Source: Myxococcales bacterium
GTDB lineage: Bacteria; Myxococcota_A; UBA9042; JABWCM01; BTVJ01
Assembly: GCA_045863395.1 (NCBI GenBank)
Contig: BTVJ01000010.1
Span: 1 to 64,000, forward strand
Direction: 5' to 3'
Length of the DNA stretch: 64,000 nt
Positions within the stretch are counted from its first letter, which is position 1; each line of letters opens with the position of its first letter. A model generated the notes under the pieces. The model had not been told where the DNA came from and made no database searches. It saw only the letters and a program-made list of their open reading frames with translations. The position numbers and the translations under genes are program-made. Below are positions 1 through 64,000 of this stretch, one piece after another.

Positions 1-67
<67 letters not shown>

Positions 68-107
68 TGTTCCCTCCGTCCTTCAACACTGGGTTCAGTG
101 GACCGCT

Positions 108-134
108 CCTGGCTTCGCACGCGCGGAAGCCAGG
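108..134. other. Intergenic hairpin CCTGGCTTC-N9-GAAGCCAGG
   Basis: Perfect 9-bp inverted repeat at 108-116 and 126-134. Confidence 0.5.
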
Positions 135-332
135 GCTCTGGCCGGTACCTTCCTCAAGCGTAGCTCATTAGCCTTTGAAGTAAAATGGAAACATATCCTT
201 TTAGGCTTTCACAGTGACCTACCCCGGAGGCTTCCCTTCCGTGGGGCCGTCCGAGGGGTCCACGTTCGCCGCGCGACCGACCTCGCACCACCACCCCGTC
301 AGGTCCGGCCGGGCTCGCTGGGGCGGGGAGAT

Positions 333-387
333 GGGGTGTCACCAAAGGTGCCAGCGCACAGGGGGGTGATACGAAAGGTGACACCCC
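333..387. promoter_or_regulatory. Tandem pseudo-palindromic transcription-factor sites upstream of the respiratory operon
   Basis: TGTCACCAAAGGTGCCA (337-353) and TGATACGAAAGGTGACA (367-383) are 30 bp apart, each preceded by GGGG. The outer halves form the inverted repeat GGGGTGTCACC / GGTGACACCCC. Confidence 0.5.
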
Positions 388-426
388 GCCAACAGGCGAG
401 CCCGTTGAGTTCTCGTAGGTTACAGG

Positions 427-2283
427 GTGGCACGATCCGTGGATTGTGCTCGGGCCGTGACGAACGACCAAACATCGTGGTGGGACCGCCACGCGGCGGT
501 GTCCATCGACTTCCTCGAGGCGAACTTCCCGTGCCGGGCCGCCTGCCCCGTCGGGACCAACGCCGGCGGCTACGTGTCCCTCATCGCCCAGGGCCGCCAC
601 GAGGAGGCCTACCTGCTCGCGCGGGCGCCCAACCCCTTCGCCTCGGTGTGCGGGCGCGTCTGCGCCCACCCCTGCGAGACGGTGTGCCGCCGCGGGGCGA
701 TCGATGCGCCCATCTCCATCCGGGCGCTCAAGCGCTTCGTGACGGAGCGGTACGGCTGCGAGAGCGCCCGCCGCTACGACGACATCCTGCGCGTCGTCGA
801 GCGGCCACGGCCAGCCGCGGCGCGCCCGCACACCGTCGCGGTCGTCGGGGCCGGGCCCGCCGGGCTCTCCTGCGCCCACGACCTCGCGCTCATGGGGCAC
901 AAGGTGATCGTGTACGACGGCGCCAAGGTCCCGGGCGGCATGCTGCGGCTCGGTGTGCCCGAGTATCGGCTGCCGCGCGAGGTCCTCGACGCCGAGATCG
1001 ACTTCATCCACTTCCTCGGGGTCGAGATTCGCCTTGGCGTCGAGATAGGGCGCGACATCACGTTCTCCGCGCTCCGCGAGACCCACGACGCGGTGTTCCT
1101 CGCGCCGGGCTGCCGCCGCGGCCGAGGCCTGCGCCTGCCCGGCTCCGACCTGCCCGGCGTGATCACCGCCGTCGACTTCCTGCTCAAGGTGAACCTGGGC
1201 GAGCCCATCGAGACCGGCGAGCGCGTCGTCGTCGTCGGCGGCGGCAATGTCGCCTTCGACGTGGCCCGGAGCGCCAACCACTTGATGACGGACGCCGCGA
1301 CCATGGCGGCCCGGGTGCTCAAGAAGGACGTGACGCTGATCTGCCTGGAGTCCGAGGCCGAGATGCCTGCGGACCGGGAGGAGATCGACGAGGGGCGGAG
1401 AGAGGGCGTGCGGCTGCTGACCCGGAGAGGGCCGAAGGCGGTCGTCGCGGGCCCCGATGGGCGCGTCTCGGGGCTCCAGACCCTCGACGTGTCGCGGGTC
1501 TTTGACGACGCAGGCCGCTTCGCTCCCCAGATGATCGACGGGACCGAGAAGGTCATCCCCGCGGACACCGTGATCTTCGCCGTCGGGCAGGTGGCGGACC
1601 TGACGTTCCTCGGAGACGGCCACGGCCTCGACGTCACCCCACAGCAGACGGTCAAGGTCGAGCGGGAGACGCTCGCCACGAACGTCGAGGGCGTCTGGGC
1701 GGGCGGAGACGTCGCCTTCGGCCCGCGCATCGCCATCGAGGCGGTCGGAGACGGCCGCCGGGCCGCCAAGGCCATCGACTCGTGGCTCACCGGGCGCTCC
1801 GACGCCCCTCCCCGCTACGTGCTCGGCGTGCTCGAGACCTACGGCTACGAGCACCCGTTTGCCCGCGGAGACTACGAGAAGACGCCGCGCGCCCACGTGC
1901 CGACCATCGAGCCGACCATCCGCGGGCAGCGCCGCGAGGTGGAGCTCGGCTTCGACGAGGCCCTCGCCCGCGCCGAGGGCGCCCGCTGCCTGCACTGCTG
2001 GGTCAACCCGGTGTTCGACTCCGTGGCCATGGAGGGCAGCGAGTGCATCCAGTGCGGCGGGTGCGCCGACGTCTGCCCCATGGAGGTCATCGCGCTGGTC
2101 TCCGCCGAACGGGTGGGGACGGCCGCAACCCAGGGCGCTGCCATGGCCATCGTGAAGGACGAGACCCGCTGCATCCGCTGTGGCCTGTGCGCCCGGCGGT
2201 GCCCGACCGCCTGCATCACCATGCAGGCCCTCTACCGCGAGCCCGAGATCGACCTGGTCCGGCTCGCAGAGCAGGTGCTGTGA
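427..2283 (+). CDS. NAD(P)H-dependent FAD/Fe-S oxidoreductase (GltD/NfnB/DsrL-like) with C-terminal 2x[4Fe-4S] ferredoxin domain
   Basis: N-terminal PCRAACP...CGRVCAHPCETVCRR cluster motif, GAGPAG FAD motif, GGGNVAFDVAR NAD(P) motif, ARCLHC, CIQCGGCADVCP and CIRCGLCARRCP. The true start may be GTG 457 or 499. Confidence 0.9.
   Translation: MARSVDCARAVTNDQTSWWDRHAAVSIDFLEANFPCRAACPVGTNAGGYVSLIAQGRHEEAYLLARAPNPFASVCGRVCAHPCETVCRRGAIDAPISIRALKRFVTERYGCESARRYDDILRVVERPRPAAARPHTVAVVGAGPAGLSCAHDLALMGHKVIVYDGAKVPGGMLRLGVPEYRLPREVLDAEIDFIHFLGVEIRLGVEIGRDITFSALRETHDAVFLAPGCRRGRGLRLPGSDLPGVITAVDFLLKVNLGEPIETGERVVVVGGGNVAFDVARSANHLMTDAATMAARVLKKDVTLICLESEAEMPADREEIDEGRREGVRLLTRRGPKAVVAGPDGRVSGLQTLDVSRVFDDAGRFAPQMIDGTEKVIPADTVIFAVGQVADLTFLGDGHGLDVTPQQTVKVERETLATNVEGVWAGGDVAFGPRIAIEAVGDGRRAAKAIDSWLTGRSDAPPRYVLGVLETYGYEHPFARGDYEKTPRAHVPTIEPTIRGQRREVELGFDEALARAEGARCLHCWVNPVFDSVAMEGSECIQCGGCADVCPMEVIALVSAERVGTAATQGAAMAIVKDETRCIRCGLCARRCPTACITMQALYREPEIDLVRLAEQVL
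428..443 (+). promoter_or_regulatory. Possible non-canonical sigma54 -24/-12 promoter
   Basis: TGGCACG-ATCC-GTGGA has a perfect -24 box, but GG instead of GC at -12. It lies downstream of enhancer-like sites. Confidence 0.3.
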
Positions 2284-2284
2284 C

Positions 2285-2773
2285 ATGGCGCTCGTCGACG
2301 ATCTGTCCATCCCGACTCCCCCGGAGGAGCTGAACCGGCGCAAGGCGCTGGGGCTGCTCGGCTCCGGGGCGCTGACCATCGCGGCGCTGGGAACGGCGGT
2401 GACCAGCGTGCGGTATCTCTGGCCCCAGGTGCTGTTCGAGGAGAGCAAGCGCTTCCGGCTCGGGCGCCCCGAGGAGATTCCGCTCGGTCAGGTCCTCGTG
2501 CTGCCCCGGCAGAAGATGTACGTCGTCCACCTGGAGGCGGGCTACGCGGCCATCTCCGCCGTGTGTACCCACCTCGGGTGCATGACCGTCCATGAGCCGG
2601 ACGCCCACGGGTACTTCTGCCCGTGCCACGGCAGCCGCTACGACGAAGAGGGCAACGTCACCGACGGCCCCGCCCCGAAGAAGCTCCCCCGCTTCGAGCT
2701 GGCCCTGGAGCGGGGCTTTCTCGTGGTCGACTCGTCCAAGGTCGTGGACCCCGACTTCGTGCTGAAGGTCTGA
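2285..2773 (+). CDS. petC: Rieske [2Fe-2S] subunit of Rieske/cytochrome b complex
   Basis: CTHLGC and CPCHGS boxes, NRRKAL Tat-like motif followed by a TM helix. ATG 2285 directly follows the upstream stop. Confidence 0.92.
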   Translation: MALVDDLSIPTPPEELNRRKALGLLGSGALTIAALGTAVTSVRYLWPQVLFEESKRFRLGRPEEIPLGQVLVLPRQKMYVVHLEAGYAAISAVCTHLGCMTVHEPDAHGYFCPCHGSRYDEEGNVTDGPAPKKLPRFELALERGFLVVDSSKVVDPDFVLKV

Positions 2774-2776
2774 GCC

Positions 2777-3505
2777 ATGTTGAAGCGAGTCATGCGGTCC
2801 ATCTTCCGCCACGGGTTCCCGGACTCCAACCGGAACCGGTCCCTGGCGGTCTTCACCAACTTCTTCCTGCACATCCACCCGGTCAAGGCGCGGGTGCGGG
2901 CGATCGCGTTCAAGCAGACCTACTACCTCGGGGGACTCTCCGCCGCGACCTTCTTCATCCTCGTGGTCACCGGCGTGCTGCTGATGTTCTACTATCACCC
3001 GTCCGTGCCCCGCGCCTACGAGGACATGAAGGACCTGGAGTTCGTGGTCACCGCCGGGGTGTTCCTGCGCAATCTCCACCGCTGGTCCGCCCACGCCATG
3101 GTCGGCCTCGTGCTGCTGCACATGGTGAGAGTGTTCTACGCCGGCGCCTATCGGCCCCCTCGCGAGTTCAACTGGGTCATCGGCGTGATCCTGCTCGTCA
3201 TCACGCTGCTCCTGTCCTTCACCGGATATCTCCTGCCCTGGGACCAGCTCGCCTTCTGGGCGGTCACGGTGGGCTCCAACATGGCGGACTCGGTCCCGGT
3301 GATTGGTCCCGACATCAAGTTCCTGATGCTCGGCGGGAGCGGAGTCAACGAGAACGCGCTGCTGCGCTTCTACGTGCTCCACTGCGTGGTGCTGCCGGGC
3401 GTGCTGATGCTCGGGATCGCCGTCCACATCTGGCGGGTGCGGAAGGACGGGGGAATCTATCTGCCTCCACGCAAGAAGGGCCACGGAGGGACTGATGAAG
3501 CCTGA
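2777..3505 (+). CDS. petB: Cytochrome b6-type N-terminal cytochrome b subunit
   Basis: [10 protein letters not shown]...[32 protein letters not shown]-x13-H (14 residues between the two His). Confidence 0.93.
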
Positions 3506-4148
3506 TCCGGCCGTCCGCCACATCGTCGTCATCCAGGGGGAGGCACGCCCCCCCGTGGACGTGGACGACGAGCCGCAGCTCATGACGTTTCCGCACCTGG
3601 TCGTGCGGGAGCTGCTGGCGCTGCTCGCCATCTCCATCGTGCTCGTCGTCGCGGCGCTCCTGTTCGACGCCCCCCTGGAGGAGCTGGCCAACCCGACGGT
3701 CGCCCCGAACCCGGCCAAGGCGCCGTGGTACTTCCTCGGGCTCCAGGAGCTGCTGCACTACTACCCGCCGCTGATCTCCGGCGTCATCCTGCCCGGGATC
3801 GTCGTCGCGGCGCTCGTGATCATCCCGTACTTCGAGGTCAATCTGCGGCGGCGCCCGCTCTGGGAGTCCGCCGACCGGAGCCGCACCCTGGCCGGCATCG
3901 GCGTGGGCGTGGCGATACTCAGCGCCATCCTTCTGTTCACGGGGGCGCACCCAGTCTGGCCCGTTCTCGTGCCCCTGTGGGTGACGGTCGGCCTCGCGCT
4001 GCTCCCGCCCTTTGGCAAGCGCTCGTTGGCCTTCTGGATCTTCTCGTGGTTCCTCGCGTCCACGGTCACCCTGACCGTCATAGGCGTCTTCTTCCGCGGT
4101 CCCGGCTGGAGCTTCGTGCTCCCGTGGCGGGACGGTCTCTTCTACTAG
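3495..4148 (+). CDS. petD: Cytochrome b6f subunit IV-like (C-terminal cytochrome b)
   Basis: [18 protein letters not shown]...[17 protein letters not shown] (PEWY-equivalent), several TM helices. Confidence 0.87.
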
Positions 4149-4160
4149 GAGCGCGGCACG

Positions 4161-5716
4161 ATGCGACCCGATCTGGACATCCGCCGCTTCCTGCTCGCCT
4201 TCGCGGCGCTGAGCGTGCTGCTGACGGGGCTCCTCGCCGTTGCGCCGGCCAAGGACCACTTCTCCGAGTGGAGGGCGACCCAGGAGCGCTACAACTCGCT
4301 GGCCTCTGCGCCAATCCCCGTGGAGCTGCGCCAGGTCTGGAAGCCGGACCGGGGCACCGTGGACCGCTGCACGAGCTGCCACCTGGGCATGGGACCGGCG
4401 GAGCCACTCTCGGCCGAGAAGGTCTTTGCCGCCCACCCGCCCATGCCGCACGACCCGAGCGACATCGGCTGCACGGTGTGTCACTCGGGCCAGGGGCGCG
4501 CGACGACGGCGGCTGGGGCCCACGGCAAGGTGGCCCACTGGACCGAGCCGCTCCTGCCCATGGAGCACATCGAGGCAGGCTGCGGCTCGTGTCACGGCGA
4601 CGCCCGCCCTGCGTCGTCGCAGACCATCGCCCGCGGGGAGGCGCTGTTCGCTCAAGCCGACTGCTACGCGTGCCACAAGGTGGACGGCAAGGGGCGCGGC
4701 ACGGGGCCCGACCTGTCCGGTGTGGGCGCCCGCGCCTACGTCCACGACTGGAACGCGCGGCACGCAGCGCTGGCCGCCACCGGCGCAAACGGCCCCTGGA
4801 AGGACTCCTTCCGCCCGGTCCCGCTCGACCAGGTCGCCGCCATCGACGCGTGGCTCGACACGCGCATCAAGGCGCCGCGCCTGATGGCGGCGCAGACCCT
4901 CGTGCACGACCTCGGGTGCCTGGGGTGTCACAAGGTGCGCGGCACGGGAGGCGACGACGGGCCCGAGCTGTCGGAGTCGTGGCGCACCCGGACGCCCGAG
5001 TGGCTCACCGAGCACTTCATCTCGCCCCAGGCCCTCGTGCCCGGCAGCCTGATGCCTGATTTTGGCCTCTCGCGGGACCAGGCGAGCCTGCTGACCACAT
5101 GGGTGCTCTCCCTCCGGGGACCCGGCCGCACACGCAACGAGCGCACCTTCGCGCAGGACGGCGCCACCCTCTACGGGGCCTTCTGCGCCGCCTGTCACGG
5201 CCCGTCTGGCGAGGGGCGTCGCTACGGACAGACTCCCTCGACCTTCCCGGCCATCGGCAGCCCGGACTTCCTCGCCGTCGCCAGCGACGACATGCTGCGC
5301 AAGACGCTGCTCGACGGCCGCCCGGGGCGCCGCATGCCCGCCTGGGGCACGAAGGAGGGCGGCTTCCGCCCGGAGGAGGTCGAGGCCCTTGTCCAGCACC
5401 TGCGCTCTCTGGCGCCCGCGCCGGACCCGAAGGACCTGATTGAGGTCCCATCCCAGGGAGACGCCACCCGCGGCGCCCCCCTCTACGCGGCCCACTGCGC
5501 CTCGTGCCACGGGGCGGCCGGCGAGGGCAAGGACGGCCCGGCGCTTCGCAACGCGGCCTTCCTGGCCGCGGCGACGGACACGTACATCCGGCTGACCGTC
5601 CAGCGCGGGCGCGGCGGCACGGCCATGCGGCCCTTCGGCCGCGGCACGCCCGGCAACGCGAGCCTCGCACCGACTCAGATAGACGACATCATCGCCTTCA
5701 TCCGCAAGGGGACACC

Positions 5717-5720
<4 letters not shown>
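4161..5720 (+). CDS. Membrane-anchored multiheme cytochrome c (7 CxxCH)
   Basis: CTSCH, CTVCH, CGSCH, CYACH, CLGCH, CAACH, CASCH and an N-terminal hydrophobic helix. Confidence 0.93.
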
Positions 5721-9154
<3,434 letters not shown>

Positions 9155-9157
9155 CCC

Positions 9158-10284
<1,127 letters not shown>

Positions 10285-10288
<4 letters not shown>

Positions 10289-11085
10289 GAAACACCGCCA
10301 TCATCGCGCTGTGCGCCGCCCTCATCGGCTGCGGCGAGACGACCACCAAGGCACCCGAGGCCGCCAAGGGGCTGGTCATCGGCAAGGCTGCGACGCTGCC
10401 GGCGACCCCCGGCGACCCCGCGTGGCAGGGCGTCGCCCCGGCGACGGTGCCGCTCCTGCCCCAGGACGTCACGGAGCCGCGGCTCACCGACGGGGTCAAG
10501 GAGGTCGAGGTGCGCGCCGTGGGAGACGGCACCTCCGTCGCGTGGCGTCTGTCGTGGGCGGACCCCACCCAGGACGACGGCCTCGGGGTGACCCGCTTCG
10601 CCGACGGCTGCGCAGTGCAGCTCCCGAGCACAGGAGGCCCGGACGTCCCCGACTCCATGATGGGCCAGCCCGGGCGCCCCGTGCGGATCACGCTCTGGAA
10701 GGCCATCTGGCAGGCGGTCGCAGGCGGCAAGGAGCAGACCATCGCGCGCCTCTACCCGAATGCGCTCATCGACCATTACCCCCACGGGGACCATGTGGCG
10801 GCGGTGGTCTCGGGGAACTCCATGGCGACCCTCCCGGGCGGGCGCGTCACCCAGGACCTCGTCGCCGAGGGCTTTGGGAGCCTCTCTCCCGCACCGGAGC
10901 AGACATCCAAGGGGGCGGGCGCCTGGGCGGACGGCAAGTGGTCGGTGGTCGTCGTGACCGCCGCGCCGCCGTCTCCCCGCTCCTACGCCGCGTTCGCCGT
11001 GTGGGATGGGGCGGGCCGCCAGACCGGGGCGCGCAAGATGCGCTCCGACTGGGTGGGGACCACGGCCGAGGGGGGCGCGCCATGA
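10285..11085 (+). CDS. nxrC: Heme b gamma subunit (EbdC/NxrC-like, DOMON-type), lipoprotein
   Basis: ATGA overlap, lipobox [42 protein letters not shown]...GARK. Confidence 0.82.
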
Positions 11086-11777
11086 GCGGCTGCCCCGACT
11101 GCGACCACGCCGAGAGTCCGACACCGGTCACCGCGACACCTGCTTCGTCCACCGAAGTGCTGATCCATGCAGCCGCCCTGGACCGCCTGCTGATGCTGCT
11201 CCTGCTCCCGCCGGACCCACACCGCCCGGCGGCCCTCCGGGAGCTCGCCCCCGCGCTGGAGCCGGAGCTGCGAGACTTCGCCATCGCGGCAGCGGACCAG
11301 GGCGCCGGCGCCCTCCAGGCGGAGTATCACGTGCTCCTCGGCTTCTCGGGCCTCGTTCCCACGTGCGAGAGCGATCTGGGCGACGGCGTGATGCGCAAGG
11401 CGTCCAGCATCCCCGACGTGGCGGGCTTCTATCGGGCCTTCTCGTGGGCCCCCGCGGAGCTGCGGGACAGCCCGGACCACATCGCCTCCGAGCTGGGCTT
11501 CGCCTCGTGGCTGGCGCTGAAGCAGGCGGCGGCCCAGGACGCGGGGAACGCGGACGCCACGGCGGTCACCGCCGAGGCACGCGACGCCTTCGAGCGGGAG
11601 CACCTCGGCCCCTTCGGCGCCCGCCTCGCCGAGCGGCTCCTGGCGGTGGCGCCGGACGGGTCGCTGTTCGCGCACGTCGCGGCGCTGCTCGCCCTGCGGT
11701 GTCAGCTCCCGGACATGACTGGAGAGGGGCGGGACGGTCGGGGTGAGGGCGGGAGCTCCACGGGGGCAACGAGCTGA
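11082..11777 (+). CDS. TorD/DmsD-family molybdoenzyme chaperone
   Basis: DVAGFYRAF and PDHIASELGF motifs, ATGA overlap, last gene of the operon. Confidence 0.85.
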   Translation: MSGCPDCDHAESPTPVTATPASSTEVLIHAAALDRLLMLLLLPPDPHRPAALRELAPALEPELRDFAIAAADQGAGALQAEYHVLLGFSGLVPTCESDLGDGVMRKASSIPDVAGFYRAFSWAPAELRDSPDHIASELGFASWLALKQAAAQDAGNADATAVTAEARDAFEREHLGPFGARLAERLLAVAPDGSLFAHVAALLALRCQLPDMTGEGRDGRGEGGSSTGATS

Positions 11778-11801
11778 CCGCCCTGCCCCCCGGTTCCACG
11801 G

Positions 11802-13553
11802 CTACTTCTTCGCGATGCGCGCCGCGTAAGGCCCCGTGATGGACTCCTCGCCCGCGGTGAGCTTCAGCTCGCCGCAGACCCAGGTGTCGTCCAGGTGGTC
11901 GATGGTCGCGGTGCCCGCCTTCACACCGTCCAGCGAGATGGACATGAACATCATGCCGCCGGTCTTGATGCCGAGGGTCGGCATGACGTAGCGCTCGGTC
12001 TTGGTGTCGAGGGAGTACTCGCCGGCGTCGACCGGCTGCGGCTCCTTCTTCTCGCTCTGCAGGTCCACCTTGGCGAAGCGCAGGCCCACCTTGAGCTGAC
12101 GGCCACGCGGCGCGTCGAAGAGCTTCGCCGGGTCCAGCAGGTAGTTGGCGATGTCCACCGTGATCGTCTTGCCCTCCCACTGCGACTGGGCGTAGGCCGA
12201 GATCACCGTCAGCGACTTGTCCTCCCACTTCTTCAGGTTCAGCGCCAGGTCGCCCTTCTTGCACGCGGCGGGCATGCCCTCCCAGTCCATGGGGGTGCTC
12301 GCCTGCTGCACCTCGTTGAGGCCGTTGCCGGGCGCCGACAGCGTGGCCTCGTTGAGCCCGGCCACCGTGACGGGCGTCGCGCGGTCCATGAGGGTGCCGT
12401 CACCGAGCTGGCCGCGCTGGTTGTAGCCCCAGCACTTCACGGTGCCATCCTTCAGCGCCGCGCAGGAGGTGTTGGCGCCGGTGGCGATGGAGACGGCGTC
12501 CGTGATGCCCTGGACCGCGACCGGCGCGTTGGACATGCTGCCGACCTGGCCGTTGCCGAGCTGACCGCGGTCATTGCTGCCCCAGCACTTGACCGTCCCG
12601 CCCGCCAGCAGCGCGCAGAGGTGGCCGCGGCCGGCGATGGCCGTCGCCCCGGCGAGGTCGCCCTTCTTCGCGGGCGCGGCGTAGTCCGTCCAGCACGTGA
12701 CGCTGGTGTCGCCGTGGGAGACGCAGGTCTCGCCACCCTGGGTGGCCGCCCAGATCGCCTTGGCGTCGGTCACGCCCTCCACCAGCGTCGCGTCCTGCTT
12801 CTTGTTGACGTAGCCCCAGCACTTGACCGTGCCGTCGCCCAGCAAGGCGCAGGCGTGGTTCTGGCCCGCGGCCACGCCCACGGCGCCCGCCACGTTCGGG
12901 ATCTGCGTGATCGGCTTGTCCGACGAGTTGCTCGGATCGCTCTCGCCGAAGGAGTTGAAGGCCGCGCTGCCCCAGCCCTTGACGCTGCCGTCGGGCCACA
13001 CGGCGTAGATCGTGCCGCCGCCGGTCGCCAGCGCCTTGATGCCCTTCAGATCGAGCACGGCGCGAGGGGCGCCGTCCGTCGCGTTGTCCGGGAACAGGCG
13101 CGTGTGACCCCAGCACCAGACCGACTCGTCCTTGCGTCCCACGCACGCGATGTCGCTGGCGCTGCCGGGGTCGCCGCCCATGACGATCCACGTGGCGTCC
13201 GTCACACCGGGGACCTGCACGGGCGTCGCGGCGTCGTCGTTGGACTTGGGGAGGCCCAGCTCGCCGAAGTCGTTGCGACCCCAGCACCGGACCGTGCCGT
13301 CATCCATCAACGCACAGGCAGCGCCGTTGCCCGCGGCGACCTGCACGGCCTTGGGGCCAGCCTTCGCAGCGTCCTTTGCCGGCTCGTCCTTCTTGGCCTC
13401 GTCCTTCGGCTCGTCCTTCTTGGCCTCGTCCTTCTTGGCCTCGTCCTTCTTGGCCTCGTCCTTCGCGGGGGGAGCGGCCGGGGCCTCGTCCTTCTTGCAG
13501 CCCGGCGCCGCAAGGGCCGCCACGACGGCCAGTGTCATCATCGCTCTGCGCAT
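11802..13553 (-). CDS. RCC1-repeat beta-propeller lipoprotein
   Basis: Lipobox AAPGC, repeated CALxxDGTVxCWGxNxxGQLG units, and an unrelated C-terminal domain. Confidence 0.88.
   Translation of the reverse strand: MRRAMMTLAVVAALAAPGCKKDEAPAAPPAKDEAKKDEAKKDEAKKDEPKDEAKKDEPAKDAAKAGPKAVQVAAGNGAACALMDDGTVRCWGRNDFGELGLPKSNDDAATPVQVPGVTDATWIVMGGDPGSASDIACVGRKDESVWCWGHTRLFPDNATDGAPRAVLDLKGIKALATGGGTIYAVWPDGSVKGWGSAAFNSFGESDPSNSSDKPITQIPNVAGAVGVAAGQNHACALLGDGTVKCWGYVNKKQDATLVEGVTDAKAIWAATQGGETCVSHGDTSVTCWTDYAAPAKKGDLAGATAIAGRGHLCALLAGGTVKCWGSNDRGQLGNGQVGSMSNAPVAVQGITDAVSIATGANTSCAALKDGTVKCWGYNQRGQLGDGTLMDRATPVTVAGLNEATLSAPGNGLNEVQQASTPMDWEGMPAACKKGDLALNLKKWEDKSLTVISAYAQSQWEGKTITVDIANYLLDPAKLFDAPRGRQLKVGLRFAKVDLQSEKKEPQPVDAGEYSLDTKTERYVMPTLGIKTGGMMFMSISLDGVKAGTATIDHLDDTWVCGELKLTAGEESITGPYAARIAKK
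13381..13497 (-). repeat. 15-bp coding tandem repeat (KKDEA pentapeptide linker)
   Basis: Repeated ggcctcgtccttctt units encoding KDEAKKDEAKKDEAKKDEPKDEAKKDEP. Confidence 0.85.
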
Positions 13554-13771
13554 CGGTCTTCCTCCAGTTCCTGCTGGGTGGGTGCCTCGCCAGCCCCGAG
13601 CGCTGGCGGACCAGGGGGGACAGGCGGGGTGCGGGCCTTCCCGACGGGGGCTGTTCTAGTCCATCCTGGAGAATCCCGCAAGGTGAGATGGAAGCGCACG
13701 GTGACCCCGACGCCCTGGCCTGTCGATGGTCCGGGCGCACCCCTACGCGTGTGATTCTGGCGGCTGAGAGG

Positions 13772-17848
<4,077 letters not shown>

Positions 17849-17977
17849 GGGCGGTCCTCGGTGACGCGGTGTCTGGGGGCAGCGGGCGGGAGTATGGACT
17901 CAAAGTGGCTGGCAGCGCAACGTGGCCACCTGGCTGCGCCCTTGCCGCCTGCCGGCCCGGAGCGTACCGTTGCGTGC

Positions 17978-18418
17978 ATGGACGCCATCGCGACCCACAC
18001 GCTGACCGACACGGAGCGCGTCGCCCTCGCGGGAGCTGCCCGGCAGCTCCTGGCACGGCACGGCTGGGTGCGTGTGGTCTACCTCTATGGGTCTGCGGCG
18101 CGCGGAGGAGGAGCCCACGACATCGACATCGGCATTGTGGCCGACCCGATCCCGACCCGTTGGGACACCGAGATCCTGCTGGCGGCGGAGCTCCACGAGG
18201 CGACGGGTATCGGCGCGGTGCCGTTCGACGTGCGCATCGTGAACCACGCCGACCCCGTGTTCCTGGGGCGTATGCTGACCGACGCCGTCCTTCTGGCCGA
18301 GGCCACCCGCGCGGACCGGGTCCGCTTCGAGGTGCGCGCGATGTCGCTGTGGCTCGACTTCAAGCCGGTCTGGGAGAGGATCCGGGCCCAGGTCCTCCAA
18401 GGGTGGTCCCATGGGTGA
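17978..18418 (+). CDS. mntA: Minimal nucleotidyltransferase antitoxin (MNT)
   Basis: YLYGSAARG...DIDIG and DVRIVN motifs, 146 aa, overlaps the HEPN gene. Confidence 0.85.
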   Translation: MDAIATHTLTDTERVALAGAARQLLARHGWVRVVYLYGSAARGGGAHDIDIGIVADPIPTRWDTEILLAAELHEATGIGAVPFDVRIVNHADPVFLGRMLTDAVLLAEATRADRVRFEVRAMSLWLDFKPVWERIRAQVLQGWSHG

Positions 18419-18824
18419 GTCGCACCTCGCGCTGCTCCGTGAGCTCCTCGATTTGCTGGATCGGTACGCTGCGACCGTGACCGTGGTCGCCATCGGCTCG
18501 GACCGGGAGACCTGGCTCAAGGTGCGCGGCGCGCTGGAGGTGTCAGGCCAGTGCGCCATCGACCTGGCGCTGCACATCGTCGCCACACGCCGACTCGGGA
18601 TGCCCCAGACCTACCGCGACGCCTTCAAGCTCCTCGCTGGGGCAGGCGTCATCGACGCACGGCTCGCAGGCGAGCTCGAGGCCTGGGCCGGGCTGCGGAA
18701 CGTGCTCGCCCACGTCTACACGTCCCTGGACCTGGAGCGGCTCCACAGCGCCCTCGGGGAGACGGCCCCCCTTCGAGCCTTCGCCGTGATCGCCGCGCGG
18801 GAGCTGAACGACGCCGGGGCGTGA
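18411..18824 (+). CDS. hepT: HEPN/DUF86 ribonuclease toxin
   Basis: RNVLAHVY (Rx4HxY) and PQTYRDAF motifs. Confidence 0.87.
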   Translation: MGESHLALLRELLDLLDRYAATVTVVAIGSDRETWLKVRGALEVSGQCAIDLALHIVATRRLGMPQTYRDAFKLLAGAGVIDARLAGELEAWAGLRNVLAHVYTSLDLERLHSALGETAPLRAFAVIAARELNDAGA

Positions 18825-18884
18825 CCCCAGGCTTGCCTCACCGCCCCGTCGGACCTATGCTCGGCGCCATCGACAGGAGCGGGC

Positions 18885-19574
18885 ATGATTCGGCTGAGCG
18901 GTGTCGGCAAGACCTACGGCGAGGGCAGCGCGGCGGTGCACGCCCTGCGGGGGGTGGACCTCCACATCCCCGCCGGGCAGTTCGTGAGCGTCATGGGGCC
19001 GAGCGGGTCGGGCAAGTCGACCCTGCTCAACCTGGTGAGCGCGCTGGACGCCCCGACCGCGGGCTCCGTGGTCATCGGCGGCGAGGACGTGGGGGCCCTG
19101 TCCGACGACCGGCTGACCCTGTTCCGGCGGCGGAGCATCGGGCTCGTGTTCCAGTTCTTCAACCTGCTGCCCACCCTGGACGCGACGGACAACGTGCTGC
19201 TGCCGGTGATGCTGGAGCGCAAGGCCACGGCGGCCGACCGCCAGCGGGCGGAGAGGCTGCTCGCGGACGTGGGCCTCGGGCAGCGGGCGCGCCACCGCAT
19301 CCACCAGCTCTCCGGCGGCGAGATGCAGCGGGTGGCCATCGCGCGAGCCTTGGTGCTGGAGCCGCGGCTCCTGCTGGCCGACGAACCGACCGGAAACCTG
19401 GACTCGGCGACGGGCGCGGCCATCCTGGAGCTGCTGCGCAACGCCTGCCGGACCCACGGCATGACGGTGGTCATGGTCACCCACGACCGGTCCGCCGCGA
19501 GCGTCGGTGACCGGCTCGTGCTGCTCAAGGACGGGCAGATCGTGGGCGACGCGCCGGCGGGGGACGCCGCGTGA
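18885..19574 (+). CDS. ABC transporter ATP-binding protein (LolD/MacB-type)
   Basis: GPSGSGKST, LSGGEMQRVAIARAL, LADEPTGNLD, VTHD. Confidence 0.95.
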   Translation: MIRLSGVGKTYGEGSAAVHALRGVDLHIPAGQFVSVMGPSGSGKSTLLNLVSALDAPTAGSVVIGGEDVGALSDDRLTLFRRRSIGLVFQFFNLLPTLDATDNVLLPVMLERKATAADRQRAERLLADVGLGQRARHRIHQLSGGEMQRVAIARALVLEPRLLLADEPTGNLDSATGAAILELLRNACRTHGMTVVMVTHDRSAASVGDRLVLLKDGQIVGDAPAGDAA

Positions 19575-22246
19575 GCGCCCTGCGCAACGTCCTGTTCCGC
19601 CTGGGGGTCGCCCTGGCGTCGGTGGTGCTCTCCCTGGTCTATATCGCGGCGCTGCTCCTGCGGCCCTGGCGCATCGGGCGCCTGCTCTCCACCGTCAGCA
19701 TCCCCCGCTTCCACGAGCACCGGCTCCGCACGACGCTGACCATCCTCGGCATCTCGCTGGGCGTAGCCGTGCTCATCGCCGTCGTGCTGGTCAACCGCTC
19801 CATCCTCAGCGGCTTCGAGGGGACGGTCGCCGACCTGTCTGGAAAGGTGGACCTGGAGGTCACCGGCAGCGGCACGGGCTTCGACGAGGAGCGCCTCTAC
19901 GACATCAAGGAGGTCCCGGGCGTCCACAAGGCGACCCCGGTCGTCAGGGAGACGGCGGTCCTGAGGCAGCCGGGCGCCGAGGGCGAGCACCTGCTGATCC
20001 TCGGTGTGGACTTCCTCGGGGAGGACGACGAGCACTTCCGCGAGTACGACTCCGACGAGATGGAGCGCATCAAGGCGGAGCCCTTCAGCTTCCTCAACAG
20101 CCCGACCAACATCATCGTGAGCCGGGCGCTGGCGGACCGCTTCGGATACGTCGAGGGCGACACCGTGCCGCTGGCCACCCCCGAGGGCACCCGCGATTTC
20201 ACCATCTGGGGCTTCATCGAGGCGGAGGGGGTCGGGCGGGCCTTCGGCGGCAGCATCGCGGTCATGTACTACCAGGCCATGCAGGTAGCCTGGGACCGGG
20301 GCTCCAACGTGGACGCCATCGACGTGGCCATCGCGCCGGGCGCCGACCGGGACACGGTGGCCCGCGCCATCGAGGCGGCCATGGGGCCGGGCTTCGAGGC
20401 CGCCTCACCGGAGCGCAGCAACGACCGGGTCCGCAACATGCTCGCGCCGCTCAACTCGGGGCTCATGATGAGCAGCCTCATCGCGCTGCTGGTCGGCATG
20501 TTCCTGATCTACAACACCATGAGCATCAGCGTGGTGCAGCGGAAGCGCGAGATTGGCATCCTGCGCTCGCTGGGCACGACGCGGCGGCAGATCCTGGCGC
20601 TGTTCACCCTGGAGGGGCTGCTGCTCGGGGTCATCGGCTCCGCCATCGGGGTCGGCGTCGGCGTGCTGCTGGCGCGGGGGCTCCTCGACGGCATGACGGA
20701 GGCGGTCAGCGAGCTCTACGTCCAGACCGCGGCGACGGGCGTGCGAGCCGACCCGCTGCTCCTGGTCGGGGGCTTCCTCACGGGCATCGCGGGCGCCGTC
20801 GCCGCTTCACTCGTGCCGGCGCGGGCGGCGACGCGCATCACCCCCATGGAGACTATCCGGTCCGGGGGGAGCGTGCCGGTGGTGACCAGGCACCGCTTCG
20901 CGGCCTCCGACGCGCTCGGGCTGGCGCTGCTATTGGCGGCCTGGCCGCTCCTGCTGGTGCCGCCGGAGGGAGACATCCCCGTCGGGGGCCTTGCCGCCAA
21001 CGTGGCGCTGACCCTCGGGGTGGCGCTGCTGGCGCGGCGGGGCATCCAGCTCTTCCGGCGCACGATGGGGGCCGCCGTGGCCCGCCCGCTGGGCATCGAG
21101 GGGCGCATGTCCCTCGACAACCTGGAGCGGGACCTGGGGCGCGCGGGCATCACGACGGCGGCGCTGACCATCGGCGTCTCCATGGCGGTGAGCCTCACCG
21201 TGTTCCTCGGCAGCTTCCGCGCCGCCGCCTTCGACTGGGTCGAGCAGACCATCCCCGCGGACCTGTTCATCACGAGCGCCGCCCGCTTCAGCGGCACGCG
21301 CAACGCCCCGATGGCGGACGTCCTGACCGACGAGCTCGCCGCGCTGCCCGGCGTGCTGGACGTCGAGCGGGTGCGCATCGTGGACATCGACCGGAGCGCG
21401 GACGCCATCAAGCTGCTCTCCACGGACATCGCGATCATCGAGCGGAGGGCCACCCTGACCTTCCTGGAGGGGAGCCGCGAGGAGGCGCTCCCGGCCATGC
21501 GGAGCGGCGGGGTACTGCTCAGCGAGAACCTGTCGCGGCGCCGGGACCTTCATGTGGGGGACACGTTCGAGCTCCCGACGCCGGCGGGCCGCCAGACCTT
21601 CCCCGTGGTGGGGGTGGTGGTCGACTACACGAGCGACCGCGGCATGGTGCTGATGGACCGCCCGGTCTACGTGGAGCGGTGGGGAGACGCGCGGGTGGAC
21701 ACCTACAAGCTCTACCTCCCGGACGGGACGGATCTCGAGCCCCTGCGGCGGACCATCAACGAGCGGTGGGGCGAGAAGTACAACCTGTTCGTGCTGACCG
21801 ACCGGGAGTTCCGGGAGGAGATCAGCCGCATCCTGGACCAGACCTTCCAGCTCATGACCGCGCTGGAGCTGGTCGCGCTGATCATCGCGCTCCTCGGGGT
21901 GGTCAACACGCTGCTCGCCAGCGTCCTGGACAGGACCCGCGAGATCGGCGTGCTGCGCGCCATCGGCATGTTGCGGCGCCAGGTGCGCAAGCTGGTGATG
22001 GCGGAGGCGGGGCTGCTCGGGACCGTGAGCGTGGTGCTCGGGATGGCGCTGGGGTTCGGGTCGGGCCTGATCCTGCTCCAGTCCATCAGCCTGGTGTCGA
22101 CGGGCTGGTACTTCCCCCTTCGCCCGCCCGCCTGGAACCTGGTGCAGACCGCAATCCTGGTCATCGGCGTGTCGGTGGTGGCCGGGTGGTATCCGGCGCG
22201 GGAGGCGGCGCGCATGCCGGTGACCGACGCCCTCGAGTACGAGTAG
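19571..22246 (+). CDS. FtsX/MacB-like ABC permease (duplicated)
   Basis: Two periplasmic plus FtsX halves, each with a REIG(I/V)LR(S/A)(L/I)G motif. GTGA overlap with the ATPase gene. Confidence 0.92.
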   Translation: MSALRNVLFRLGVALASVVLSLVYIAALLLRPWRIGRLLSTVSIPRFHEHRLRTTLTILGISLGVAVLIAVVLVNRSILSGFEGTVADLSGKVDLEVTGSGTGFDEERLYDIKEVPGVHKATPVVRETAVLRQPGAEGEHLLILGVDFLGEDDEHFREYDSDEMERIKAEPFSFLNSPTNIIVSRALADRFGYVEGDTVPLATPEGTRDFTIWGFIEAEGVGRAFGGSIAVMYYQAMQVAWDRGSNVDAIDVAIAPGADRDTVARAIEAAMGPGFEAASPERSNDRVRNMLAPLNSGLMMSSLIALLVGMFLIYNTMSISVVQRKREIGILRSLGTTRRQILALFTLEGLLLGVIGSAIGVGVGVLLARGLLDGMTEAVSELYVQTAATGVRADPLLLVGGFLTGIAGAVAASLVPARAATRITPMETIRSGGSVPVVTRHRFAASDALGLALLLAAWPLLLVPPEGDIPVGGLAANVALTLGVALLARRGIQLFRRTMGAAVARPLGIEGRMSLDNLERDLGRAGITTAALTIGVSMAVSLTVFLGSFRAAAFDWVEQTIPADLFITSAARFSGTRNAPMADVLTDELAALPGVLDVERVRIVDIDRSADAIKLLSTDIAIIERRATLTFLEGSREEALPAMRSGGVLLSENLSRRRDLHVGDTFELPTPAGRQTFPVVGVVVDYTSDRGMVLMDRPVYVERWGDARVDTYKLYLPDGTDLEPLRRTINERWGEKYNLFVLTDREFREEISRILDQTFQLMTALELVALIIALLGVVNTLLASVLDRTREIGVLRAIGMLRRQVRKLVMAEAGLLGTVSVVLGMALGFGSGLILLQSISLVSTGWYFPLRPPAWNLVQTAILVIGVSVVAGWYPAREAARMPVTDALEYE

Positions 22247-22255
22247 GAGGTGCAG

Positions 22256-23569
22256 ATGAGGCCGATGTGGGTCGTGGCGATGGTGGGGGTCCTGACGGGG
22301 TGCGCGTCGGCGCCTCCGCCACCACCGCCGGTGCCGGTGGCGCCCCCGCCCGCTCCGGTTGTGAGCTGGCTCGACACGCTGGCGGCTGGCGCTGGCATCG
22401 AGGTGCCCGTGGCGACGGACCGCATCCCGTTGGGGGCCGCGGGTGAGCCTGGGGGCGCGCCGGTGGTCCTGGTGACGCCGGCGGGCATCTTCTTCGACGG
22501 CGCGGTGGTGGTGCGCGCGGCCCTGGTGGAGGACCGGATCGAGGCGCCGGCCGCGCAAGGGAAGCGCATCGGGACGTCCGCGCTCATCGCCCAGCTCTTC
22601 GACGCCGCGAAGGCGCGCAACCCGCGGTTCCAGTTCAACGCGCCGGGCGGGACCACTGGCCCCCGCGAGCCGGTGGTCATGATCGCCGACTCCCGCGCGC
22701 CCGTGAGCCTGCTCGCCCGCGCGCGGAACAGCGTCTGGCACGCAGGGTGGCAGCCGACCGGGTGGGTGGTGCGCGACGCGGCGGGCGCGCCGCGGACCCT
22801 GGCAGTGGAGGATCCGCCGGTGTGCAGGCGGGCCGCCCCTCCCAAGGTGACCGAGATCCAGGGCGGCTCGCGCACCGGAACCCCGTCGGGCATCGCCATC
22901 GCCGCGTCGGCGGTGGTGGGAGCCTGCGACGCCGCGTCCCAGGACCAGGTGATCCGGGAGCTCGCAGAGCTGCTCGGGACCTGCTGGGGGCGCACCGTCG
23001 CGCAGGTGGCCCTCCTCGAGGGAGAGACCGACGACGCGACCCTCACGTGGGTGACTGCCCCCGACGGGTCGGTGGAGGGGGTCTTCGCCGAGTCCTCCTT
23101 CCTCGGCTATGGCGCCGACATGGGCGCCTGCATCCTGAGCGTGGTCAAGTCGAAGCGCCACGCACCCCCGAGCGCGGGGCGGTGCCTGGGCACGACGCGG
23201 GTGACCTATCAGGCCGGCGAGATGGTGGACAGGCTCACGGTGGAGCCGCGGGTCGGGGCGCCGGAGACGCTGCCCACGCCGCTACGCCACGCCGAGTGCC
23301 GCCTGAGCGCGGGCAGGCTGGGCTTCGCGTTGTTCCCCATGGCCGCGGGGGGCTGCGGCGCCGGCGGGTCCATCTGGGCCCAGATCGACCGCGCCGGGGT
23401 GGACCGCCTGCCGGACTGGCTGGCGGAGGTGGCGGGCGCCGGGGGAGCGGACCTCCAGACGGTGAACCTGCGCACGGACGAGAAGGCGACCCTCGGGGAC
23501 ACGCTGCGTGCGCTGGACGCCCTCGGGCGGGCGGGGGCGAAGCCGGCTCTGCGCATGGGGGTGGACTGA
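22256..23569 (+). CDS. Hypothetical lipoprotein with ExbD-like and TonB/AgmX-C-like segments
   Basis: AGGAGG RBS, lipobox LTGC, Pro-rich linker, IADSRAPVSLL and LRTDEKATLGDTLRALDAL ExbD-like segments. Confidence 0.6.
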   Translation: MRPMWVVAMVGVLTGCASAPPPPPPVPVAPPPAPVVSWLDTLAAGAGIEVPVATDRIPLGAAGEPGGAPVVLVTPAGIFFDGAVVVRAALVEDRIEAPAAQGKRIGTSALIAQLFDAAKARNPRFQFNAPGGTTGPREPVVMIADSRAPVSLLARARNSVWHAGWQPTGWVVRDAAGAPRTLAVEDPPVCRRAAPPKVTEIQGGSRTGTPSGIAIAASAVVGACDAASQDQVIRELAELLGTCWGRTVAQVALLEGETDDATLTWVTAPDGSVEGVFAESSFLGYGADMGACILSVVKSKRHAPPSAGRCLGTTRVTYQAGEMVDRLTVEPRVGAPETLPTPLRHAECRLSAGRLGFALFPMAAGGCGAGGSIWAQIDRAGVDRLPDWLAEVAGAGGADLQTVNLRTDEKATLGDTLRALDALGRAGAKPALRMGVD

Positions 23570-23598
23570 TGGGTGGTGGCACACACAGCGGAGGACTC

Positions 23599-24105
23599 AT
23601 GGGATCTCGGTGGACACTCGCCCTCGCCCTGCTCCTCGGCGCCTGCACCAAGGAGAAGCCGCCCGCGCCAGCTCCAAGCGTCGCGGACGCCGGAGTGTCC
23701 CCGAAGCCGGCCGCGGGCCTGGACAGCATGCAGCAGTTCCTCGTGGACACGGGCGCGAAGGACCTCCGCGCGGCCAAGGAGGCCCTCGCCAGGGGTGAGA
23801 ACCCGCTCCACCTGTGCGCCGCGGTGACCTCGGGCGTGCCGAAGCTCGCGAAGGTGGAGGCGCCGGCGGCGCAGGAGCTGGTCGAGGAGGCCACGCGGAG
23901 CTGCGGCTTCGAGATCCCGCTGGCGTGGGGCGAGCGCCTGGTGAAGAAGATGCGGGCGGTCCGTGAGGAGCGCCCCGCGGAGGTCTTCTTCGTGGAGTGT
24001 GTCGAGGTGGAGATGGCGGTGGACGGCATGACCGAGGAGCGCCGCAAGGACCCGAAGATCGTCGCGCTGCTCAAGGACCACGCGGAGCTGTGCACACAGC
24101 CATAG
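23599..24105 (+). CDS. Hypothetical lipoprotein (helical, 4 further Cys)
   Basis: GGAGG RBS, MGSRWTLALALLLGAC lipobox, typical codon usage. Confidence 0.7.
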   Translation: MGSRWTLALALLLGACTKEKPPAPAPSVADAGVSPKPAAGLDSMQQFLVDTGAKDLRAAKEALARGENPLHLCAAVTSGVPKLAKVEAPAAQELVEEATRSCGFEIPLAWGERLVKKMRAVREERPAEVFFVECVEVEMAVDGMTEERRKDPKIVALLKDHAELCTQP

Positions 24106-24114
24106 GGGGCGGCC

Positions 24115-24618
24115 ATGGCCGACGCCGAGATCATCGTGCTGACCTTCAAGGAGGGGCTCCTGTCCCGGGTGGCCCACGACCTGAAGCTGCGGGCGGAGAG
24201 CGTAGTGGTCGTGGCGGTTGGCGACACGGTCGAGGTGACGGTCGACGCCCGCTCGCTGCGGGTCGTGTGCGCCATGGCGGACGGCCGCGAGAGCCACGGC
24301 ACCCTGAGCGCGGCCGACATGCGCAAGATCGAGCACAACCTCGTGGAGGACGTGCTCGCCGCCGCTCGCTACCCGACGATTTCATTTCGCTCCGATCCGC
24401 TGCGGCCGGGTGTAGTGAGCGGCGCCCTGACCCTGCACGGGGTCACTCGGCGCGTGACCGCCCCGGCCCATCGCGCCGCCGACCTCTGGACCGCCCGCTT
24501 CGACCTGCACCAGCCGGACTTCGGGATCCGCCCCTACTCCGCGATGATGGGCGCCCTCCGCGTCCGCCCCGACGTCCAGGTCCACGTGGCGGTGGGCCAT
24601 CGCGAGGAGTGGATCTGA
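24115..24618 (+). CDS. YceI-like protein
   Basis: KEGLLSRVAHDL, YPTISF, GALTLHGVTR, DFGIRPYSAMMGALRV. Confidence 0.8.
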   Translation: MADAEIIVLTFKEGLLSRVAHDLKLRAESVVVVAVGDTVEVTVDARSLRVVCAMADGRESHGTLSAADMRKIEHNLVEDVLAAARYPTISFRSDPLRPGVVSGALTLHGVTRRVTAPAHRAADLWTARFDLHQPDFGIRPYSAMMGALRVRPDVQVHVAVGHREEWI

Positions 24619-24696
24619 GCGGAGACCGGACGCCGAGGTCGCAGGGAGTCTCGGCCGCCTTCGCGGGGAGCGCCACCAGAGGCGGAGGATCCCGAG

Positions 24697-25707
24697 ATGA
24701 GCAACGAGCCAGACGCAGTGAGGCCGCGGGTCGATCTCTACCGGCAGATCACGGGCCGAATCATCGAGGCCCTGGAGCGGGGCGTGGCCCCGTGGGTCTG
24801 TCCGTGGCAGCGGAGCCGAGAGAAGGGACCGCAGCGCAACGGTGTGTCCGGTCGCCAGTACCAGGGCATCAACACGCTCCTGACCATGATCGCCGGGTTC
24901 GCGTCCACGCGCTGGTACACGGCGCGCCAGGTGGGCAAGCTCGGGGGCCGGCTCCTCGAAGGCGAGCGCGCCACGACGCTCGTCTGGTTCGAGATGAGGT
25001 ACATCGAGACGAGCGAGGGGCCCGACGGGGTCGGGACGGTGGGTCGTGTGGTGCCCGTGCTCCGAGAGCACGAGGTCTTCAACGCGGAGCAGATCGCGTG
25101 GCCGGAGGGCTCGAAGCACGCTCTGCCCGTGGCGCCGGAGCGCCGAGGCCAGTGGGAGGACGAGCTGCCCCGGCAGCTCGTCGAGCGGTCGGGGGCGCGG
25201 GTGGAGCGGCGGGGAACCCGGGCGTACTACTCGCCATCGGAGGACCGCATCGTCCTCCCCGTGGAGGAGCGGTTCGAGGACCCCACGTCGTACTACGGGA
25301 CCCTCCTGCACGAGCTGGCCCACTGGACGGGCCACCGAGACCGCCTCGACCGCGACTTCTCCAAGCGGTTCGGCGACGAGCGCTACGCCTTCGAGGAGCT
25401 GGTCGCGGAGCTCACCGCGGCCTTCCTCTGCGCCCACGTGGGCCTCGACGGCACGCTCCAGCACGCCGGGTACATCGACTCCTGGCTGAACGTGCTCCGA
25501 CGAGACAAGCGGGCGATCTTCACGGCGTCGGCGCAGGCCCAGAAGGCCGCGGAGCTCCTGCTGTGGAAGGGAGGCCTGGGCCCCGAGCCGCGGCGGCCCA
25601 AGGGCCCGTGGACACCACCAGATGCGGAGGCAGGCGAGGCTGAGCCCTCCCAGCGCCGGCGGCGACACCCGAGGGAGACCGGGTCTCAGACCTTCGTGGA
25701 CTCGTAG
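24697..25707 (+). CDS. ardC: ArdC-family ssDNA-binding antirestriction protein with zincin-like domain
   Basis: LYRQITGRII...GVAPWVCPW, YQGIN, AYYSPSEDRIVLP, LLHELAHWTGH...RLDR, YAFEELVAEL. Confidence 0.9.
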   Translation: MSNEPDAVRPRVDLYRQITGRIIEALERGVAPWVCPWQRSREKGPQRNGVSGRQYQGINTLLTMIAGFASTRWYTARQVGKLGGRLLEGERATTLVWFEMRYIETSEGPDGVGTVGRVVPVLREHEVFNAEQIAWPEGSKHALPVAPERRGQWEDELPRQLVERSGARVERRGTRAYYSPSEDRIVLPVEERFEDPTSYYGTLLHELAHWTGHRDRLDRDFSKRFGDERYAFEELVAELTAAFLCAHVGLDGTLQHAGYIDSWLNVLRRDKRAIFTASAQAQKAAELLLWKGGLGPEPRRPKGPWTPPDAEAGEAEPSQRRRRHPRETGSQTFVDS

Positions 25708-26372
25708 TCGACCCCGTGGGTCGTGCACGCGGCCTTGAGGGCCTCCTCGTCCAGCACCTTCACGGCCTCGAAGTGCATCGGGTCCTTCTTGCTGGAGTAC
25801 CAGCCACCCCAGTAGATGCCGAAGTCGGCGCACTTGTCGGCGATCTCGGCGACGCTGCCCGCCGCGCCACGCTTCGCCTGGGTGCCGTTGTAGGGGTTCT
25901 CCGCCGCGTTGATGTCGATGGCCGTCCCGAGGGCGTGGTTCGAGAGCTTCTTCTCGTTGTTGGTGATGGTCCGCGCCACGCACGTCCCGCTGTTGGTCAG
26001 GGGCTTGATCACCGTGCCGGACACCGCCTTGAACAGCGCGACGAACTGGCGGGCCACCTTCTTGTGGAACCGCATGCCGGACAGACCAATATCGGAGACC
26101 GAGACCCTGACGATGTTCTGGGACTCCCAATCCGCCGGGTCGCTGATGGTGACGTGCTTCTGGGTACACGTGGCGTTGAAGCAGTCGCCGGCGGACCAGG
26201 TGAAGGTGAAGTCGGCGCGGTGGGTCGGGTCCTTGTCCAGCGTCTGATACGTGATCCCTGCGGGCTTGGCCGGGTCGGGCCCGGTCTGCTCCGCGACGAC
26301 CTCCTTGCGGTTGCCCTCGCCCGTGCCCTCCTTCGAGGTCTTGTGCTTGGCTGCTACCTTCTTCTTGGCCAT
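25686..26372 (-). CDS. M15-family Zn metallopeptidase (peptidoglycan hydrolase)
   Basis: LSNHALGTAIDIN, WGG, DPMHFE. No signal peptide. Confidence 0.85.
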   Translation of the reverse strand: MAKKKVAAKHKTSKEGTGEGNRKEVVAEQTGPDPAKPAGITYQTLDKDPTHRADFTFTWSAGDCFNATCTQKHVTISDPADWESQNIVRVSVSDIGLSGMRFHKKVARQFVALFKAVSGTVIKPLTNSGTCVARTITNNEKKLSNHALGTAIDINAAENPYNGTQAKRGAAGSVAEIADKCADFGIYWGGWYSSKKDPMHFEAVKVLDEEALKAACTTHGVDYESTKV

Positions 26373-26374
26373 CG

Positions 26375-26920
26375 TCAGCTCCCGCAGGGTCCGTCGGGGA
26401 AGATCTCCAGCTCCAGCTCCTCCTCGTTGAAGGAGGTGACGAGCGAGGTCATGCCGCGTTCGTCGGTGCGCCCCTCCCAGCGCTTTCCGGACGCGCTCGT
26501 GATCACGTAGTGGAGGTGGCACCACGGCTCGCCGTCCGGGTCCTTCACGGTGAAGCCGCCCTCGAAGCGCGGGACGAACTGCACGAGGCCGCCAGCGACG
26601 AAGTCGCCGATGGTCACGTTGGGGCTCCCCTGGATCAGCTTGCCGCTCCCCCCGCAGTGCTTCTGGGCGTCGCCCACGCGGTGGGCCTTGCGCCCGTTGA
26701 TGTAGACACCGGGCGCCCCCGCGGTGGCGATCCACGTGTTGGGCCCGCAGCAGGCCGCGTGTACGCCCACGTCGTCCACGCGCAGGGCGGGGCTCCCGTT
26801 GATCACGACGTCCGGCGACCCTGACGTGCCGGGGCCGATGGCGCCGTGAGGGCAGGACGGGCACCCGTGGCCATCGGCCGGGACCTGCCCCTTGTCTCCT
26901 ACCCTACCCGCCTGCGGCAT
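26375..26920 (-). CDS. PAAR-domain protein with C-terminal transthyretin-like extension
   Basis: AGRVGD, HGCPSCPH, GSPDVVINGSPALRVDD, INGRKAHRVGD, GSPNVTIG, followed by VKDPDGEP...Y.I...G...EGRTDERGMT. Confidence 0.88.
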   Translation of the reverse strand: MPQAGRVGDKGQVPADGHGCPSCPHGAIGPGTSGSPDVVINGSPALRVDDVGVHAACCGPNTWIATAGAPGVYINGRKAHRVGDAQKHCGGSGKLIQGSPNVTIGDFVAGGLVQFVPRFEGGFTVKDPDGEPWCHLHYVITSASGKRWEGRTDERGMTSLVTSFNEEELELEIFPDGPCGS

Positions 26921-27086
26921 GCTGGCCTCCAGTTCTGCGGCACTCGCGCTCCGTGCAACGGCGCACATTCACGCCTATGGGGCACCGCGACGTCAAGCCA
27001 CTTGTTGTCACCATCGCTCTTGGCTCCCGGGCCGAAGGAGAGCGCCACAGCGAAATTGCACGCGGATCCGTCAGGTGCGAAGGGCG

Positions 27087-27482
27087 TCAGGGGCGCAGGT
27101 GGGTGGTGATGAGCTCCAGCAAGCGGGCAGGCTCGATGGGCTTCTCGACGAAGGCCTGGACGGGCATGAAGTCGTCGGAGATGTCGTCGTCGCCGAAGGC
27201 GAAGGCGAGGCGGCTCCGCTGGTTGACCGCCGAGAGGAGGATGACCGGGATGGTCGCCACCTCCGGCGTCTTGTGGAGCAGGCGCGCGGCCTCGAAGCCC
27301 GCCTGGGGGTCCTCGGGGAACATGATGTCCAGGATGATCAGATCGGGGGCGACGCGGCGGACCTCGTCGAGGAGGTGCCGCACGCTCAGGAGCTCGTGGA
27401 CCTCGTGGCCGTGGGCTTCCAGGACCATGCGGAGGCTCAAGAGGATGTCCGGGTCGTCATCGATCATCAGGATGCGCGCCAT
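27087..27482 (-). CDS. Single-domain response regulator receiver
   Basis: ILMIDDD, PDLIILDIMFP, LLSA, EKP. Confidence 0.9.
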   Translation of the reverse strand: MARILMIDDDPDILLSLRMVLEAHGHEVHELLSVRHLLDEVRRVAPDLIILDIMFPEDPQAGFEAARLLHKTPEVATIPVILLSAVNQRSRLAFAFGDDDISDDFMPVQAFVEKPIEPARLLELITTHLRP

Positions 27483-28884
27483 GGCTGCCTCCGGTGGTGG
27501 GGTGGGGGAAGGTCACGGTCATGGTGGTGCCCTCGCCGAGCCTGCTCTTTACATCGATCTGCGCGTCGTGGAGCCGCACCACCTCTGCCACGATGGCGAG
27601 GCCCAGGCCCGAGCCGTTGGGGCGGTGGCGGACGGCCTGGTCCGTGCGGAAGTGGTCCTCCCAGATGCGCGGGATGCACGCCGCCGGGATGCCGATCCCC
27701 TGGTCGGCGATGGCGCAGTGGACGCCGGCAGCGTCGACACGCAGGGACACGGAGACTCGCCCCCCCTCGAGGGAGTAGTCCACGGCGTTGGAGAGGAGGT
27801 TCGAGAGCATCGCCCGCAGCTCCGGCTCCGACGCCGTGATCGGCGCCTCGGTGGCGGGCGGATCCCAGGCGACACCCACCCCGCGAGGCTGACCGCGGGC
27901 CGCGGCCTCGGCGACCTCCTCGCAGAGGATGGGGGTGAGATTGAGGCGCCGCAGCTCCAACTGACTCGGCTCCAGGGTCTTCAGGTTGGCGAGGTGGATG
28001 ATCTGCCCGATGCGCTGCATCAGCAGGTCGCACCGCTCTCCGATGCGCAGGACCACGGTACGGGTCGCGGGCGGCAGCTCGCCCGTGTATCCGTCGCGCA
28101 TCGTGTAGACGTAGCTCTTGATGGCGGCGAGGGGGGCCTTCAGCTCGTGGGTCGCGCGCAGGGTCGCGCGCACCTTCTGCTCACCGACCCTCAGCAGGCG
28201 GTCGTGGTCGGCCTGCAGGCGCGCCTCCCGGGCGCGGAGGCCGTTGGCGAGCTGGGCGACCAGGTACCAGCAGGTCAGGAACACCGCGAAGAGCCCCAGC
28301 ACGTATACGGTCGTCAGCATCCGGTGCTCTGCCAGGCGCGCCGCCAGGTCGCTCCCGAGGATGCTCTGAGGCGGCAGCACGCCGAAGCCCGTGAGCACCA
28401 CCGGCGTCGCGGCGAGCGCGGCGCCCACGAGCGCCATGGTCAGGCTCTGCCGCGGCGTGCAGTGGAGCGTGAGCAGTGAGATGTGGGCGAGGAACAGCGC
28501 CGAGATGGGGGTCTCCACCAGACCCAGGGTGTAGGTGAGGGCGGAGAGCGCGACGAAGTCGGTGGTGGACTGGGCGAGCAGGAAGCCGCGAGGGCTCACC
28601 CACGGGACCTGGCCCGCCTGGATAGGCCCCGCGGACAGCGAGTAGACGACGTTCGTCAGGGCGAGGAAGGCGGTGACCCCCGCCAGGAGGATCGGAGAGA
28701 TGGAGACGGGCAGGAGCTCGGTGGCTGCAGCGAGGGTGCCCAGGGCGCCCAGGGCCACGAAGACCCAGCGGACGACCACGCTCCACCAGATGCGGTCCAC
28801 CAGCTCGCGGCGGCGAAGGCGCACCTCGTCGGAGTTGGGCGTCCACCACCGGAAGACGCCGCGCTCGTGGCGGGGGAGGCTCAC
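27457..28884 (-). CDS. Membrane sensor histidine kinase
   Basis: 5-6 TM helices, H-box THELKAPL, NLLSNAVDY, DQGIGI, GSGLGL. GTG start overlaps the hypB stop. Confidence 0.9.
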   Translation of the reverse strand: MSLPRHERGVFRWWTPNSDEVRLRRRELVDRIWWSVVVRWVFVALGALGTLAAATELLPVSISPILLAGVTAFLALTNVVYSLSAGPIQAGQVPWVSPRGFLLAQSTTDFVALSALTYTLGLVETPISALFLAHISLLTLHCTPRQSLTMALVGAALAATPVVLTGFGVLPPQSILGSDLAARLAEHRMLTTVYVLGLFAVFLTCWYLVAQLANGLRAREARLQADHDRLLRVGEQKVRATLRATHELKAPLAAIKSYVYTMRDGYTGELPPATRTVVLRIGERCDLLMQRIGQIIHLANLKTLEPSQLELRRLNLTPILCEEVAEAAARGQPRGVGVAWDPPATEAPITASEPELRAMLSNLLSNAVDYSLEGGRVSVSLRVDAAGVHCAIADQGIGIPAACIPRIWEDHFRTDQAVRHRPNGSGLGLAIVAEVVRLHDAQIDVKSRLGEGTTMTVTFPHPTTGGSHGAHPDDR

Positions 28885-29687
28885 CGGACGAGCTCCCGGA
28901 GCAGGGCGAGCCATGGAGGGAGGCCCTCGCCGGTCCAGGCGCTCAGCTCCAGGATCCGCGCGTCCGGGCGCACGCGGCGGATGTTGGCGATGCAGGCGTC
29001 ACGGTCCCAGCGCAGGTGGGGGATGAGATCCACCTTGGTGATCACGACAACCGGGGCGCGGTGGAAGAGGGCCGGGTACTTGAGGGGCTTGTCCTCCCCC
29101 TCGGTCACGGACAGGAGCGCCACGCGAGCCGTCTGGCCCAGGTCGAAGGCGGCGGGGCAGACCAGGTTGCCCACGTTCTCCACCAGGAGGAGGTCGAGGT
29201 GAGCGAGCGCCGGCAAGTGGCGCTCTACGTCCGTGGCGTCCAGGTGGCAGGCGCCGCCCGTCTCCACTTGGAGGACCCGGGCGCCGCGGCCCGCCAGGCG
29301 GCGCGCGTCGTTGTCCGTGCGCACGTCGCCCGCCAGTACGCCGATGCGCAGCTCGCCGGCGAGGGCGTCCAGGGTGGCCTCCAGGAGCGTGGTCTTGCCG
29401 CTGCCCGGAGACGAGATCAGGTCGATCATGCGGCAGCCCGCGGCGGCGAGGGCGGCGCGGTTCCGCGCGGCGACCGCGTCGTTGTGGGCGAGGACCGCCT
29501 CCCCCAGGGCCACGCGGCGGGCAGTCTCGGCCAGGCCGGGGACGTGGAGCGCTGGTGCATGGTGGCGGTGGTGGTGATCGTGGTGGTGACCGTGTTCGTG
29601 CTCATGGTCGTGCGCGTGGTGGTGGTCACCCACCAGAGCGCGGGTGGAGCGCTCGGCCGCCTGTCCGCACCCGCAGGTATCGCACAT
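28881..29687 (-). CDS. hypB: Hydrogenase nickel-incorporation GTPase
   Basis: MCDTCGC, His-rich tract, SSPGSGKTT, GGACHLDA, ENVGNLVCPA, EGEDKPLKYP. Confidence 0.95.
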   Translation of the reverse strand: MCDTCGCGQAAERSTRALVGDHHHAHDHEHEHGHHHDHHHRHHAPALHVPGLAETARRVALGEAVLAHNDAVAARNRAALAAAGCRMIDLISSPGSGKTTLLEATLDALAGELRIGVLAGDVRTDNDARRLAGRGARVLQVETGGACHLDATDVERHLPALAHLDLLLVENVGNLVCPAAFDLGQTARVALLSVTEGEDKPLKYPALFHRAPVVVITKVDLIPHLRWDRDACIANIRRVRPDARILELSAWTGEGLPPWLALLRELVR

Positions 29688-30028
29688 CAGCACACCTCCA
29701 TGGTGGAGATCACCAGGTCCCGGCCCCCCACCACGTCCACGTCGACGCCCCCGCACTGCGCGCACGAGAGCAACGCCTCGCGGCGCTCCGTTCGCTCACC
29801 GCAGGCCCGGCAGTCCAGCACGAGCGGGGCGTCGACGATGTCGAGGCGCGCCCCGTCGAGCGGCGTGCCGCGCGTCACCAGGGGGAAGCACAGCTCCAGC
29901 GACTCCCGGCGCGCGCAGCTCAACACGCCGAGCAGCACGCGCACCGACACCAGGCGCGTGGCGCCATGCTCGGAGAGCACCTCCCGGGCCTTGTCGGCGA
30001 TGGCCACCACCAGGGACAGCTCGTGCAT
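29687..30028 (-). CDS. hypA: Hydrogenase nickel chaperone
   Basis: MHELS and two CxxC motifs. Confidence 0.93.
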   Translation of the reverse strand: MHELSLVVAIADKAREVLSEHGATRLVSVRVLLGVLSCARRESLELCFPLVTRGTPLDGARLDIVDAPLVLDCRACGERTERREALLSCAQCGGVDVDVVGGRDLVISTMEVC

Positions 30029-31020
30029 CAGCAGATCCTCGGGAGGAGCTCTCCGGCGGGCAGGTCGATGACCCGCCGGCCACCCACCGCGGTCTCGAGC
30101 ACCACGCGGCCGGGAGTGCCCGTGACGCTCCCGATGTCTGCGGCGGCCTCGCCCTCGGGGAGCGCCCTCCAAGCGGCGAGCAGCGCGTCCGCCTGCTCGG
30201 CGGCGCAGACTGCGAGGACCCTGCCCTCGCACGCCACCTGCAGGAGGTCCACGCCGAGCAGCTCCGCCAGCGAGCGGGTCGCGGGAGCGAAGGGCAGGCG
30301 CCGCTCGTCCAGCAGCGCCCCCACCGGGCGCCCGGAGACCGCCTCGCAGAGTGCCGCCGCCAGGCCGCCGCGGGTCGGGTCGCGCAGAAACCGCAGCGCC
30401 GGCCCCAGCGGGGCGGCAGCCTCCACCAACCGGTAGACCGGCGCCGTGTCGCTGCGGGGTCCGGCGCTGAAGCCCTCCCGGGCAGCGAGGACGGCCATGC
30501 CGTGGTCACCGAGCGGACCGCTCACCAGGATGCGGTCTCCCGGGGTCAAGCGCTGCGGGCCCAGCGACAGCCCCTCGATGACCTCGCCGATGCCCGCAGT
30601 CGTGACGTACATGCCGTCGCATTGGCCCCGGGGCACCACCTTCGTGTCGCCCGTGACCACCTGGACGCCAACGGCGCGCGCAGCGCCGGCGACCGCATCC
30701 AGAACCCGTCCCAGGGTGTCGAGGGGCAGCCCCTCCTCCAGGATCAGCGCCAGCGAGAGCCACAAGGGGCGCCCGCCGGCCACCGCCACGTCGTTGACCG
30801 TGCCGTGGACCGCCAGGTGGCCGATGTTGCCCCCCGGGAACTCCAGCGGCTGCACCACGAAGCTGTCCGTGGAGAACACGAGCCCGCGCTGGGGAATCGG
30901 CAGCGTCGCAGCGTCGGGGAGGTCTTGCAGATGGGCACCGAAGCGCGGCAGGAGCTGCTCCTCGATGAGACGCCGCGACGCCAGCCCCCCACCACCGTCC
31001 GCGAGGGTGATTCGCCTCAT
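30028..31020 (-). CDS. hypE: Hydrogenase maturation carbamoyl dehydratase
   Basis: STDSFVVQPLEFPGGNIG, GTVNDVA, RDPTRGG, C-terminal LPRIC. Confidence 0.95.
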   Translation of the reverse strand: MRRITLADGGGGLASRRLIEEQLLPRFGAHLQDLPDAATLPIPQRGLVFSTDSFVVQPLEFPGGNIGHLAVHGTVNDVAVAGGRPLWLSLALILEEGLPLDTLGRVLDAVAGAARAVGVQVVTGDTKVVPRGQCDGMYVTTAGIGEVIEGLSLGPQRLTPGDRILVSGPLGDHGMAVLAAREGFSAGPRSDTAPVYRLVEAAAPLGPALRFLRDPTRGGLAAALCEAVSGRPVGALLDERRLPFAPATRSLAELLGVDLLQVACEGRVLAVCAAEQADALLAAWRALPEGEAAADIGSVTGTPGRVVLETAVGGRRVIDLPAGELLPRIC

Positions 31021-32102
31021 GCCGCCCTCCCCTTCCACGCCGCGGCGCAGCTCCCCTCCGAGCTGACCATGCACGGCCCGTAGGGCTGGTCCGGGGTGCA
31101 CGGCCCGCCGAAGAGGGCGCAGCCTCGTGGCTCGATGAGGCCCTTGAGCACGTCGCCGCAGCGGCACGCCGGGTTCGTGCGCCCTGGAGTGACCGGGCGG
31201 TCGAAGCGCACGGCGGCGTCCAGGTGCTCGTAGCCCTCGGCCAGCGCGAGGCCGCTGCCGGGCAGCACGCCGAGGCCCCGCCACCAGGCGTCCACCGGGT
31301 GCAGCACCTCTGCCATCAGGCGCCGCGCCGCCTGGTTGCCGTCGGGGCGCACCACCCGTGCGTACTGGTTCTCGACGCGCGCATCACCCGCGACGAGCTG
31401 CTCCAGCAGGCCTCGCACCCCGAGGAGGATGTCCAGCGGCTCGAAGCCGGCCACCACGCAGGGGCGCCCGTAGTCCCGTGCGTAGGGCTCATAGGCGGCG
31501 GCGCCGATGATGGCGCTGACGTGGGCAGGGCACAGGAAGCCGTCGATGGCGAGGGCCGGGTCGGCCACGAGCGCGTCCAGGGCCGGAGGCACCGCCTTGA
31601 GGGCGGTCAGCAGCATCAGGTTGGGCAGGCGCTGGGCGCTCCTGGCCACAGCCGCGAGCGGGGCCGCGGTGGTCTCGAAGCCGATGGCGAGCATCACCCA
31701 GGGGGTCTGCGGCTCGGCGACGGCGCGCTCCAGCGCCTGCGCGGGGGTGTAGCACACCTCGACGCGCGCCCCACCGGCCCTCGCCTTGGCCAGCGTCGTG
31801 CGGCTGCCCGGCACCCGCATCAGGTCGCCGAAGGTCATGAGCGCCGCGCCGCGTGAAGCGAGATCGACGGCCGCGTCCACGTACCCCGGGTCCGTCACGC
31901 ACACGGGGCAGCCCGGGCCGCTGACCAGGCGGACCTCCGGGGGGAGCAGGTCCCGCAGGCCGTGGCGCGCGATGGCCATGGTGTGGCTCCCGCAGACCTC
32001 CATGAGGCGCACGGGGCGGGGCAAGCGCTGCGCGAGGGCGGCGATGTCGCGCGCCAGCCAGGAGGCGACGGGGCGCCGGAGATCGTCGAGCACGGCGCTC
32101 AT
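31017..32102 (-). CDS. hypD: Hydrogenase formation protein
   Basis: MEVCGSH, GPGCPVCV, GFETT, CMVSSEGSC. Confidence 0.95.
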   Translation of the reverse strand: MSAVLDDLRRPVASWLARDIAALAQRLPRPVRLMEVCGSHTMAIARHGLRDLLPPEVRLVSGPGCPVCVTDPGYVDAAVDLASRGAALMTFGDLMRVPGSRTTLAKARAGGARVEVCYTPAQALERAVAEPQTPWVMLAIGFETTAAPLAAVARSAQRLPNLMLLTALKAVPPALDALVADPALAIDGFLCPAHVSAIIGAAAYEPYARDYGRPCVVAGFEPLDILLGVRGLLEQLVAGDARVENQYARVVRPDGNQAARRLMAEVLHPVDAWWRGLGVLPGSGLALAEGYEHLDAAVRFDRPVTPGRTNPACRCGDVLKGLIEPRGCALFGGPCTPDQPYGPCMVSSEGSCAAAWKGRAA

Positions 32103-32359
32103 CGCTCCCCCAGCAGGCGCACGGGCACACCGGACTCCGCCTCCCAGCGGGCGGCGAGATCGGCGAACAGGCGCAGGCGGGCCGCCGCCTCCTCGGGATC
32201 GAGCCGCTCGATGGCGTAGCCGGCGTGGACGATGAGCACATCCCCCACCGCTGGGGCCTCGATCAGGTCGAGGTGGACCGAGCGTCGGACGCCCTCGAGC
32301 TCGACGACGCCGACGTCTCCATCGATCGACACCAGCGTCATGGGGACTGCGAGGCACAT
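32099..32359 (-). CDS. hypC: Hydrogenase assembly chaperone
   Basis: MCLAVP and VHAGYAI. Confidence 0.95.
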   Translation of the reverse strand: MCLAVPMTLVSIDGDVGVVELEGVRRSVHLDLIEAPAVGDVLIVHAGYAIERLDPEEAAARLRLFADLAARWEAESGVPVRLLGER

Positions 32360-35199
32360 CAGGGACACCTCCCGGCGATGACCGCCTGCCCGAGCGAGAT
32401 GCCGCCGTCGTTGGGCGGCACGAGGGCGTGCTCCAGCACCGTGAAGCCCGCCGCCGCGAGGCCCTCGCGCACGAGCTGCGCGAGCAGCCGGTTCTGGAAC
32501 ACTCCGCCCGTGAGCGCCGCGGGCAGCGGGCCCGTGCGCGCCATTCCCCGGCGAACCAGCTCCACCGCCGCCCCGGCGAGGGCACCGTGGAGGCCGAGGG
32601 CGGCTGCCCCGCGGGCCCCTGGCTCCGCGCTGAGCAGCCCCCGGAGCACCGGGCGCCAGTCCACGACCAGGAGGTCACCGTCGCACACCGGTGCGCACAG
32701 GGGCATCGCGGGGCCCCGACACTGCCGCGCCGCGGCCTCCAGCCGGACCGCCGCCTGCCCCTCCCAGGTCAGCGGCTCGGGAGCAAGGCCCAGGGCCGCC
32801 GCCGCGGCATCGAAGAGGCGCCCGACGGCGTGGCTCGCCGGGGCGTTGACGCCTCCACGACACTGCGCGGTCCACGCGTCGAAGGCGCCCGGAGCCACGG
32901 GGAGCCACGCGGGCGCAGGGTCTCCCAGCACGAACAGGCGCCCCACGAGCTGGCGGAGCGGCTCCCTCACGGCGGCGTCTCCACCCGGCAGCGGTGCCGG
33001 CGCGAAGGTGCCGAGGCGGCGCGCTCCCGCTGGGCTCACATGGAGCAGCTCACCACCCCACAGCGCGCCGTCGACGCCCAGGCCCACGCCGTCCCACGTC
33101 AGCGCGAGGGCCTCTGGGACGCCGTGCTCCGCCATGCAGGCGGCCGCGTGGGCGTGGTGGTGCTGCACGCGCTCCACGGGCACGCCCAGCTCCGCCGCGA
33201 GGCGCTCCCCGAGGCGGGTCGCCCCGAGGTCCGGGTGCAGGTCCACGGCGACGACGTCCGGCCGGCGACCCAACCGCTCCGGGAGCGCCCGGGCCAGCGC
33301 CTCGCAGGCGTCCAGGGTGGCCGGGTCGTCCACGTCACCGATGTGCGGTGAGAGCACGATCTGGTCGTCGAATCCGAGTGCAACGGTGTTCTTCAGCCCG
33401 GCGCCGAGGGCGAGTACGCACCGGTCGAGCGGCCTCCGCAGGCTGAGCGGCCCCGGAGCGTGGCCCCGGGCCCGGCGCAGGACCTGGGGCCCCCCGCTCT
33501 GCACCTGGACCACCGAGTCGTCGCAGCGCCATGCGATGTCCCGGTCGTGGGTGAGCAGCAGGTCCGCGAAGCCGAGGCGCTCCAGGGCCTCGCCGTCGTC
33601 CATGCAGAGCGGCTCGCCGCGTCGGTTCCCGCTCGTGACCACCAGCCAGTCGAAGGGCGGGGTCGGGTCGCCGGGCAGCGGCGTGAGCAGCAGGTCGTGG
33701 AGCGGAGTCGTGGGCAGCATCACGCCGAGGGTGCGCGTGTCGGGGCTGAGGTCACCGAGCGGCAGCCCACCCGCCCCCTCGCGCACGTCCAGCAGCACGA
33801 TGGGGGCCGCGGGCCCTGCCAGGGCGGTGCGCGCGGCGTCCGGCACCAGGCAGGAGCGCTCTACGGCGCCCAGGGACGCGGCCATCACCGCCAGCGGCTT
33901 GTGGGGGCGGGCCTTGAGGCGACGCAGGCGCTCGATGGACTCCGGGCGCCGCGCGTCCACGAGGAGCTGGAAGCCCCCGAGGCCGCGAAGGGCCACGACG
34001 CCGCCCCCGGCCAGCGCCGCCCGGGCGAGCCGAAGCGGGTCCCCGCCCAGGGGAGCGCCGTCTGTCCGCAGCGCCGCGAGCCGCGGACCGCACGCCGGGC
34101 AGGCGATGCTCTCGGCGTGGTGGCGCCGGTCGCCCGGGTCCTCGTACTCCGCCCGACACGCGGCGCACAACGGAAAGCGCGCGAGCGTGGTGCGTTCGCG
34201 GTCGTAGGGGGTGCGCTCCACCACCGTGTAGCGGGGCCCGCAGGCCGTGCAGGTGGTGAACGGGTAGCCGTACCGGCGGTCGGCAGGGTCTCTCACCTCC
34301 GCGAGGCAGGCGGGGCAGACCGCCAGGTCTGGTGGCACCACCACCGCGGGGGGCTCACCGTCGTCGCTCGGGAGGATGCGAAACGTGTCCACCTGCCCCA
34401 CCGGCTCCTCGGCGACCACCACCACCGCGTCCAGGCGCGCGTGGGGTGGCAGGCGGTCCGGCAGCGCCTCCACGAAGCCACCTACGGTGGAGCGTGGCCC
34501 CTCGACTCGCAGCAGCAATGAGCCCACCCGGTTCTGTGCCCACCCGCCGAGCCCCGCGTCCCGCGCCAGGCGCGCCACGGTCGGGCGCATGCCAACCCCC
34601 TGGACCAGGCCCCGCAGCACCACCGTGACCCCCACCAAGCCACCGCTCGGGCCCACCGGCCCCACGAGGCCAGCGCTCGACCCCACCGGCCCCAAGAGGC
34701 CAGCGCTCGACGCCACCGCCCCTACCGCGTCCGCCGCGGCGGGTCCCCACCCCACTCCCACCGCGTCCCGCAGCGCCCGCTCCAGCCCGTCCAGAGCGCC
34801 CTCGAGCCCCTCGCTCAGCTCTCGACGCCCGGGCCCCACGTCGAAGGGCTGGACCCCGAACACCCTCACCTCCCGCTCGCACCCCAGCGCCCGGGCGAGC
34901 CGAAGGGCATCCGCCAAGCCAAACCCGTGGGTGGAGACGGTGTCCCGGTGGTCGCGCGCCACCCCTTCGCCGAGCAGGCGCCAGGAGCCCGGCGGCAGCC
35001 CCATGTCGGCGCAGTCGACGAGCACCACCGGCCCTGCGCCCTCCAGCAGCGCGCCGGCCACGTCCAGGGCGTCCCGGTCCTCCCAGAGCGCGACGTCCAC
35101 CCCCGCGTCCCCTCGCAGCCGCTCGGCCAGCACGAGCCCCACCGCGTCATCACCGCACGCCCGGCTCCCCACCGCCGCGACCAGGACGCGGGCGCTCAC
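32359..35199 (-). CDS. hypF: Hydrogenase maturation protease (HycI/HybD family) fused to carbamoyltransferase HypF
   Basis: One open frame of 946 aa: VGSRACGDDAVG...VDCAD...STHGFGL, a repeat linker, then GLVQGVGMRP, CPAC/CTACGPR/CAAC/CPACGP Zn fingers, QHHHAH, PPNDGGISLGQ. Confidence 0.9.
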   Translation of the reverse strand: MSARVLVAAVGSRACGDDAVGLVLAERLRGDAGVDVALWEDRDALDVAGALLEGAGPVVLVDCADMGLPPGSWRLLGEGVARDHRDTVSTHGFGLADALRLARALGCEREVRVFGVQPFDVGPGRRELSEGLEGALDGLERALRDAVGVGWGPAAADAVGAVASSAGLLGPVGSSAGLVGPVGPSGGLVGVTVVLRGLVQGVGMRPTVARLARDAGLGGWAQNRVGSLLLRVEGPRSTVGGFVEALPDRLPPHARLDAVVVVAEEPVGQVDTFRILPSDDGEPPAVVVPPDLAVCPACLAEVRDPADRRYGYPFTTCTACGPRYTVVERTPYDRERTTLARFPLCAACRAEYEDPGDRRHHAESIACPACGPRLAALRTDGAPLGGDPLRLARAALAGGGVVALRGLGGFQLLVDARRPESIERLRRLKARPHKPLAVMAASLGAVERSCLVPDAARTALAGPAAPIVLLDVREGAGGLPLGDLSPDTRTLGVMLPTTPLHDLLLTPLPGDPTPPFDWLVVTSGNRRGEPLCMDDGEALERLGFADLLLTHDRDIAWRCDDSVVQVQSGGPQVLRRARGHAPGPLSLRRPLDRCVLALGAGLKNTVALGFDDQIVLSPHIGDVDDPATLDACEALARALPERLGRRPDVVAVDLHPDLGATRLGERLAAELGVPVERVQHHHAHAAACMAEHGVPEALALTWDGVGLGVDGALWGGELLHVSPAGARRLGTFAPAPLPGGDAAVREPLRQLVGRLFVLGDPAPAWLPVAPGAFDAWTAQCRGGVNAPASHAVGRLFDAAAAALGLAPEPLTWEGQAAVRLEAAARQCRGPAMPLCAPVCDGDLLVVDWRPVLRGLLSAEPGARGAAALGLHGALAGAAVELVRRGMARTGPLPAALTGGVFQNRLLAQLVREGLAAAGFTVLEHALVPPNDGGISLGQAVIAGRCP
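34630..34719 (-). repeat. 3 x 30-bp tandem repeat encoding the protease-HypF linker
   Basis: cccc(a)...gcca(g/c)cgctcg...ccaccg units encode SSAGLLGPVG / SSAGLVGPVG / PSGGLVG. Confidence 0.85.
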
Positions 35200-36491
35200 T
35201 CGCTGAACTCCACGTCCAGCATGTGGACCGAGCAGGAGATGCAGGGGTCGTAGGCCCGCAGCAGCATCTCCATGTGCAGCGTCAGCGCGTCGCGGCTCAG
35301 GTCCCGCAGCATGGCCGGCGCGAAGGCCCGCATGTCCGCCTCGATGTTGGCCACGTTCTGGCTGGTGGGGATGACCGCGTTGGCGGCGACGCAGCGGCCG
35401 TCGTCGCCGAACGTGTAGTCGTGGAAGAGGACACCCCGCGGCACCTCCGTCGCCCCCACCCCGCGGCCGCCCCCTGGCCGGAACGACAGGTCCTCCACCC
35501 GGAGCCCCCCCAGCGCCTGGTCGAGCAGGGCCAGCGCCTCGTGGGCGCAGTGGACGATCTCCACCACCTGGGCCAGGTTGTTGGCGTAGGGGTTGTGGCA
35601 CGGGGGCTCCACGCCCAGCTCCCGTGCCACCTCCTGCGCCGCCGGGTGGAGGTCCTCGAAGCTGTTGTTCAGGCGCGCCAGCGCGCCCACCGCGTAGGAG
35701 TCCCGGTGCCACCGCGACCACTTGGTGGTGGAGTGGGGCACGACGTGCTCGTTGCAGACGGCCTCGTACTCCGCCACCGGCACGCTCGCCCGCGTGTCGG
35801 AGCTCCAGACCTCGCCGTCGTAGAGCGCGTAACGGCCCGGCGCCTTGAGGGACACGTACTCGGTCTCCCGCTCGTAGGGGGGAAGCGGCAGGGACCGCAC
35901 CACGTCCACCGTCGCCCGCAGGTCGGGCAGCGCCTCCACCAGCCGCTCGCGGATGCCCGCCAGCGCGTCCAGGTCCGGCAGCCGCCGCCACCCGAGCAGG
36001 GTGTTGGCCATGGGGTGGAGCGTCCGCCCCCCCACCACCTGCGTGAAGTCGTTGGCCAGCTTCTTCAGGCGCAACGCCCGTCGCACCACCTCGGGGTGCG
36101 ACTTTGCGAGCGGCAGCACGCTCTGCACCCCGAGATAGTCCGGCACGGCCAGGAAGTACACGTGCAGCACGTGGCTCTGCAGGAACTGGGACAGGTTCAG
36201 GAGCTCCCGAAGCAGCACCGTCTGCGCGCTCGCCCGGAGCCCCAGCGCCGCCTCCACGGCCTTGGTCGCCGCGAGCTGGTGGCCGACGCAGCAGATGCCG
36301 CAGATGCGGCCGACGATCCAGGGGATCTCGGCCGCCTCCATGCCGCGCACGAAGCTCTCGAAGAAGCGGTGCGCCTCGACGATGCAGAGCTTCAGGTCCT
36401 CGACGGCGCCGTCCCGCACGTTGATGCGGATGCTCCCGTGCCCCTCGACCCGCGTGACGTGGTTGACCGCGATGGTGTAGGTGTCGGTCAT
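35196..36491 (-). CDS. hydA: Group 3b [NiFe]-hydrogenase large (alpha) subunit
   Basis: VTRVEGHG, L1 RICGIC, L2 DPCISCSVH, and a cleavable tail MLDVEFSE. Confidence 0.93.
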   Translation of the reverse strand: MTDTYTIAVNHVTRVEGHGSIRINVRDGAVEDLKLCIVEAHRFFESFVRGMEAAEIPWIVGRICGICCVGHQLAATKAVEAALGLRASAQTVLLRELLNLSQFLQSHVLHVYFLAVPDYLGVQSVLPLAKSHPEVVRRALRLKKLANDFTQVVGGRTLHPMANTLLGWRRLPDLDALAGIRERLVEALPDLRATVDVVRSLPLPPYERETEYVSLKAPGRYALYDGEVWSSDTRASVPVAEYEAVCNEHVVPHSTTKWSRWHRDSYAVGALARLNNSFEDLHPAAQEVARELGVEPPCHNPYANNLAQVVEIVHCAHEALALLDQALGGLRVEDLSFRPGGGRGVGATEVPRGVLFHDYTFGDDGRCVAANAVIPTSQNVANIEADMRAFAPAMLRDLSRDALTLHMEMLLRAYDPCISCSVHMLDVEFSE

Positions 36492-37267
36492 CGCTTCTCC
36501 AGGCGGCGCCGGTCCGAGGCGCAGAACAGGTCGTAGCGGCTGTCCACCTGCGCATCGCTCAGCCCCGAGGCGCACAGCAGCGCCCGGTGCGAGGCCAGGT
36601 TGGCGTCCGGAAGGAAGCCGCGGCACCCGTCGCAGCGGTAGCCCTGGGTCACGCACACGGCGTCGCAGCCGGCCCACGTGACCTGCCCGAGGCAGGTGTC
36701 TCCGCGCTCGAACACGCACAAGTTGCCGGCCCGCTTGCACTCCGTGCACACCGGCGCGCGGACCGTCCGGGGTCCGGCACCCGCGAGGATCGCGGTGACC
36801 AGCCGCAGGAACTCCGCCGGCACCACCGGGCAGCCCCGCAGCGTGAAGTCCACGGGGACGACCTCGCTCACCGGGCGGACCCGCGTGTGCGCCCAGAGCT
36901 GCCACCACTCCGGGTCGGTCTGCGCACGGTCGCGCCCCTCCTCGCCGTAGACGCGGGCGAAGTGAACGGCTGGCGCGGTCGCGTTCGCGCGGGCCTGGAC
37001 GTTGCCGATGGCGGCGCAGCCCCCGAGCGCCACCAGGATGCGGGAGCGGGAGCGGATGTCCCGCAGGCGCTCAGCGTCCTCCTCCCGGTTGACGCTCCCC
37101 TCGATGAAGGCGATGTCGTAGCGGGGCGCCCTCTCGGACAGGGCCTCGCGGAACTCCACCAGGTCGACCAGCTCCAGCAGGTCGAGGAGCGCGTCCTCGC
37201 AGTTCAGGATCGCGAGCTGGCAGCCCTCGCAGCTCGCGAAGTCGAAGAAGGCGACCTTCGGCTTCAT
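36488..37267 (-). CDS. hydD: Group 3b hydrogenase small (delta) subunit
   Basis: SCEGCQ, IEGSV, GGCA, RGCP, CTECK...CLG...C...CDGCRG. Confidence 0.92.
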   Translation of the reverse strand: MKPKVAFFDFASCEGCQLAILNCEDALLDLLELVDLVEFREALSERAPRYDIAFIEGSVNREEDAERLRDIRSRSRILVALGGCAAIGNVQARANATAPAVHFARVYGEEGRDRAQTDPEWWQLWAHTRVRPVSEVVPVDFTLRGCPVVPAEFLRLVTAILAGAGPRTVRAPVCTECKRAGNLCVFERGDTCLGQVTWAGCDAVCVTQGYRCDGCRGFLPDANLASHRALLCASGLSDAQVDSRYDLFCASDRRRLEKR

Positions 37268-38079
37268 AGCGCCTCCGGGAGTCCGGCCAGGGACGACAGC
37301 CGGAACACCGGCCCCTGCCGGCAGCAGGTCACCTCGTTGATCTGGCAGTGGCCGCACTTGCCGACCCCGCAGCGCATGCGGCGCTCCAGGTCCACGAAGA
37401 TGCGGTCGCCGCCGATGCCCCTCCGCGCGAGCGCCATCACTACGAACTTGTACATGACGGGGGGACCACACAGGGCGGCGACGGTGCGCTCCGGGTCCAG
37501 GTCCAGCCCGGGAATCGGCGCCGTCACCAGGCCGACCCGGCCCGCCCACGGCTGGTGCCGCGTCTCGTCGACGAGCCGGATCACCTCGACCCCGTCCACC
37601 TCTGCCCACGCCCGCAGATCCTCCCTGTAGAGCTCCGCGTCCGGCGTGCGGCACCCGCTGATGATGGTGATGCGCCCGAAGCGGGCCCGCTCGGCGATCA
37701 GGGCCTGGATCAATGACCGGAGCGGCACGAGGCCGAGCCCGCCGCAGACCAGCAGGACGTCCTGCCCCTCGAAGTCCGAGAGCTGGAAGCCCGAGCCGAA
37801 GGGCCCGCGCACGCCGACCGTGTCACCGGGCCCGAGCCGGTCCATGGCGCCGGTCACCGTGCCGATGCGGCGGATCACCATCTCGAGGACGTTGTCCTGC
37901 CGCGGCCCGCACGAGATGGAGATGGGCGCCTCTCCGACGCCGAGCACGGACAGCATCACGAACTGGCCAGGCCGGTGCCCGAGCGGGCGGTCGAGCTCCA
38001 CCCGGTAGAAGCGCTCGCGCTCGGTGAACCCTTCGACGGCGACGATGCGGGCCGGCCGCGGCACGTAGAGCGTGTTCAT
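37264..38079 (-). CDS. hydG: Group 3b hydrogenase gamma (FAD/NAD(P), 2Fe-2S) subunit
   Basis: PGQFVML, GEAPISI, RGPFG, GGLGLVPLR, CGPPVM, MRCGVGKCGHCQI. Confidence 0.92.
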   Translation of the reverse strand: MNTLYVPRPARIVAVEGFTERERFYRVELDRPLGHRPGQFVMLSVLGVGEAPISISCGPRQDNVLEMVIRRIGTVTGAMDRLGPGDTVGVRGPFGSGFQLSDFEGQDVLLVCGGLGLVPLRSLIQALIAERARFGRITIISGCRTPDAELYREDLRAWAEVDGVEVIRLVDETRHQPWAGRVGLVTAPIPGLDLDPERTVAALCGPPVMYKFVVMALARRGIGGDRIFVDLERRMRCGVGKCGHCQINEVTCCRQGPVFRLSSLAGLPEAL

Positions 38080-39113
38080 GGGTCACCCAGCAGGTCCCGC
38101 GCGATGCTGAAGATGTCGATGTCCACCGTGCACTGGGTCCCGCAGCGCCCGCACCCGGTGCAGAAGGGCTCGCCGTGCTGCCCGGGCAGGTACTGGAACT
38201 TGCGCTTGACCCGGTGGCGCTGGCGCGCGGCGACCCCCTTGCGGAAGTCGTGGCCGTCGGCGACCGACGCGAACTCGGAGAGCATGCAGCCGTCCCAGGT
38301 GCGGCAGCGGTGCCCGCAGGTGGGCGCTGCCAGGTCCACCTCGTCGTGGGTGTCGAAGCAGTAGCAGGTGGGGCAGACCAGGTTGCAGGTGCCGCAGCCG
38401 AAGCACGCGGTGGAGTGCCGCTCCCAGACCGGAGACTGCCAGGTGCGTGAGAGCACGTCCGACAGCTCCGCAGGCGTGCCCGGGAGCTGCCGCCCGAAGG
38501 GACTCGGGCGACTCTCAAGGTACTCGCGCCGCGCGGCCCCCGGGTCATCGCACGCCGCGGCGTCCAGCGACGAGACGAGCGCCTCGCCCAGCTCCGTCTG
38601 CGCCTCCACGAGGACGGCGCCGCCCACCGGGGTCAGGAGCACGTCGGCGCCTTCCCTGTGGTCCAGCGAGCCCGTCGCCTGGCAGAAGCACCGCTCACCG
38701 CACGGGGTCCGGCAGGCGTAGGCGATGATCGCCGCCGCCTCCCGTCGCGCCAGGTAGTGGGGGTCGGGCTCCCCCTCGCGGTTCACCCGGTCCATGAGCG
38801 TGATGCCCTTGAGATCGCACGGCCGCACGCCGGCCAGGACCCGCTCGCAGTCGTCGATCACCGGCTCGGCGTGAAATCCCCCATCAGGGAGGCGGCGCCA
38901 CGTGAACAGCACCTCCCGCCCCGGCGAGAACGCCTTGCCGGGCGGCAGCACCGTGGGGCGGTAGCCCTCGAAGACGAGCGCAGCGCCCGGAGACACCGGG
39001 AGGAAGCGCAGGCCCCCATCGGGAGCCTCCTGGGGGAACAGGACGAGGCGGGTCGCGGCAAGCTCCGCGATCCACGCCAGAACGGCCGCTTCCGGTGCCA
39101 GACTGGGGCGCAT
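38076..39113 (-). CDS. hydB: Group 3b hydrogenase beta (4Fe-4S) subunit
   Basis: GVRPCD, CFC, CFGCGTCNLVCPTCYCF, CTGCGRCGTQC. Confidence 0.9.
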   Translation of the reverse strand: MRPSLAPEAAVLAWIAELAATRLVLFPQEAPDGGLRFLPVSPGAALVFEGYRPTVLPPGKAFSPGREVLFTWRRLPDGGFHAEPVIDDCERVLAGVRPCDLKGITLMDRVNREGEPDPHYLARREAAAIIAYACRTPCGERCFCQATGSLDHREGADVLLTPVGGAVLVEAQTELGEALVSSLDAAACDDPGAARREYLESRPSPFGRQLPGTPAELSDVLSRTWQSPVWERHSTACFGCGTCNLVCPTCYCFDTHDEVDLAAPTCGHRCRTWDGCMLSEFASVADGHDFRKGVAARQRHRVKRKFQYLPGQHGEPFCTGCGRCGTQCTVDIDIFSIARDLLGDP

Positions 39114-39257
39114 CCCTCGACCACCTCCCCTCCCCCGCTTCGAGTATCCACCAACGGGGGCTCCTGGCAATCCACCGCCGGCCGTCCGCGTCAGGCGACG
39201 ACCGGGGCGTAACCCTGGCTGGCCTGCGTGCGCAGGCTCCGCTATGCTCCCCGGTCC

Positions 39258-40232
39258 ATGACGCACGCCATGACACGTCCGAGGCTGGGGGAGCGCCTGC
39301 GCAGGCGCGCAGGTGGCCTGGCGCTGCGCGCGTTCTTCGAGGGGCTGGCCCGGGGGACGGCGCTCCTCCCCGCGGCCCGGAAGGCCATCGCCGGCGTGGA
39401 CGTGGTACGGGACGTCCCGTACCGGGCGAGCGGGCTCGACGCGCACCGCCTCGACGTCTGGCGCCCGCGAGAGTCACACGCGCCAAGGCCCGTCGTCCTC
39501 TACGTCCACGGCGGCGCCTTCCGCATCCTCTCGAAGGACACCCACTGGGTGATGGCGCTGGCCTTCGCCCGCCGGGGCTACGCGGTGTTCTGCATCAACT
39601 ACCGCCTGGCGCCGCGGCACCGCTACCCGGCGGCCATCGAGGACGTCTGCGCCGCGTGGCGCTGGGTCCTCGCCAACGCCGCGCGCTTCGGAGGAGATCC
39701 GCGGCGCGCCATCATCGCCGGAGAGTCGGCGGGCGGAAACCTGGCGACCTCGCTCGCCGTCGCCTCCTCCTATGCCCGCCCCGAGCCCTGGGCGCGCGCG
39801 GTGTTCGACGAGCCGCTTCGGCCCCGCGCCGTGGCGCCCCTGTGCGGGGTGCTCCAGGTGCGCGACTCCGCGCGCTTCGCCCGCCGCCGTCCGCTCCCCC
39901 TGTGGGTGACCGACCGCCTGGAGGAGGTGGAGCACGGCTACGTGGGACGCGCCCCCACTCCTGCGACACCTGACCTCGCGGACCCGCTGCTCGTGCTGGA
40001 GCAGGGCCCGCCGGACCGCGCCCTCCCGCCCTTCTTCGCGTCCGTCGGCACCAGTGACCCTCTGCTCGACGACACCCGCCGCCTGGGGGCCGCGCTGGAC
40101 CGCCTGGGCGTCAAGAACGACGTGCGGTACTACGCGGGGGAGCCGCACGCCTTCCAGGCCTTGGTGCACCGCCCTGCCGCGCGCCGCTCCTGGTCCGACC
40201 TGTTCGCCTTCGTCGACCCCCTCGTGCGCTGA
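39258..40232 (+). CDS. Alpha/beta hydrolase (HSL/Aes-family esterase)
   Basis: HGGAF, YRLAP, GESAGG, DPLLDD, HAF. Confidence 0.92.
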   Translation: MTHAMTRPRLGERLRRRAGGLALRAFFEGLARGTALLPAARKAIAGVDVVRDVPYRASGLDAHRLDVWRPRESHAPRPVVLYVHGGAFRILSKDTHWVMALAFARRGYAVFCINYRLAPRHRYPAAIEDVCAAWRWVLANAARFGGDPRRAIIAGESAGGNLATSLAVASSYARPEPWARAVFDEPLRPRAVAPLCGVLQVRDSARFARRRPLPLWVTDRLEEVEHGYVGRAPTPATPDLADPLLVLEQGPPDRALPPFFASVGTSDPLLDDTRRLGAALDRLGVKNDVRYYAGEPHAFQALVHRPAARRSWSDLFAFVDPLVR

Positions 40233-40330
40233 TCGTCCCGTGACCACGGGCCCAGGGAGGCCCCAGCGCTCCCCCCTCCCAGCGACGCGGGTGTATGCTC
40301 CGCGCCGGGACCAGAGCACAAGGAGGCCCC

Positions 40331-40872
40331 ATGCGCACCTCCCAGTGGACTCTCACCGCGGCGCTGGTCGCCGCGACCACCGTCTGCGCAGCGGACGAAG
40401 GAGCGACCATGAAGATCACGTCCCACGCCTTCGACTCCATGGGGAGCATCCCCGCGAAGTACACCTGCCAGGGCGCGGACACGTCGCCGCCCCTGGCCTT
40501 CAGCGGTCTCCCCGAGGGTACGAAGAGCCTCGCCCTCATCGTGGACGACCCGGACGCGCCGGACCCCAAGGCCCCCAAGATGACCTGGGTCCACTGGGTG
40601 CTCTACGACATGCCGCTGGCGGCGCTCGCCGAGGGGGCGGCCAAGGGGGGCCTCCCCGCCGGGACCCGGGAAGGGAAGAACGACTGGAAGCGCACGGGCT
40701 GGGGCGGCCCCTGCCCGCCCATCGGACGCCACCGCTACTTCTTCAAGCTCTACGCCCTGGACACGACCCTCGGGGACCTGCACGAGCCCACCAAGGCGGC
40801 GCTCGAGGCAGCCATGGCCGGCCAGTCCTGGCGAGGGCCGAGCTGGTCGGGACCTACGAGAAGTCGAAGTAA
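40331..40872 (+). pseudogene. ybhB: YbhB/YbcL (PEBP) family protein with a 1-nt frameshift near the C-terminus
   Basis: DDPDAP...WVHW...GPCPP...HRYFFKLYALD. The conserved ending VLARAELVGTYEK is in another frame after ...GCC GGC CA|GTC at 40824/40825. Confidence 0.75.
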
Positions 40873-41048
40873 GAGGGTGTATTAAAAATGGCCCGTCGCG
40901 AGCGCGTGGGCGCGCCCGCATGGCAAGGAGCGGGCTTCCCGACGAGGGGGCGCGTACTCGTGGTACTCGTCCCCTCGTCGGGAGGCCCGCGACGCGGCCA
41001 AGCGGGATGCGACCGCGCGCGTAGCAGGGCCATTTTGAATACACCCTC
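40873..41048. mobile_element. 176-bp non-autonomous MITE, IS5-family-like ends
   Basis: Terminal inverted repeats GAGGGTGTATTAAAAATGGCCC / GGGCCATTTTGAATACACCCTC (22 bp, 1 mismatch), TAA on both flanks, and an internal 20-bp stem at 40930-40949 / 40971-40990. Confidence 0.85.
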
Positions 41049-41283
41049 TAACGACGCCCGCGCATGCAGGCTGGACGGCAGACCGCCCTTGCGCGAGACG
41101 ACCGTCGTGCGGTATCCAATGTCCGTTCCCGGCGCAATTGAAGCCCGTCCACCGCACTGATCGCGGGTGCCCGAGCGATCGCGCCCAGCCCTCTGCCCGT
41201 GAGGGCGCCGGGGCGCTTGGAGCCGAGCCATGCACACTCCCCTCCCCCCCCGCGCACCGACCGAGCGAGCCGCCGCGAGCCAG

Positions 41284-44200
41284 ATGATCCGTGGAGCGCT
41301 GCCCCTCGCGCTCGTGCTGCTCGTGGGCCTGTGGAGCGGCGCCGCCTCGGCGCAGGTGTGCGCGCGGGTCAAGATCGAGATCGTCCAGGAGCTCACGCTG
41401 GAGCGTCAGGCCTTCGACGCGAAGCTGAAGGTGACGAACGGCGCGACGGACGTCCCGCTGACCCACCTGGGGGTCGAGGTGTCGTTTCGGGACGCGAGCG
41501 GCGGCGAGGTCGTGGCGTCGAGCGACCCGAGCTCCCTCGACGCCTCCTTCTTCGTGGCGCTCGACTCCCTGGACGGGGTGGACGCCGTCGACGGCACCGG
41601 GACCATCGCGGGCGGGGGCGTCGGGGAGGTCCACTGGCTGATCATCCCCGCGCCCGGCGCCGCCGGACCGGGTGGGACCCTGTACTTCGTCGGAGCGCGG
41701 CTCACGTACCGGCTCGGCACCGAGGAGCACACCACCGACGTGGCGCCGGACACCATCACGGTGCGGCCCATGCCCGAGCTGCACCTGGACTACTTCCTGC
41801 CGGACCAGGTCCACGGCGACAACCCGTACACGGACCCGGAGGAGCCGCCCGAGCCCTTCACCCTCGGGCTCCGGGCGTCCAACCAGGGCTTCGGGGTGGC
41901 AGAGAAGCTGGCCATCGAGTCGGCCCAGCCGAAGATCGTGGAGAACGAGCAGGGCCTGCTCATCGCCTTCGAGATCATCGGGAGCGAGGTGGACGGGGCT
42001 CCGGCCACCACGAGCCTGAAGGTGGACCTCGGGGACGTGCAGCCGGGCGAGGCGTCCGTGGCGCGCTGGTTCATGACCTCCACGCTCCAGGGGAAGTTCG
42101 TCTCCTTCGAGGCCAGCTTCACCCACGCCGACGCCCTCGGCGGCAAGCTGACCTCGCTCCTGGAGGAGGTGCGGACCCACCTGCTGGTCCACGACCTGCG
42201 GGTGGACCTGCCCGGCCGCGACGCACACGTCGACTTCCTTGCCTACGACGCCGTGGGCAACCTGACCCTGTATGAGTCGGATCTCGTCGACAGTGCGGTG
42301 TGGGACGCTTCGGACGAAGCAGAGCTCCTTGCTGCCGGACCTGACGCCTGGAACCTTGCCGTCCCGCCCACCGGCGGGTTCTCCTGGGCCCGGGTCGACG
42401 ACCCCAACGCGGGGACCCGGGTCATCGCGTCGGTGGTGCGAGCGGATGGCCGTGTGCTGGCGCCCGACGCCGCCTGGCTCTCGCGCGTATGGGTGAAGGA
42501 CTCCCAGTCGTACCTCTTCTACGTCAACGTCTTCGACACGGGGAACCCCCTCGGGCTGCCCTACGTGGTGACCTTTGGCGGGATGGCGCTCGCCAACTAC
42601 CCGCCAGTGCTCGGCTTCCTGCCGGACCGGGCCGTGGCGGCCGGCGACGCCCTGGCCTACGGGGTCGCGGCCACGGACCCGGACGGGACCGTACCCACCG
42701 TGCAGGTGGGCCACGCGCTGCCGGCTGGCGCGACCTTCGCCGCGCTCGGGGGCGGGGAGGGGCGCCTCGACTGGACCCCCACCGCGGCGCAGGTGGGGAG
42801 CTACCCCATCCTCTTCGAGGCCACCGACGGCAAGCTCTTCGACAAGGCGGTGGCGACCATCCACGTGGTGCCCGCCGGGACGCCCAACAGCCCACCGAGC
42901 GCGGTGGAAGCTGCCATCCAGACCACGGTGGGCACGCCGAGCCCCCCCGTCACGCCGACGGTGGTGGACCTCGACCCCGACGACCAGCACTTCTTCCAGA
43001 TCACCGCGGCGCCCGCCCATGGGGCGGCGGTGGTGGTGCAGAACCAGCTCGTCTACACGCCGTCGCCAGGCTACAAGGGCCCGGACTCCTTCGGGATTCG
43101 CGCGGTGGACCTGTTCGGGGAGGCCGTGGACGGCCTGGCGCAGGTGCTGGTGACCGGCTACGACAACCTGGCGGTGGAGAGCCTGGAGTGGGGCCCCGAG
43201 GGCGTGACGGTCGGAGTGCGCCTCGACGGCACCGAGGCGCCGGTCACGCCCGTGGTGCTGGAGGTGCGCGCCGCGGGGTGCGGCATCGACGCGGTGGTGG
43301 GGTCGGTGGAGCTGCTGCCCCAGCCAGGGCTGGAGTCGGTGGTGGTCGCGGTGGAGCTGCCCACGGACCGGGCGCTGGTCCTGGTGGCGGTGCTGGACGC
43401 CACCGACGCGCTGCCGGAGCCCGACGAGCTGGACAACCGGGCGAGCATCCCGGTCGCGACGGGCGCGGCCTCCACTGCGACGCTCTCCATCGGGTCGAGC
43501 GGCTCCGAGCAACGCAAGTCGTGCGCGGGTCAGGCGCTGGCCATGAACGGTCGCGCGACCTGGAGCATCGCCGAGGCGAGCCCCTGCGGGGGAGTGCCCG
43601 CGGCCGGGCAGCCGATGGTGTGGGCGCTGCGGGATCTGGACGGCGCCCCGGTGCGCCAGGGGAGCGGGCAGACGGACGCCTTCGGCGCGTGGCACCTGGA
43701 GACGGGCCTGCCGGCAGAGTCCATGGCGCTCTATGACCTGGACGTGACGGTGGGCACCCAGGGGGGCACGTGGAGCACGCGGCTGCTGGCAGTGCCCTGC
43801 CCTGCCGCGGTGCCCCCGCCGATGGTGCCCGCGCCGCCCTATCCCGGGCCGAGCGGGGCTGCCGTGGTCGTGTTCAGCGACGGCACGGCGGTCATCCCGT
43901 GGCTGGTACACCCGGGGACGCCCATCCCCACCGCCGGGCACGGAGGCAGCGGCGCGAGGGGGGCCACCTGGGGCACGGGGGCCTCGGACCAGACGGCGCC
44001 GGGCGGCCCGATCCTCGGAGCCCGCGGCGGCGTGGTGGGTGCCTTCGACGCGGCGGCCGGCGCCCTCACGGCCTCGGCAGCCAAGGCGGGCGAGCCGGTC
44101 ACCCTGCGCGGCACGGTCACGGCCAACGACTCCTACTGGGGGCTGCCCGTGGGCTGGACGGCGGAGGGTCCGGCGGGGACGCTGCCCATCGCCCCCACCA

Positions 44201-47200
44201 CCTGGTTCTACGCCAACGGGACGTTGCACGTGGCTGCCACCTGGACGCCACCGGCCGGGGGGGCGTGGACCATCACGCTGCGCGTCGGGCCGGCCCTCGG
44301 GGACACCGACCCGACCAACGACACGGCCAGCCTCGTCGTGGACGTGGCACCCCAGGTGCCCTCTCTCGACGGCCTCGCGCTCTGGCTCGACGGCACGTCG
44401 GGGGTGAGCACCGACGCGGAGGGGCGGGTCGCGGGCTGGGCAGACCGCTCGGGGCGCGCCATGGACGCTGCGCAGCCCGACGCGGCGGCGCGACCGGACG
44501 CATTGGCGGGTGGCGTGCGCTTCCACGGCGCGAGCTCGCTGGTGCTGCCCGACGGCTTCGCCGCGCTCGGCGACGGGCTGACCGTGATCGCGGTCGTCGC
44601 CCCCGACCAGGCGAGCCCCATGGGGGTCCTCGATCTGGGGCCGGGGCCGATGGCGCCCAGGATCGGGCTGGGGCTCGACGCGGACGCCCGGGTGCGCTGG
44701 CAGGCCGGCGCTCGGGTGGTGGCGGGCGGCGTCGAGGCCGAGCTGGCGGCGCCCCAGGTGGTCACCGTGGTCCACGGGGGGACCCTGGCGCGGGCACTCG
44801 TCGGGGGCGTCGAGGTCCTGGCCGAGGCGGCGCGCGTGCCAAAGGGCGGCGAGCACGCGGGGAACCGCGTCGGGGCGTCCGGGGACCCCGCCCTCGCCTC
44901 CTTCCGTGGGGAGCTGCGCGCCCTGCTCGTCTACGAGCGCCCCCTCCCCGACGGCGAGCGCGCGGCGCTCGAAGCCTGGCTGGCGGACCGTCACGGAGCG
45001 TGGCACCCCGGCGCGGCCTGGGTGGAGGCGCTGCCGGAGCCTGCGCAGGCGTTGGCGGCGACCCACCACTGGAGCCAGGCCGAGGCGGAGGCGTGGGTCG
45101 CCTGGGACGCGGACAACCCCGGCGAGGCGATCCCTGGAGACGGGCTCGCGCTGTGGCTTCGGGCAGACTCGGCGGAGCGGACCGGAGGCGAGGTCATCGG
45201 CTGGCCCGACCGCTCCGCGTCGCCATCGCCCACCCCCGCCACGCCGGTCAGCGCCTCGGCGCGGCCGACCTGGGTGCCCGGCGCGCTCGGCGGTCAGCCC
45301 GCGGTGCGCTTCGACGGGGTGGACGACGCGCTCCTCCTGGCGCCGGGTCTCGCGGACCTGCGCCGGAGCGGCGTGACGGTGGCGGCGGTCGTGCGGTCGA
45401 CCGCACCCCGGCGGAACGCCCCGGTGCTGGCGCTGCGCACGGCGACGGGGGCGGGCCCTGTAGACCTGCGGCGCCGCGGCCACGGCCCCGACGCGGTGCT
45501 CTCCACGGGCGGCGCCCTGGCCGGCGACGTGGGCTTCGAGTCCACCGCCCCGCGCCTCCTCATGGCGGTGATCGGAGCCGACGCCACCCTCACGGGCCCC
45601 CTCGGGGCGGTGAGCGGCTCCCTGCCTCGTCCTGCGGGCGTCCCACGAGACGCCTCTCGCATCGGGCGCGACGCCTGGGGCGAGGCCTTCGCCGGCGACC
45701 TGGCCGAGCTGCTGGTGTGGGACCGCTCCCTGTCGACGGACGAGCAGGACGCCGTCGCCTTGGCCCTGGCCGACCGCTATGGCCTGTGGCACCCCCAGGC
45801 CGCGTGGGTGGCAGCCCTGCCCGCGGGGCTAGCGACGCAGGCCGAGGCGCACCGCTGGACCCAGGAGGAGGCCGCGGCCCAGGCGACCTTCGCCAGCGCG
45901 TGGCCGGGCGTCCCCGGCGCCGGGCTCTCCGTCTGGCTGCGCGCGGATCTGGGGCTCACCGCCACGGGGGGCGCCGTCTCCGCGTGGGACGACCAGTCGC
46001 CGGCGGGTGGAGACGCGACCCAGGCTGCGGCAGAGTCGCGCCCGGAGCTCCTGGAGCGGGGCGTGCGCTTCGACGGGGTCGACGACTCCCTGGCGCTGCC
46101 CGCGGGCTTCGGCCGCTTCGAGGGCGCCACGGTCATCGGCGTACTCCGTCCGGGTAGCTCGCCGCCGGGGGCGCACGTGTTCGAGGCGCGCACCACGGGG
46201 GGTGACTCCGTTGCCTTGTCGGCGACCCCGACGCTGCGCTGGCGCGTCGGCGGCCTGGAGGTGAGCGGCGCCGCCATCCCCGGAGCCGTCCAGGTGGTCT
46301 CCGTGACCCATGGCGCGGACGGCGCCGTCCAGGTGCGCCGCGGAGGCGCCCCCGCGGGCTCCGGGACCCTGCCCCTGCCGGCCACCACCCTGCGGGACGT
46401 GGCCTCCATCGGAGGCACGGGCGCCACCTACGCCGGGGACCTCCACGAGCTGCTGGTCTGGCGGCGGGCGCTGCCACCAGCGGAGGTCGTCGCGGTGGAG
46501 GCCGCCGTCGCGGACGCCTGGGGCGCCTGGCATCCGCAGGCAGCCTGGGTCGGCACCCTGGCCGACGTCGGCGCCACTCTAGAGGACACGGCGCTGGTCG
46601 CCGCCCACGGCTGGTCCAAGGCCCACGCGCTCTCGTGGCTCGCCTGGAAGGAGGTGTGGTCCGCGGACGGGCCGCCCGGCGTGGGGCTCGGCCTCTGGCT
46701 GCGGGCGGACACCGGCGTCGTACAGGCAGGCGGGGCGCTGACCGCATGGACCAACCTGGCGCCCGTGGAGCCCGGACCTCCGGCCCTGCCGACCACCCCG
46801 GCCGCCGCCCCGACGGTGCAGGGTGGCGTCCACTTCGACGGCGTGGACGACGGCCTGGCGCTGCCGCCAGGGCTGGCGCTCCTCGACGGCGGCTTCACCG
46901 TCGTGCTGGTCGCGCGCCCGCAGGGGATCCGGCGGTGGGAGCGGCTCGTGGACCTCCAAGGACCATCTGGAGGCGACCAAGTGTGCCTGCTCCGTAAGGC
47001 CGACTCGGCGGCGCTCCAGGTGCGGGTCGGCGCGGCGACCCTGAGCGGCGCGCAGGCCCTGGGGCCGGAGGCGCGCATCCTGTCCGTGGTCGTCGGCCCC
47101 GGCGGCGCGACCATCCGGAGCCAGGGCGTGGTCCGCGGCTCCGGCGCCCTCCCTCTGCCCACGCGGGCGCTGCGGGACCGGAGCCGCCTCGGCCAAGGCG

Positions 47201-47421
47201 CCGACGGGACCGCGGCCTATGGCGGCGACCTCGTGGAGGTCGCGGTGTGGGAGCGCCCCCTGAGCGGGGCCGAGCTCGCAGCGATGGAGATCGCCCTGGC
47301 CGACGCCCACGGGCTCTACCACCCCGACGCGGCCTGGATCGCCGCCCTGCCGCCAGAGCACGCCGCCATCGTCCACGCCAACCGGTGGAACCAGGACCAG
47401 GCGGAGGCGGCGCTGCCATGA
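41284..47421 (+). CDS. Large secreted protein: conserved N-terminal QELTLERQAFDA domain, Ig/cadherin/CARDB-like domains, 4 LamG-like repeats
   Basis: Signal peptide MIRGALPLALVLLVGLWSGAASA|Q, NYPPVL...DPDG Ig repeats, four GLxLWL(R/D)AD...F(D/H)G(VDD)...ELLVW units. Confidence 0.85.
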   Translation: MIRGALPLALVLLVGLWSGAASAQVCARVKIEIVQELTLERQAFDAKLKVTNGATDVPLTHLGVEVSFRDASGGEVVASSDPSSLDASFFVALDSLDGVDAVDGTGTIAGGGVGEVHWLIIPAPGAAGPGGTLYFVGARLTYRLGTEEHTTDVAPDTITVRPMPELHLDYFLPDQVHGDNPYTDPEEPPEPFTLGLRASNQGFGVAEKLAIESAQPKIVENEQGLLIAFEIIGSEVDGAPATTSLKVDLGDVQPGEASVARWFMTSTLQGKFVSFEASFTHADALGGKLTSLLEEVRTHLLVHDLRVDLPGRDAHVDFLAYDAVGNLTLYESDLVDSAVWDASDEAELLAAGPDAWNLAVPPTGGFSWARVDDPNAGTRVIASVVRADGRVLAPDAAWLSRVWVKDSQSYLFYVNVFDTGNPLGLPYVVTFGGMALANYPPVLGFLPDRAVAAGDALAYGVAATDPDGTVPTVQVGHALPAGATFAALGGGEGRLDWTPTAAQVGSYPILFEATDGKLFDKAVATIHVVPAGTPNSPPSAVEAAIQTTVGTPSPPVTPTVVDLDPDDQHFFQITAAPAHGAAVVVQNQLVYTPSPGYKGPDSFGIRAVDLFGEAVDGLAQVLVTGYDNLAVESLEWGPEGVTVGVRLDGTEAPVTPVVLEVRAAGCGIDAVVGSVELLPQPGLESVVVAVELPTDRALVLVAVLDATDALPEPDELDNRASIPVATGAASTATLSIGSSGSEQRKSCAGQALAMNGRATWSIAEASPCGGVPAAGQPMVWALRDLDGAPVRQGSGQTDAFGAWHLETGLPAESMALYDLDVTVGTQGGTWSTRLLAVPCPAAVPPPMVPAPPYPGPSGAAVVVFSDGTAVIPWLVHPGTPIPTAGHGGSGARGATWGTGASDQTAPGGPILGARGGVVGAFDAAAGALTASAAKAGEPVTLRGTVTANDSYWGLPVGWTAEGPAGTLPIAPTTWFYANGTLHVAATWTPPAGGAWTITLRVGPALGDTDPTNDTASLVVDVAPQVPSLDGLALWLDGTSGVSTDAEGRVAGWADRSGRAMDAAQPDAAARPDALAGGVRFHGASSLVLPDGFAALGDGLTVIAVVAPDQASPMGVLDLGPGPMAPRIGLGLDADARVRWQAGARVVAGGVEAELAAPQVVTVVHGGTLARALVGGVEVLAEAARVPKGGEHAGNRVGASGDPALASFRGELRALLVYERPLPDGERAALEAWLADRHGAWHPGAAWVEALPEPAQALAATHHWSQAEAEAWVAWDADNPGEAIPGDGLALWLRADSAERTGGEVIGWPDRSASPSPTPATPVSASARPTWVPGALGGQPAVRFDGVDDALLLAPGLADLRRSGVTVAAVVRSTAPRRNAPVLALRTATGAGPVDLRRRGHGPDAVLSTGGALAGDVGFESTAPRLLMAVIGADATLTGPLGAVSGSLPRPAGVPRDASRIGRDAWGEAFAGDLAELLVWDRSLSTDEQDAVALALADRYGLWHPQAAWVAALPAGLATQAEAHRWTQEEAAAQATFASAWPGVPGAGLSVWLRADLGLTATGGAVSAWDDQSPAGGDATQAAAESRPELLERGVRFDGVDDSLALPAGFGRFEGATVIGVLRPGSSPPGAHVFEARTTGGDSVALSATPTLRWRVGGLEVSGAAIPGAVQVVSVTHGADGAVQVRRGGAPAGSGTLPLPATTLRDVASIGGTGATYAGDLHELLVWRRALPPAEVVAVEAAVADAWGAWHPQAAWVGTLADVGATLEDTALVAAHGWSKAHALSWLAWKEVWSADGPPGVGLGLWLRADTGVVQAGGALTAWTNLAPVEPGPPALPTTPAAAPTVQGGVHFDGVDDGLALPPGLALLDGGFTVVLVARPQGIRRWERLVDLQGPSGGDQVCLLRKADSAALQVRVGAATLSGAQALGPEARILSVVVGPGGATIRSQGVVRGSGALPLPTRALRDRSRLGQGADGTAAYGGDLVEVAVWERPLSGAELAAMEIALADAHGLYHPDAAWIAALPPEHAAIVHANRWNQDQAEAALP

Positions 47422-48269
47422 AGGCGACGATCGCGCTGCTCCTGCTCACCGCGACCGCCTCGGCGGAGCCCCACGTGCTGCTGGATCGAGGCGCCGGCGA
47501 GCGCACCTTCCGGCTGCGCTTCGAGGCGCAGAACCCGGGGGCCGAGCCCCTCGCCGCCTCCTTCGTGGCGCTGGTCCCGTCCCGCGGGTGCGGATCCCTG
47601 GTGCGCCTCGTGAGCTCACACCCCGGCGAGCTGGACGAGGTGGGCGGCAGCGTGGCGGCCACGGTGCACGTCGGGGAGCTGCCGCCCTACGGCGCCGCGG
47701 TGGTCACTCTCGCCGCCACGCTGGGGGATGCCCCCCTGGGAGCACCGCCTGCCGGGGTCGCGGGGGACGACGGCGACCCGATCATCGACGCCGCCCTGGC
47801 CGACCGGACCATCCAGGAGCTCGCGGAGAAGGCCCGCCGCGCCACTGCGCGGGCCACCGCGGACGCGGCCTTCGACCTGGTGGTGGCGCGCATCACCCCC
47901 GCGGCGTTCGACCCCCTCCCGCCGGACCCCGTCGGGGCGCTGCGGAGCGGGCGCGGCGACTGCTCGGACATGGCGGCCGCCCTGGTGGCCGTCTGCCGCG
48001 CGGCGGGCGTGCCGGCCAGGTACGTGGGCGGCTGGCGAGTCTCGGGCAGCGCGGTCCTCGACCCCGCCCGCTACCACAACTGGGCGGAGGTCGGTGAGGG
48101 GTGGACCCCCATGGACCCCCACGGGAGCGAGCGGGCGCCCCAGCCCGAGACCTGCCTCGTCGCCGCCGTCGGTGCCGCCCCCACGGTGACGGGCGGGAGC
48201 CCCAGGTTCCGCCCGCTGTCCCCCGGCCTCGTGGTGAAGGCCATGGCCCCCAAGGAGGGAACGAGATGA
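47418..48269 (+). CDS. Secreted transglutaminase-like (Cys-His-Asp) protein
   Basis: Signal peptide, GDCSDMAA...CRAAGVPARYVGG, YHNWAEV, WTPMDP. ATGA overlaps on both sides. Confidence 0.88.
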   Translation: MKATIALLLLTATASAEPHVLLDRGAGERTFRLRFEAQNPGAEPLAASFVALVPSRGCGSLVRLVSSHPGELDEVGGSVAATVHVGELPPYGAAVVTLAATLGDAPLGAPPAGVAGDDGDPIIDAALADRTIQELAEKARRATARATADAAFDLVVARITPAAFDPLPPDPVGALRSGRGDCSDMAAALVAVCRAAGVPARYVGGWRVSGSAVLDPARYHNWAEVGEGWTPMDPHGSERAPQPETCLVAAVGAAPTVTGGSPRFRPLSPGLVVKAMAPKEGTR

Positions 48270-51200
48270 GCGCTGCGCTCCGCACTCTGATAGCGGTGGC
48301 GATGCTGGTCCCCGGGGCTGCGGCTGCCCAGAACCTGCTGGTCAACGGGAGCTGTGACGACGCCCTCGTCGGCGCCGAGATCCCCGGCTGGACCGAGGTC
48401 ACCGGCACGTCGTGGACCCGCCGCAGCTCCAGCCCGGGCGCCCGCGATGGGAGCTACTACTTCTACGCCGGCGCCAACGCTGCCGCGGAGCTGGCCCAGA
48501 GCGTCGACGTGTCGTCCATGGCGGCGGACATCGACGGCGGGGCGCACGCCTTCCGGTTCTCGGGCTTCATCCGGTCGTTCGACCAGGCGCCCTCCGACAC
48601 CGCGCGCATCGTCGTCGAGTACCGCAGCGGGGCGGGGACGGTGCTGGACGCGTTCGACACGGGGCCGACCGCCTACTTCGTCGCGTGGACTCCCATCTCG
48701 GACACGCGGACCGCCCCGGTGGGGACGCGCACCATCCGGGTGCGCCTGGAGTCGATCCGCTTCAACGGGACCAACAACGACGGGTACTTCGACGGCCTGC
48801 GGCTCGTGGCCCTCGGAGCGCCGCCGGCGGTGGCCGGCACCGCGACCCGCATCGAGGATCTGCGGGCCGAGGCCACCGAAGGGGGGGTGCGGCTCCGCTG
48901 GACGGCGCCCACTGCCGGGCTCCGGCGGGGGCTGTCGCCCGACCTGCCGGCCCTCGACTGCGTGGACGTTGCCGAGACCGGCAACACCGCCAGCGGCGTC
49001 TACTGGCTCGCGACCGAGGGCGGCCCCTCCCGCGCCTTCTGCGACCTGGACACCGACGGCGGCGGCTGGACCCTCTGCTACACCGCGACGACCACCGTGC
49101 GGCTGGCCTCGGAGACGACCTACGACCCCGCCCTGCCCTACGGCACGGACGGCTACCGCGCAGACTGCCGGGGCGTGCCCTTCCGCGACGTGCTCTACGT
49201 GAACCACGACGGCGGCGACCACGCGTGGTTCCGGCGTGACGCCGCCGGGGACGTGACGATGGGCGAGCTTGGCTACAACACCAACGGCGCGGAGCTGGGC
49301 ACGTTCACTGGCCACGGAGCGACCGACGCGGGCGTCCCCTACCAGCTCATGGTGTGCGACACGACCAACTGGTACCCCGGGCTGATGGTGAGCGGCGCCG
49401 GCTCCTGCTGGAAGTCCTGCGGCAACTGGTGCAGCGACTCGACGAGCCTCTATTACCGCATGCGGGGCCTGTCCTACGTCGGGGCGGCCTTCAACCAGCC
49501 AGGCCACCGGGACCTGCAACCGAAGCGCCTCTCCGTGGGGGTCCGGCGCCGCGTGCCCAATCCGCCTCCTGGTGCGAGCACCTACGAGGTGCGCTCCTCG
49601 GCGGTGGCCATCACCGACGCCGCCCCGTGGGAGCCCACGCCGTCACGAGGCGAGCATGACGGGACGGTCGACGACGGCGCGCTCACCCTGGCGCCCCCGG
49701 TGGCCGGCGTGGTGGACGACAGAGCCCGCGTCCTGGCCGTGGAGTCGGGCCTGACCGTACCCCTCGGCGTCGCCGTGACCGACGGCGCGTGGATCTACGC
49801 GAAGCCACAGGCCGGCAGCGGCCCGAGCATCTTCTGGAAGATCGGCAGCGGCATGGGCGGGACCGTGGCGGGCCAGGTGGAGTCGAGCGTCGGCCCCGAC
49901 ACGACGGCGTCCATGTCCGCGGCCTACCTCGATGGGTTCATCTACAACCCCATCTCCGGCAACCCCTACGCGCTGGAGCGCCTCGACGTGGCGACGGGCG
50001 TGCTGGAGACCGTCGCCGTGCCCGATGGCCTGCTGCGCCGGGACACGGGGCGGGTGGAGGCCGGGGGCGAGATCCTGATTGGCAGCGACGGCCAGCACCT
50101 GCTGTGCCTGGCCCACTCCATCGAGGGAGGGTCCCTGAACGGCTGGCGACTGCGCACCTACGGCGTGGGGCCGCTCGGTGAGCCGGATCTGCTCGACGAG
50201 TCGCTGATCTTCACGACCAGCTACGCGGCCCGGTCGGTGCTGGCCGACGGGAGCGTCGTCATCCCCATGCCCTGGGGCAACTCGTCCGGCACCGCGCGGA
50301 TCCTGGCCGTGCTGGACCCGGCGACGCTGGCTCAGGTGCGGACGAGCTCGATCATCCAGTGCTCCTCCTGCTGGGACTTCGACGCGCCTGCCGGCGGCGG
50401 CTACGACCCGCTGCATGGGTTGTTCTGGGTGGGCGACGGCGTGCGGCCGCGCCTCGCGGCCTTCCCGGCGACGCGCGTGACGAGCGCGGGGACCTTCACG
50501 TCGGAGGCCCACGACTTCGGAGCCCCGGTCACCCTCGGGTCGATCACCTGGGACGCGGAGATCCCGGCCGGGGCCTCCGCCACCGTCTCCGCCCGCACGA
50601 GCCAGGATCTCGCCACCTGGAGCGCCTTCGCGCCAGTCTCTGCCTCGGGCGGCACCCCAGCCGTCCCCGCAGGCCGATACGCCCAGGTGCGCGTCACCAT
50701 GAGCCGGGGGAGCAACGCGCCGCGCGTGCGAGGGCTCCACGTGAGCGCGTCCGGTGAGACCTGGTCGGCAGCCACGCCGGTCACAGGCGCCCCCGAGCCG
50801 GGACCGCCCGGCACCCCGCAGGAGATGGTGGTGCCCGTGGCCCCCGGCGAGGCTTGGTTTGCCATCCGCGCGGTCACCACGGCCCCGGGCCCGGCGTCCG
50901 TCCCCGCCCACCGGCCCGCGGGCACGGCGATAACCCTCGACTCCCCTCCCGACGGAGCCACGGTGGCGGGCCTCGTGCCCGTTCAGGTCACCGCCGCCGC
51001 GACGAGCGTGGAGCTTCGCGTGGACGGCGCGCTGGTCGCGACCCTGGAGGCCCCCTCGGCGCCGGCCGCGCAGGCGGCGAGCCCCCGCTGGCGCCTCTCG
51101 CGGACCGTCCGGGTCGATGACGCGGGCCCGGGCCTGTCCGCGACGACGACCGTCTCCGTTCCCCTGGACGTGGCGGACCTGATCCCGCGGGGCTTCGTGC

Positions 51201-54200
51201 GGCCTGACCTCTCGGACCTGCGCCTCCTTGGCTCCGAGGAGCTCCCGCGGCTCCGCCACAGGGACGGGACCCTTCGCTTCCGCCTGCCTCGCCCCATCCC
51301 GCCCGGCGGCACCGACACCTTCACGCTGGTCATGGGCGGAGACCCGAGCGGCCCGGCGCCGGACAGCCCCGGCTCCGTCGCGCTGTTCCACGACGACTTC
51401 GAGGGCGGCGACGCCCGGTGGACCAACCTGCAGGGCCCCTGGGCCGTCGCCGAGGTCGGCGGACGCACGGCCATGCAGCGAGCAGTGACCTCCGAGACCC
51501 TCGGGGGAGGCGTTCGGGCGTGGCTCACGCAGGCAGAGCCAGGCCCCCTTCCCCAGAGCTTCGACCTGGAGGCGCTGGTCCGCTCCCCGTCCGGGTACAG
51601 CAACGCCTACTGGGGCTTCTTCCTCTATGGGTCCGCCGTCACGGTCAACGACGCGACCTACATCGGGAGCAACCACCTCATCCACCACACCTGGACCACG
51701 AACGGCGGCTACACGGAGATCCAGTCGGTGAGCGACTTCGTGCGCCTGGACCATTGGCACCGCCTGAGCGCTCACGTGCGGGGCGTCACCTTCGACACGC
51801 GCCTGGACGGCACTCTCACGGTGTTCGGGCGCCCCGGCCACGGGCCCGCGGGCACCGTCGGACTCTGGAGCGAGGCGACCTACGGCGCGGGGACGGCGCC
51901 CGCCTGGTACGACGACCTGACGATCTGGGACCGCGGCGTCCTGCCCCCGCGCGTCGTGCTCGGCCCGGAGACCCCGGCCCCCACGACGCCCTCCACATGG
52001 ACATGGGCCTGGGACACCACCTCACTTGCGCCCGGGACGCACACCATCGAGGCGCGGGCCGTCGACGCGTTTGGGAGCGCGTCTGCGACAGCCGTGGTCA
52101 CAGTGGAGGCCCCGGTCGTGAGCACACCCACGCTGACCGCTCCGGCGGACGGAGCCCTGGTCGAGGGGACGACCGTCCACGTCACCGGGACGGCCCCCGC
52201 CGGCTCCGTCGTGACGGTCACCGTGGACGGCGAGCCCGCCGCCACCACCACCGCGGCTGGTGGCACGCCGTGGGTGGTGGAGGCGGAGGCCCCGTCCAAC
52301 ACGGTGACCGGGGGCATGATCGTGGGCGGCGCCATCCACGTGGGGTCCTGGCCAGGGCCATCGACGACCAACGTTGCGCTCGGCCGGAAGGCGACGGCCA
52401 ACAAGACCTACAGCGGCAGCTACCCGGCCTCCCAGGCGGTGGACGGCCGCCCCGAGTCCGGCGCGGGCACCTACTGGCTGGCGCCCAATGGCGCCAAGGA
52501 CGCCCATGTCACGGTCGATCTGGGCGCGCCCCACGTGGTCGACCGGATCCGCGTGATCAACACGCGCAACGGCTCTTTCAACGACCGCTCCACCAAGGAC
52601 TACCGCCTGGGGATCTCGATGGACGGGGTGACGTTCACGGTGGTCGCCTCGGGCACCCTCGCCGACGACGACTGGACCACGTGGGTGACCTCGACGCTGG
52701 CACCGCCGCTGGTCGCGCGCCACGTGCGCTTCTACGCCGACACCTACTTCGGGTCCGGCGCCGGGCTGGGCGAGCTGGAGGTCTACGGGACGGAGCAGGG
52801 GGCGTGGGCGCGCGTCGAGACTCCGTGGCACGCCCTGCCCGGGACGCTCGTCTCGTTCACCGCAGACGCCAGCGGAGCCGCCCACGAGGTCTCCGTGGAG
52901 GGGGAGACGTGGCTGCCCATCTCCGCCCTGCCGGGCCTCTCGCTGCCCGCGGGTCAAGCGCGCCTGAGGACGACGCTGGTCCGCTCGAGTCTCACCAGCG
53001 ACCCCTGGGTGGACCGGCTCCAGGTCGTGGCCTCGGGAGCCGGGGGCGGGCCCGGCGCGTTCGCCACCGACGTGCCCGTGATCGGCGGGATCCACCAGAT
53101 CGCTGCCAGCGCGACGCTGGGCGCGGTGACCTCGTCGCCCTCGGCGACGGTGACCATCGACGTGGATCCGGCTCCCCCAGGCGCCGTGAACGACCTGCTG
53201 GCGACGCCGGGGGCCGCGCAGGGCTCCGTCGTGCTCACCTGGACCGCGCCAGGAGACGACGGGGCCGCCGGGACCGCGGCGGCCTACCAGATCTGGCGGC
53301 ACTCTGCGCCCCTCTCCGCAAACCTGCTCCAGGTCGCGACGGTCGTCCCCGCCCCCGCGCCGGCCGCCGGGGGCACTCCCGAGTCCCTCACGGTCACGGG
53401 GCTCGCCACGGGGACCACCTACCACTGGATCCTCCGGGCCGTGGACGACCGGGGACAGGAGGCGCCCCTGTCCAATGGGTCATCCACCATCCCGGGCGAC
53501 ACCACCGCGCCGTCACTGACCATCACGGCCCCGGTGGGTGGGGCCCACCTGCGCTCCTCTCAGACGCTCACTGCGACCGCCACGGACCCGTCCGGCGTGG
53601 CCACCGTCACCTGGAAGGTGGACGGCACGACGGTGGCGGTGGCGACGACCCCCTTCTCGGCGACCATCGACACGGCTGGCTGGGCCGACGGGCAGCACAC
53701 CATCGTCGGCGAGGCCCGGGACACCTTCGGCAACCTCACCACCAAGCAGGTCACCGTCACCTTCGACAACACCGCCCCCTCCCTGGCGCTGGACCCGGTG
53801 GCATCGCCGCGGGCGACGGCCGTGACCGTGACGTACACCACGTCCGACGCCCTGACGCCCGCCGGGCAGCTCGTGGTGCGGGACCAGGACGGGCGCGCGC
53901 CCCCGCTGGTGTACGGCGACGAGGGACCGCGCACCGTGACCGTCACCTCGACGGACCTGGCCGGAAACGTGGCCTCGGCGCTGGTGGCCTTCCTCATCGA
54001 TCAGACCGGGCCCGCGCCCATCGTGGACCTGGAGGCGACCCCCGGGGGCGGCGGAGTGGAGCTGGCGTGGACGGCGCCGTCGGACGCGCTGACGAGCGTG
54101 GCGTCCTACGAGGTGCGCGTGGCCGCGGCCGGGGGCACGGCGTTCGGGACGGGTGCCGACGGCCCCCTCTCGGTGACGGGCACGGTCACCGTGGACTCGG

Positions 54201-57200
54201 TGCGCACGCCCGTGGTGGGGGACGTCCCTGCCGGCTCGACCACGGTCCCCGTCGTGAACGCCGCGGGCTTCCAGGCAGGCGACGAGGTGATCCTCTGGGA
54301 CGCCCAGGGTCCCCTCTCGCCCGGGCGGTGGACCTCCCGGCGCCTCTCCGGGGTCGCGGGAGGCGCCTTGCTCCTGGACGCGCCGCTCGCCGACGCCCTG
54401 CCGGGAGCGACGGACCAGGTGGTGGCCCAGCGGGTCCCCCAGTACACGAACGTCACGGTCAATGCAGGAGGGATCCTGACGGCGAGCCCCTGGGACGGTC
54501 AGACCGGGGGGCTCGTGGCCTTCCGCGCGACCGGCACGGTCACCATCCTCGCGGGCGGGAAGATCGACGCCAGCGGCCTCGGGTTCCGGGGCTCCCCGGC
54601 TTCCGGTACGTGGCAGTGCCGCCGGAACCAGTCGGGCGGGGGTGGCGAGGGCCTGCTCGGGCACCTCGCCGCGGACCAGCCGAACGCCCACGTCAACGGC
54701 GGCGGCGGGGCCCTGCGCGTGACCTGCACCGACGCGGCCGGCGGCGGCGGCGGCGGCAACGCGGCCCCGGGGACACCTGGCGAGGACTGGACCTGCTCCC
54801 TCGGCGGCAAGGGAGGCGCGGCAGTAGACGACCACGGCTTCACGCGGCTGCTCCTTGGGGGCGGGGGCGGCGAGGGCGGCGCGGACAACGACGGCGGCGC
54901 CCCGGGCATTGGTGGCCGCGGCGGAGGCGCCGTGGTGCTGTCCACCGCGAGCATCCTGATCGACGGCGAGCTCACCTCCCGCGGCAAGGCAGGCGGCAAC
55001 GCCTGCCAGAGCTGCGCCGGGTGCAGCGGCAGCGGCTGCGGAATGGGCGGCGGCGGGGGCGGGGCCGGCGGCTCCGTCCTGGTGCGCGCGGGTGCCTTCG
55101 ACCTCAACGTGGGGCTCGTGGACGTGGCGGGCGGCAGCGGCGGGCTCCACGTGGGCTCGTGCGGAGGAAACGGCGGCGCGGGCGGCGCCGGCCGCGTGCG
55201 CATCGAGGCCGATACGGTGGCGGGGCCCGTTCCCGGAGCCGTCACCGGGGCGCTCAGCGCCTTCGACTGGGCCGCGGCGACCCCCGTGGAGGGCGCGCCC
55301 ACCCCAGGCGCACCCGGAGCCGCCGAGTCGATGACCGCCACGGAGCTGCCCGCGGGCTCCCTCCTCTTCGCCGTGCGCTCGCGGGACGCGGTGGGCAACC
55401 TCTCGCCGCTCTCCAACGTGCCAGGAGTGGACTCGGCGCCCCCCACGGTCACCATCGACGACCCTCTGGACGGCGAGACCGTCACGCGCCCCGTGGCAGT
55501 CCAGGTGACCGCCACCGACGACGTCGGGGTCCTGTCGGTGCGCTTCGCGGTAGATGGACAGGAGCTCTCCGTGGACACGGCGCCACCGTGGCGCCATGAC
55601 CTGGACATCCGGGCCCTGGTGCCGGGCCCCCACGAGATCTCCGTGGTGGCGACGGACACCTCCGGCATGGAGGCGCAGGCGGCCGTCACGGTGGTCATCG
55701 CGCCCGCCCCACCGGCGGCGCCGGTGATCCTGGCGCCGGAGGAGGGCGCGCTGGTCAGGACGGCCACCCCAGCCATCGGAGGCTCCGCGGAGGCCTGGAC
55801 CACGGTGCACGTCTACGCCGACGGGGACCTCGTGGCCAGCGTGCCCTCGGCGAAGGCCGCCACCCTCTCCTGGGAGGCGGAGGCCGACGCGGTCGCGCGC
55901 CACGGCCTGACCATCGACGGAGGCCAGGTCGCCATCGCCCCTGCGGGGGGGACCGCCACCAACCTGGCCCTCCTGCCCGGGACGGTGGTGACGGGCGGCA
56001 CGGACACCTCCACCGCGGTCGACGGCAAGACGACGTACTGGTGGGCGAGCTGGCGCACCAGCGCCGCCTGCACCGAGGTGCCGACCCGCCTCGGCCGGGT
56101 GGCGCTGGCCGCCCCGGCGCTCATCGATCACATCCGCCTCGGCCTCTTCGACGACGGGCGCCAGTTCTACGGCTACCGCGTCGAGGTGAGCCAGGACGGC
56201 CACGAGTGGGTCACCTGGGCGGACACCGCCGGCAGCGGCCTGGACTACACCGGGGATCAGGAGCTGAGCGGTCCTCCCCGCATGATCCGCTACGTGGACA
56301 TCTGGGTCACGGGCAGCACGACGGGCTGTGACGCCATCGTGTCCGAGGTGGGCATCTTCGCGGCCACGAGCGGGCTCGGGGGCGTCGCGCTGTTCCCGCT
56401 GGTGGCGGACCCCACCGCCACCCTGGCCACCGGGTTCGAGGCCTCCGAGAGCCCGGCGGACGGCTCCATCACCTGGGAGGTGCTGGCCACGGGGGACCTG
56501 CTGGCCGACACGTTCGAGGGCAACGCGGTGGACCCGGAGCGCTGGGTCCAGGCGGGGACCACCGTCGCCGCCGGGGTCGCGAGCGTCACGGGGACGGGCA
56601 CCTGGGGCCAGCGCTACCTCATCGGGCGCAAGCGCGCCTTCCGCACGGGTGACGTGGTGCTCTCCGCGCGCCTCTTCCCCACCACCGGCAGCCGCAGCAT
56701 GGTGGGCATCAAGGATCAAGACACCACCACCACCTACACGGCCCTGATCTACGGGCTCCACTTCGACGCGGGCACGCTCAACGTCTACGAGGACGGCACG
56801 CTGCGCGGGAGCGTGGGCACCTACACCCAGGCGCAGTGGATCGACGTGCGCATCGAGGTGGGGGACCCGGCGGGCGCCACCACCTGGATCCGCCCGGCGG
56901 GTGGCGACTGGTCCCAGGTCTACGCCAGCGCCTACAGCGCCGAGGCCGATCTGCGCCCGGCCCTCATCGTGCGGACCGGCACCGTGCAGCTCGACGCCAT
57001 GACGCTCCGGGCGCGGGCGTGGTGGCCCATGGAGCGCCTCTCCGACGCCGACCTGGCGGCCTCCCGGCTCCAGGTGCGCGCGCACCTCACGCGCCCCAAC
57101 GTCGAGGCGACGAGCCCCACCGTGGACGTGGCCTCGCTGCTGCTCTCCGACGGCGCGCTCGGAGCAGGGCCCGGCGCCTTCCGCGCCGTGGTCCCCCTGG

Positions 57201-60200
57201 CCGACGGCGCCCACACGGTCACGGCGGTGTGCGAGGATGCGGTCGGATCAGGCCCGCCGTCGCCGCCCGTGACCTTCACGGTGGACTCTGGTCCCCCCGA
57301 CGCCATCACGGACCTGACGGGCGTTGCGCTTCCGGGCGGCGTGGTGCAGCTCGGGTGGACGGCACCTGCGTCGGAGCCCGTGACCTCGTACCTGGTCTAC
57401 CGATCGAGCACACCCATCGAGGACGTCTCCCAGCACCAGCCCATCGCTACCACGGCGGCGACCGGCTTCCTCGACGCCTCCAACCAGAGCGCCACCTTCC
57501 ACTACGTGGTGGTGGCCGTCGACCTGGCAGGCAACCGCAGCGCCCCCTCGAACGCGGTGGTCGTGGTGTCCGACAAGGCGGGCCCCACCGCGACCGTCGC
57601 GACCAACCCACCGTCACCGCTTGGCCTCGGCGACGTGGAGGTGGTGTTCACCCTCAGTGAGCCGGTGCAGGCAGGCGCCGTGTTCCGCTTCGTGCCACCC
57701 GGAGGCGCCCCGGTCACGCTGAGCGCGGTGGCGGACTCCCCCCTGGTCCACCGCGCCACCCTGGCGATCACCGAAGCCATGGCGTCCGGCCAGGCGGAGT
57801 TCACCTGGAGCGGCGTGGACCTGACGGGCAACGCGGGGACAGCGGTGCCCACGGGGCGCTACGTGACCCTGGACACCGTCCGCCCGACGGCCACGATCAG
57901 CCTCACTCCGCCGCCGCCGCTGGGGCCTGGCTCCGTCGCGGTCAAGGTCCTCAGCAGCGAACCTCTGAGCGCGGTCCCGGGGCTGGCATTCGCTCCGGAG
58001 GGGAAGGGCCCGACGCCGATCCCCCTGTCCGGCGCGGGTGGCCTGTACCAGGGCACGCTGACCGTCACGCCCGCCCTGGGCGACGGCGTGGGGGTGTTCT
58101 CCTTCCAAGGGACCGACGCGGTGGGCAACGTGGGCACCACGCTCACCAAGGGCGGGACCGCGATCATCGACACGACTCCCCCGGCCCCCCCCACCGACCT
58201 CGCCGCCGTCAAGACGCCCACCGGCGCCATCAGCCTGACGTGGAGCCAGCCGGGAGATGCCTCCACCTGGCGCGTCTACCGGGACCGCGACCCCCTCACA
58301 TCGACGGCGGGCCTCACGCCCGCGGTGACCGCCACCACCACGTCGGCCCTCGACCTGCCGCCCGAGGACGGCCTCTGGCACTACGCGGTGGTGGCGGTGG
58401 ACGCGGCAGGCAACGCGAGCGGACCGTCGGACGGTGCGAGCGTGGTGGCGTCGCCTCCACCCCCGGAGGACCCCACGGGCCTGACGGTGGTGGCCGCCGG
58501 GCTGACCACCGTCACGGTGGGGTGGATCCCGTCCATCGACTCCCAGGGCACCCTGACCGGCTACCGGGTATACCGGGACGGGGCCCTGGTGCAGACGCTA
58601 TCCCCCTCCGCGACGGCGACCACGCTTGGGGGCCTCTCGCCCGCGTCGGGCGCCGCTGTGCGGGTCACCGCCTTCGACGCGGCCAACCGGGAGAGCCTCG
58701 GCGCCACCGTCCAGGCGTGGACCCTCGTGCCGAATCCAGCGGACCTCGCCGCCGAGGGTCAGGACGGCCGCGTGGAGCTGGAGTGGACACCCTCCCTGGC
58801 GCCCGCCGTGCTGCACCAGGCGATCTACATGGGTGAGGCTCCGTTCGGCACCGTCGCCGGCCTCCTCCCCGTGGCGACGGTGGCGCCAGGAGCGGCCTCG
58901 GCATCCGTCCTTGGGCTGACCAACGGCCAGCCCCTCTGGTTCGCCGTGGTCGCCGTGAACCAGTCGGGTCTCTTCGAGCCGGCGGTGACGCCCGTTGGGG
59001 CCACGCCGGCCGACCACGAGGCGCCGAACCCGCCGACCGCGCTCAAGGTGGTGGAGTCGCTCGCCACGAGCGTGGTCCTGAGCTTTACCCCCAGCACCTC
59101 CGCCGACCTCGCCGGCTACACGCTCAAGCGGAACGGCACACAGGTCGCGACCCTCCCCGCGGGGGCCTCGGGGTACACGCTCGGCGGCCTCCCCACGGCC
59201 TCCTCCAACGCCCTCGCCCTGGCGGCCTACGACGGATCCGGCAACCAGAGCGCCGCGGCGACGGTGACGGCGGTCACCCTGCTGCCGAACCCGAGCGGGG
59301 TCACCGTCACCCCCCACGACCAGTCCCTGACGGTGACCTGGGCCCACGCCCAGCCCGTGCTGCTGGTCAAGACCTACAGGGTCTACGCGGAGCCCGCTCC
59401 CTTCACCAGCGTGACGGGCCTCACGCCGCGGGTCACGAAGTGGGGGACGAGCGCCACGATCACCGGCCTCTTCAATGGCCAGCCCACCTGGGTCGCCGTC
59501 ACCACCGTCAACGACAGCGACGGCGAGACCCAGGCCGTGACTCCGGTGAGCGCCATCCCCCAGGACGACGCCCCGCCGGCCAACCCTGGCTCGGTGACGG
59601 TGACCGCCAGCGACGGCACCTCCGTGACCCTCGCCTGGACTGCCCCCCCCAACCCGACCGGCGACCTGGCGGGCACCCGCCTCTACCTGGACGGCGCCCT
59701 CGTGGCGACCGTCGGCCCGACCCTCACCACCCACACGCTGACGGGCCTCGCCCCGGGCTCGAGCTACGCGGTGCGCCTGACCAGCTTCGACGCAGCAGGC
59801 AACGAGAGCGCCGGCGCCACCCTCACCGTCTACACGACGCTGCCGAACCCGCCGGTCACCGGCGTGACGCCCGGCCACGGCTCTCTCACCCTGGCGTGGA
59901 CCCCGGCGACACCCGCATCCAACGTGGGCGGCCAGGCCCTCTACGTGGGGACGGCCCCCTTCGTGACCGTCGCGGGGAAGGCGCCTGCCCTGGTGGTCGG
60001 CCCCACGGCGACCTCGGGGAAGGTGGTGGGGCTGACCAACGGACAGGTCGCGCACGTGGCGGTGGTGACCGTCTCCAAGTCGGGGGGCTTCGATCCCGCG
60101 GTGGTGTCCGTCCCCGGGACCCCAGCCAAGGACACGGTGGGCCCCTCTCTCGCAAGTGTGACCTTCGCCGGCGCGCCTCTCGCAGACCCGGTCACGGGCG

Positions 60201-63200
60201 ACGGTGCCTTCGCCGTGGACGCGACGGACGCGGAGGGCGTCGCGTGGGTCCGCTTCCTCGTGGATGGCGAGAGCATCGGACAGGATCCCTCGTCGAGCGG
60301 GGGGTGGAGCGTCGCGTGGAGCCCGGACGCCGCCGGCAACGGGCCCCACGCGCTCCGCGTCGAGGCGCAGGACGTCCACGGCAACGGCTCCAGCCTGGAC
60401 GCGCCCTTCGTGGTGACCCTGGGCCCGCCCCCACCGCCGACGCTGACGTCCCCCGCCGACGGGGCCGTCGTCGGCACCTCGACCCTGCTGGTGAGCGGCA
60501 CGGCCAAAGCGGGCTCGCTGGTCGCGGTGCGCGCGGGAGAGGCGGCCGCCACGATCTCCGCCAACCCGTCGGGCAGCTTCACGACGGCCATCACGCTCGC
60601 GCCCGGCCCCAACGTCCTCACGGCGACCGCGACCGGTGTGGGAGGCGAGAGCGCCCCGTCCGCGCCCATCGGCGTCACGCTGGACACGGTCACCCCGCTG
60701 GCTCCCAAGGCCCTGTCGGCGGTGGGGGGGGAGGCCGGCGCCATCACCCTGTCCTGGGCCGACGCGGGCGACTCCTCGCCGAGCGGCACCCAGGGCTACC
60801 GCGTCTGGCGCGCGGCGGCCCCGTTCACGGCGGTGGGGCAGGCCACGCTCGTCACGGCGACGCCCGTGACCGCCCTCAAGGTGACCGATCTGCCCCCGGC
60901 GGACGGCGCCTGGTGGTACGGCGTCACCAAGCTGAGCAAGGCCGGCCTGGAGAGCGGCCTGTCCAGCCTCGCGACGGCCACGTCCGACTCCACGCCCCCC
61001 ACCGTTCAGCTCGTGTGGACTCCGCAGGGAGCCTCCGGCGGCGGCAAGGTGGGCGTCGGCCCCCTCGCGCTGACCGCCACCTTCAGCGAGCCCCTGCTTG
61101 CCACGCCCTTCCTCGCGCTGACGCCCGCCGGCGGCACCCCGATGACCATCCAGCTCGCCAAGGCCGGAGACACCTTCACGGGAACTGCCCAGGTCACGGA
61201 GTCCACCCCGAGCGGCACCGCGTGGGCCGTGGTGTCCGCCCGCGACCTGGTGGGCAACCGGGGGACCCAGATCACCGGGGGGGGCACCGTCACCCTGGAC
61301 ACACGGGCGCCGGAGGTCGCGTCTCTCGTCACGGACCCGCCCGCCCCCATCGCCAACGACCCGGACGCGCCGGTGACCGTCTCCGTCACCGTGACGTTGG
61401 ACGAGGCGATGCCGGCTGGTGTGGCCCCCTCCCTGACGTGGCGCCTGCTGGCCACCCACCCGGAGCCCTCGACAGTCCCACTCGCGTCACTGGACCCGCT
61501 GACCTGGGTGGGGGGCCTGACGCTCCCGACGACCGCGGGCGCTCCCCCCGAGGCCCTCGCCTTCGCGTGGCTCGCCGTGGACGAGCTCGGCAACGAGGGC
61601 ACGACGATCCATGGGCCCGCGGAGATCGAGGTCTACCAGGGCGCCCTCCCCCCACTGGCCGCGCCGTTGGGCTTGAAGGCGGAGCCGCAGCCGGGCGGGC
61701 ACATCGCCCTGAGCTGGATCCCGGTCGCAGGGGCGTCCGCCACCCGCGTCTACCGCCGGCCGCCGGGTGGTGCCCACACGCTGATCGCCGAGGTGCTCGA
61801 CCCGTCCCACACGGACCTCCCGGACGCAGACGGGCCGTGGGTCTACGCCGTCGCCTCAGTGCGCACGGTAGGCAGCGCGGTGGCGGAGAGCCCGAAGAGC
61901 CCGGAGGCGACGGCGACCTCCGACAGGGTGCCCCCGGGCGCCCCGCTGGCTCTGGCGCTGTCCCTGACGGGGCAGGGGGTGGTGGCCCAGTGGTCGCCGC
62001 CGCCCTACACGGAGCCTGTCACCTACCGCCTGCTCCGCTCAGCGGACCCGATCACCACCGCAGAGGGAGCCACGGTGGTGGGCTCAGGCATCCCGGGTAC
62101 GAGCGCCGCGGACCCCGCCCCCACCACCGCGGAGCGCACCTACGCGGTGGTGGCGGCAGACGCGGTGGGCAACCTCTCCGCCCCGAGCGCCAACCAGATG
62201 ATCAACGCAGCGCTCCTGCCCGTGGCCGCCCTGACCGCCGTCCGGGGAGCAGGGGCGCCCGTGCTGACCTGGACGCATGGCGCCTCGGACCTTGCCGGCT
62301 TCCGGGTCACCGTGGACGGCGCCACCGAGCCCGGCCTGCTCGCAGCGCCGCCATTTACGGACGCCGCCTGGGAGGGAGGCTCTCGGACCTACGGCGTCTC
62401 CGCCGTCGACGACCTGGGGGACGCGAGCCCCGAGCACCTGCTGACCCTGCCGGATCTCACCGCCACCCTGGCCAGCGGGAGCGTCAGGCGCAACGTGATC
62501 TCGCGGTTGACCTGGTCCCTGACGTCCCCCACGACGGTAGCCGGCGTGACGCTCGCGTTGGACCTGGGGGCCTCGGCGGCTGCCGCGCCGCCGGTCACGG
62601 TGGGGCCGGCACCGACGCTTGTGGACCTGGTGGTGGCGGGTGCCCCCTCCCTGCCAGACGCGGTGGACGCCACACTGGGCATGTCCGTGACGCCTGCCCC
62701 CGGCGATGGCGTGCTCATCGAGAGCGCCGCCCCCTTGACGGTCACGAACGACGGCTACCTGCTGCAGGTCCAGTCCCAGGCCCTGGTCCGGGGCGCGCCT
62801 ACCCAGGTGCGCCTCGTGCTCCAGAACACGAGCGACGTCACGGCGGAGGTGGTGACCGCGACGGGGGCCGGCTCCAAGCCCTCGGACCAGGTACGCTTCC
62901 GCCTGGAGGACCCGGACGGCAACCTGCTTGCCACGGCGGCACTCCACCAGGGCCTCGGGGAGGGTGTGGTGCAGGTGCCGAACGGCCAGACGGTAGGGCG
63001 CGCGCAGCCCGGGCAGGCGTTCACCTCGGCCTGGACCACGCTCGCCGTCCCCGAGGCCGCGCCGGACACCGTGGTCCTGCGCGCGGTGGTGGACGCGGTC
63101 CACTACGACCTGGGCAAGGCAGGCCACGTCCAGGTGCCGGGCCCGTCGTCCTCCCAGACCCTCACGCTCGTGCCGCCGCCCTACGACGCCGCCGTGACGA

Positions 63201-64000
63201 GCGCGACGCCCTCCGTTTCGCAAGGAGAGGCGCCCATCCTCATCGCCGGCAACGCCTGGCAGCCCTCCGGCGCCCCGGCCGGGAAGGTCACGGTGCGCAT
63301 CACCCTCACGCTGGCGGGCTTCGTGCGGACCTTCGACGTCCAGACCGCCGCGGACGGGACCTTCACCCTGCCCTTCTTGCCGCCGGCCGCCGAGGGCGGC
63401 GTCTATGAGGTGCGCGCCGGCTACCCGGGGCTCGGCGACACGGCGCCCGAGGCGACCTTCACGGTCAACAAGGTGGTGGTGACCCCCAAGGCACCAACGC
63501 TGACCCTCGCGACGGGCTACCCCACCACCCTCGCGCTCACGGCAGCCGCCACCCCTGGCCTGGCGCTGACGGCGCTCCGCGTGGAGGTGGTCCAGGCGCC
63601 GGCCGGCATCACGCTCGAGCTGCCTCCGCCCCAGGACGCTACGGGGACCGTCTCACTGCCGATCATGGTCACCGGCGGGGCGCCAGCCCCCACCTCGTCG
63701 TACTTCTTGCTGCGAGTCCTGAGCGACGAGGGCACCTGGGGGGAGCTGAAGGTCACCTACACCCTGACGCCAGCGGGGCCGGCCCTGACCTGGTCCCCCG
63801 CGTTCGTGCAGACCGGGGTGGCTCGGGGGGACGTGGTCAGCGAGACCGTCACAATCGCCAACGAGGGGACCCTCGTCGCCGCTGGCGTGTCGGTGTCGCT
63901 CCTGTCCTCCACCAAGACCACCGCCCCCACCTGGGCCTTCGTCCAGTCGGGAAAGCAGCTCGGCGACCTCGCCGTCGGCGCCAAGGTGCCCGTCACGCTG
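48266..64000 (+). CDS. Giant secreted multidomain surface protein (FN3/Big repeats, fibrinogen-like, discoidin, DUF2341-like, LamG-like, Gly-rich), >5245 aa, 3'-partial
   Basis: AAGGAGG RBS, ATG 48266 overlapping the upstream TGA, signal peptide MSAALRTLIAVAMLVPGAAAA|Q. The frame reads sensibly wherever it was translated and ends ...GAKVPVTL at 64000. The ORF track has no terminated ORF in this frame, consistent with no stop codon. Confidence 0.88.
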   Translation, partial: MSAALRTLIAVAMLVPGAAAAQNLLVNGSCDDALVGAEIPGWTEVTGTSWTRRSSSPGARDGSYYFYAGANAAAELAQSVDVSSMAADIDGGAHAFRFSGFIRSFDQAPSDTARIVVEYRSGAGTVLDAFDTGPTAYFVAWTPISDTRTAPVGTRTIRVRLESIRFNGTNNDGYFDGLRLVALGAPPAVAGTATRIEDLRAEATEGGVRLRWTAPTAGLRRGLSPDLPALDCVDVAETGNTASGVYWLATEGGPSRAFCDLDTDGGGWTLCYTATTTVRLASETTYDPALPYGTDGYRADCRGVPFRDVLYVNHDGGDHAWFRRDAAGDVTMGELGYNTNGAELGTFTGHGATDAGVPYQLMVCDTTNWYPGLMVSGAGSCWKSCGNWCSDSTSLYYRMRGLSYVGAAFNQPGHRDLQPKRLSVGVRRRVPNPPPGASTYEVRSSAVAITDAAPWEPTPSRGEHDGTVDDGALTLAPPVAGVVDDRARVLAVESGLTVPLGVAVTDGAWIYAKPQAGSGPSIFWKIGSGMGGTVAGQVESSVGPDTTASMSAAYLDGFIYNPISGNPYALERLDVATGVLETVAVPDGLLRRDTGRVEAGGEILIGSDGQHLLCLAHSIEGGSLNGWRLRTYGVGPLGEPDLLDESLIFTTSYAARSVLADGSVVIPMPWGNSSGTARILAVLDPATLAQVRTSSIIQCSSCWDFDAPAGGGYDPLHGLFWVGDGVRPRLAAFPATRVTSAGTFTSEAHDFGAPVTLGSITWDAEIPAGASATVSARTSQDLATWSAFAPVSASGGTPAVPAGRYAQVRVTMSRGSNAPRVRGLHVSASGETWSAATPVTGAPEPGPPGTPQEMVVPVAPGEAWFAIRAVTTAPGPASVPAHRPAGTAITLDSPPDGATVAGLVPVQVTAAATSVELRVDGALVATLEAPSAPAAQAASPRWRLSRTVRVDDAGPGLSATTTVSVPLDVADLIPRGFVRPDLSDLRLLGSEELPRLRHRDGTLRFRLPRPIPPGGTDTFTLVMGGDPSGPAPDSPGSVALFHDDFEGGDARWTNLQGPWAVAEVGGRTAMQRAVTSETLGGGVRAWLTQAEPGPLPQSFDLEALVRSPSGYSNAYWGFFLYGSAVTVNDATYIGSNHLIHHTWTTNGGYTEIQSVSDFVRLDHWHRLSAHVRGVTFDTRLDGTLTVFGRPGHGPAGTVGLWSEATYGAGTAPAWYDDLTIWDRGVLPPRVVLGPETPAPTTPSTWTWAWDTTSLAPGTHTIEARAVDAFGSASATAVVTVEAPVVSTPTLTAPADGALVEGTTVHVTGTAPAGSVVTVTVDGEPAATTTAAGGTPWVVEAEAPSNTVTGGMIVGGAIHVGSWPGPSTTNVALGRKATANKTYSGSYPASQAVDGRPESGAGTYWLAPNGAKDAHVTVDLGAPHVVDRIRVINTRNGSFNDRSTKDYRLGISMDGVTFTVVASGTLADDDWTTWVTSTLAPPLVARHVRFYADTYFGSGAGLGELEVYGTEQGAWARVETPWHALPGTLVSFTADASGAAHEVSVEGETWLPISALPGLSLPAGQARLRTTLVRSSLTSDPWVDRLQVVASGAGGGPGAFATDVPVIGGIHQIAASATLGAVTSSPSATVTIDVDPAPPGAVNDLLATPGAAQGSVVLTWTAPGDDGAAGTAAAYQIWRHSAPLSANLLQVATVVPAPAPAAGGTPESLTVTGLATGTTYHWILRAVDDRGQEAPLSNGSSTIPGDTTAPSLTITAPVGGAHLRSSQTLTATATDPSGVATVTWKVDGTTVAVATTPFSATIDTAGWADGQHTIVGEARDTFGNLTTKQVTVTFDNTAPSLALDPVASPRATAVTVTYTTSDALTPAGQLVVRDQDGRAPPLVYGDEGPRTVTVTSTDLAGNVASALVAFLIDQTGPAPIVDLEATPGGGGVELAWTAPSDALTSVASYEVRVAAAGGTAFGTGADGPLSVTGTVTVDSVRTPVVGDVPAGSTTVPVVNAAGFQAGDEVILWDAQGPLSPGRWTSRRLSGVAGGALLLDAPLADALPGATDQVVAQRVPQYTNVTVNAGGILTASPWDGQTGGLVAFRATGTVTILAGGKIDASGLGFRGSPASGTWQCRRNQSGGGGEGLLGHLAADQPNAHVNGGGGALRVTCTDAAGGGGGGNAAPGTPGEDWTCSLGGKGGAAVDDHGFTRLLLGGGGGEGGADNDGGAPGIGGRGGGAVVLSTASILIDGELTSRGKAGGNACQSCAGCSGSGCGMGGGGGGAGGSVLVRAGAFDLNVGLVDVAGGSGGLHVGSCGGNGGAGGAGRVRIEADTVAGPVPGAVTGALSAFDWAAATPVEGAPTPGAPGAAESMTATELPAGSLLFAVRSRDAVGNLSPLSNVPGVDSAPPTVTIDDPLDGETVTRPVAVQVTATDDVGVLSVRFAVDGQELSVDTAPPWRHDLDIRALVPGPHEISVVATDTSGMEAQAAVTVVIAPAPPAAPVILAPEEGALVRTATPAIGGSAEAWTTVHVYADGDLVASVPSAKAATLSWEAEADAVARHGLTIDGGQVAIAPAGGTATNLALLPGTVVTGGTDTSTAVDGKTTYWWASWRTSAACTEVPTRLGRVALAAPALIDHIRLGLFDDGRQFYGYRVEVSQDGHEWVTWADTAGSGLDYTGDQELSGPPRMIRYVDIWVTGSTTGCDAIVSEVGIFAATSGLGGVALFPLVADPTATLATGFEASESPADGSITWEVLATGDLLADTFEGNAVDPERWVQAGTTVAAGVASVTGTGTWGQRYLIGRKRAFRTGDVVLSARLFPTTGSRSMVGIKDQDTTTTYTALIYGLHFDAGTLNVYEDGTLRGSVGTYTQAQWIDVRIEVGDPAGATTWIRPAGGDWSQVYASAYSAEADLRPALIVRTGTVQLDAMTLRARAWWPMERLSDADLAASRLQVRAHLTRPNVEATSPTVDVASLLLSDGALGAGPGAFRAVVPLADGAHTVTAVCEDAVGSGPPSPPVTFTVDSGPPDAITDLTGVALPGGVVQLGWTAPASEPVTSYLVYRSSTPIEDVSQHQPIATTAATGFLDASNQSATFHYVVVAVDLAGNRSAPSNAVVVVSDKAGPTATVATNPPSPLGLGDVEVVFTLSEPVQAGAVFRFVPPGGAPVTLSAVADSPLVHRATLAITEAMASGQAEFTWSGVDLTGNAGTAVPTGRYVTLDTVRPTATISLTPPPPLGPGSVAVKVLSSEPLSAVPGLAFAPEGKGPTPIPLSGAGGLYQGTLTVTPALGDGVGVFSFQGTDAVGNVGTTLTKGGTAIIDTTPPAPPTDLAAVKTPTGAISLTWSQPGDASTWRVYRDRDPLTSTAGLTPAVTATTTSALDLPPEDGLWHYAVVAVDAAGNASGPSDGASVVASPPPPEDPTGLTVVAAGLTTVTVGWIPSIDSQGTLTGYRVYRDGALVQTLSPSATATTLGGLSPASGAAVRVTAFDAANRESLGATVQAWTLVPNPADLAAEGQDGRVELEWTPSLAPAVLHQAIYMGEAPFGTVAGLLPVATVAPGAASASVLGLTNGQPLWFAVVAVNQSGLFEPAVTPVGATPADHEAPNPPTALKVVESLATSVVLSFTPSTSADLAGYTLKRNGTQVATLPAGASGYTLGGLPTASSNALALAAYDGSGNQSAAATVTAVTLLPNPSGVTVTPHDQSLTVTWAHAQPVLLVKTYRVYAEPAPFTSVTGLTPRVTKWGTSATITGLFNGQPTWVAVTTVNDSDGETQAVTPVSAIPQDDAPPANPGSVTVTASDGTSVTLAWTAPPNPTGDLAGTRLYLDGALVATVGPTLTTHTLTGLAPGSSYAVRLTSFDAAGNESAGATLTVYTTLPNPPVTGVTPGHGSLTLAWTPATPASNVGGQALYVGTAPFVTVAGKAPALVVGPTATSGKVVGLTNGQVAHVAVVTVSKSGGFDPAVVSVPGTPAKDTVGPSLASVTFAGAPLADPVTGDGAFAVDATDAEGVAWVRFLVDGESIGQDPSSSGGWSVAWSPDAAGNGPHALRVEAQDVHGNGSSLDAPFVVTLGPPPPPTLTSPADGAVVGTSTLLVSGTAKAGSLVAVRAGEAAATISANPSGSFTTAITLAPGPNVLTATATGVGGESAPSAPIGVTLDTVTPLAPKALSAVGGEAGAITLSWADAGDSSPSGTQGYRVWRAAAPFTAVGQATLVTATPVTALKVTDLPPADGAWWYGVTKLSKAGLESGLSSLATATSDSTPPTVQLVWTPQGASGGGKVGVGPLALTATFSEPLLATPFLALTPAGGTPMTIQLAKAGDTFTGTAQVTESTPSGTAWAVVSARDLVGNRGTQITGGGTVTLDTRAPEVASLVTDPPAPIANDPDAPVTVSVTVTLDEAMPAGVAPSLTWRLLATHPEPSTVPLASLDPLTWVGGLTLPTTAGAPPEALAFAWLAVDELGNEGTTIHGPAEIEVYQGALPPLAAPLGLKAEPQPGGHIALSWIPVAGASATRVYRRPPGGAHTLIAEVLDPSHTDLPDADGPWVYAVASVRTVGSAVAESPKSPEATATSDRVPPGAPLALALSLTGQGVVAQWSPPPYTEPVTYRLLRSADPITTAEGATVVGSGIPGTSAADPAPTTAERTYAVVAADAVGNLSAPSANQMINAALLPVAALTAVRGAGAPVLTWTHGASDLAGFRVTVDGATEPGLLAAPPFTDAAWEGGSRTYGVSAVDDLGDASPEHLLTLPDLTATLASGSVRRNVISRLTWSLTSPTTVAGVTLALDLGASAAAAPPVTVGPAPTLVDLVVAGAPSLPDAVDATLGMSVTPAPGDGVLIESAAPLTVTNDGYLLQVQSQALVRGAPTQVRLVLQNTSDVTAEVVTATGAGSKPSDQVRFRLEDPDGNLLATAALHQGLGEGVVQVPNGQTVGRAQPGQAFTSAWTTLAVPEAAPDTVVLRAVVDAVHYDLGKAGHVQVPGPSSSQTLTLVPPPYDAAVTSATPSVSQGEAPILIAGNAWQPSGAPAGKVTVRITLTLAGFVRTFDVQTAADGTFTLPFLPPAAEGGVYEVRAGYPGLGDTAPEATFTVNKVVVTPKAPTLTLATGYPTTLALTAAATPGLALTALRVEVVQAPAGITLELPPPQDATGTVSLPIMVTGGAPAPTSSYFLLRVLSDEGTWGELKVTYTLTPAGPALTWSPAFVQTGVARGDVVSETVTIANEGTLVAAGVSVSLLSSTKTTAPTWAFVQSGKQLGDLAVGAKVPVTL

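Follow-up and report, generated by a model that had tools for sequence, protein, structure and literature searches.

The window, a stretch of 64,000 nucleotides (GCA_045863395.1, BTVJ01000010.1:1-64000) from an uncultured myxobacterium of sludge, carries between positions 427 and 11777 nine co-directional genes on the + strand, which overlap or are separated by gaps of at most 12 nt, as judged from ORFs, third-position GC, Pfam and NCBIfam (Table 1). Third-position GC reaches 0.88-0.94 in seven of the frames (g1-g7), those of g8 and g9 falling below the filter applied, and the order and tight packing of the genes, with three ATGA overlaps, agree with what an earlier note on this DNA had described. 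The starts given for g8 (10285) and g9 (11082) are corrected ones, and that of g1 is uncertain between the GTG codons at 427, 439, 457 and 499; in two studies the RNA-library contigs all start at 469, and DNA contigs reach 73, which weakly favours 499. The window begins at the contig end, marked by a (CT)n run at 1-54, and the region upstream of the operon is therefore not visible.

Table 1. Genes of the operon, with the support for each assignment and the junction to the following gene (nt) as read from the sequence
Gene	Position	Strand	Product	Support	Junction to next gene
g1	427..2283	+	Cytoplasmic NAD(P)H/FAD/Fe-S flavoprotein, GltD/NfnB-like, with C-terminal 2x[4Fe-4S] ferredoxin domain	Pfam, NCBIfam, PDB	gap 1
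g2	2285..2773	+	Predicted Tat-exported Rieske [2Fe-2S] protein, one membrane helix, boxes CTHLGC...CPCHGSRY	Pfam Rieske 5.4e-11	gap 3
g3	2777..3505	+	Cytochrome b6-type four-helix cytochrome b	Pfam Cytochrome_B 5.1e-43; PDB cytochrome b6 150 bits	overlap 11
g4	3495..4148	+	Subunit IV-like, C-terminal half of cytochrome b; Qo motif APWY	Pfam Cytochrom_B_C 4.2e-4	gap 12
g5	4161..5720	+	Membrane-anchored periplasmic heptahaem cytochrome c	Pfam Cytochrom_C 3.4e-38, Cytochrome_CBB3	ATGA overlap
g6	5717..9154	+	Predicted Tat-exported Mo-bisPGD catalytic alpha, NXR/pNAR lineage	PDB 7b04_B 845 bits	gap 3
g7	9158..10288	+	Fe-S beta subunit	NCBIfam DMSO_red_II_bet 262 bits; Pfam Fer4_11 6.5e-29	ATGA overlap
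g8	10285..11085	+	Soluble haem-b gamma, EbdC/NxrC type, lipoprotein-like signal peptide	Pfam EB_dh 2.7e-18; NCBIfam DMSO_red_II_gam	ATGA overlap
g9	11082..11777	+	NarJ/TorD-type assembly chaperone	Pfam Nitrate_red_del 3.6e-10; NCBIfam DMSO_red_II_cha	

The match of the alpha subunit (g6) to Kuenenia NxrA (KsNXR-A, 7b04_B) extends over residues 4-1142, and its 845 bits compare with 195 for PcrA, 127 for NarG and 109 for EbdA; this supports the placement in the nitrate/nitrite (NXR/pNAR) lineage made in the earlier note, and not one among the Ebd, Ser, Clr or Pcr enzymes. The motif CAPNDTHNC, which holds the FS0 ligands, Asp included, and the substrate Asn, aligns with C67/N70/D71/C75 of KsNXR-A, and WHTDLPPG, with the Mo-ligand Asp, aligns with D275. 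Among the 21 copies of this nine-gene cassette that were compared, the Mo-Asp motif and the substrate-coordinating Asn are kept in all, and the FS0 motif in 20, the remaining copy (L029) having CGPNDTHNC with the same ligand residues. In the gamma subunit (g8), M126 and K251 are common to at least 18 of 19 rows and correspond to the Met and Lys that, according to the accessible text of PMC8387239, ligate the haem of KsNXR-C, and a signal peptide with Cys occurs in most copies. In the trees, where canonical NXR was represented by proxies, the alpha subunit falls outside the canonical Nitrospira/anammox-like group and shares a 100-supported clade with Methanoperedens NarG (L063) and Caldarchaeum; the scores against 7b04_B fall from 1590 bits (P0124, a canonical-type representative) through 1133 (P0129), 1059 (P0122) and 876 (L063) to the 845 of the window. 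The Methanoperedens enzyme (L063) serves nitrate-dependent methane oxidation, according to the part of PMC4683180 available.

The closest solved relative of the Rieske protein (g2) is Kuenenia Kuste4569 (9rk4, 76 bits); its RR motif and both Rieske boxes are kept in all 21 copies, and it bears the Ser/Tyr signature of high potential, as defined in the available portions of PMC3509893 and PMC12954380. In the cytochrome b (g3), His32, 101, 115, 202 and 217 are invariant in 18 of 18 aligned rows, the four canonical haem ligands are all retained and a conserved WRxRKDGG stretch follows helix D. The YxLGG position lacks the Cys for haem cN, unlike the Kuenenia models, and the route to g1 may therefore differ. 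The subunit IV-like g4 has five hydrophobic helices, not three; a stretch of 11 residues in this protein is invariant in 21/21 copies. The cytochrome b (g3 plus g4) is a single fused ORF in 19 of the 21 copies, being split only in the window and in L001. The seven haems noted earlier for g5 correspond to seven CXXCH motifs, a number found in 20/21 copies (nine in L022), and the protein comprises four close haems and three class-I c domains behind one N-terminal hydrophobic helix. The NCBIfam model closest to g3 is ExtP, which belongs to an operon for selenite/tellurite reduction (265 bits, cut-off 290), and g4 has an ExtQ-like match of 59.9 bits. Many substrate switches have occurred among the type II DMSO-reductase enzymes. 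Both points would suit another substrate (chlorate or perchlorate, selenate, arsenite or an organic compound) served by the Rieske/cytochrome b module, a reading that is nevertheless highly improbable, given the scores of the alpha subunit for NxrA as against PcrA and EbdA, and the ubiquity of the substrate Asn, a position held by Ile in EbdA (PMC8387239, in the text available); moreover, NrfA and NsrR-like Rrf2 regulators co-occur with the cassette, which points to nitrogen oxides.

The flavoprotein (g1) combines Pyr_redox_2 (2.7e-29, one hit), Fer4_20 (4.6e-17) and a Fer4 dicluster at residues 537-598 in Pfam, matches PRK12771 in NCBIfam (455 bits), and among solved structures scores 342 bits with NfnABC (9bov/9bp5), 241 with NfnB (4ylf) and 196 with GltD (2vdc). 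No hydrophobic segment was found in it, and its two CxxCxxCxxxCP motifs are present in 19/21 copies, L024 having one and L006, with an ORF cut short, none.

The gene order from g1 to at least g7 recurs in 20 of 80 related loci, from Myxococcota, Acidobacteriota and Planctomycetota; the full set of nine was seen in 14 of them, g9 was undetected in 4 and the contig end was reached first in 2. A further 7 loci, cut upstream, have g5 or more directly 5' of alpha. The cassette is not rare, being common to uncultured bacteria of at least three phyla, and the named holders seen are all MAGs; no published description of this nine-gene arrangement was found. The module-bearing alphas form one clade (25/25, FastTree SH-like 99; 15/15 rows in IQ-TREE, SH-aLRT 95), and the groupings in the g1 and g5 trees agree with those of alpha, so that the left five genes are conserved together with the right four and the nine can be regarded as one unit, as the earlier note had supposed. 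The least probable of the readings considered is that two independent modules merely lie side by side, the Rieske/cytochrome b genes with g1 and g5 serving general quinol oxidation and the NXR-type enzyme being fed from elsewhere. Thirty-six related loci for which 5 kb or more of upstream sequence is available have alpha-beta-gamma with no g1-g4-like gene upstream on the strand of alpha, which indicates that the enzyme can work without that module, and contig C156 of the same genome carries a second Rieske/cytochrome b6/subunit IV/multihaem module. Such independence is hard to reconcile with the g5/g6 ATGA overlap, with the adjacency throughout one alpha clade and the matching trees, with L025 and L052, where g1-g4 adjoin alpha in permuted order, and with the right-hand four genes, which encode no other membrane anchor or quinol dehydrogenase. 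Among 12 flanks examined, an Rrf2 regulator lies directly upstream in L005 and L009, a divergent NrfA and a ScdA-like gene flank L073, and no oxidase gene was found in or beside the cassette.

The operon is present in RNA libraries. Contigs from sludge RNA libraries of one study (X2, X3) and of a second (X5) tile 469-13439 and bridge g4/g5/g6, although RNA libraries can contain DNA and the contigs reveal neither strand nor a single transcript. Over the operon the X2 contigs reach a depth of 30-55, whereas those placed between 15.5 and 20 kb have 4.9-10.9, with bin depths of 3.5-5.9 over 14-18 kb, and the depth in the DNA runs X4 and X10 is flat at 7-10.

The suggestion of a probable myxobacterial relative as host is supported by RpoB, the best named relatives of which are Haliangium, Myxococcales and Polyangia at 72-74% identity (5 of 9 organism-named rows among the 120 matches listed). 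The genome has NapA with a NapB-like gene, NrfH and NrfA, qNOR, and cbb3 and aa3 oxidases. No carbon-fixation marker was found in it, CODH/ACS and CdhC being absent and the control of the ACL search silent; the sole RuBisCO candidate was an MtnW-like RLP and no true RuBisCO. Across 20 cassette genomes, strong NrfA matches occur in 15, full NirS in 1, NirK in none and true RuBisCO in 1 (G045), and NrfA is found in 12/37 class relatives lacking the alpha subunit; 13 of the 20 lack any Nap/Nar match, NrfA being present in 9 of them. This content, with no carbon-fixation marker found, NapA, NrfHA and qNOR present, and NrfA far more frequent than RuBisCO, favours nitrate reduction. Features of these genomes that speak against it are the in-frame TAG in the NrfA of the host, the oxidases, which could accept nitrite-derived electrons, and the RuBisCO of G045.

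The most likely function of the operon is nitrate respiration, not nitrification, and it is tentatively proposed that it may build a menaquinol:nitrate oxidoreductase supercomplex, possibly one that bifurcates electrons to NAD(P)+. The Rieske/cytochrome b module (g2-g4) would oxidise quinol at its Qo site, where proton release would conserve energy; the high-potential electron would pass from the Rieske cluster through the g5 heptahaem, the gamma haem b (g8) and the beta Fe-S chain (g7) to the Mo site of alpha (g6), which would reduce nitrate to nitrite in the periplasm, and the low-potential electron would travel through the b haems to the cytoplasmic g1 and reduce NAD(P)+. The nitrite would pass to NrfA, in the host and in most cassette holders. 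These phyla presumably use menaquinone, and the nitrate/nitrite potential lies near +430 mV. With menaquinone at about -70 mV and NAD(P) at -320 mV, as given in the accessible part of PMC12954380, bifurcation from menaquinol would be downhill. It is rather probable that g1 reduces NAD(P)+, in line with the proposal for related anammox complexes, and the opposite role, as an NAD(P)H entry point, is a serious but lesser prospect. Since NapA with its NapB-like partner gene is already in the genome, the presence of another periplasmic nitrate reductase has to be explained, which weighs against the proposed supercomplex.

If g1 is indeed the entry, the same nitrate-reducing supercomplex would take electrons from NAD(P)H by way of the Fe-S chain and then the b haems to the Qi side, which would make it an NAD(P)H:nitrate oxidoreductase complete in itself and coupled to a Q-cycle, as the earlier note pictured it; as a whole this version is somewhat unlikely. 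GltD normally passes electrons inward from NADPH, and g1 has all the parts of a GltD/NfnB-type module (NAD(P)H, FAD and four clusters); the retained haem ligands and WRxRKDGG stretch of cytochrome b would also suit inward flow, and the evidence for the nitrate direction counts equally here. However, complex I (NuoD, 488 bits), present in the genome, would do the same job while pumping protons, the route was judged wasteful for the anammox complexes by Hauser et al. (PMC12954380, in the portion available), and a high-potential Rieske protein would not be needed, the Nar-linked haloarchaeal ones being low-potential in the text available of PMC3509893.

It is improbable that the enzyme, at least at times, works as a nitrite oxidoreductase, with electrons from nitrite reaching a terminal oxidase by way of gamma and the heptahaem, and some passing backwards through the Rieske/cytochrome b module to quinone or NAD(P)+, in a lithoheterotrophic or hidden nitrite oxidation. 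Its alpha subunit is a full-length relative, with identical active-site and FS0 residues, of the NXR enzymes, which are reversible (PMC8387239, in the text available); Kitzinger et al. assigned the enzyme of Nitrotoga, which oxidises nitrite, to the 'sister clade' that also holds Caldiarchaeum (PMC6050957), the alpha trees built here including no Nitrotoga sequence; and reverse operation of APWY-type cytochromes b was put forward by Kao and Hunte (PMC4122944) as a hypothesis from one Geobacter gene cluster. These points count against nitrate reduction, and the cbb3 and aa3 oxidases and the high-potential Rieske signature, which fits input from a high-potential donor, would likewise suit nitrite oxidation. 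Nevertheless, no carbon-fixation marker was found in the host and RuBisCO is confined to one cassette genome, NrfA being enriched instead; the alpha subunit lies outside canonical NXR and beside a nitrate reductase (L063), its nearest relative of known physiology; the 12 flanks examined hold no oxidase gene; and a confurcation that combines electrons from nitrite with those from NAD(P)H would be uphill if the quinone is menaquinone. Of the earlier interpretation, the single unit and the NXR/pNAR lineage are thus retained, and the hidden nitrifier is not favoured.

The preferred reading, a menaquinol:nitrate supercomplex, can be compared with several known systems. With Kuenenia stuttgartiensis NXR-ABC (7B04; Chicano et al. 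2021, PMC8387239, in the text available) the cassette enzyme shares the full-length alpha similarity, the Tat signal, the 3Cys/1Asp FS0 ligands, the substrate Asn and Mo-ligand Asp, the beta Fe-S subunit, and a gamma subunit that is soluble, carries haem b and keeps the Met and Lys, but its alpha subunit is not of the canonical group (845 against 1590 bits), no NXR-T or tubule context was seen in the cassette, and the enzyme stands in one operon with Rieske/cytochrome b, unlike the 15-gene Kuenenia nxr cluster. The Rieske/cytochrome b half resembles the NAD(P)-linked anammox complexes Kuste4569-4574 and Kustd1480-1485, in which one subunit is an NAD(P) oxidoreductase (Kartal et al. 2013, as cited; Hauser et al. 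2025, PMC12954380, in the part available): in common are a b6-type cytochrome b, a five-helix subunit IV, a multihaem c replacing cytochrome f or c1, an NAD(P)/FAD/4-cluster subunit of about 600 aa and the high-potential Rieske signature, and the best structures for g1, NfnABC (9bov/9bp5) and FwdF (5t5i), are also the templates reported for Kuste4570 by Hauser et al. The cassette differs from these complexes, as far as that text describes them, in lacking the haem cN Cys and an HAO-like partner, in the mostly fused cytochrome b, in having seven haems rather than six or eight in the cytochrome c, and in the NXR/pNAR enzyme as linked high-potential partner; its hosts, unlike Kuenenia, are non-anammox bacteria in which the searches made found no carbon-fixation marker, G045 apart.

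In the haloarchaeal narB-narC-...-narG-narH cluster (Baymann et al. 2012, PMC3509893, in the text available), the Rieske/cytochrome b genes likewise immediately precede those of a NarGH-type enzyme that faces outward and has a periplasmic b-type cytochrome, with a proposed path from quinol through Rieske/cytochrome b, haem b and NarH to NarG, whereas the NAD(P) flavoprotein and heptahaem c do not figure there and the cytochrome b is of the Actinobacteria/Thermus type; Halorussus pNar-like alphas are 37% identical to that of the window and form an outgroup in the trees. The NarGH of Ca. Methanoperedens nitroreducens (Arshad et al. 2015, PMC4683180, in the portion available) is closer, with an alpha subunit 56% identical and in the same 100-supported clade, a Tat signal, an Orf7-type haem-b subunit and a model leading from menaquinol through Rieske/cytochrome b and a multihaem c to a pseudoperiplasmic nitrate reductase, although the Rieske/cytochrome b genes lie elsewhere in that genome, the nar cluster has NapH- and HCO-II-like genes and that text reports no NAD(P) flavoprotein. 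In Thermogutta terrifontis R1, for which NXR-subunit homologues have been reported (PMC12758564), a 'deep-lineage' NarG, NarH, gamma and TorD adjoin three cytochrome b/c1 genes (THTE_1506-1512; Elcheninov et al. 2017, PMC5673643, in the text available); this cultured organism, likened here by description only, respires nitrate to ammonium and has NrfHA.

The genome behind the window comprises 8.77 Mb in 186 contigs and is 97% complete, the window being the start of its contig C10, and its RpoB, sharing 72-74% identity with proteins that bear the names Haliangium, Myxococcales or Polyangia (five of the nine organism-named rows among the 120 listed), places the host organism among the Myxococcota. 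The earlier note had seen here a single operon leading from a cytoplasmic NAD(P)(H) flavoprotein through a Rieske/cytochrome b module and a heptahaem cytochrome to a periplasmic nitrite/nitrate enzyme, and its gene order was borne out by Pfam and NCBIfam for all nine genes, g1 to g9, which are collected in the table; third-position GC in the frames of g1-g7 is 0.88-0.94, the level of real genes, whereas the frames of g8 and g9 fell outside the filter of this check. The junction readings set the start of g8 at 10285 and that of g9 at 11082.

Genes and junctions of the nine-gene operon, with the gene that follows it
Feature	Coordinates	Strand	Description	Basis
Operon g1-g9	427-11777	+	nine ORFs	ORFs, Pfam, NCBIfam
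g1			GltD/NfnB-type NAD(P)H-FAD protein; N-terminal two-cluster domain and C-terminal 2x[4Fe-4S]	Pfam, NCBIfam
g2			Tat-Rieske protein	Pfam, NCBIfam
g3			cytochrome b6	Pfam, NCBIfam
g4			subunit IV-like protein	Pfam, NCBIfam
g5			cytochrome c; CXXCH x7; one membrane helix	
g6			Tat-exported molybdopterin alpha subunit	Pfam, NCBIfam
g7			type-II DMSO-reductase beta subunit	Pfam, NCBIfam
g8			EbdC-type haem-b gamma subunit, lipoprotein-like signal	Pfam, NCBIfam
g9			NarJ/TorD-type chaperone	Pfam, NCBIfam
g1/g2 junction			gap 1 nt	
g2/g3 junction			gap 3 nt	
g3/g4 junction			overlap 11 nt	
g4/g5 junction			gap 12 nt	
g5/g6 junction			ATGA overlap	
g6/g7 junction			gap 3 nt	
g7/g8 junction			ATGA overlap	
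g8/g9 junction			ATGA overlap	
Next gene	11802-13553	-	RCC1-repeat lipoprotein, convergent, next after the operon	

Among all solved structures, the alpha subunit is closest to the Kuenenia NxrA (KsNXR-A, 7b04_B), with 845 bits over residues 4-1142, and this full-length likeness to a solved periplasmic NxrA, far above PcrA (195 bits), NarG (127) and EbdA (109), assigns it to the NXR/pNAR lineage. A twin-arginine signal, the FS0 motif C-x2-N-D-x3-C and the Mo-ligand Asp are all present; CAPNDTHNC aligns with C67, N70, D71 and C75 of KsNXR-A and WHTDLPPG with D275, positions at which the Cys and Asp residues are the 3Cys/1Asp ligands of FS0, the Asn coordinates the substrate and D275 binds Mo (Chicano et al., PMC8387239). 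Across the 21 copies of the nine-gene cassette (the window and 20 related loci), the Mo-Asp motif is kept in all and CAPNDTHNC in 20, the remaining copy (L029) reading CGPNDTHNC with unchanged ligand residues; in the gamma subunit, a Met (M126) and a Lys (K251), kept in at least 18 of 19 copies, fit the Met/Lys haem ligation reported for NXR-C (PMC8387239). The match to NxrA, the aligned ligands and the gamma Met/Lys pair together argue against a place of the alpha subunit in a non-nitrogen clade, and the proposed nitrate/nitrite lineage stands.

The alpha family numbers 2890 proteins at E <=1e-20 among 8000 candidates scored, and the best 120 homologues, from many phyla, are all 64-75% identical to the window protein; a scan of one genome per species gave 169 relatives, the best 80 of which were taken as loci. 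Two trees were built, one with FastTree on 87 rows, from which nine locus alphas shorter than 1000 aa (L004, L011, L032, L035, L052, L058, L059, L062 and L067) were left out, and a quick IQ-TREE tree of 51 chosen rows under LG+G4. Both are without named Nitrospira, Nitrospina, Nitrotoga, SerA, ClrA and DdhA sequences, canonical NXR being represented by 50%-identity cluster representatives with bits to 7b04_B as a proxy: 1590 for P0124 (canonical-type), 1133 for P0129, 1059 for P0122, 876 for the Methanoperedens alpha (L063) and 845 for the window. In both trees, the canonical-type proxies P0124 and P0129 and the NC10 alpha (L018) form a clade of their own with support 100, and the window alpha falls in a separate clade, also supported at 100, with Methanoperedens and two Caldarchaeum genomes; it branches outside the canonical nitrite-oxidising group (Nitrospira/Nitrospina/anammox) as the proxies represent it. 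By the Caldarchaeum link, this clade is probably the 'sister clade' of periplasmic NXRs to which Kitzinger et al. (PMC6050957) assign Caldiarchaeum, the NXR of Nitrotoga, the periplasmic NAR characterised in Hydrogenobacter and putative NARs from organisms known to reduce nitrate. In Methanoperedens, the enzyme that belongs to this clade serves to reduce nitrate (PMC4683180).

The module encoded by g1-g5 has the composition of the anammox-type complexes, namely a b6-type cytochrome b, a subunit IV part with five hydrophobic helices and a multihaem cytochrome c instead of cytochrome f/c1. The flavoprotein g1, with Fer4_20, Pyr_redox_2 and two CxxCxxCxxxCP motifs, has the make-up of a dedicated NAD(P)/FAD subunit, four Fe-S clusters included, and its structural matches are NfnABC (9bov/9bp5, 342 bits), NfnA (9n5u, 304), NfnB (4ylf, 241) and GltD (196), with FwdF (5t5i) matching the C-terminal cluster domain; 9bp5 and 5t5i are the homologous structures named for the Kuenenia NAD(P) reductase subunit Kuste4570 (Hauser et al., PMC12954380). 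In the ESM Atlas, g1 met only generic FAD-oxidoreductase clusters, mostly of Acidobacteriota, and a complex model of its residues 440-618 with g3 and g4 (18-row alignments) scored 0.16 against a mark of 0.32 and speaks neither for nor against their association. The best solved relative of g2 among all Rieske structures is the Kuenenia protein Kuste4569 (9rk4, 76 bits; Kustd1480, 9rk3, 49.5 bits), and g2 carries a Tat motif and the boxes CTHLGC...CPCHGSRY. The sequence signature, Ser...Tyr in g2 and Ser...Phe in the majority of its relatives, may point to a high-potential Rieske centre (> +300 mV) in g2, under the rule that SY corresponds to 300-350 mV and SF to 200-230 mV (PMC3509893).

The cytochrome b has four canonical His ligands at b6-type spacing and a fifth invariant His, His32, near the N-terminus (18/18 rows), a candidate counterpart of His43 of Kuste4571 or His62 of Kustd1481, the proposed ligands of an interface haem b. 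The Cys for haem cN is absent in 21/21 copies, and the stretch that we take to be its place in b6 reads TYYLGG in the window and T(L/M/W)GLG in the relatives. A few split cytochromes b without this Cys are listed in PMC3509893. The Qo motif of the subunit IV part is invariant in the cassette copies and of the 'APWY' type, as named by Kao and Hunte (PMC4122944). The division of cytochrome b into two genes, g3 and g4, is confined to the window and L001, the locus closest to it, and the other 19 copies have a single ORF; a frameshift artefact was rejected as the source of the division, since in L001 the break falls at the same point but the overlap is another. The own genome holds a second module of Rieske protein, ExtP-like cytochrome b6, ExtQ-like subunit IV and a 722-aa multihaem cytochrome c on the 7.5-kb contig C156 (L090:1304-5114, -), where neither a GltD-like gene nor a molybdoenzyme was found, and contig C38 adds a third cytochrome b, of 635 aa, accompanied by a Rieske gene.

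In a tblastn search of the 80 loci with the nine window proteins, g1 to at least g7 were found in the same order and on the same strand in 20: all nine genes were detected in 14 (L001, L002, L003, L005, L010, L013, L017, L022, L024, L026, L027, L029, L070 and L073), g9 was undetected in four (L009, L014, L016 and L021), and the contig stops after g7 in two (L006 and L039). Seven further loci are cut upstream and keep g5 or more directly before alpha (L004, L007, L008, L011, L015, L019 and L059). For the other 51 loci, 36 with at least 5 kb upstream show no g1-g4 match on the strand of alpha, and the flank is too small to judge in 15; L032 has Rieske/cytochrome b-like matches on the opposite strand. 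The module-bearing alphas long enough for the tree, 25 of 25, form one clade (FastTree SH-like 99; IQ-TREE SH-aLRT 95, 15/15 rows), inside which no module-free alpha was found. The trees of g1 and g5 repeat the alpha groupings (window with L001, L002/L003(/L006), L024/L029 and the acidobacterial sets), which argues that the left five and the right four genes share a history; the nine genes, first read as one unit from a single sequence, thus have their order kept in a quarter of the loci, within one alpha clade and with concordant trees.

A permuted form occurs in L025 and L052, where flavoprotein, Rieske and cytochrome b genes (g1-g4) lie directly upstream of alpha and a weak g5-like multihaem match follows downstream, after the chaperone; the alpha of L025 belongs to a neighbouring clade, that of L052 being too short for the trees, and module and enzyme may therefore have been linked before the nine-gene order took shape, or on two separate occasions. 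Record titles in the clade of module-bearing alphas cover Myxococcota (Anaeromyxobacter and 'Deltaproteobacteria' MAGs), Acidobacteriota (labelled Blastocatellia, Pyrinomonadaceae and Chloracidobacterium), Planctomycetota and one MAG labelled Nitrospiraceae, and every named cassette holder found is a MAG. In the window's own class, a true alpha orthologue is present in 4 of 41 genomes, a patchiness that points to lateral spread of the cassette.

Positions 2000-11777 occur in 20 public runs from seven studies, seven of the runs being RNA libraries, from sludge or aquatic samples. RNA contigs of X2 and X3, which share a study, and of X5, from a separate one, with 0-6 differences each, tile 469-13439, one extending from g1 into g4 (469-3732), another from g4 over g5 into g6 (3722-5934), and a further one (9667-13439) also spanning the convergent RCC1 gene; X19, from a third study, covers parts with more differences. 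In X2, the operon contigs have a depth of 30-55 vs 4.9-10.9 for contigs at 15.5-20 kb, and in X5 the operon has 7-19 vs 0-1 in the bins at 14-18 kb, whereas depth in the DNA runs X4 and X10 stays level over both regions, at 7-10. This contrast argues for real transcripts and against DNA carry-over as the sole source of the RNA contigs, although contigs cannot prove transcription; the operon appears to be expressed in sludge, contig depth being coarse, RNA libraries being able to hold DNA, and a contig across genes being no proof of a single transcript. The RCC1 gene has an RNA-library contig depth equal to that of the operon, and the next gene, for a 1358-aa DUF4215 protein (13772-17848, -), lies about 8-fold below this in X2 and near zero in X5.

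The three RNA runs all start at 469 without a loose end and DNA contigs reach 73, a weak hint that 469 is the 5' end, in which case g1 would start at GTG 499. The contig itself begins with some 27 repeats of the dinucleotide CT, a (CT)n tract at 1-54 that is probably the reason for the assembly break, and DNA contigs of other runs are placed only from 73 onward because this repeat is skipped. A scan of 1-12500 found no sigma-70 promoters and three terminator-like sites (2.7 expected), none of them after g9, and the sigma-54 pattern with <=2 mismatches gave 56 matches against 58 expected, that is, no excess; TGGCACG at 428-434 (pattern match 428-442) resembles a sigma-54 -24 box in a search that is at chance level overall. 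Two similar 19-nt elements, GGTGTCACCAAAGGTGCCA at 334-352 and GGTGATACGAAAGGTGACA at 366-384, lie about 85-135 nt upstream of the RNA-library contig start (469). Rfam gave no matches at the gathering threshold over the entire window.

Downstream, a HepT-like ribonuclease (toxin-type) gene at 18279-18824, an ArdC-N/zincin metallopeptidase gene at 24619-25707 and a PAAR-motif gene at 26375-26968 hint at mobile or conflict-system DNA beyond the operon. A NiFe-hydrogenase large subunit gene with NAD-binding/Fe-S (DHODB-type) and 4Fe-4S dicluster genes (35196-39473, -) looks like a soluble NAD(P)-linked hydrogenase, with a CobW/HypB-type GTPase gene nearby (28881-29795, -). Two giant ORFs, 41203-47421 (+; 2072 aa) and 48098-64000 (+; >5300 aa, running off the window), both with Ig-like, F5/8 type C, fibronectin III and laminin-G domains, probably encode surface or adhesion proteins.

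Among the flanks of 12 relatives (52 ORFs), those of L005 and L009 have an Rrf2-family regulator gene immediately before the cassette, and in L001 a sigma-54 activator gene takes this position, with MobB also upstream. In L073, NrfA is encoded divergently before the cassette and an ScdA-like protein after it. Moco genes flank L010 and L026, and a hemerythrin-domain gene lies next to L014, the domain being present also in the ScdA-like gene of L073; no oxidase or carbon-fixation genes were seen in these 12 flanks. The own genome encodes NrfH and NrfA, qNOR, cbb3 and aa3 oxidases with an ACIII-like gene, complex I, a Sec-type formate dehydrogenase, Phs/Ttr-like enzymes and a NapA at 902 bits vs a cut-off of 904, with a NapB-like neighbour; NirS was not found there and NirK was below the cut-off. 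Its NrfA gene, beside NrfH on contig C21 (L084:8839-10437, -), has one in-frame TAG and a first haem motif CXXCH, not CXXCK, and the NrfA match of one other cassette genome (G050) likewise has one TAG within it.

Among the 20 cassette genomes, a strong NrfA match (>370 bits) is present in 15, NapA above the cut-off in three (with NapA-like pieces in two more), NarG in two, full-length NirS in one and NirK in none. Thirteen have no Nap or Nar match (E <=1e-50), nine of these having NrfA, and in the thirteen no candidate for a respiratory nitrate reductase was found besides the cassette enzyme. NrfA occurs in 12 of 37 class relatives without alpha, and the contrast with the cassette genomes is indicative only, these being related genomes and MAGs.

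The opposite direction, with the cassette enzyme as a nitrite oxidoreductase, is less probable but has points in its favour: the NXR enzyme type is reversible, oxidases are present in the own genome, Nitrotoga is reported in the sister clade (PMC6050957), and APWY complexes have been proposed to run backwards, a hypothesis that rests on one Geobacter cluster, none having been characterised (PMC4122944). The CO2 fixation of a canonical NXR host was not found in the own genome by the markers RuBisCO, CdhC and ACL: its only RuBisCO-family match is MtnW-like (320 bits to an enolase model), CdhC was not detected, and the ACL citrate-binding domain (PF16114) gave no match, with its control also silent. 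A true RuBisCO (436 bits) is present in one of the 20 cassette genomes, besides one weak RLP-like match. It seems improbable that the cassette is a two-way nitrite/nitrate machine by which widespread sludge and soil Myxococcota, Acidobacteriota and Planctomycetota oxidise nitrite under oxygen, the module driving part of the electrons up to NAD(P)H; if true, nitrite oxidation by these 'heterotrophs' would have gone unrecognised, and surveys based on nxr genes would miscount nitrifiers.

Nitrate respiration is the function to which we commit for the cassette, as read from its genes. Menaquinol would be oxidised at the Qo site of the Rieske/cytochrome b module, and one electron would pass from the Rieske cluster through the anchored heptahaem, the gamma haem b and the beta clusters to Mo, where nitrate would then be reduced in the periplasm (nitrate/nitrite, about +430 mV). 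We infer this high-potential path from homology and gene order, and the same logic has been proposed for haloarchaea (PMC3509893) and Methanoperedens (PMC4683180). The low-potential electron would move through the b haems to g1 and reduce NAD(P)+, a path favoured by the anammox-like unusual features, by complex I for NADH oxidation and by permitting potentials (MK about -70 mV, NAD(P) -320 mV; PMC12954380); the main rival has NAD(P)H as the donor, entering via g1.

Such alphas, source-named 'nitrate reductase alpha subunit' or, in some rows, 'nitrate reductase / nitrite oxidoreductase, alpha subunit', sit in genomes that resemble those of nitrate-to-ammonium reducers, which is relevant to gene surveys. 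The SbA MAGs, an acidobacterial lineage, are stated to be without nar, nap, nrf and nxr genes (10.1101/197269), and a later MAG labelled Ca. Sulfopaludibacter SbA3 (L011) carries g5 and alpha; set against that description, its alpha suggests that routine marker lists overlook this family, as they appear to do.

Within the searched literature, subscription papers and supplements not being covered, no description of the nine-gene arrangement outside anammox bacteria was found. Thermogutta terrifontis, a nitrate-ammonifier in culture, carries cytochrome b/c1 genes beside a deep-branching narGH-gamma-TorD set, together with NrfHA (PMC5673643), and NXR-subunit homologues are reported for it (PMC12758564), the comparison being by description, not by sequence. 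Caldithrix abyssi was rejected as a match, its Rieske/cytochrome b genes lying in a Nap cluster, not an NXR-type one (PMC5317091). The haloarchaeal Rieske/cytb-pNar cluster has in common with the window a Rieske protein and cytochrome b directly before an outward-facing NarG/NarH with periplasmic haem b, but its Rieske protein is of the low-potential (Gly/Phe) kind and it has neither flavoprotein nor multihaem cytochrome c, in contrast to the Ser/Tyr Rieske, g1 and heptahaem g5 of the window (PMC3509893). The two Kuenenia complexes consist of a b6-like cytochrome, a five-helix SUIV, a hexa- or octahaem cytochrome c and a cytoplasmic NAD(P) oxidoreductase, with Rieske potentials of +303 and +335 mV and an additional haem b predicted for the dimer interface; the authors of that work favour quinol bifurcation to NAD(P)+ and note that a high-potential partner reaction is yet to be proposed for Kustd1480-1485 (PMC12954380). 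Discussion of Rieske/cytochrome b complexes with an NAD(P) subunit has so far centred on anammox bacteria, for which, by the same source, genetic tools are lacking and one of the two complexes has no known high-potential partner. The module of the window is of the same kind as these complexes, from which it differs in its number of haems and in lacking the haem cN Cys, and it ties an anammox-type complex genetically to a defined high-potential enzyme in many non-anammox bacteria; the anammox bifurcation hypothesis thereby acquires a partner reaction that is defined, and quinol bifurcation to NAD(P)H, a proposal of long standing, becomes testable in other, possibly more tractable, hosts. In summary, each half of the cassette is of a known kind, and the coupling of a Rieske/cytochrome b module to an outward-facing Nar-type enzyme is known in haloarchaea; new with respect to the searched literature is the union of an anammox-type NAD(P)-linked Rieske/cytochrome b complex, a heptahaem cytochrome c and an NXR/pNAR enzyme in one conserved operon, which is spread across several phyla of non-anammox bacteria.

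What the first reader, a model, noticed from the sequence alone, without database searches (positions are those of the whole stretch)
41284..64000. Three-gene unit: large secreted protein, secreted transglutaminase-like enzyme and a >5245-aa giant protein, a candidate cross-linked surface or matrix system
Seen: three genes chained by ATGA overlaps (47418-47421, 48266-48269), all with signal peptides. The middle gene has an intact Cys-His-Asp triad and sits between two Ig/lectin-rich proteins. Inference: a dedicated enzyme that cross-links or cleaves the flanking proteins to build or release an extracellular filament, lattice or adhesin, analogous to but not homologous with LapG/LapA. The N-terminal VCARVKIEI.QELTLERQAFDA domain and the non-repetitive region after ~62700 look like conserved assembly cores carrying variable cargo. 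I know of no functional description of this unit.
Basis: partly seen in the sequence, partly recalled or inferred. Interest (0 to 1): 0.8.

Follow-up and report, generated by a model that had tools for sequence, protein, structure and literature searches.

The report
Giant stalked Rhs toxin display system
The three genes are part of a widespread gene set, not found described in our searches, in which a 6,912-residue stalk protein ends in an Rhs capsule with a tip that is likely a toxin, and likely docks onto a second large secreted protein, with a dedicated transglutaminase-type enzyme that likely processes the assembly.

Summary
Observation confirmed, and the three genes do co-occur across phyla. 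The main feature lies past the window edge. Gene C runs to 6,912 aa and ends in an Rhs/YD shell with correctly spaced autoprotease residues and a 171-aa tip. In relatives the tips are hypervariable (RNase beside barstar, phospholipase, peptidase, HINT), so this is a polymorphic-toxin system rather than a plain matrix. In 50 genomes chosen for having gene A's 425-aa core, 35 have a strong C-core hit (30 within 21 kb) and 43 have this transglutaminase subfamily; background was 3 of 401 genomes. A secreted double-rhodanese is a fourth member, and four betaproteobacterial loci carry type II secretion genes. The A core and C core are fused in one chain in Nostoc, a myxobacterium and an acorn worm, which suggests they form a split junction; binding was not modelled. 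The tip here belongs to a conserved Cys-rich amphipathic beta family, likely membrane-inserting, with no clear immunity gene. Whether the enzyme cross-links or cleaves is untested, and a paralogous locus lacks it. Ten literature searches and four look-ups of this scan found no description.

The parts
41284..47421 (+). Gene A, 2,045 aa: signal peptide, conserved core, Ig-like domains, LamG lectin-like tail
41356..42630 (+). A core (425 aa): all-beta, no Pfam family; Cys26 of the precursor invariant in 75 of 75 aligned sequences; likely the docking half
47418..48269 (+). Gene B, 283 aa: secreted transglutaminase-like enzyme, triad C182 (47961), H220 (48075), D233 (48114)
48266..64000 (+). Gene C, part inside the window: signal peptide, variable lectin/fibrinogen-like N-terminal region, long Ig/FN3 stalk. 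The gene continues on contig C10 to 69004 (6,912 aa): Rhs/YD shell at contig 65054-68488 (residues 5597-6741, with R6701, D6714, D6738) and a 171-aa Gly/Cys-rich amphipathic tip at contig 68489-69004
63776..64000 (+). Start of the C core (residues 5171-5547, continuing to contig 64906): Ig-like domains, conserved hairpin from contig 64424 that folds poorly alone, Cys hairpin

Best explanation
This locus encodes a giant Ig/FN3 stalk protein ending in an Rhs shell and a small tip, and it likely works as a secreted, surface-displayed polymorphic toxin assembly in which the stalk likely docks onto partner protein A and the transglutaminase-type enzyme likely processes the Rhs-bearing chain. Shown: gene anatomy, Rhs shell, conserved autoprotease residues, hypervariable tips with toxin and immunity families in relatives, and co-occurrence of A, C, the enzyme and a double-rhodanese. 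Inferred steps: (1) A, B and C cross the inner membrane by Sec; (2) a conserved hairpin of the C core pairs with the first strand of the A core and A's invariant Cys forms a disulfide to C's Cys-rich linker, perhaps helped by the rhodanese-like protein, giving a three-armed particle: C's stalk, A's adhesive or anchoring tail, and the Rhs arm; (3) the complex leaves through a type II secretion system; (4) the Rhs shell cuts its own tip and holds it until contact; (5) here the tip is likely a membrane-inserting beta-hairpin protein. For the enzyme I put cleavage (maturation or release) at about 0.45, isopeptide ligation at 0.4, other at 0.15.
For: Rhs families above cut-off; best solved relatives are T6SS Rhs proteins. 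R6701/D6714/D6738 have the same 13 and 24 residue spacing as R2103/D2116/D2140 of the bacterial TLP autoprotease. Among 36 distinct tips the only similarities at E<1e-3 are the myxococcotal family, one HINT pair and one pair of close relatives; Pfam names RNase followed by barstar (L081), PLA2 followed by an ankyrin protein (L077), Ntox16, M15 peptidase and HINT, while 27 of 36 have no family. Orphan Rhs cassettes follow the locus in G100. C core strong in 35 of 50 A-bearing genomes, 30 on the same contig 4.9-20.1 kb away. Enzyme subfamily in 43 of those 50, 36 within 31 kb, against 3 of 401 genomes of a betaproteobacterial order, two with A and the third inside a rhodanese plus type II secretion cluster at a contig edge. 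Fusions of C core then A core: Nostoc PCC 7120 WP_044523664, Saccoglossus XP_006822956 (three units), and G272 with only 36 residues between them. The conserved C hairpin has pLDDT 52-64 when folded alone against about 90 or more for most of the rest. Some A proteins end in sorting signals (MYXO-CTERM over cut-off in L010). Type II secretion genes inside or beside the locus in Eleftheria, G100, G751, G778. The five Cys-rich tips rank 1-5 of 35 for alternating hydrophobicity, this one z 3.2 with 0 of 500 shuffles reaching it.
Against: No toxicity, binding or enzyme activity was measured. This tip has no family, is conserved in at least eight sequences rather than polymorphic, and no clear immunity gene abuts it at either locus: C10 has a 350-bp gap then four small lipoproteins, C22 a 200-bp gap then a secreted protein with a MYXO-CTERM-like end. 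Most A proteins, including this one, have no visible sorting signal. A secretin lies within 15 kb of A in only 3 of 36 genomes (hand count; about 1 expected by chance), and neither G000 locus is beside type II secretion genes. The enzyme was not found in 7 of 50 genomes, nor in G711. The 36-residue G272 linker does not score against a hairpin profile, so its equivalence is by position only. One frame holds A core before C core with no Rhs (L089).
Confidence: 0.65

Rival explanations
1. In this lineage the system is an adhesin or matrix scaffold: the Rhs shell carries a non-toxic beta-barrel that anchors the giant protein in a membrane, and the enzyme cross-links A and C into a surface lattice (closest to the first reader's idea).
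For: Conserved tip with no clear immunity gene; lectin, fibrinogen-like and thrombospondin cargo on A and C; Rhs-less variants exist (G201 and G443 end in HINT, G272, L089); outer-membrane-protein-like tips are reported for TLPs (PMC13018210 sections 6 and 8).
Against: Across the family the tips include recognisable toxins with cognate immunity genes; each bacterial chain examined has one core, with no repeated cross-linking motif seen; the enzyme is missing at the C22 locus and in 7 of 50 genomes.
Confidence: 0.2
2. A and C are exported side by side but do not bind; each core is an independent secretion or folding signal read by the same machinery, and the enzyme acts like LapG to release each protein from the cell.
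For: The A core folds confidently alone (pLDDT 92.9); A and C cores are not homologous (hhalign probability 0.1); intact triad in 43 of 44 aligned sequences.
Against: Order C core then A core in fusions from three distant lineages; invariant Cys at A's mature N-terminus; poorly folded conserved hairpin in C alone. No LapD-like receptor appeared among recurrent neighbours.
Confidence: 0.12
3. The Rhs part is a passenger of a type VI secretion system or a chance fusion, and the three genes are not one functional unit.
For: The shell's closest solved relatives are T6SS Rhs effectors; the Rhs is a separate gene in many loci.
Against: Signal-peptide-like N-termini on C and on standalone Rhs genes (by eye); no PAAR or VgrG family in C or among recurrent neighbours; tight co-occurrence against a background under 1%.
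Confidence: 0.03

Closest known systems
Rhs/YD polymorphic toxins (T6SS Rhs effectors; Sec/T2SS-exported class of Zhang et al. 2012, PMC3482391, passages read)
   Same: YD shell, autoprotease residues, hypervariable tip, downstream immunity and orphan cassettes in relatives; signal-peptide export is a listed route.
   Different: A 2,000-7,000 aa Ig/FN3 stalk, a conserved separate partner A, an active stand-alone transglutaminase and a double-rhodanese. The passages read describe inactive transglutaminase domains fused inside Rhs toxins and list transglutaminase as a protease for two toxin families, not this arrangement.
Bacterial teneurin-like proteins (PMC13018210; abstract, sections 6 and 8, passages read)
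   Same: Sec-exported, adhesion domains in front of a YD shell, encapsulated toxic or membrane-active tip, same catalytic spacing, present in Myxococcota.
   Different: No NHL propeller was detected; the shell follows the Cys-rich linker directly and scores better against T6SS Rhs (E 2.5e-37) than TLP (1e-15). The main text has no mention of transglutaminase or rhodanese.
TANFOR polymorphic toxins of Bacteroidetes (PMC7073777, part 1 of 6 read)
   Same: Large Sec-exported FN3 proteins with fused or adjacent toxin modules, defined by a conserved delivery domain.
   Different: No TANFOR match in the NCBIfam scans; Rhs shell; different phyla and export route.
LapG/LapA adhesin release (recalled; search listing only)
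   Same: A periplasmic Cys-His-Asp transglutaminase-like enzyme encoded with a giant secreted protein.
   Different: B is PF01841, not the LapG family by Pfam; Sec rather than type I export; no LapD-like gene among recurrent neighbours; toxin payload.

Membership tests
Rhs polymorphic toxin | YD/RHS repeat shell and Rhs-associated core | tested here: met
   PF05593 E 4.8e-50; TIGR01643, TIGR03696 over cut-off
Rhs polymorphic toxin | Aspartyl autoprotease residues before the tip | tested here: met
   R6701, D6714, D6738 with published spacing; second motif reads DVLG rather than DPxG
Rhs polymorphic toxin | Hypervariable tips across the family | tested here: met
Rhs polymorphic toxin | Cognate immunity gene directly downstream | tested here: inconclusive
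   Met in relatives (barstar after RNase); none identifiable at the two G000 loci
Rhs polymorphic toxin | Toxicity of this tip | not testable with these tools
   Only an amphipathic beta pattern
T6SS Rhs effector | PAAR or VgrG delivery domain, no Sec signal | tested here: not met
   No such family; signal-like N-terminus
Bacterial teneurin-like protein | FN-plug plus NHL propeller before the YD shell | tested here: not met
   No NHL family; shell starts at residue 5597, about 50 residues after the C core
TANFOR toxins | N-terminal TANFOR domain | tested here: not met
   Not among NCBIfam hits at E 0.01 for A or C
Transglutaminase-like superfamily (gene B) | PF01841 core with Cys-His-Asp | tested here: met
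Transglutaminase-like superfamily (gene B) | Cross-linking or protease activity on A or C | not testable with these tools
   needs biochemistry
LapG/LapA/LapD | LapG-family protease with LapD receptor and type I-secreted adhesin | tested here: not met
   Only PF01841 matches B; no such recurrent neighbours in 80 loci

The most novel reading that the evidence does not exclude
The C core and A core are two halves of an undescribed split junction module that builds a branched, covalently locked extracellular machine: two long arms plus an exchangeable Rhs warhead, assembled in the periplasm by a dedicated transglutaminase and rhodanese-like protein and exported by its own type II secretion system. 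The same module, fused, was carried into cyanobacterial RTX giants and animal membrane proteins.
Probability: 0.35. Interest if true: 0.88.

Novelty: new variant of a known kind. Interest (0 to 1): 0.74.

Why it matters
It would define a new delivery class of Rhs toxins with its own assembly enzymes, spread patchily over many phyla (296 relatives among GTDB species representatives; 3,299 clusters at 50% identity) and present in cultured organisms (Eleftheria terrae, Methylomonas koyamae, Desulfobotulus alkaliphilus, Thiothrix caldifontis). It gives a bacterial transglutaminase-like enzyme and a periplasmic rhodanese-like protein concrete candidate substrates, offers a marker for finding new toxin tips (27 of 36 have no Pfam family), and points to a bacterial adhesion/toxin module shared with an animal protein, echoing the teneurin story.

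Tried and rejected
Fold searches gave only generic Ig-like matches: A core best Z 8.2, rmsd 2.6 over 101 residues, no whole-fold Foldseek match for either core; this does not show new folds. ESM Atlas gave unnamed clusters for the A core and sub-0.9 hits for the tip. Conserved Gln/Lys as cross-link sites: Q11 of the A core is also kept in fused, enzyme-less forms, so it is no evidence for cross-linking. Expression: metatranscriptome contigs cover the three genes, one 22-kb contig starting at 41072, but flanks are covered too and contigs cannot show level or strand; not used. General type II secretion linkage is weak (3 of 36). The downstream lipoproteins have no homologues in the genome or fetched loci; the first of the four was scanned in a wrong frame, so it is untested. 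Whether the enzyme tracks fused or separate Rhs genes: it occurs with both. Coevolution between cores was not attempted (about 35 pairs). Literature searches and scan look-ups found no description; the library lacks most subscription papers, and supplements of PMC3482391 and PMC13018210, which could list these architectures, were not opened.

Full report
Observation. The window is G000:C10:1-64000. Genes A (41284-47421, 2,045 aa), B (47418-48269, 283 aa) and C (from 48266) overlap by ATGA as stated. B is PF01841 with C182/H220/D233. A and C carry Ig-like, FN3 and lectin-like domains; A's first 430 residues match no Pfam family. Signal peptides were judged by eye. The genome is likely Myxococcota, inferred from the names of the closest hits.

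C continues to contig position 69004, 6,912 aa, and ends in an Rhs shell, residues 5597-6741, whose best solved relatives are T6SS Rhs proteins. R6701, D6714 and D6738 repeat the spacing of the catalytic R2103, D2116, D2140 of the bacterial teneurin-like protein (PMC13018210 passage), so self-cleavage of the 171-aa tip is likely. Contigs from two other DNA runs span the Rhs end and tip. A second locus on contig C22 has A (59% identical core) joined by ATGA to an 8,987-aa C with a related tip and no enzyme gene.

Co-occurrence. An A-core alignment found 296 relatives in GTDB species genomes, of which the best 80 loci were returned, with record titles from Myxococcota, Desulfobacterota, Gamma- and Betaproteobacteria, Lentisphaerales, Elusimicrobia, Nitrospirae and others; a profile search found 3,299 clusters at 50% identity. 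Among small neighbours in the 80 loci two families recur: the transglutaminase (47 loci) and a secreted double-rhodanese with a C-terminal CxxC (30 loci). I searched 50 of these genomes, picked for longer contigs and varied taxa. The C core matched in 38; of 35 with strong hits, 30 lie on A's contig 4.9-20.1 kb away and 5 on other contigs. The enzyme subfamily matched in 43 of 50, 36 within 31 kb; the rhodanese-like protein in 42 of 61 genomes, including an unlinked lipoprotein copy in G000 (C4:7093-8058). Control: in 401 genomes of one betaproteobacterial order A occurred in 3 and the enzyme subfamily in 3 (four or five candidates scored per genome); two coincide, one being the centre genome, and the third sits with rhodanese and type II secretion genes next to a gene cut by the contig end. 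In the window's phylum A is in 7 of 401 genomes. Kin are not independent, but the unit is real and sparse. The triad is intact in 43 of 44 aligned sequences, the exception being a wrongly chosen frame.

Payload. The Rhs end is in the same frame as the C core in 15 of 42 rows (some rows duplicate a genome); in many others C stops after its Cys-rich linker and the next gene is a stand-alone Rhs with a signal-like N-terminus. The 36 distinct tips, a few from orphan cassettes, are mostly unrelated. Pfam names HINT plus RNase with barstar downstream, PLA2 with an ankyrin protein downstream, Ntox16, M15 peptidase and HINT; 27 have no family. G100 has several orphan Rhs cassettes. This is the pattern of polymorphic toxins. 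The tip at this locus differs in being conserved: at least eight sequences share its Cys pattern, and four of them with one desulfobacterial tip rank 1-5 of 35 for strand-like alternating hydrophobicity (z 3.2 here). I infer a disulfide-tied, membrane-inserting beta protein. No clear immunity gene adjoins it at either locus, which leaves a non-kin target or an anchoring role open.

The two cores. The A core folds confidently as beta-sandwich domains (pLDDT 92.9) with only generic Ig-like matches. Its N-terminal Cys is invariant in 75 of 75 and is the only Cys of the core in 36 of 75. The C core folds well except for a conserved hairpin (pLDDT 52-64) and a Gly-rich linker. The two occur in one chain, C core first, in a Nostoc PCC 7120 RTX giant and three times in a Saccoglossus protein, 311-446 residues apart. 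In G272 the C pre-core runs into the A core through 36 residues, about the length of the hairpin plus A's first strand, with the payload arm and the Cys absent (positional argument only). I infer that the hairpin and A's first strand complete one domain and that the payload branches from this junction. One frame has the reverse order without Rhs (L089). The complex could not be modelled.

Export and anchoring. Eleftheria terrae has C, Rhs, ankyrin protein, A, a full type II secretion operon, rhodanese and enzyme in one run; G100, G751 and G778 are similar. Elsewhere linkage is weak (3 of 36 within 15 kb) and G000's secretins are on other contigs, so a general type II system is assumed here. 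A few A proteins end in sorting signals; this one does not.

The enzyme. It is dedicated and catalytically intact, but optional per locus. None of five Rhs-less loci examined (G201, G443, G272, L089, Nostoc) has it nearby, a small sample suggesting it acts on the Rhs-bearing chain; G099 and G711 lack a hit too. Cleavage and ligation remain about equally likely. A disulfide-helper role for the rhodanese-like protein rests on the PspE precedent (PMC5403849 passage) and its CxxC; untested.

Comparison and verdict. The payload is a known kind (PMC3482391 passages, PMC13018210 sections, PMC7073777 part 1). It fails the tests for T6SS effector, teneurin-like protein, TANFOR and Lap systems. The apparatus of split cores, enzyme and rhodanese-like protein was not found in ten literature searches or four scan look-ups; supplements were not opened. 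New variant of a known kind; interest 0.74.

Noticed in passing
window 40871-41064: A roughly 190-bp imperfect palindrome just upstream of gene A with at least eight long copies on other contigs, six of them 88-99% identical; looks like a MITE- or REP-like element.
   Followed up: partly
G000:C10 69353-70439 (L001:9353-10439): Four tandem small lipoprotein-like genes (75, 96, 96, 81 aa), each with paired Cys, 350 bp after gene C; three scanned had no Pfam match; candidate immunity proteins or unrelated.
   Followed up: partly
P0123 (XP_006822956, Saccoglossus kowalevskii): 7,485-aa animal protein with three tandem C core + insert + A core units and a C-terminal transmembrane-like segment; possible bacteria-animal shared module.
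   Followed up: partly
L089 (G050:C285, locus 15201-3250, minus strand): One 3,984-codon frame holding A core, a MYXO-CTERM-like segment, a second signal-like stretch and then a C protein without Rhs; may be two genes that lost a stop.
   Followed up: no
G201:C78 and G443:C32 (L128, L126): Rhs-less variants in which C ends in a HINT-like domain (recognised by eye), followed by A and the rhodanese-like gene.
   Followed up: partly
L113:2715-7982; also G100, G751, G778: Two further recurring genes in betaproteobacterial loci: a large IPT/TIG protein and a ~510-aa protein with no Pfam match.
   Followed up: no
window 30028-39113, minus strand: Run of genes that by eye look like a NiFe hydrogenase with maturation genes, upstream of and unrelated to the unit (labels recalled, not scanned).
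   Followed up: no
G000:C22 66504-53701, minus strand: Further large secreted proteins upstream of the paralogous locus, including a 2,489-aa lipoprotein-like protein and a 516-aa Cys-rich protein next to A's start.
   Followed up: no
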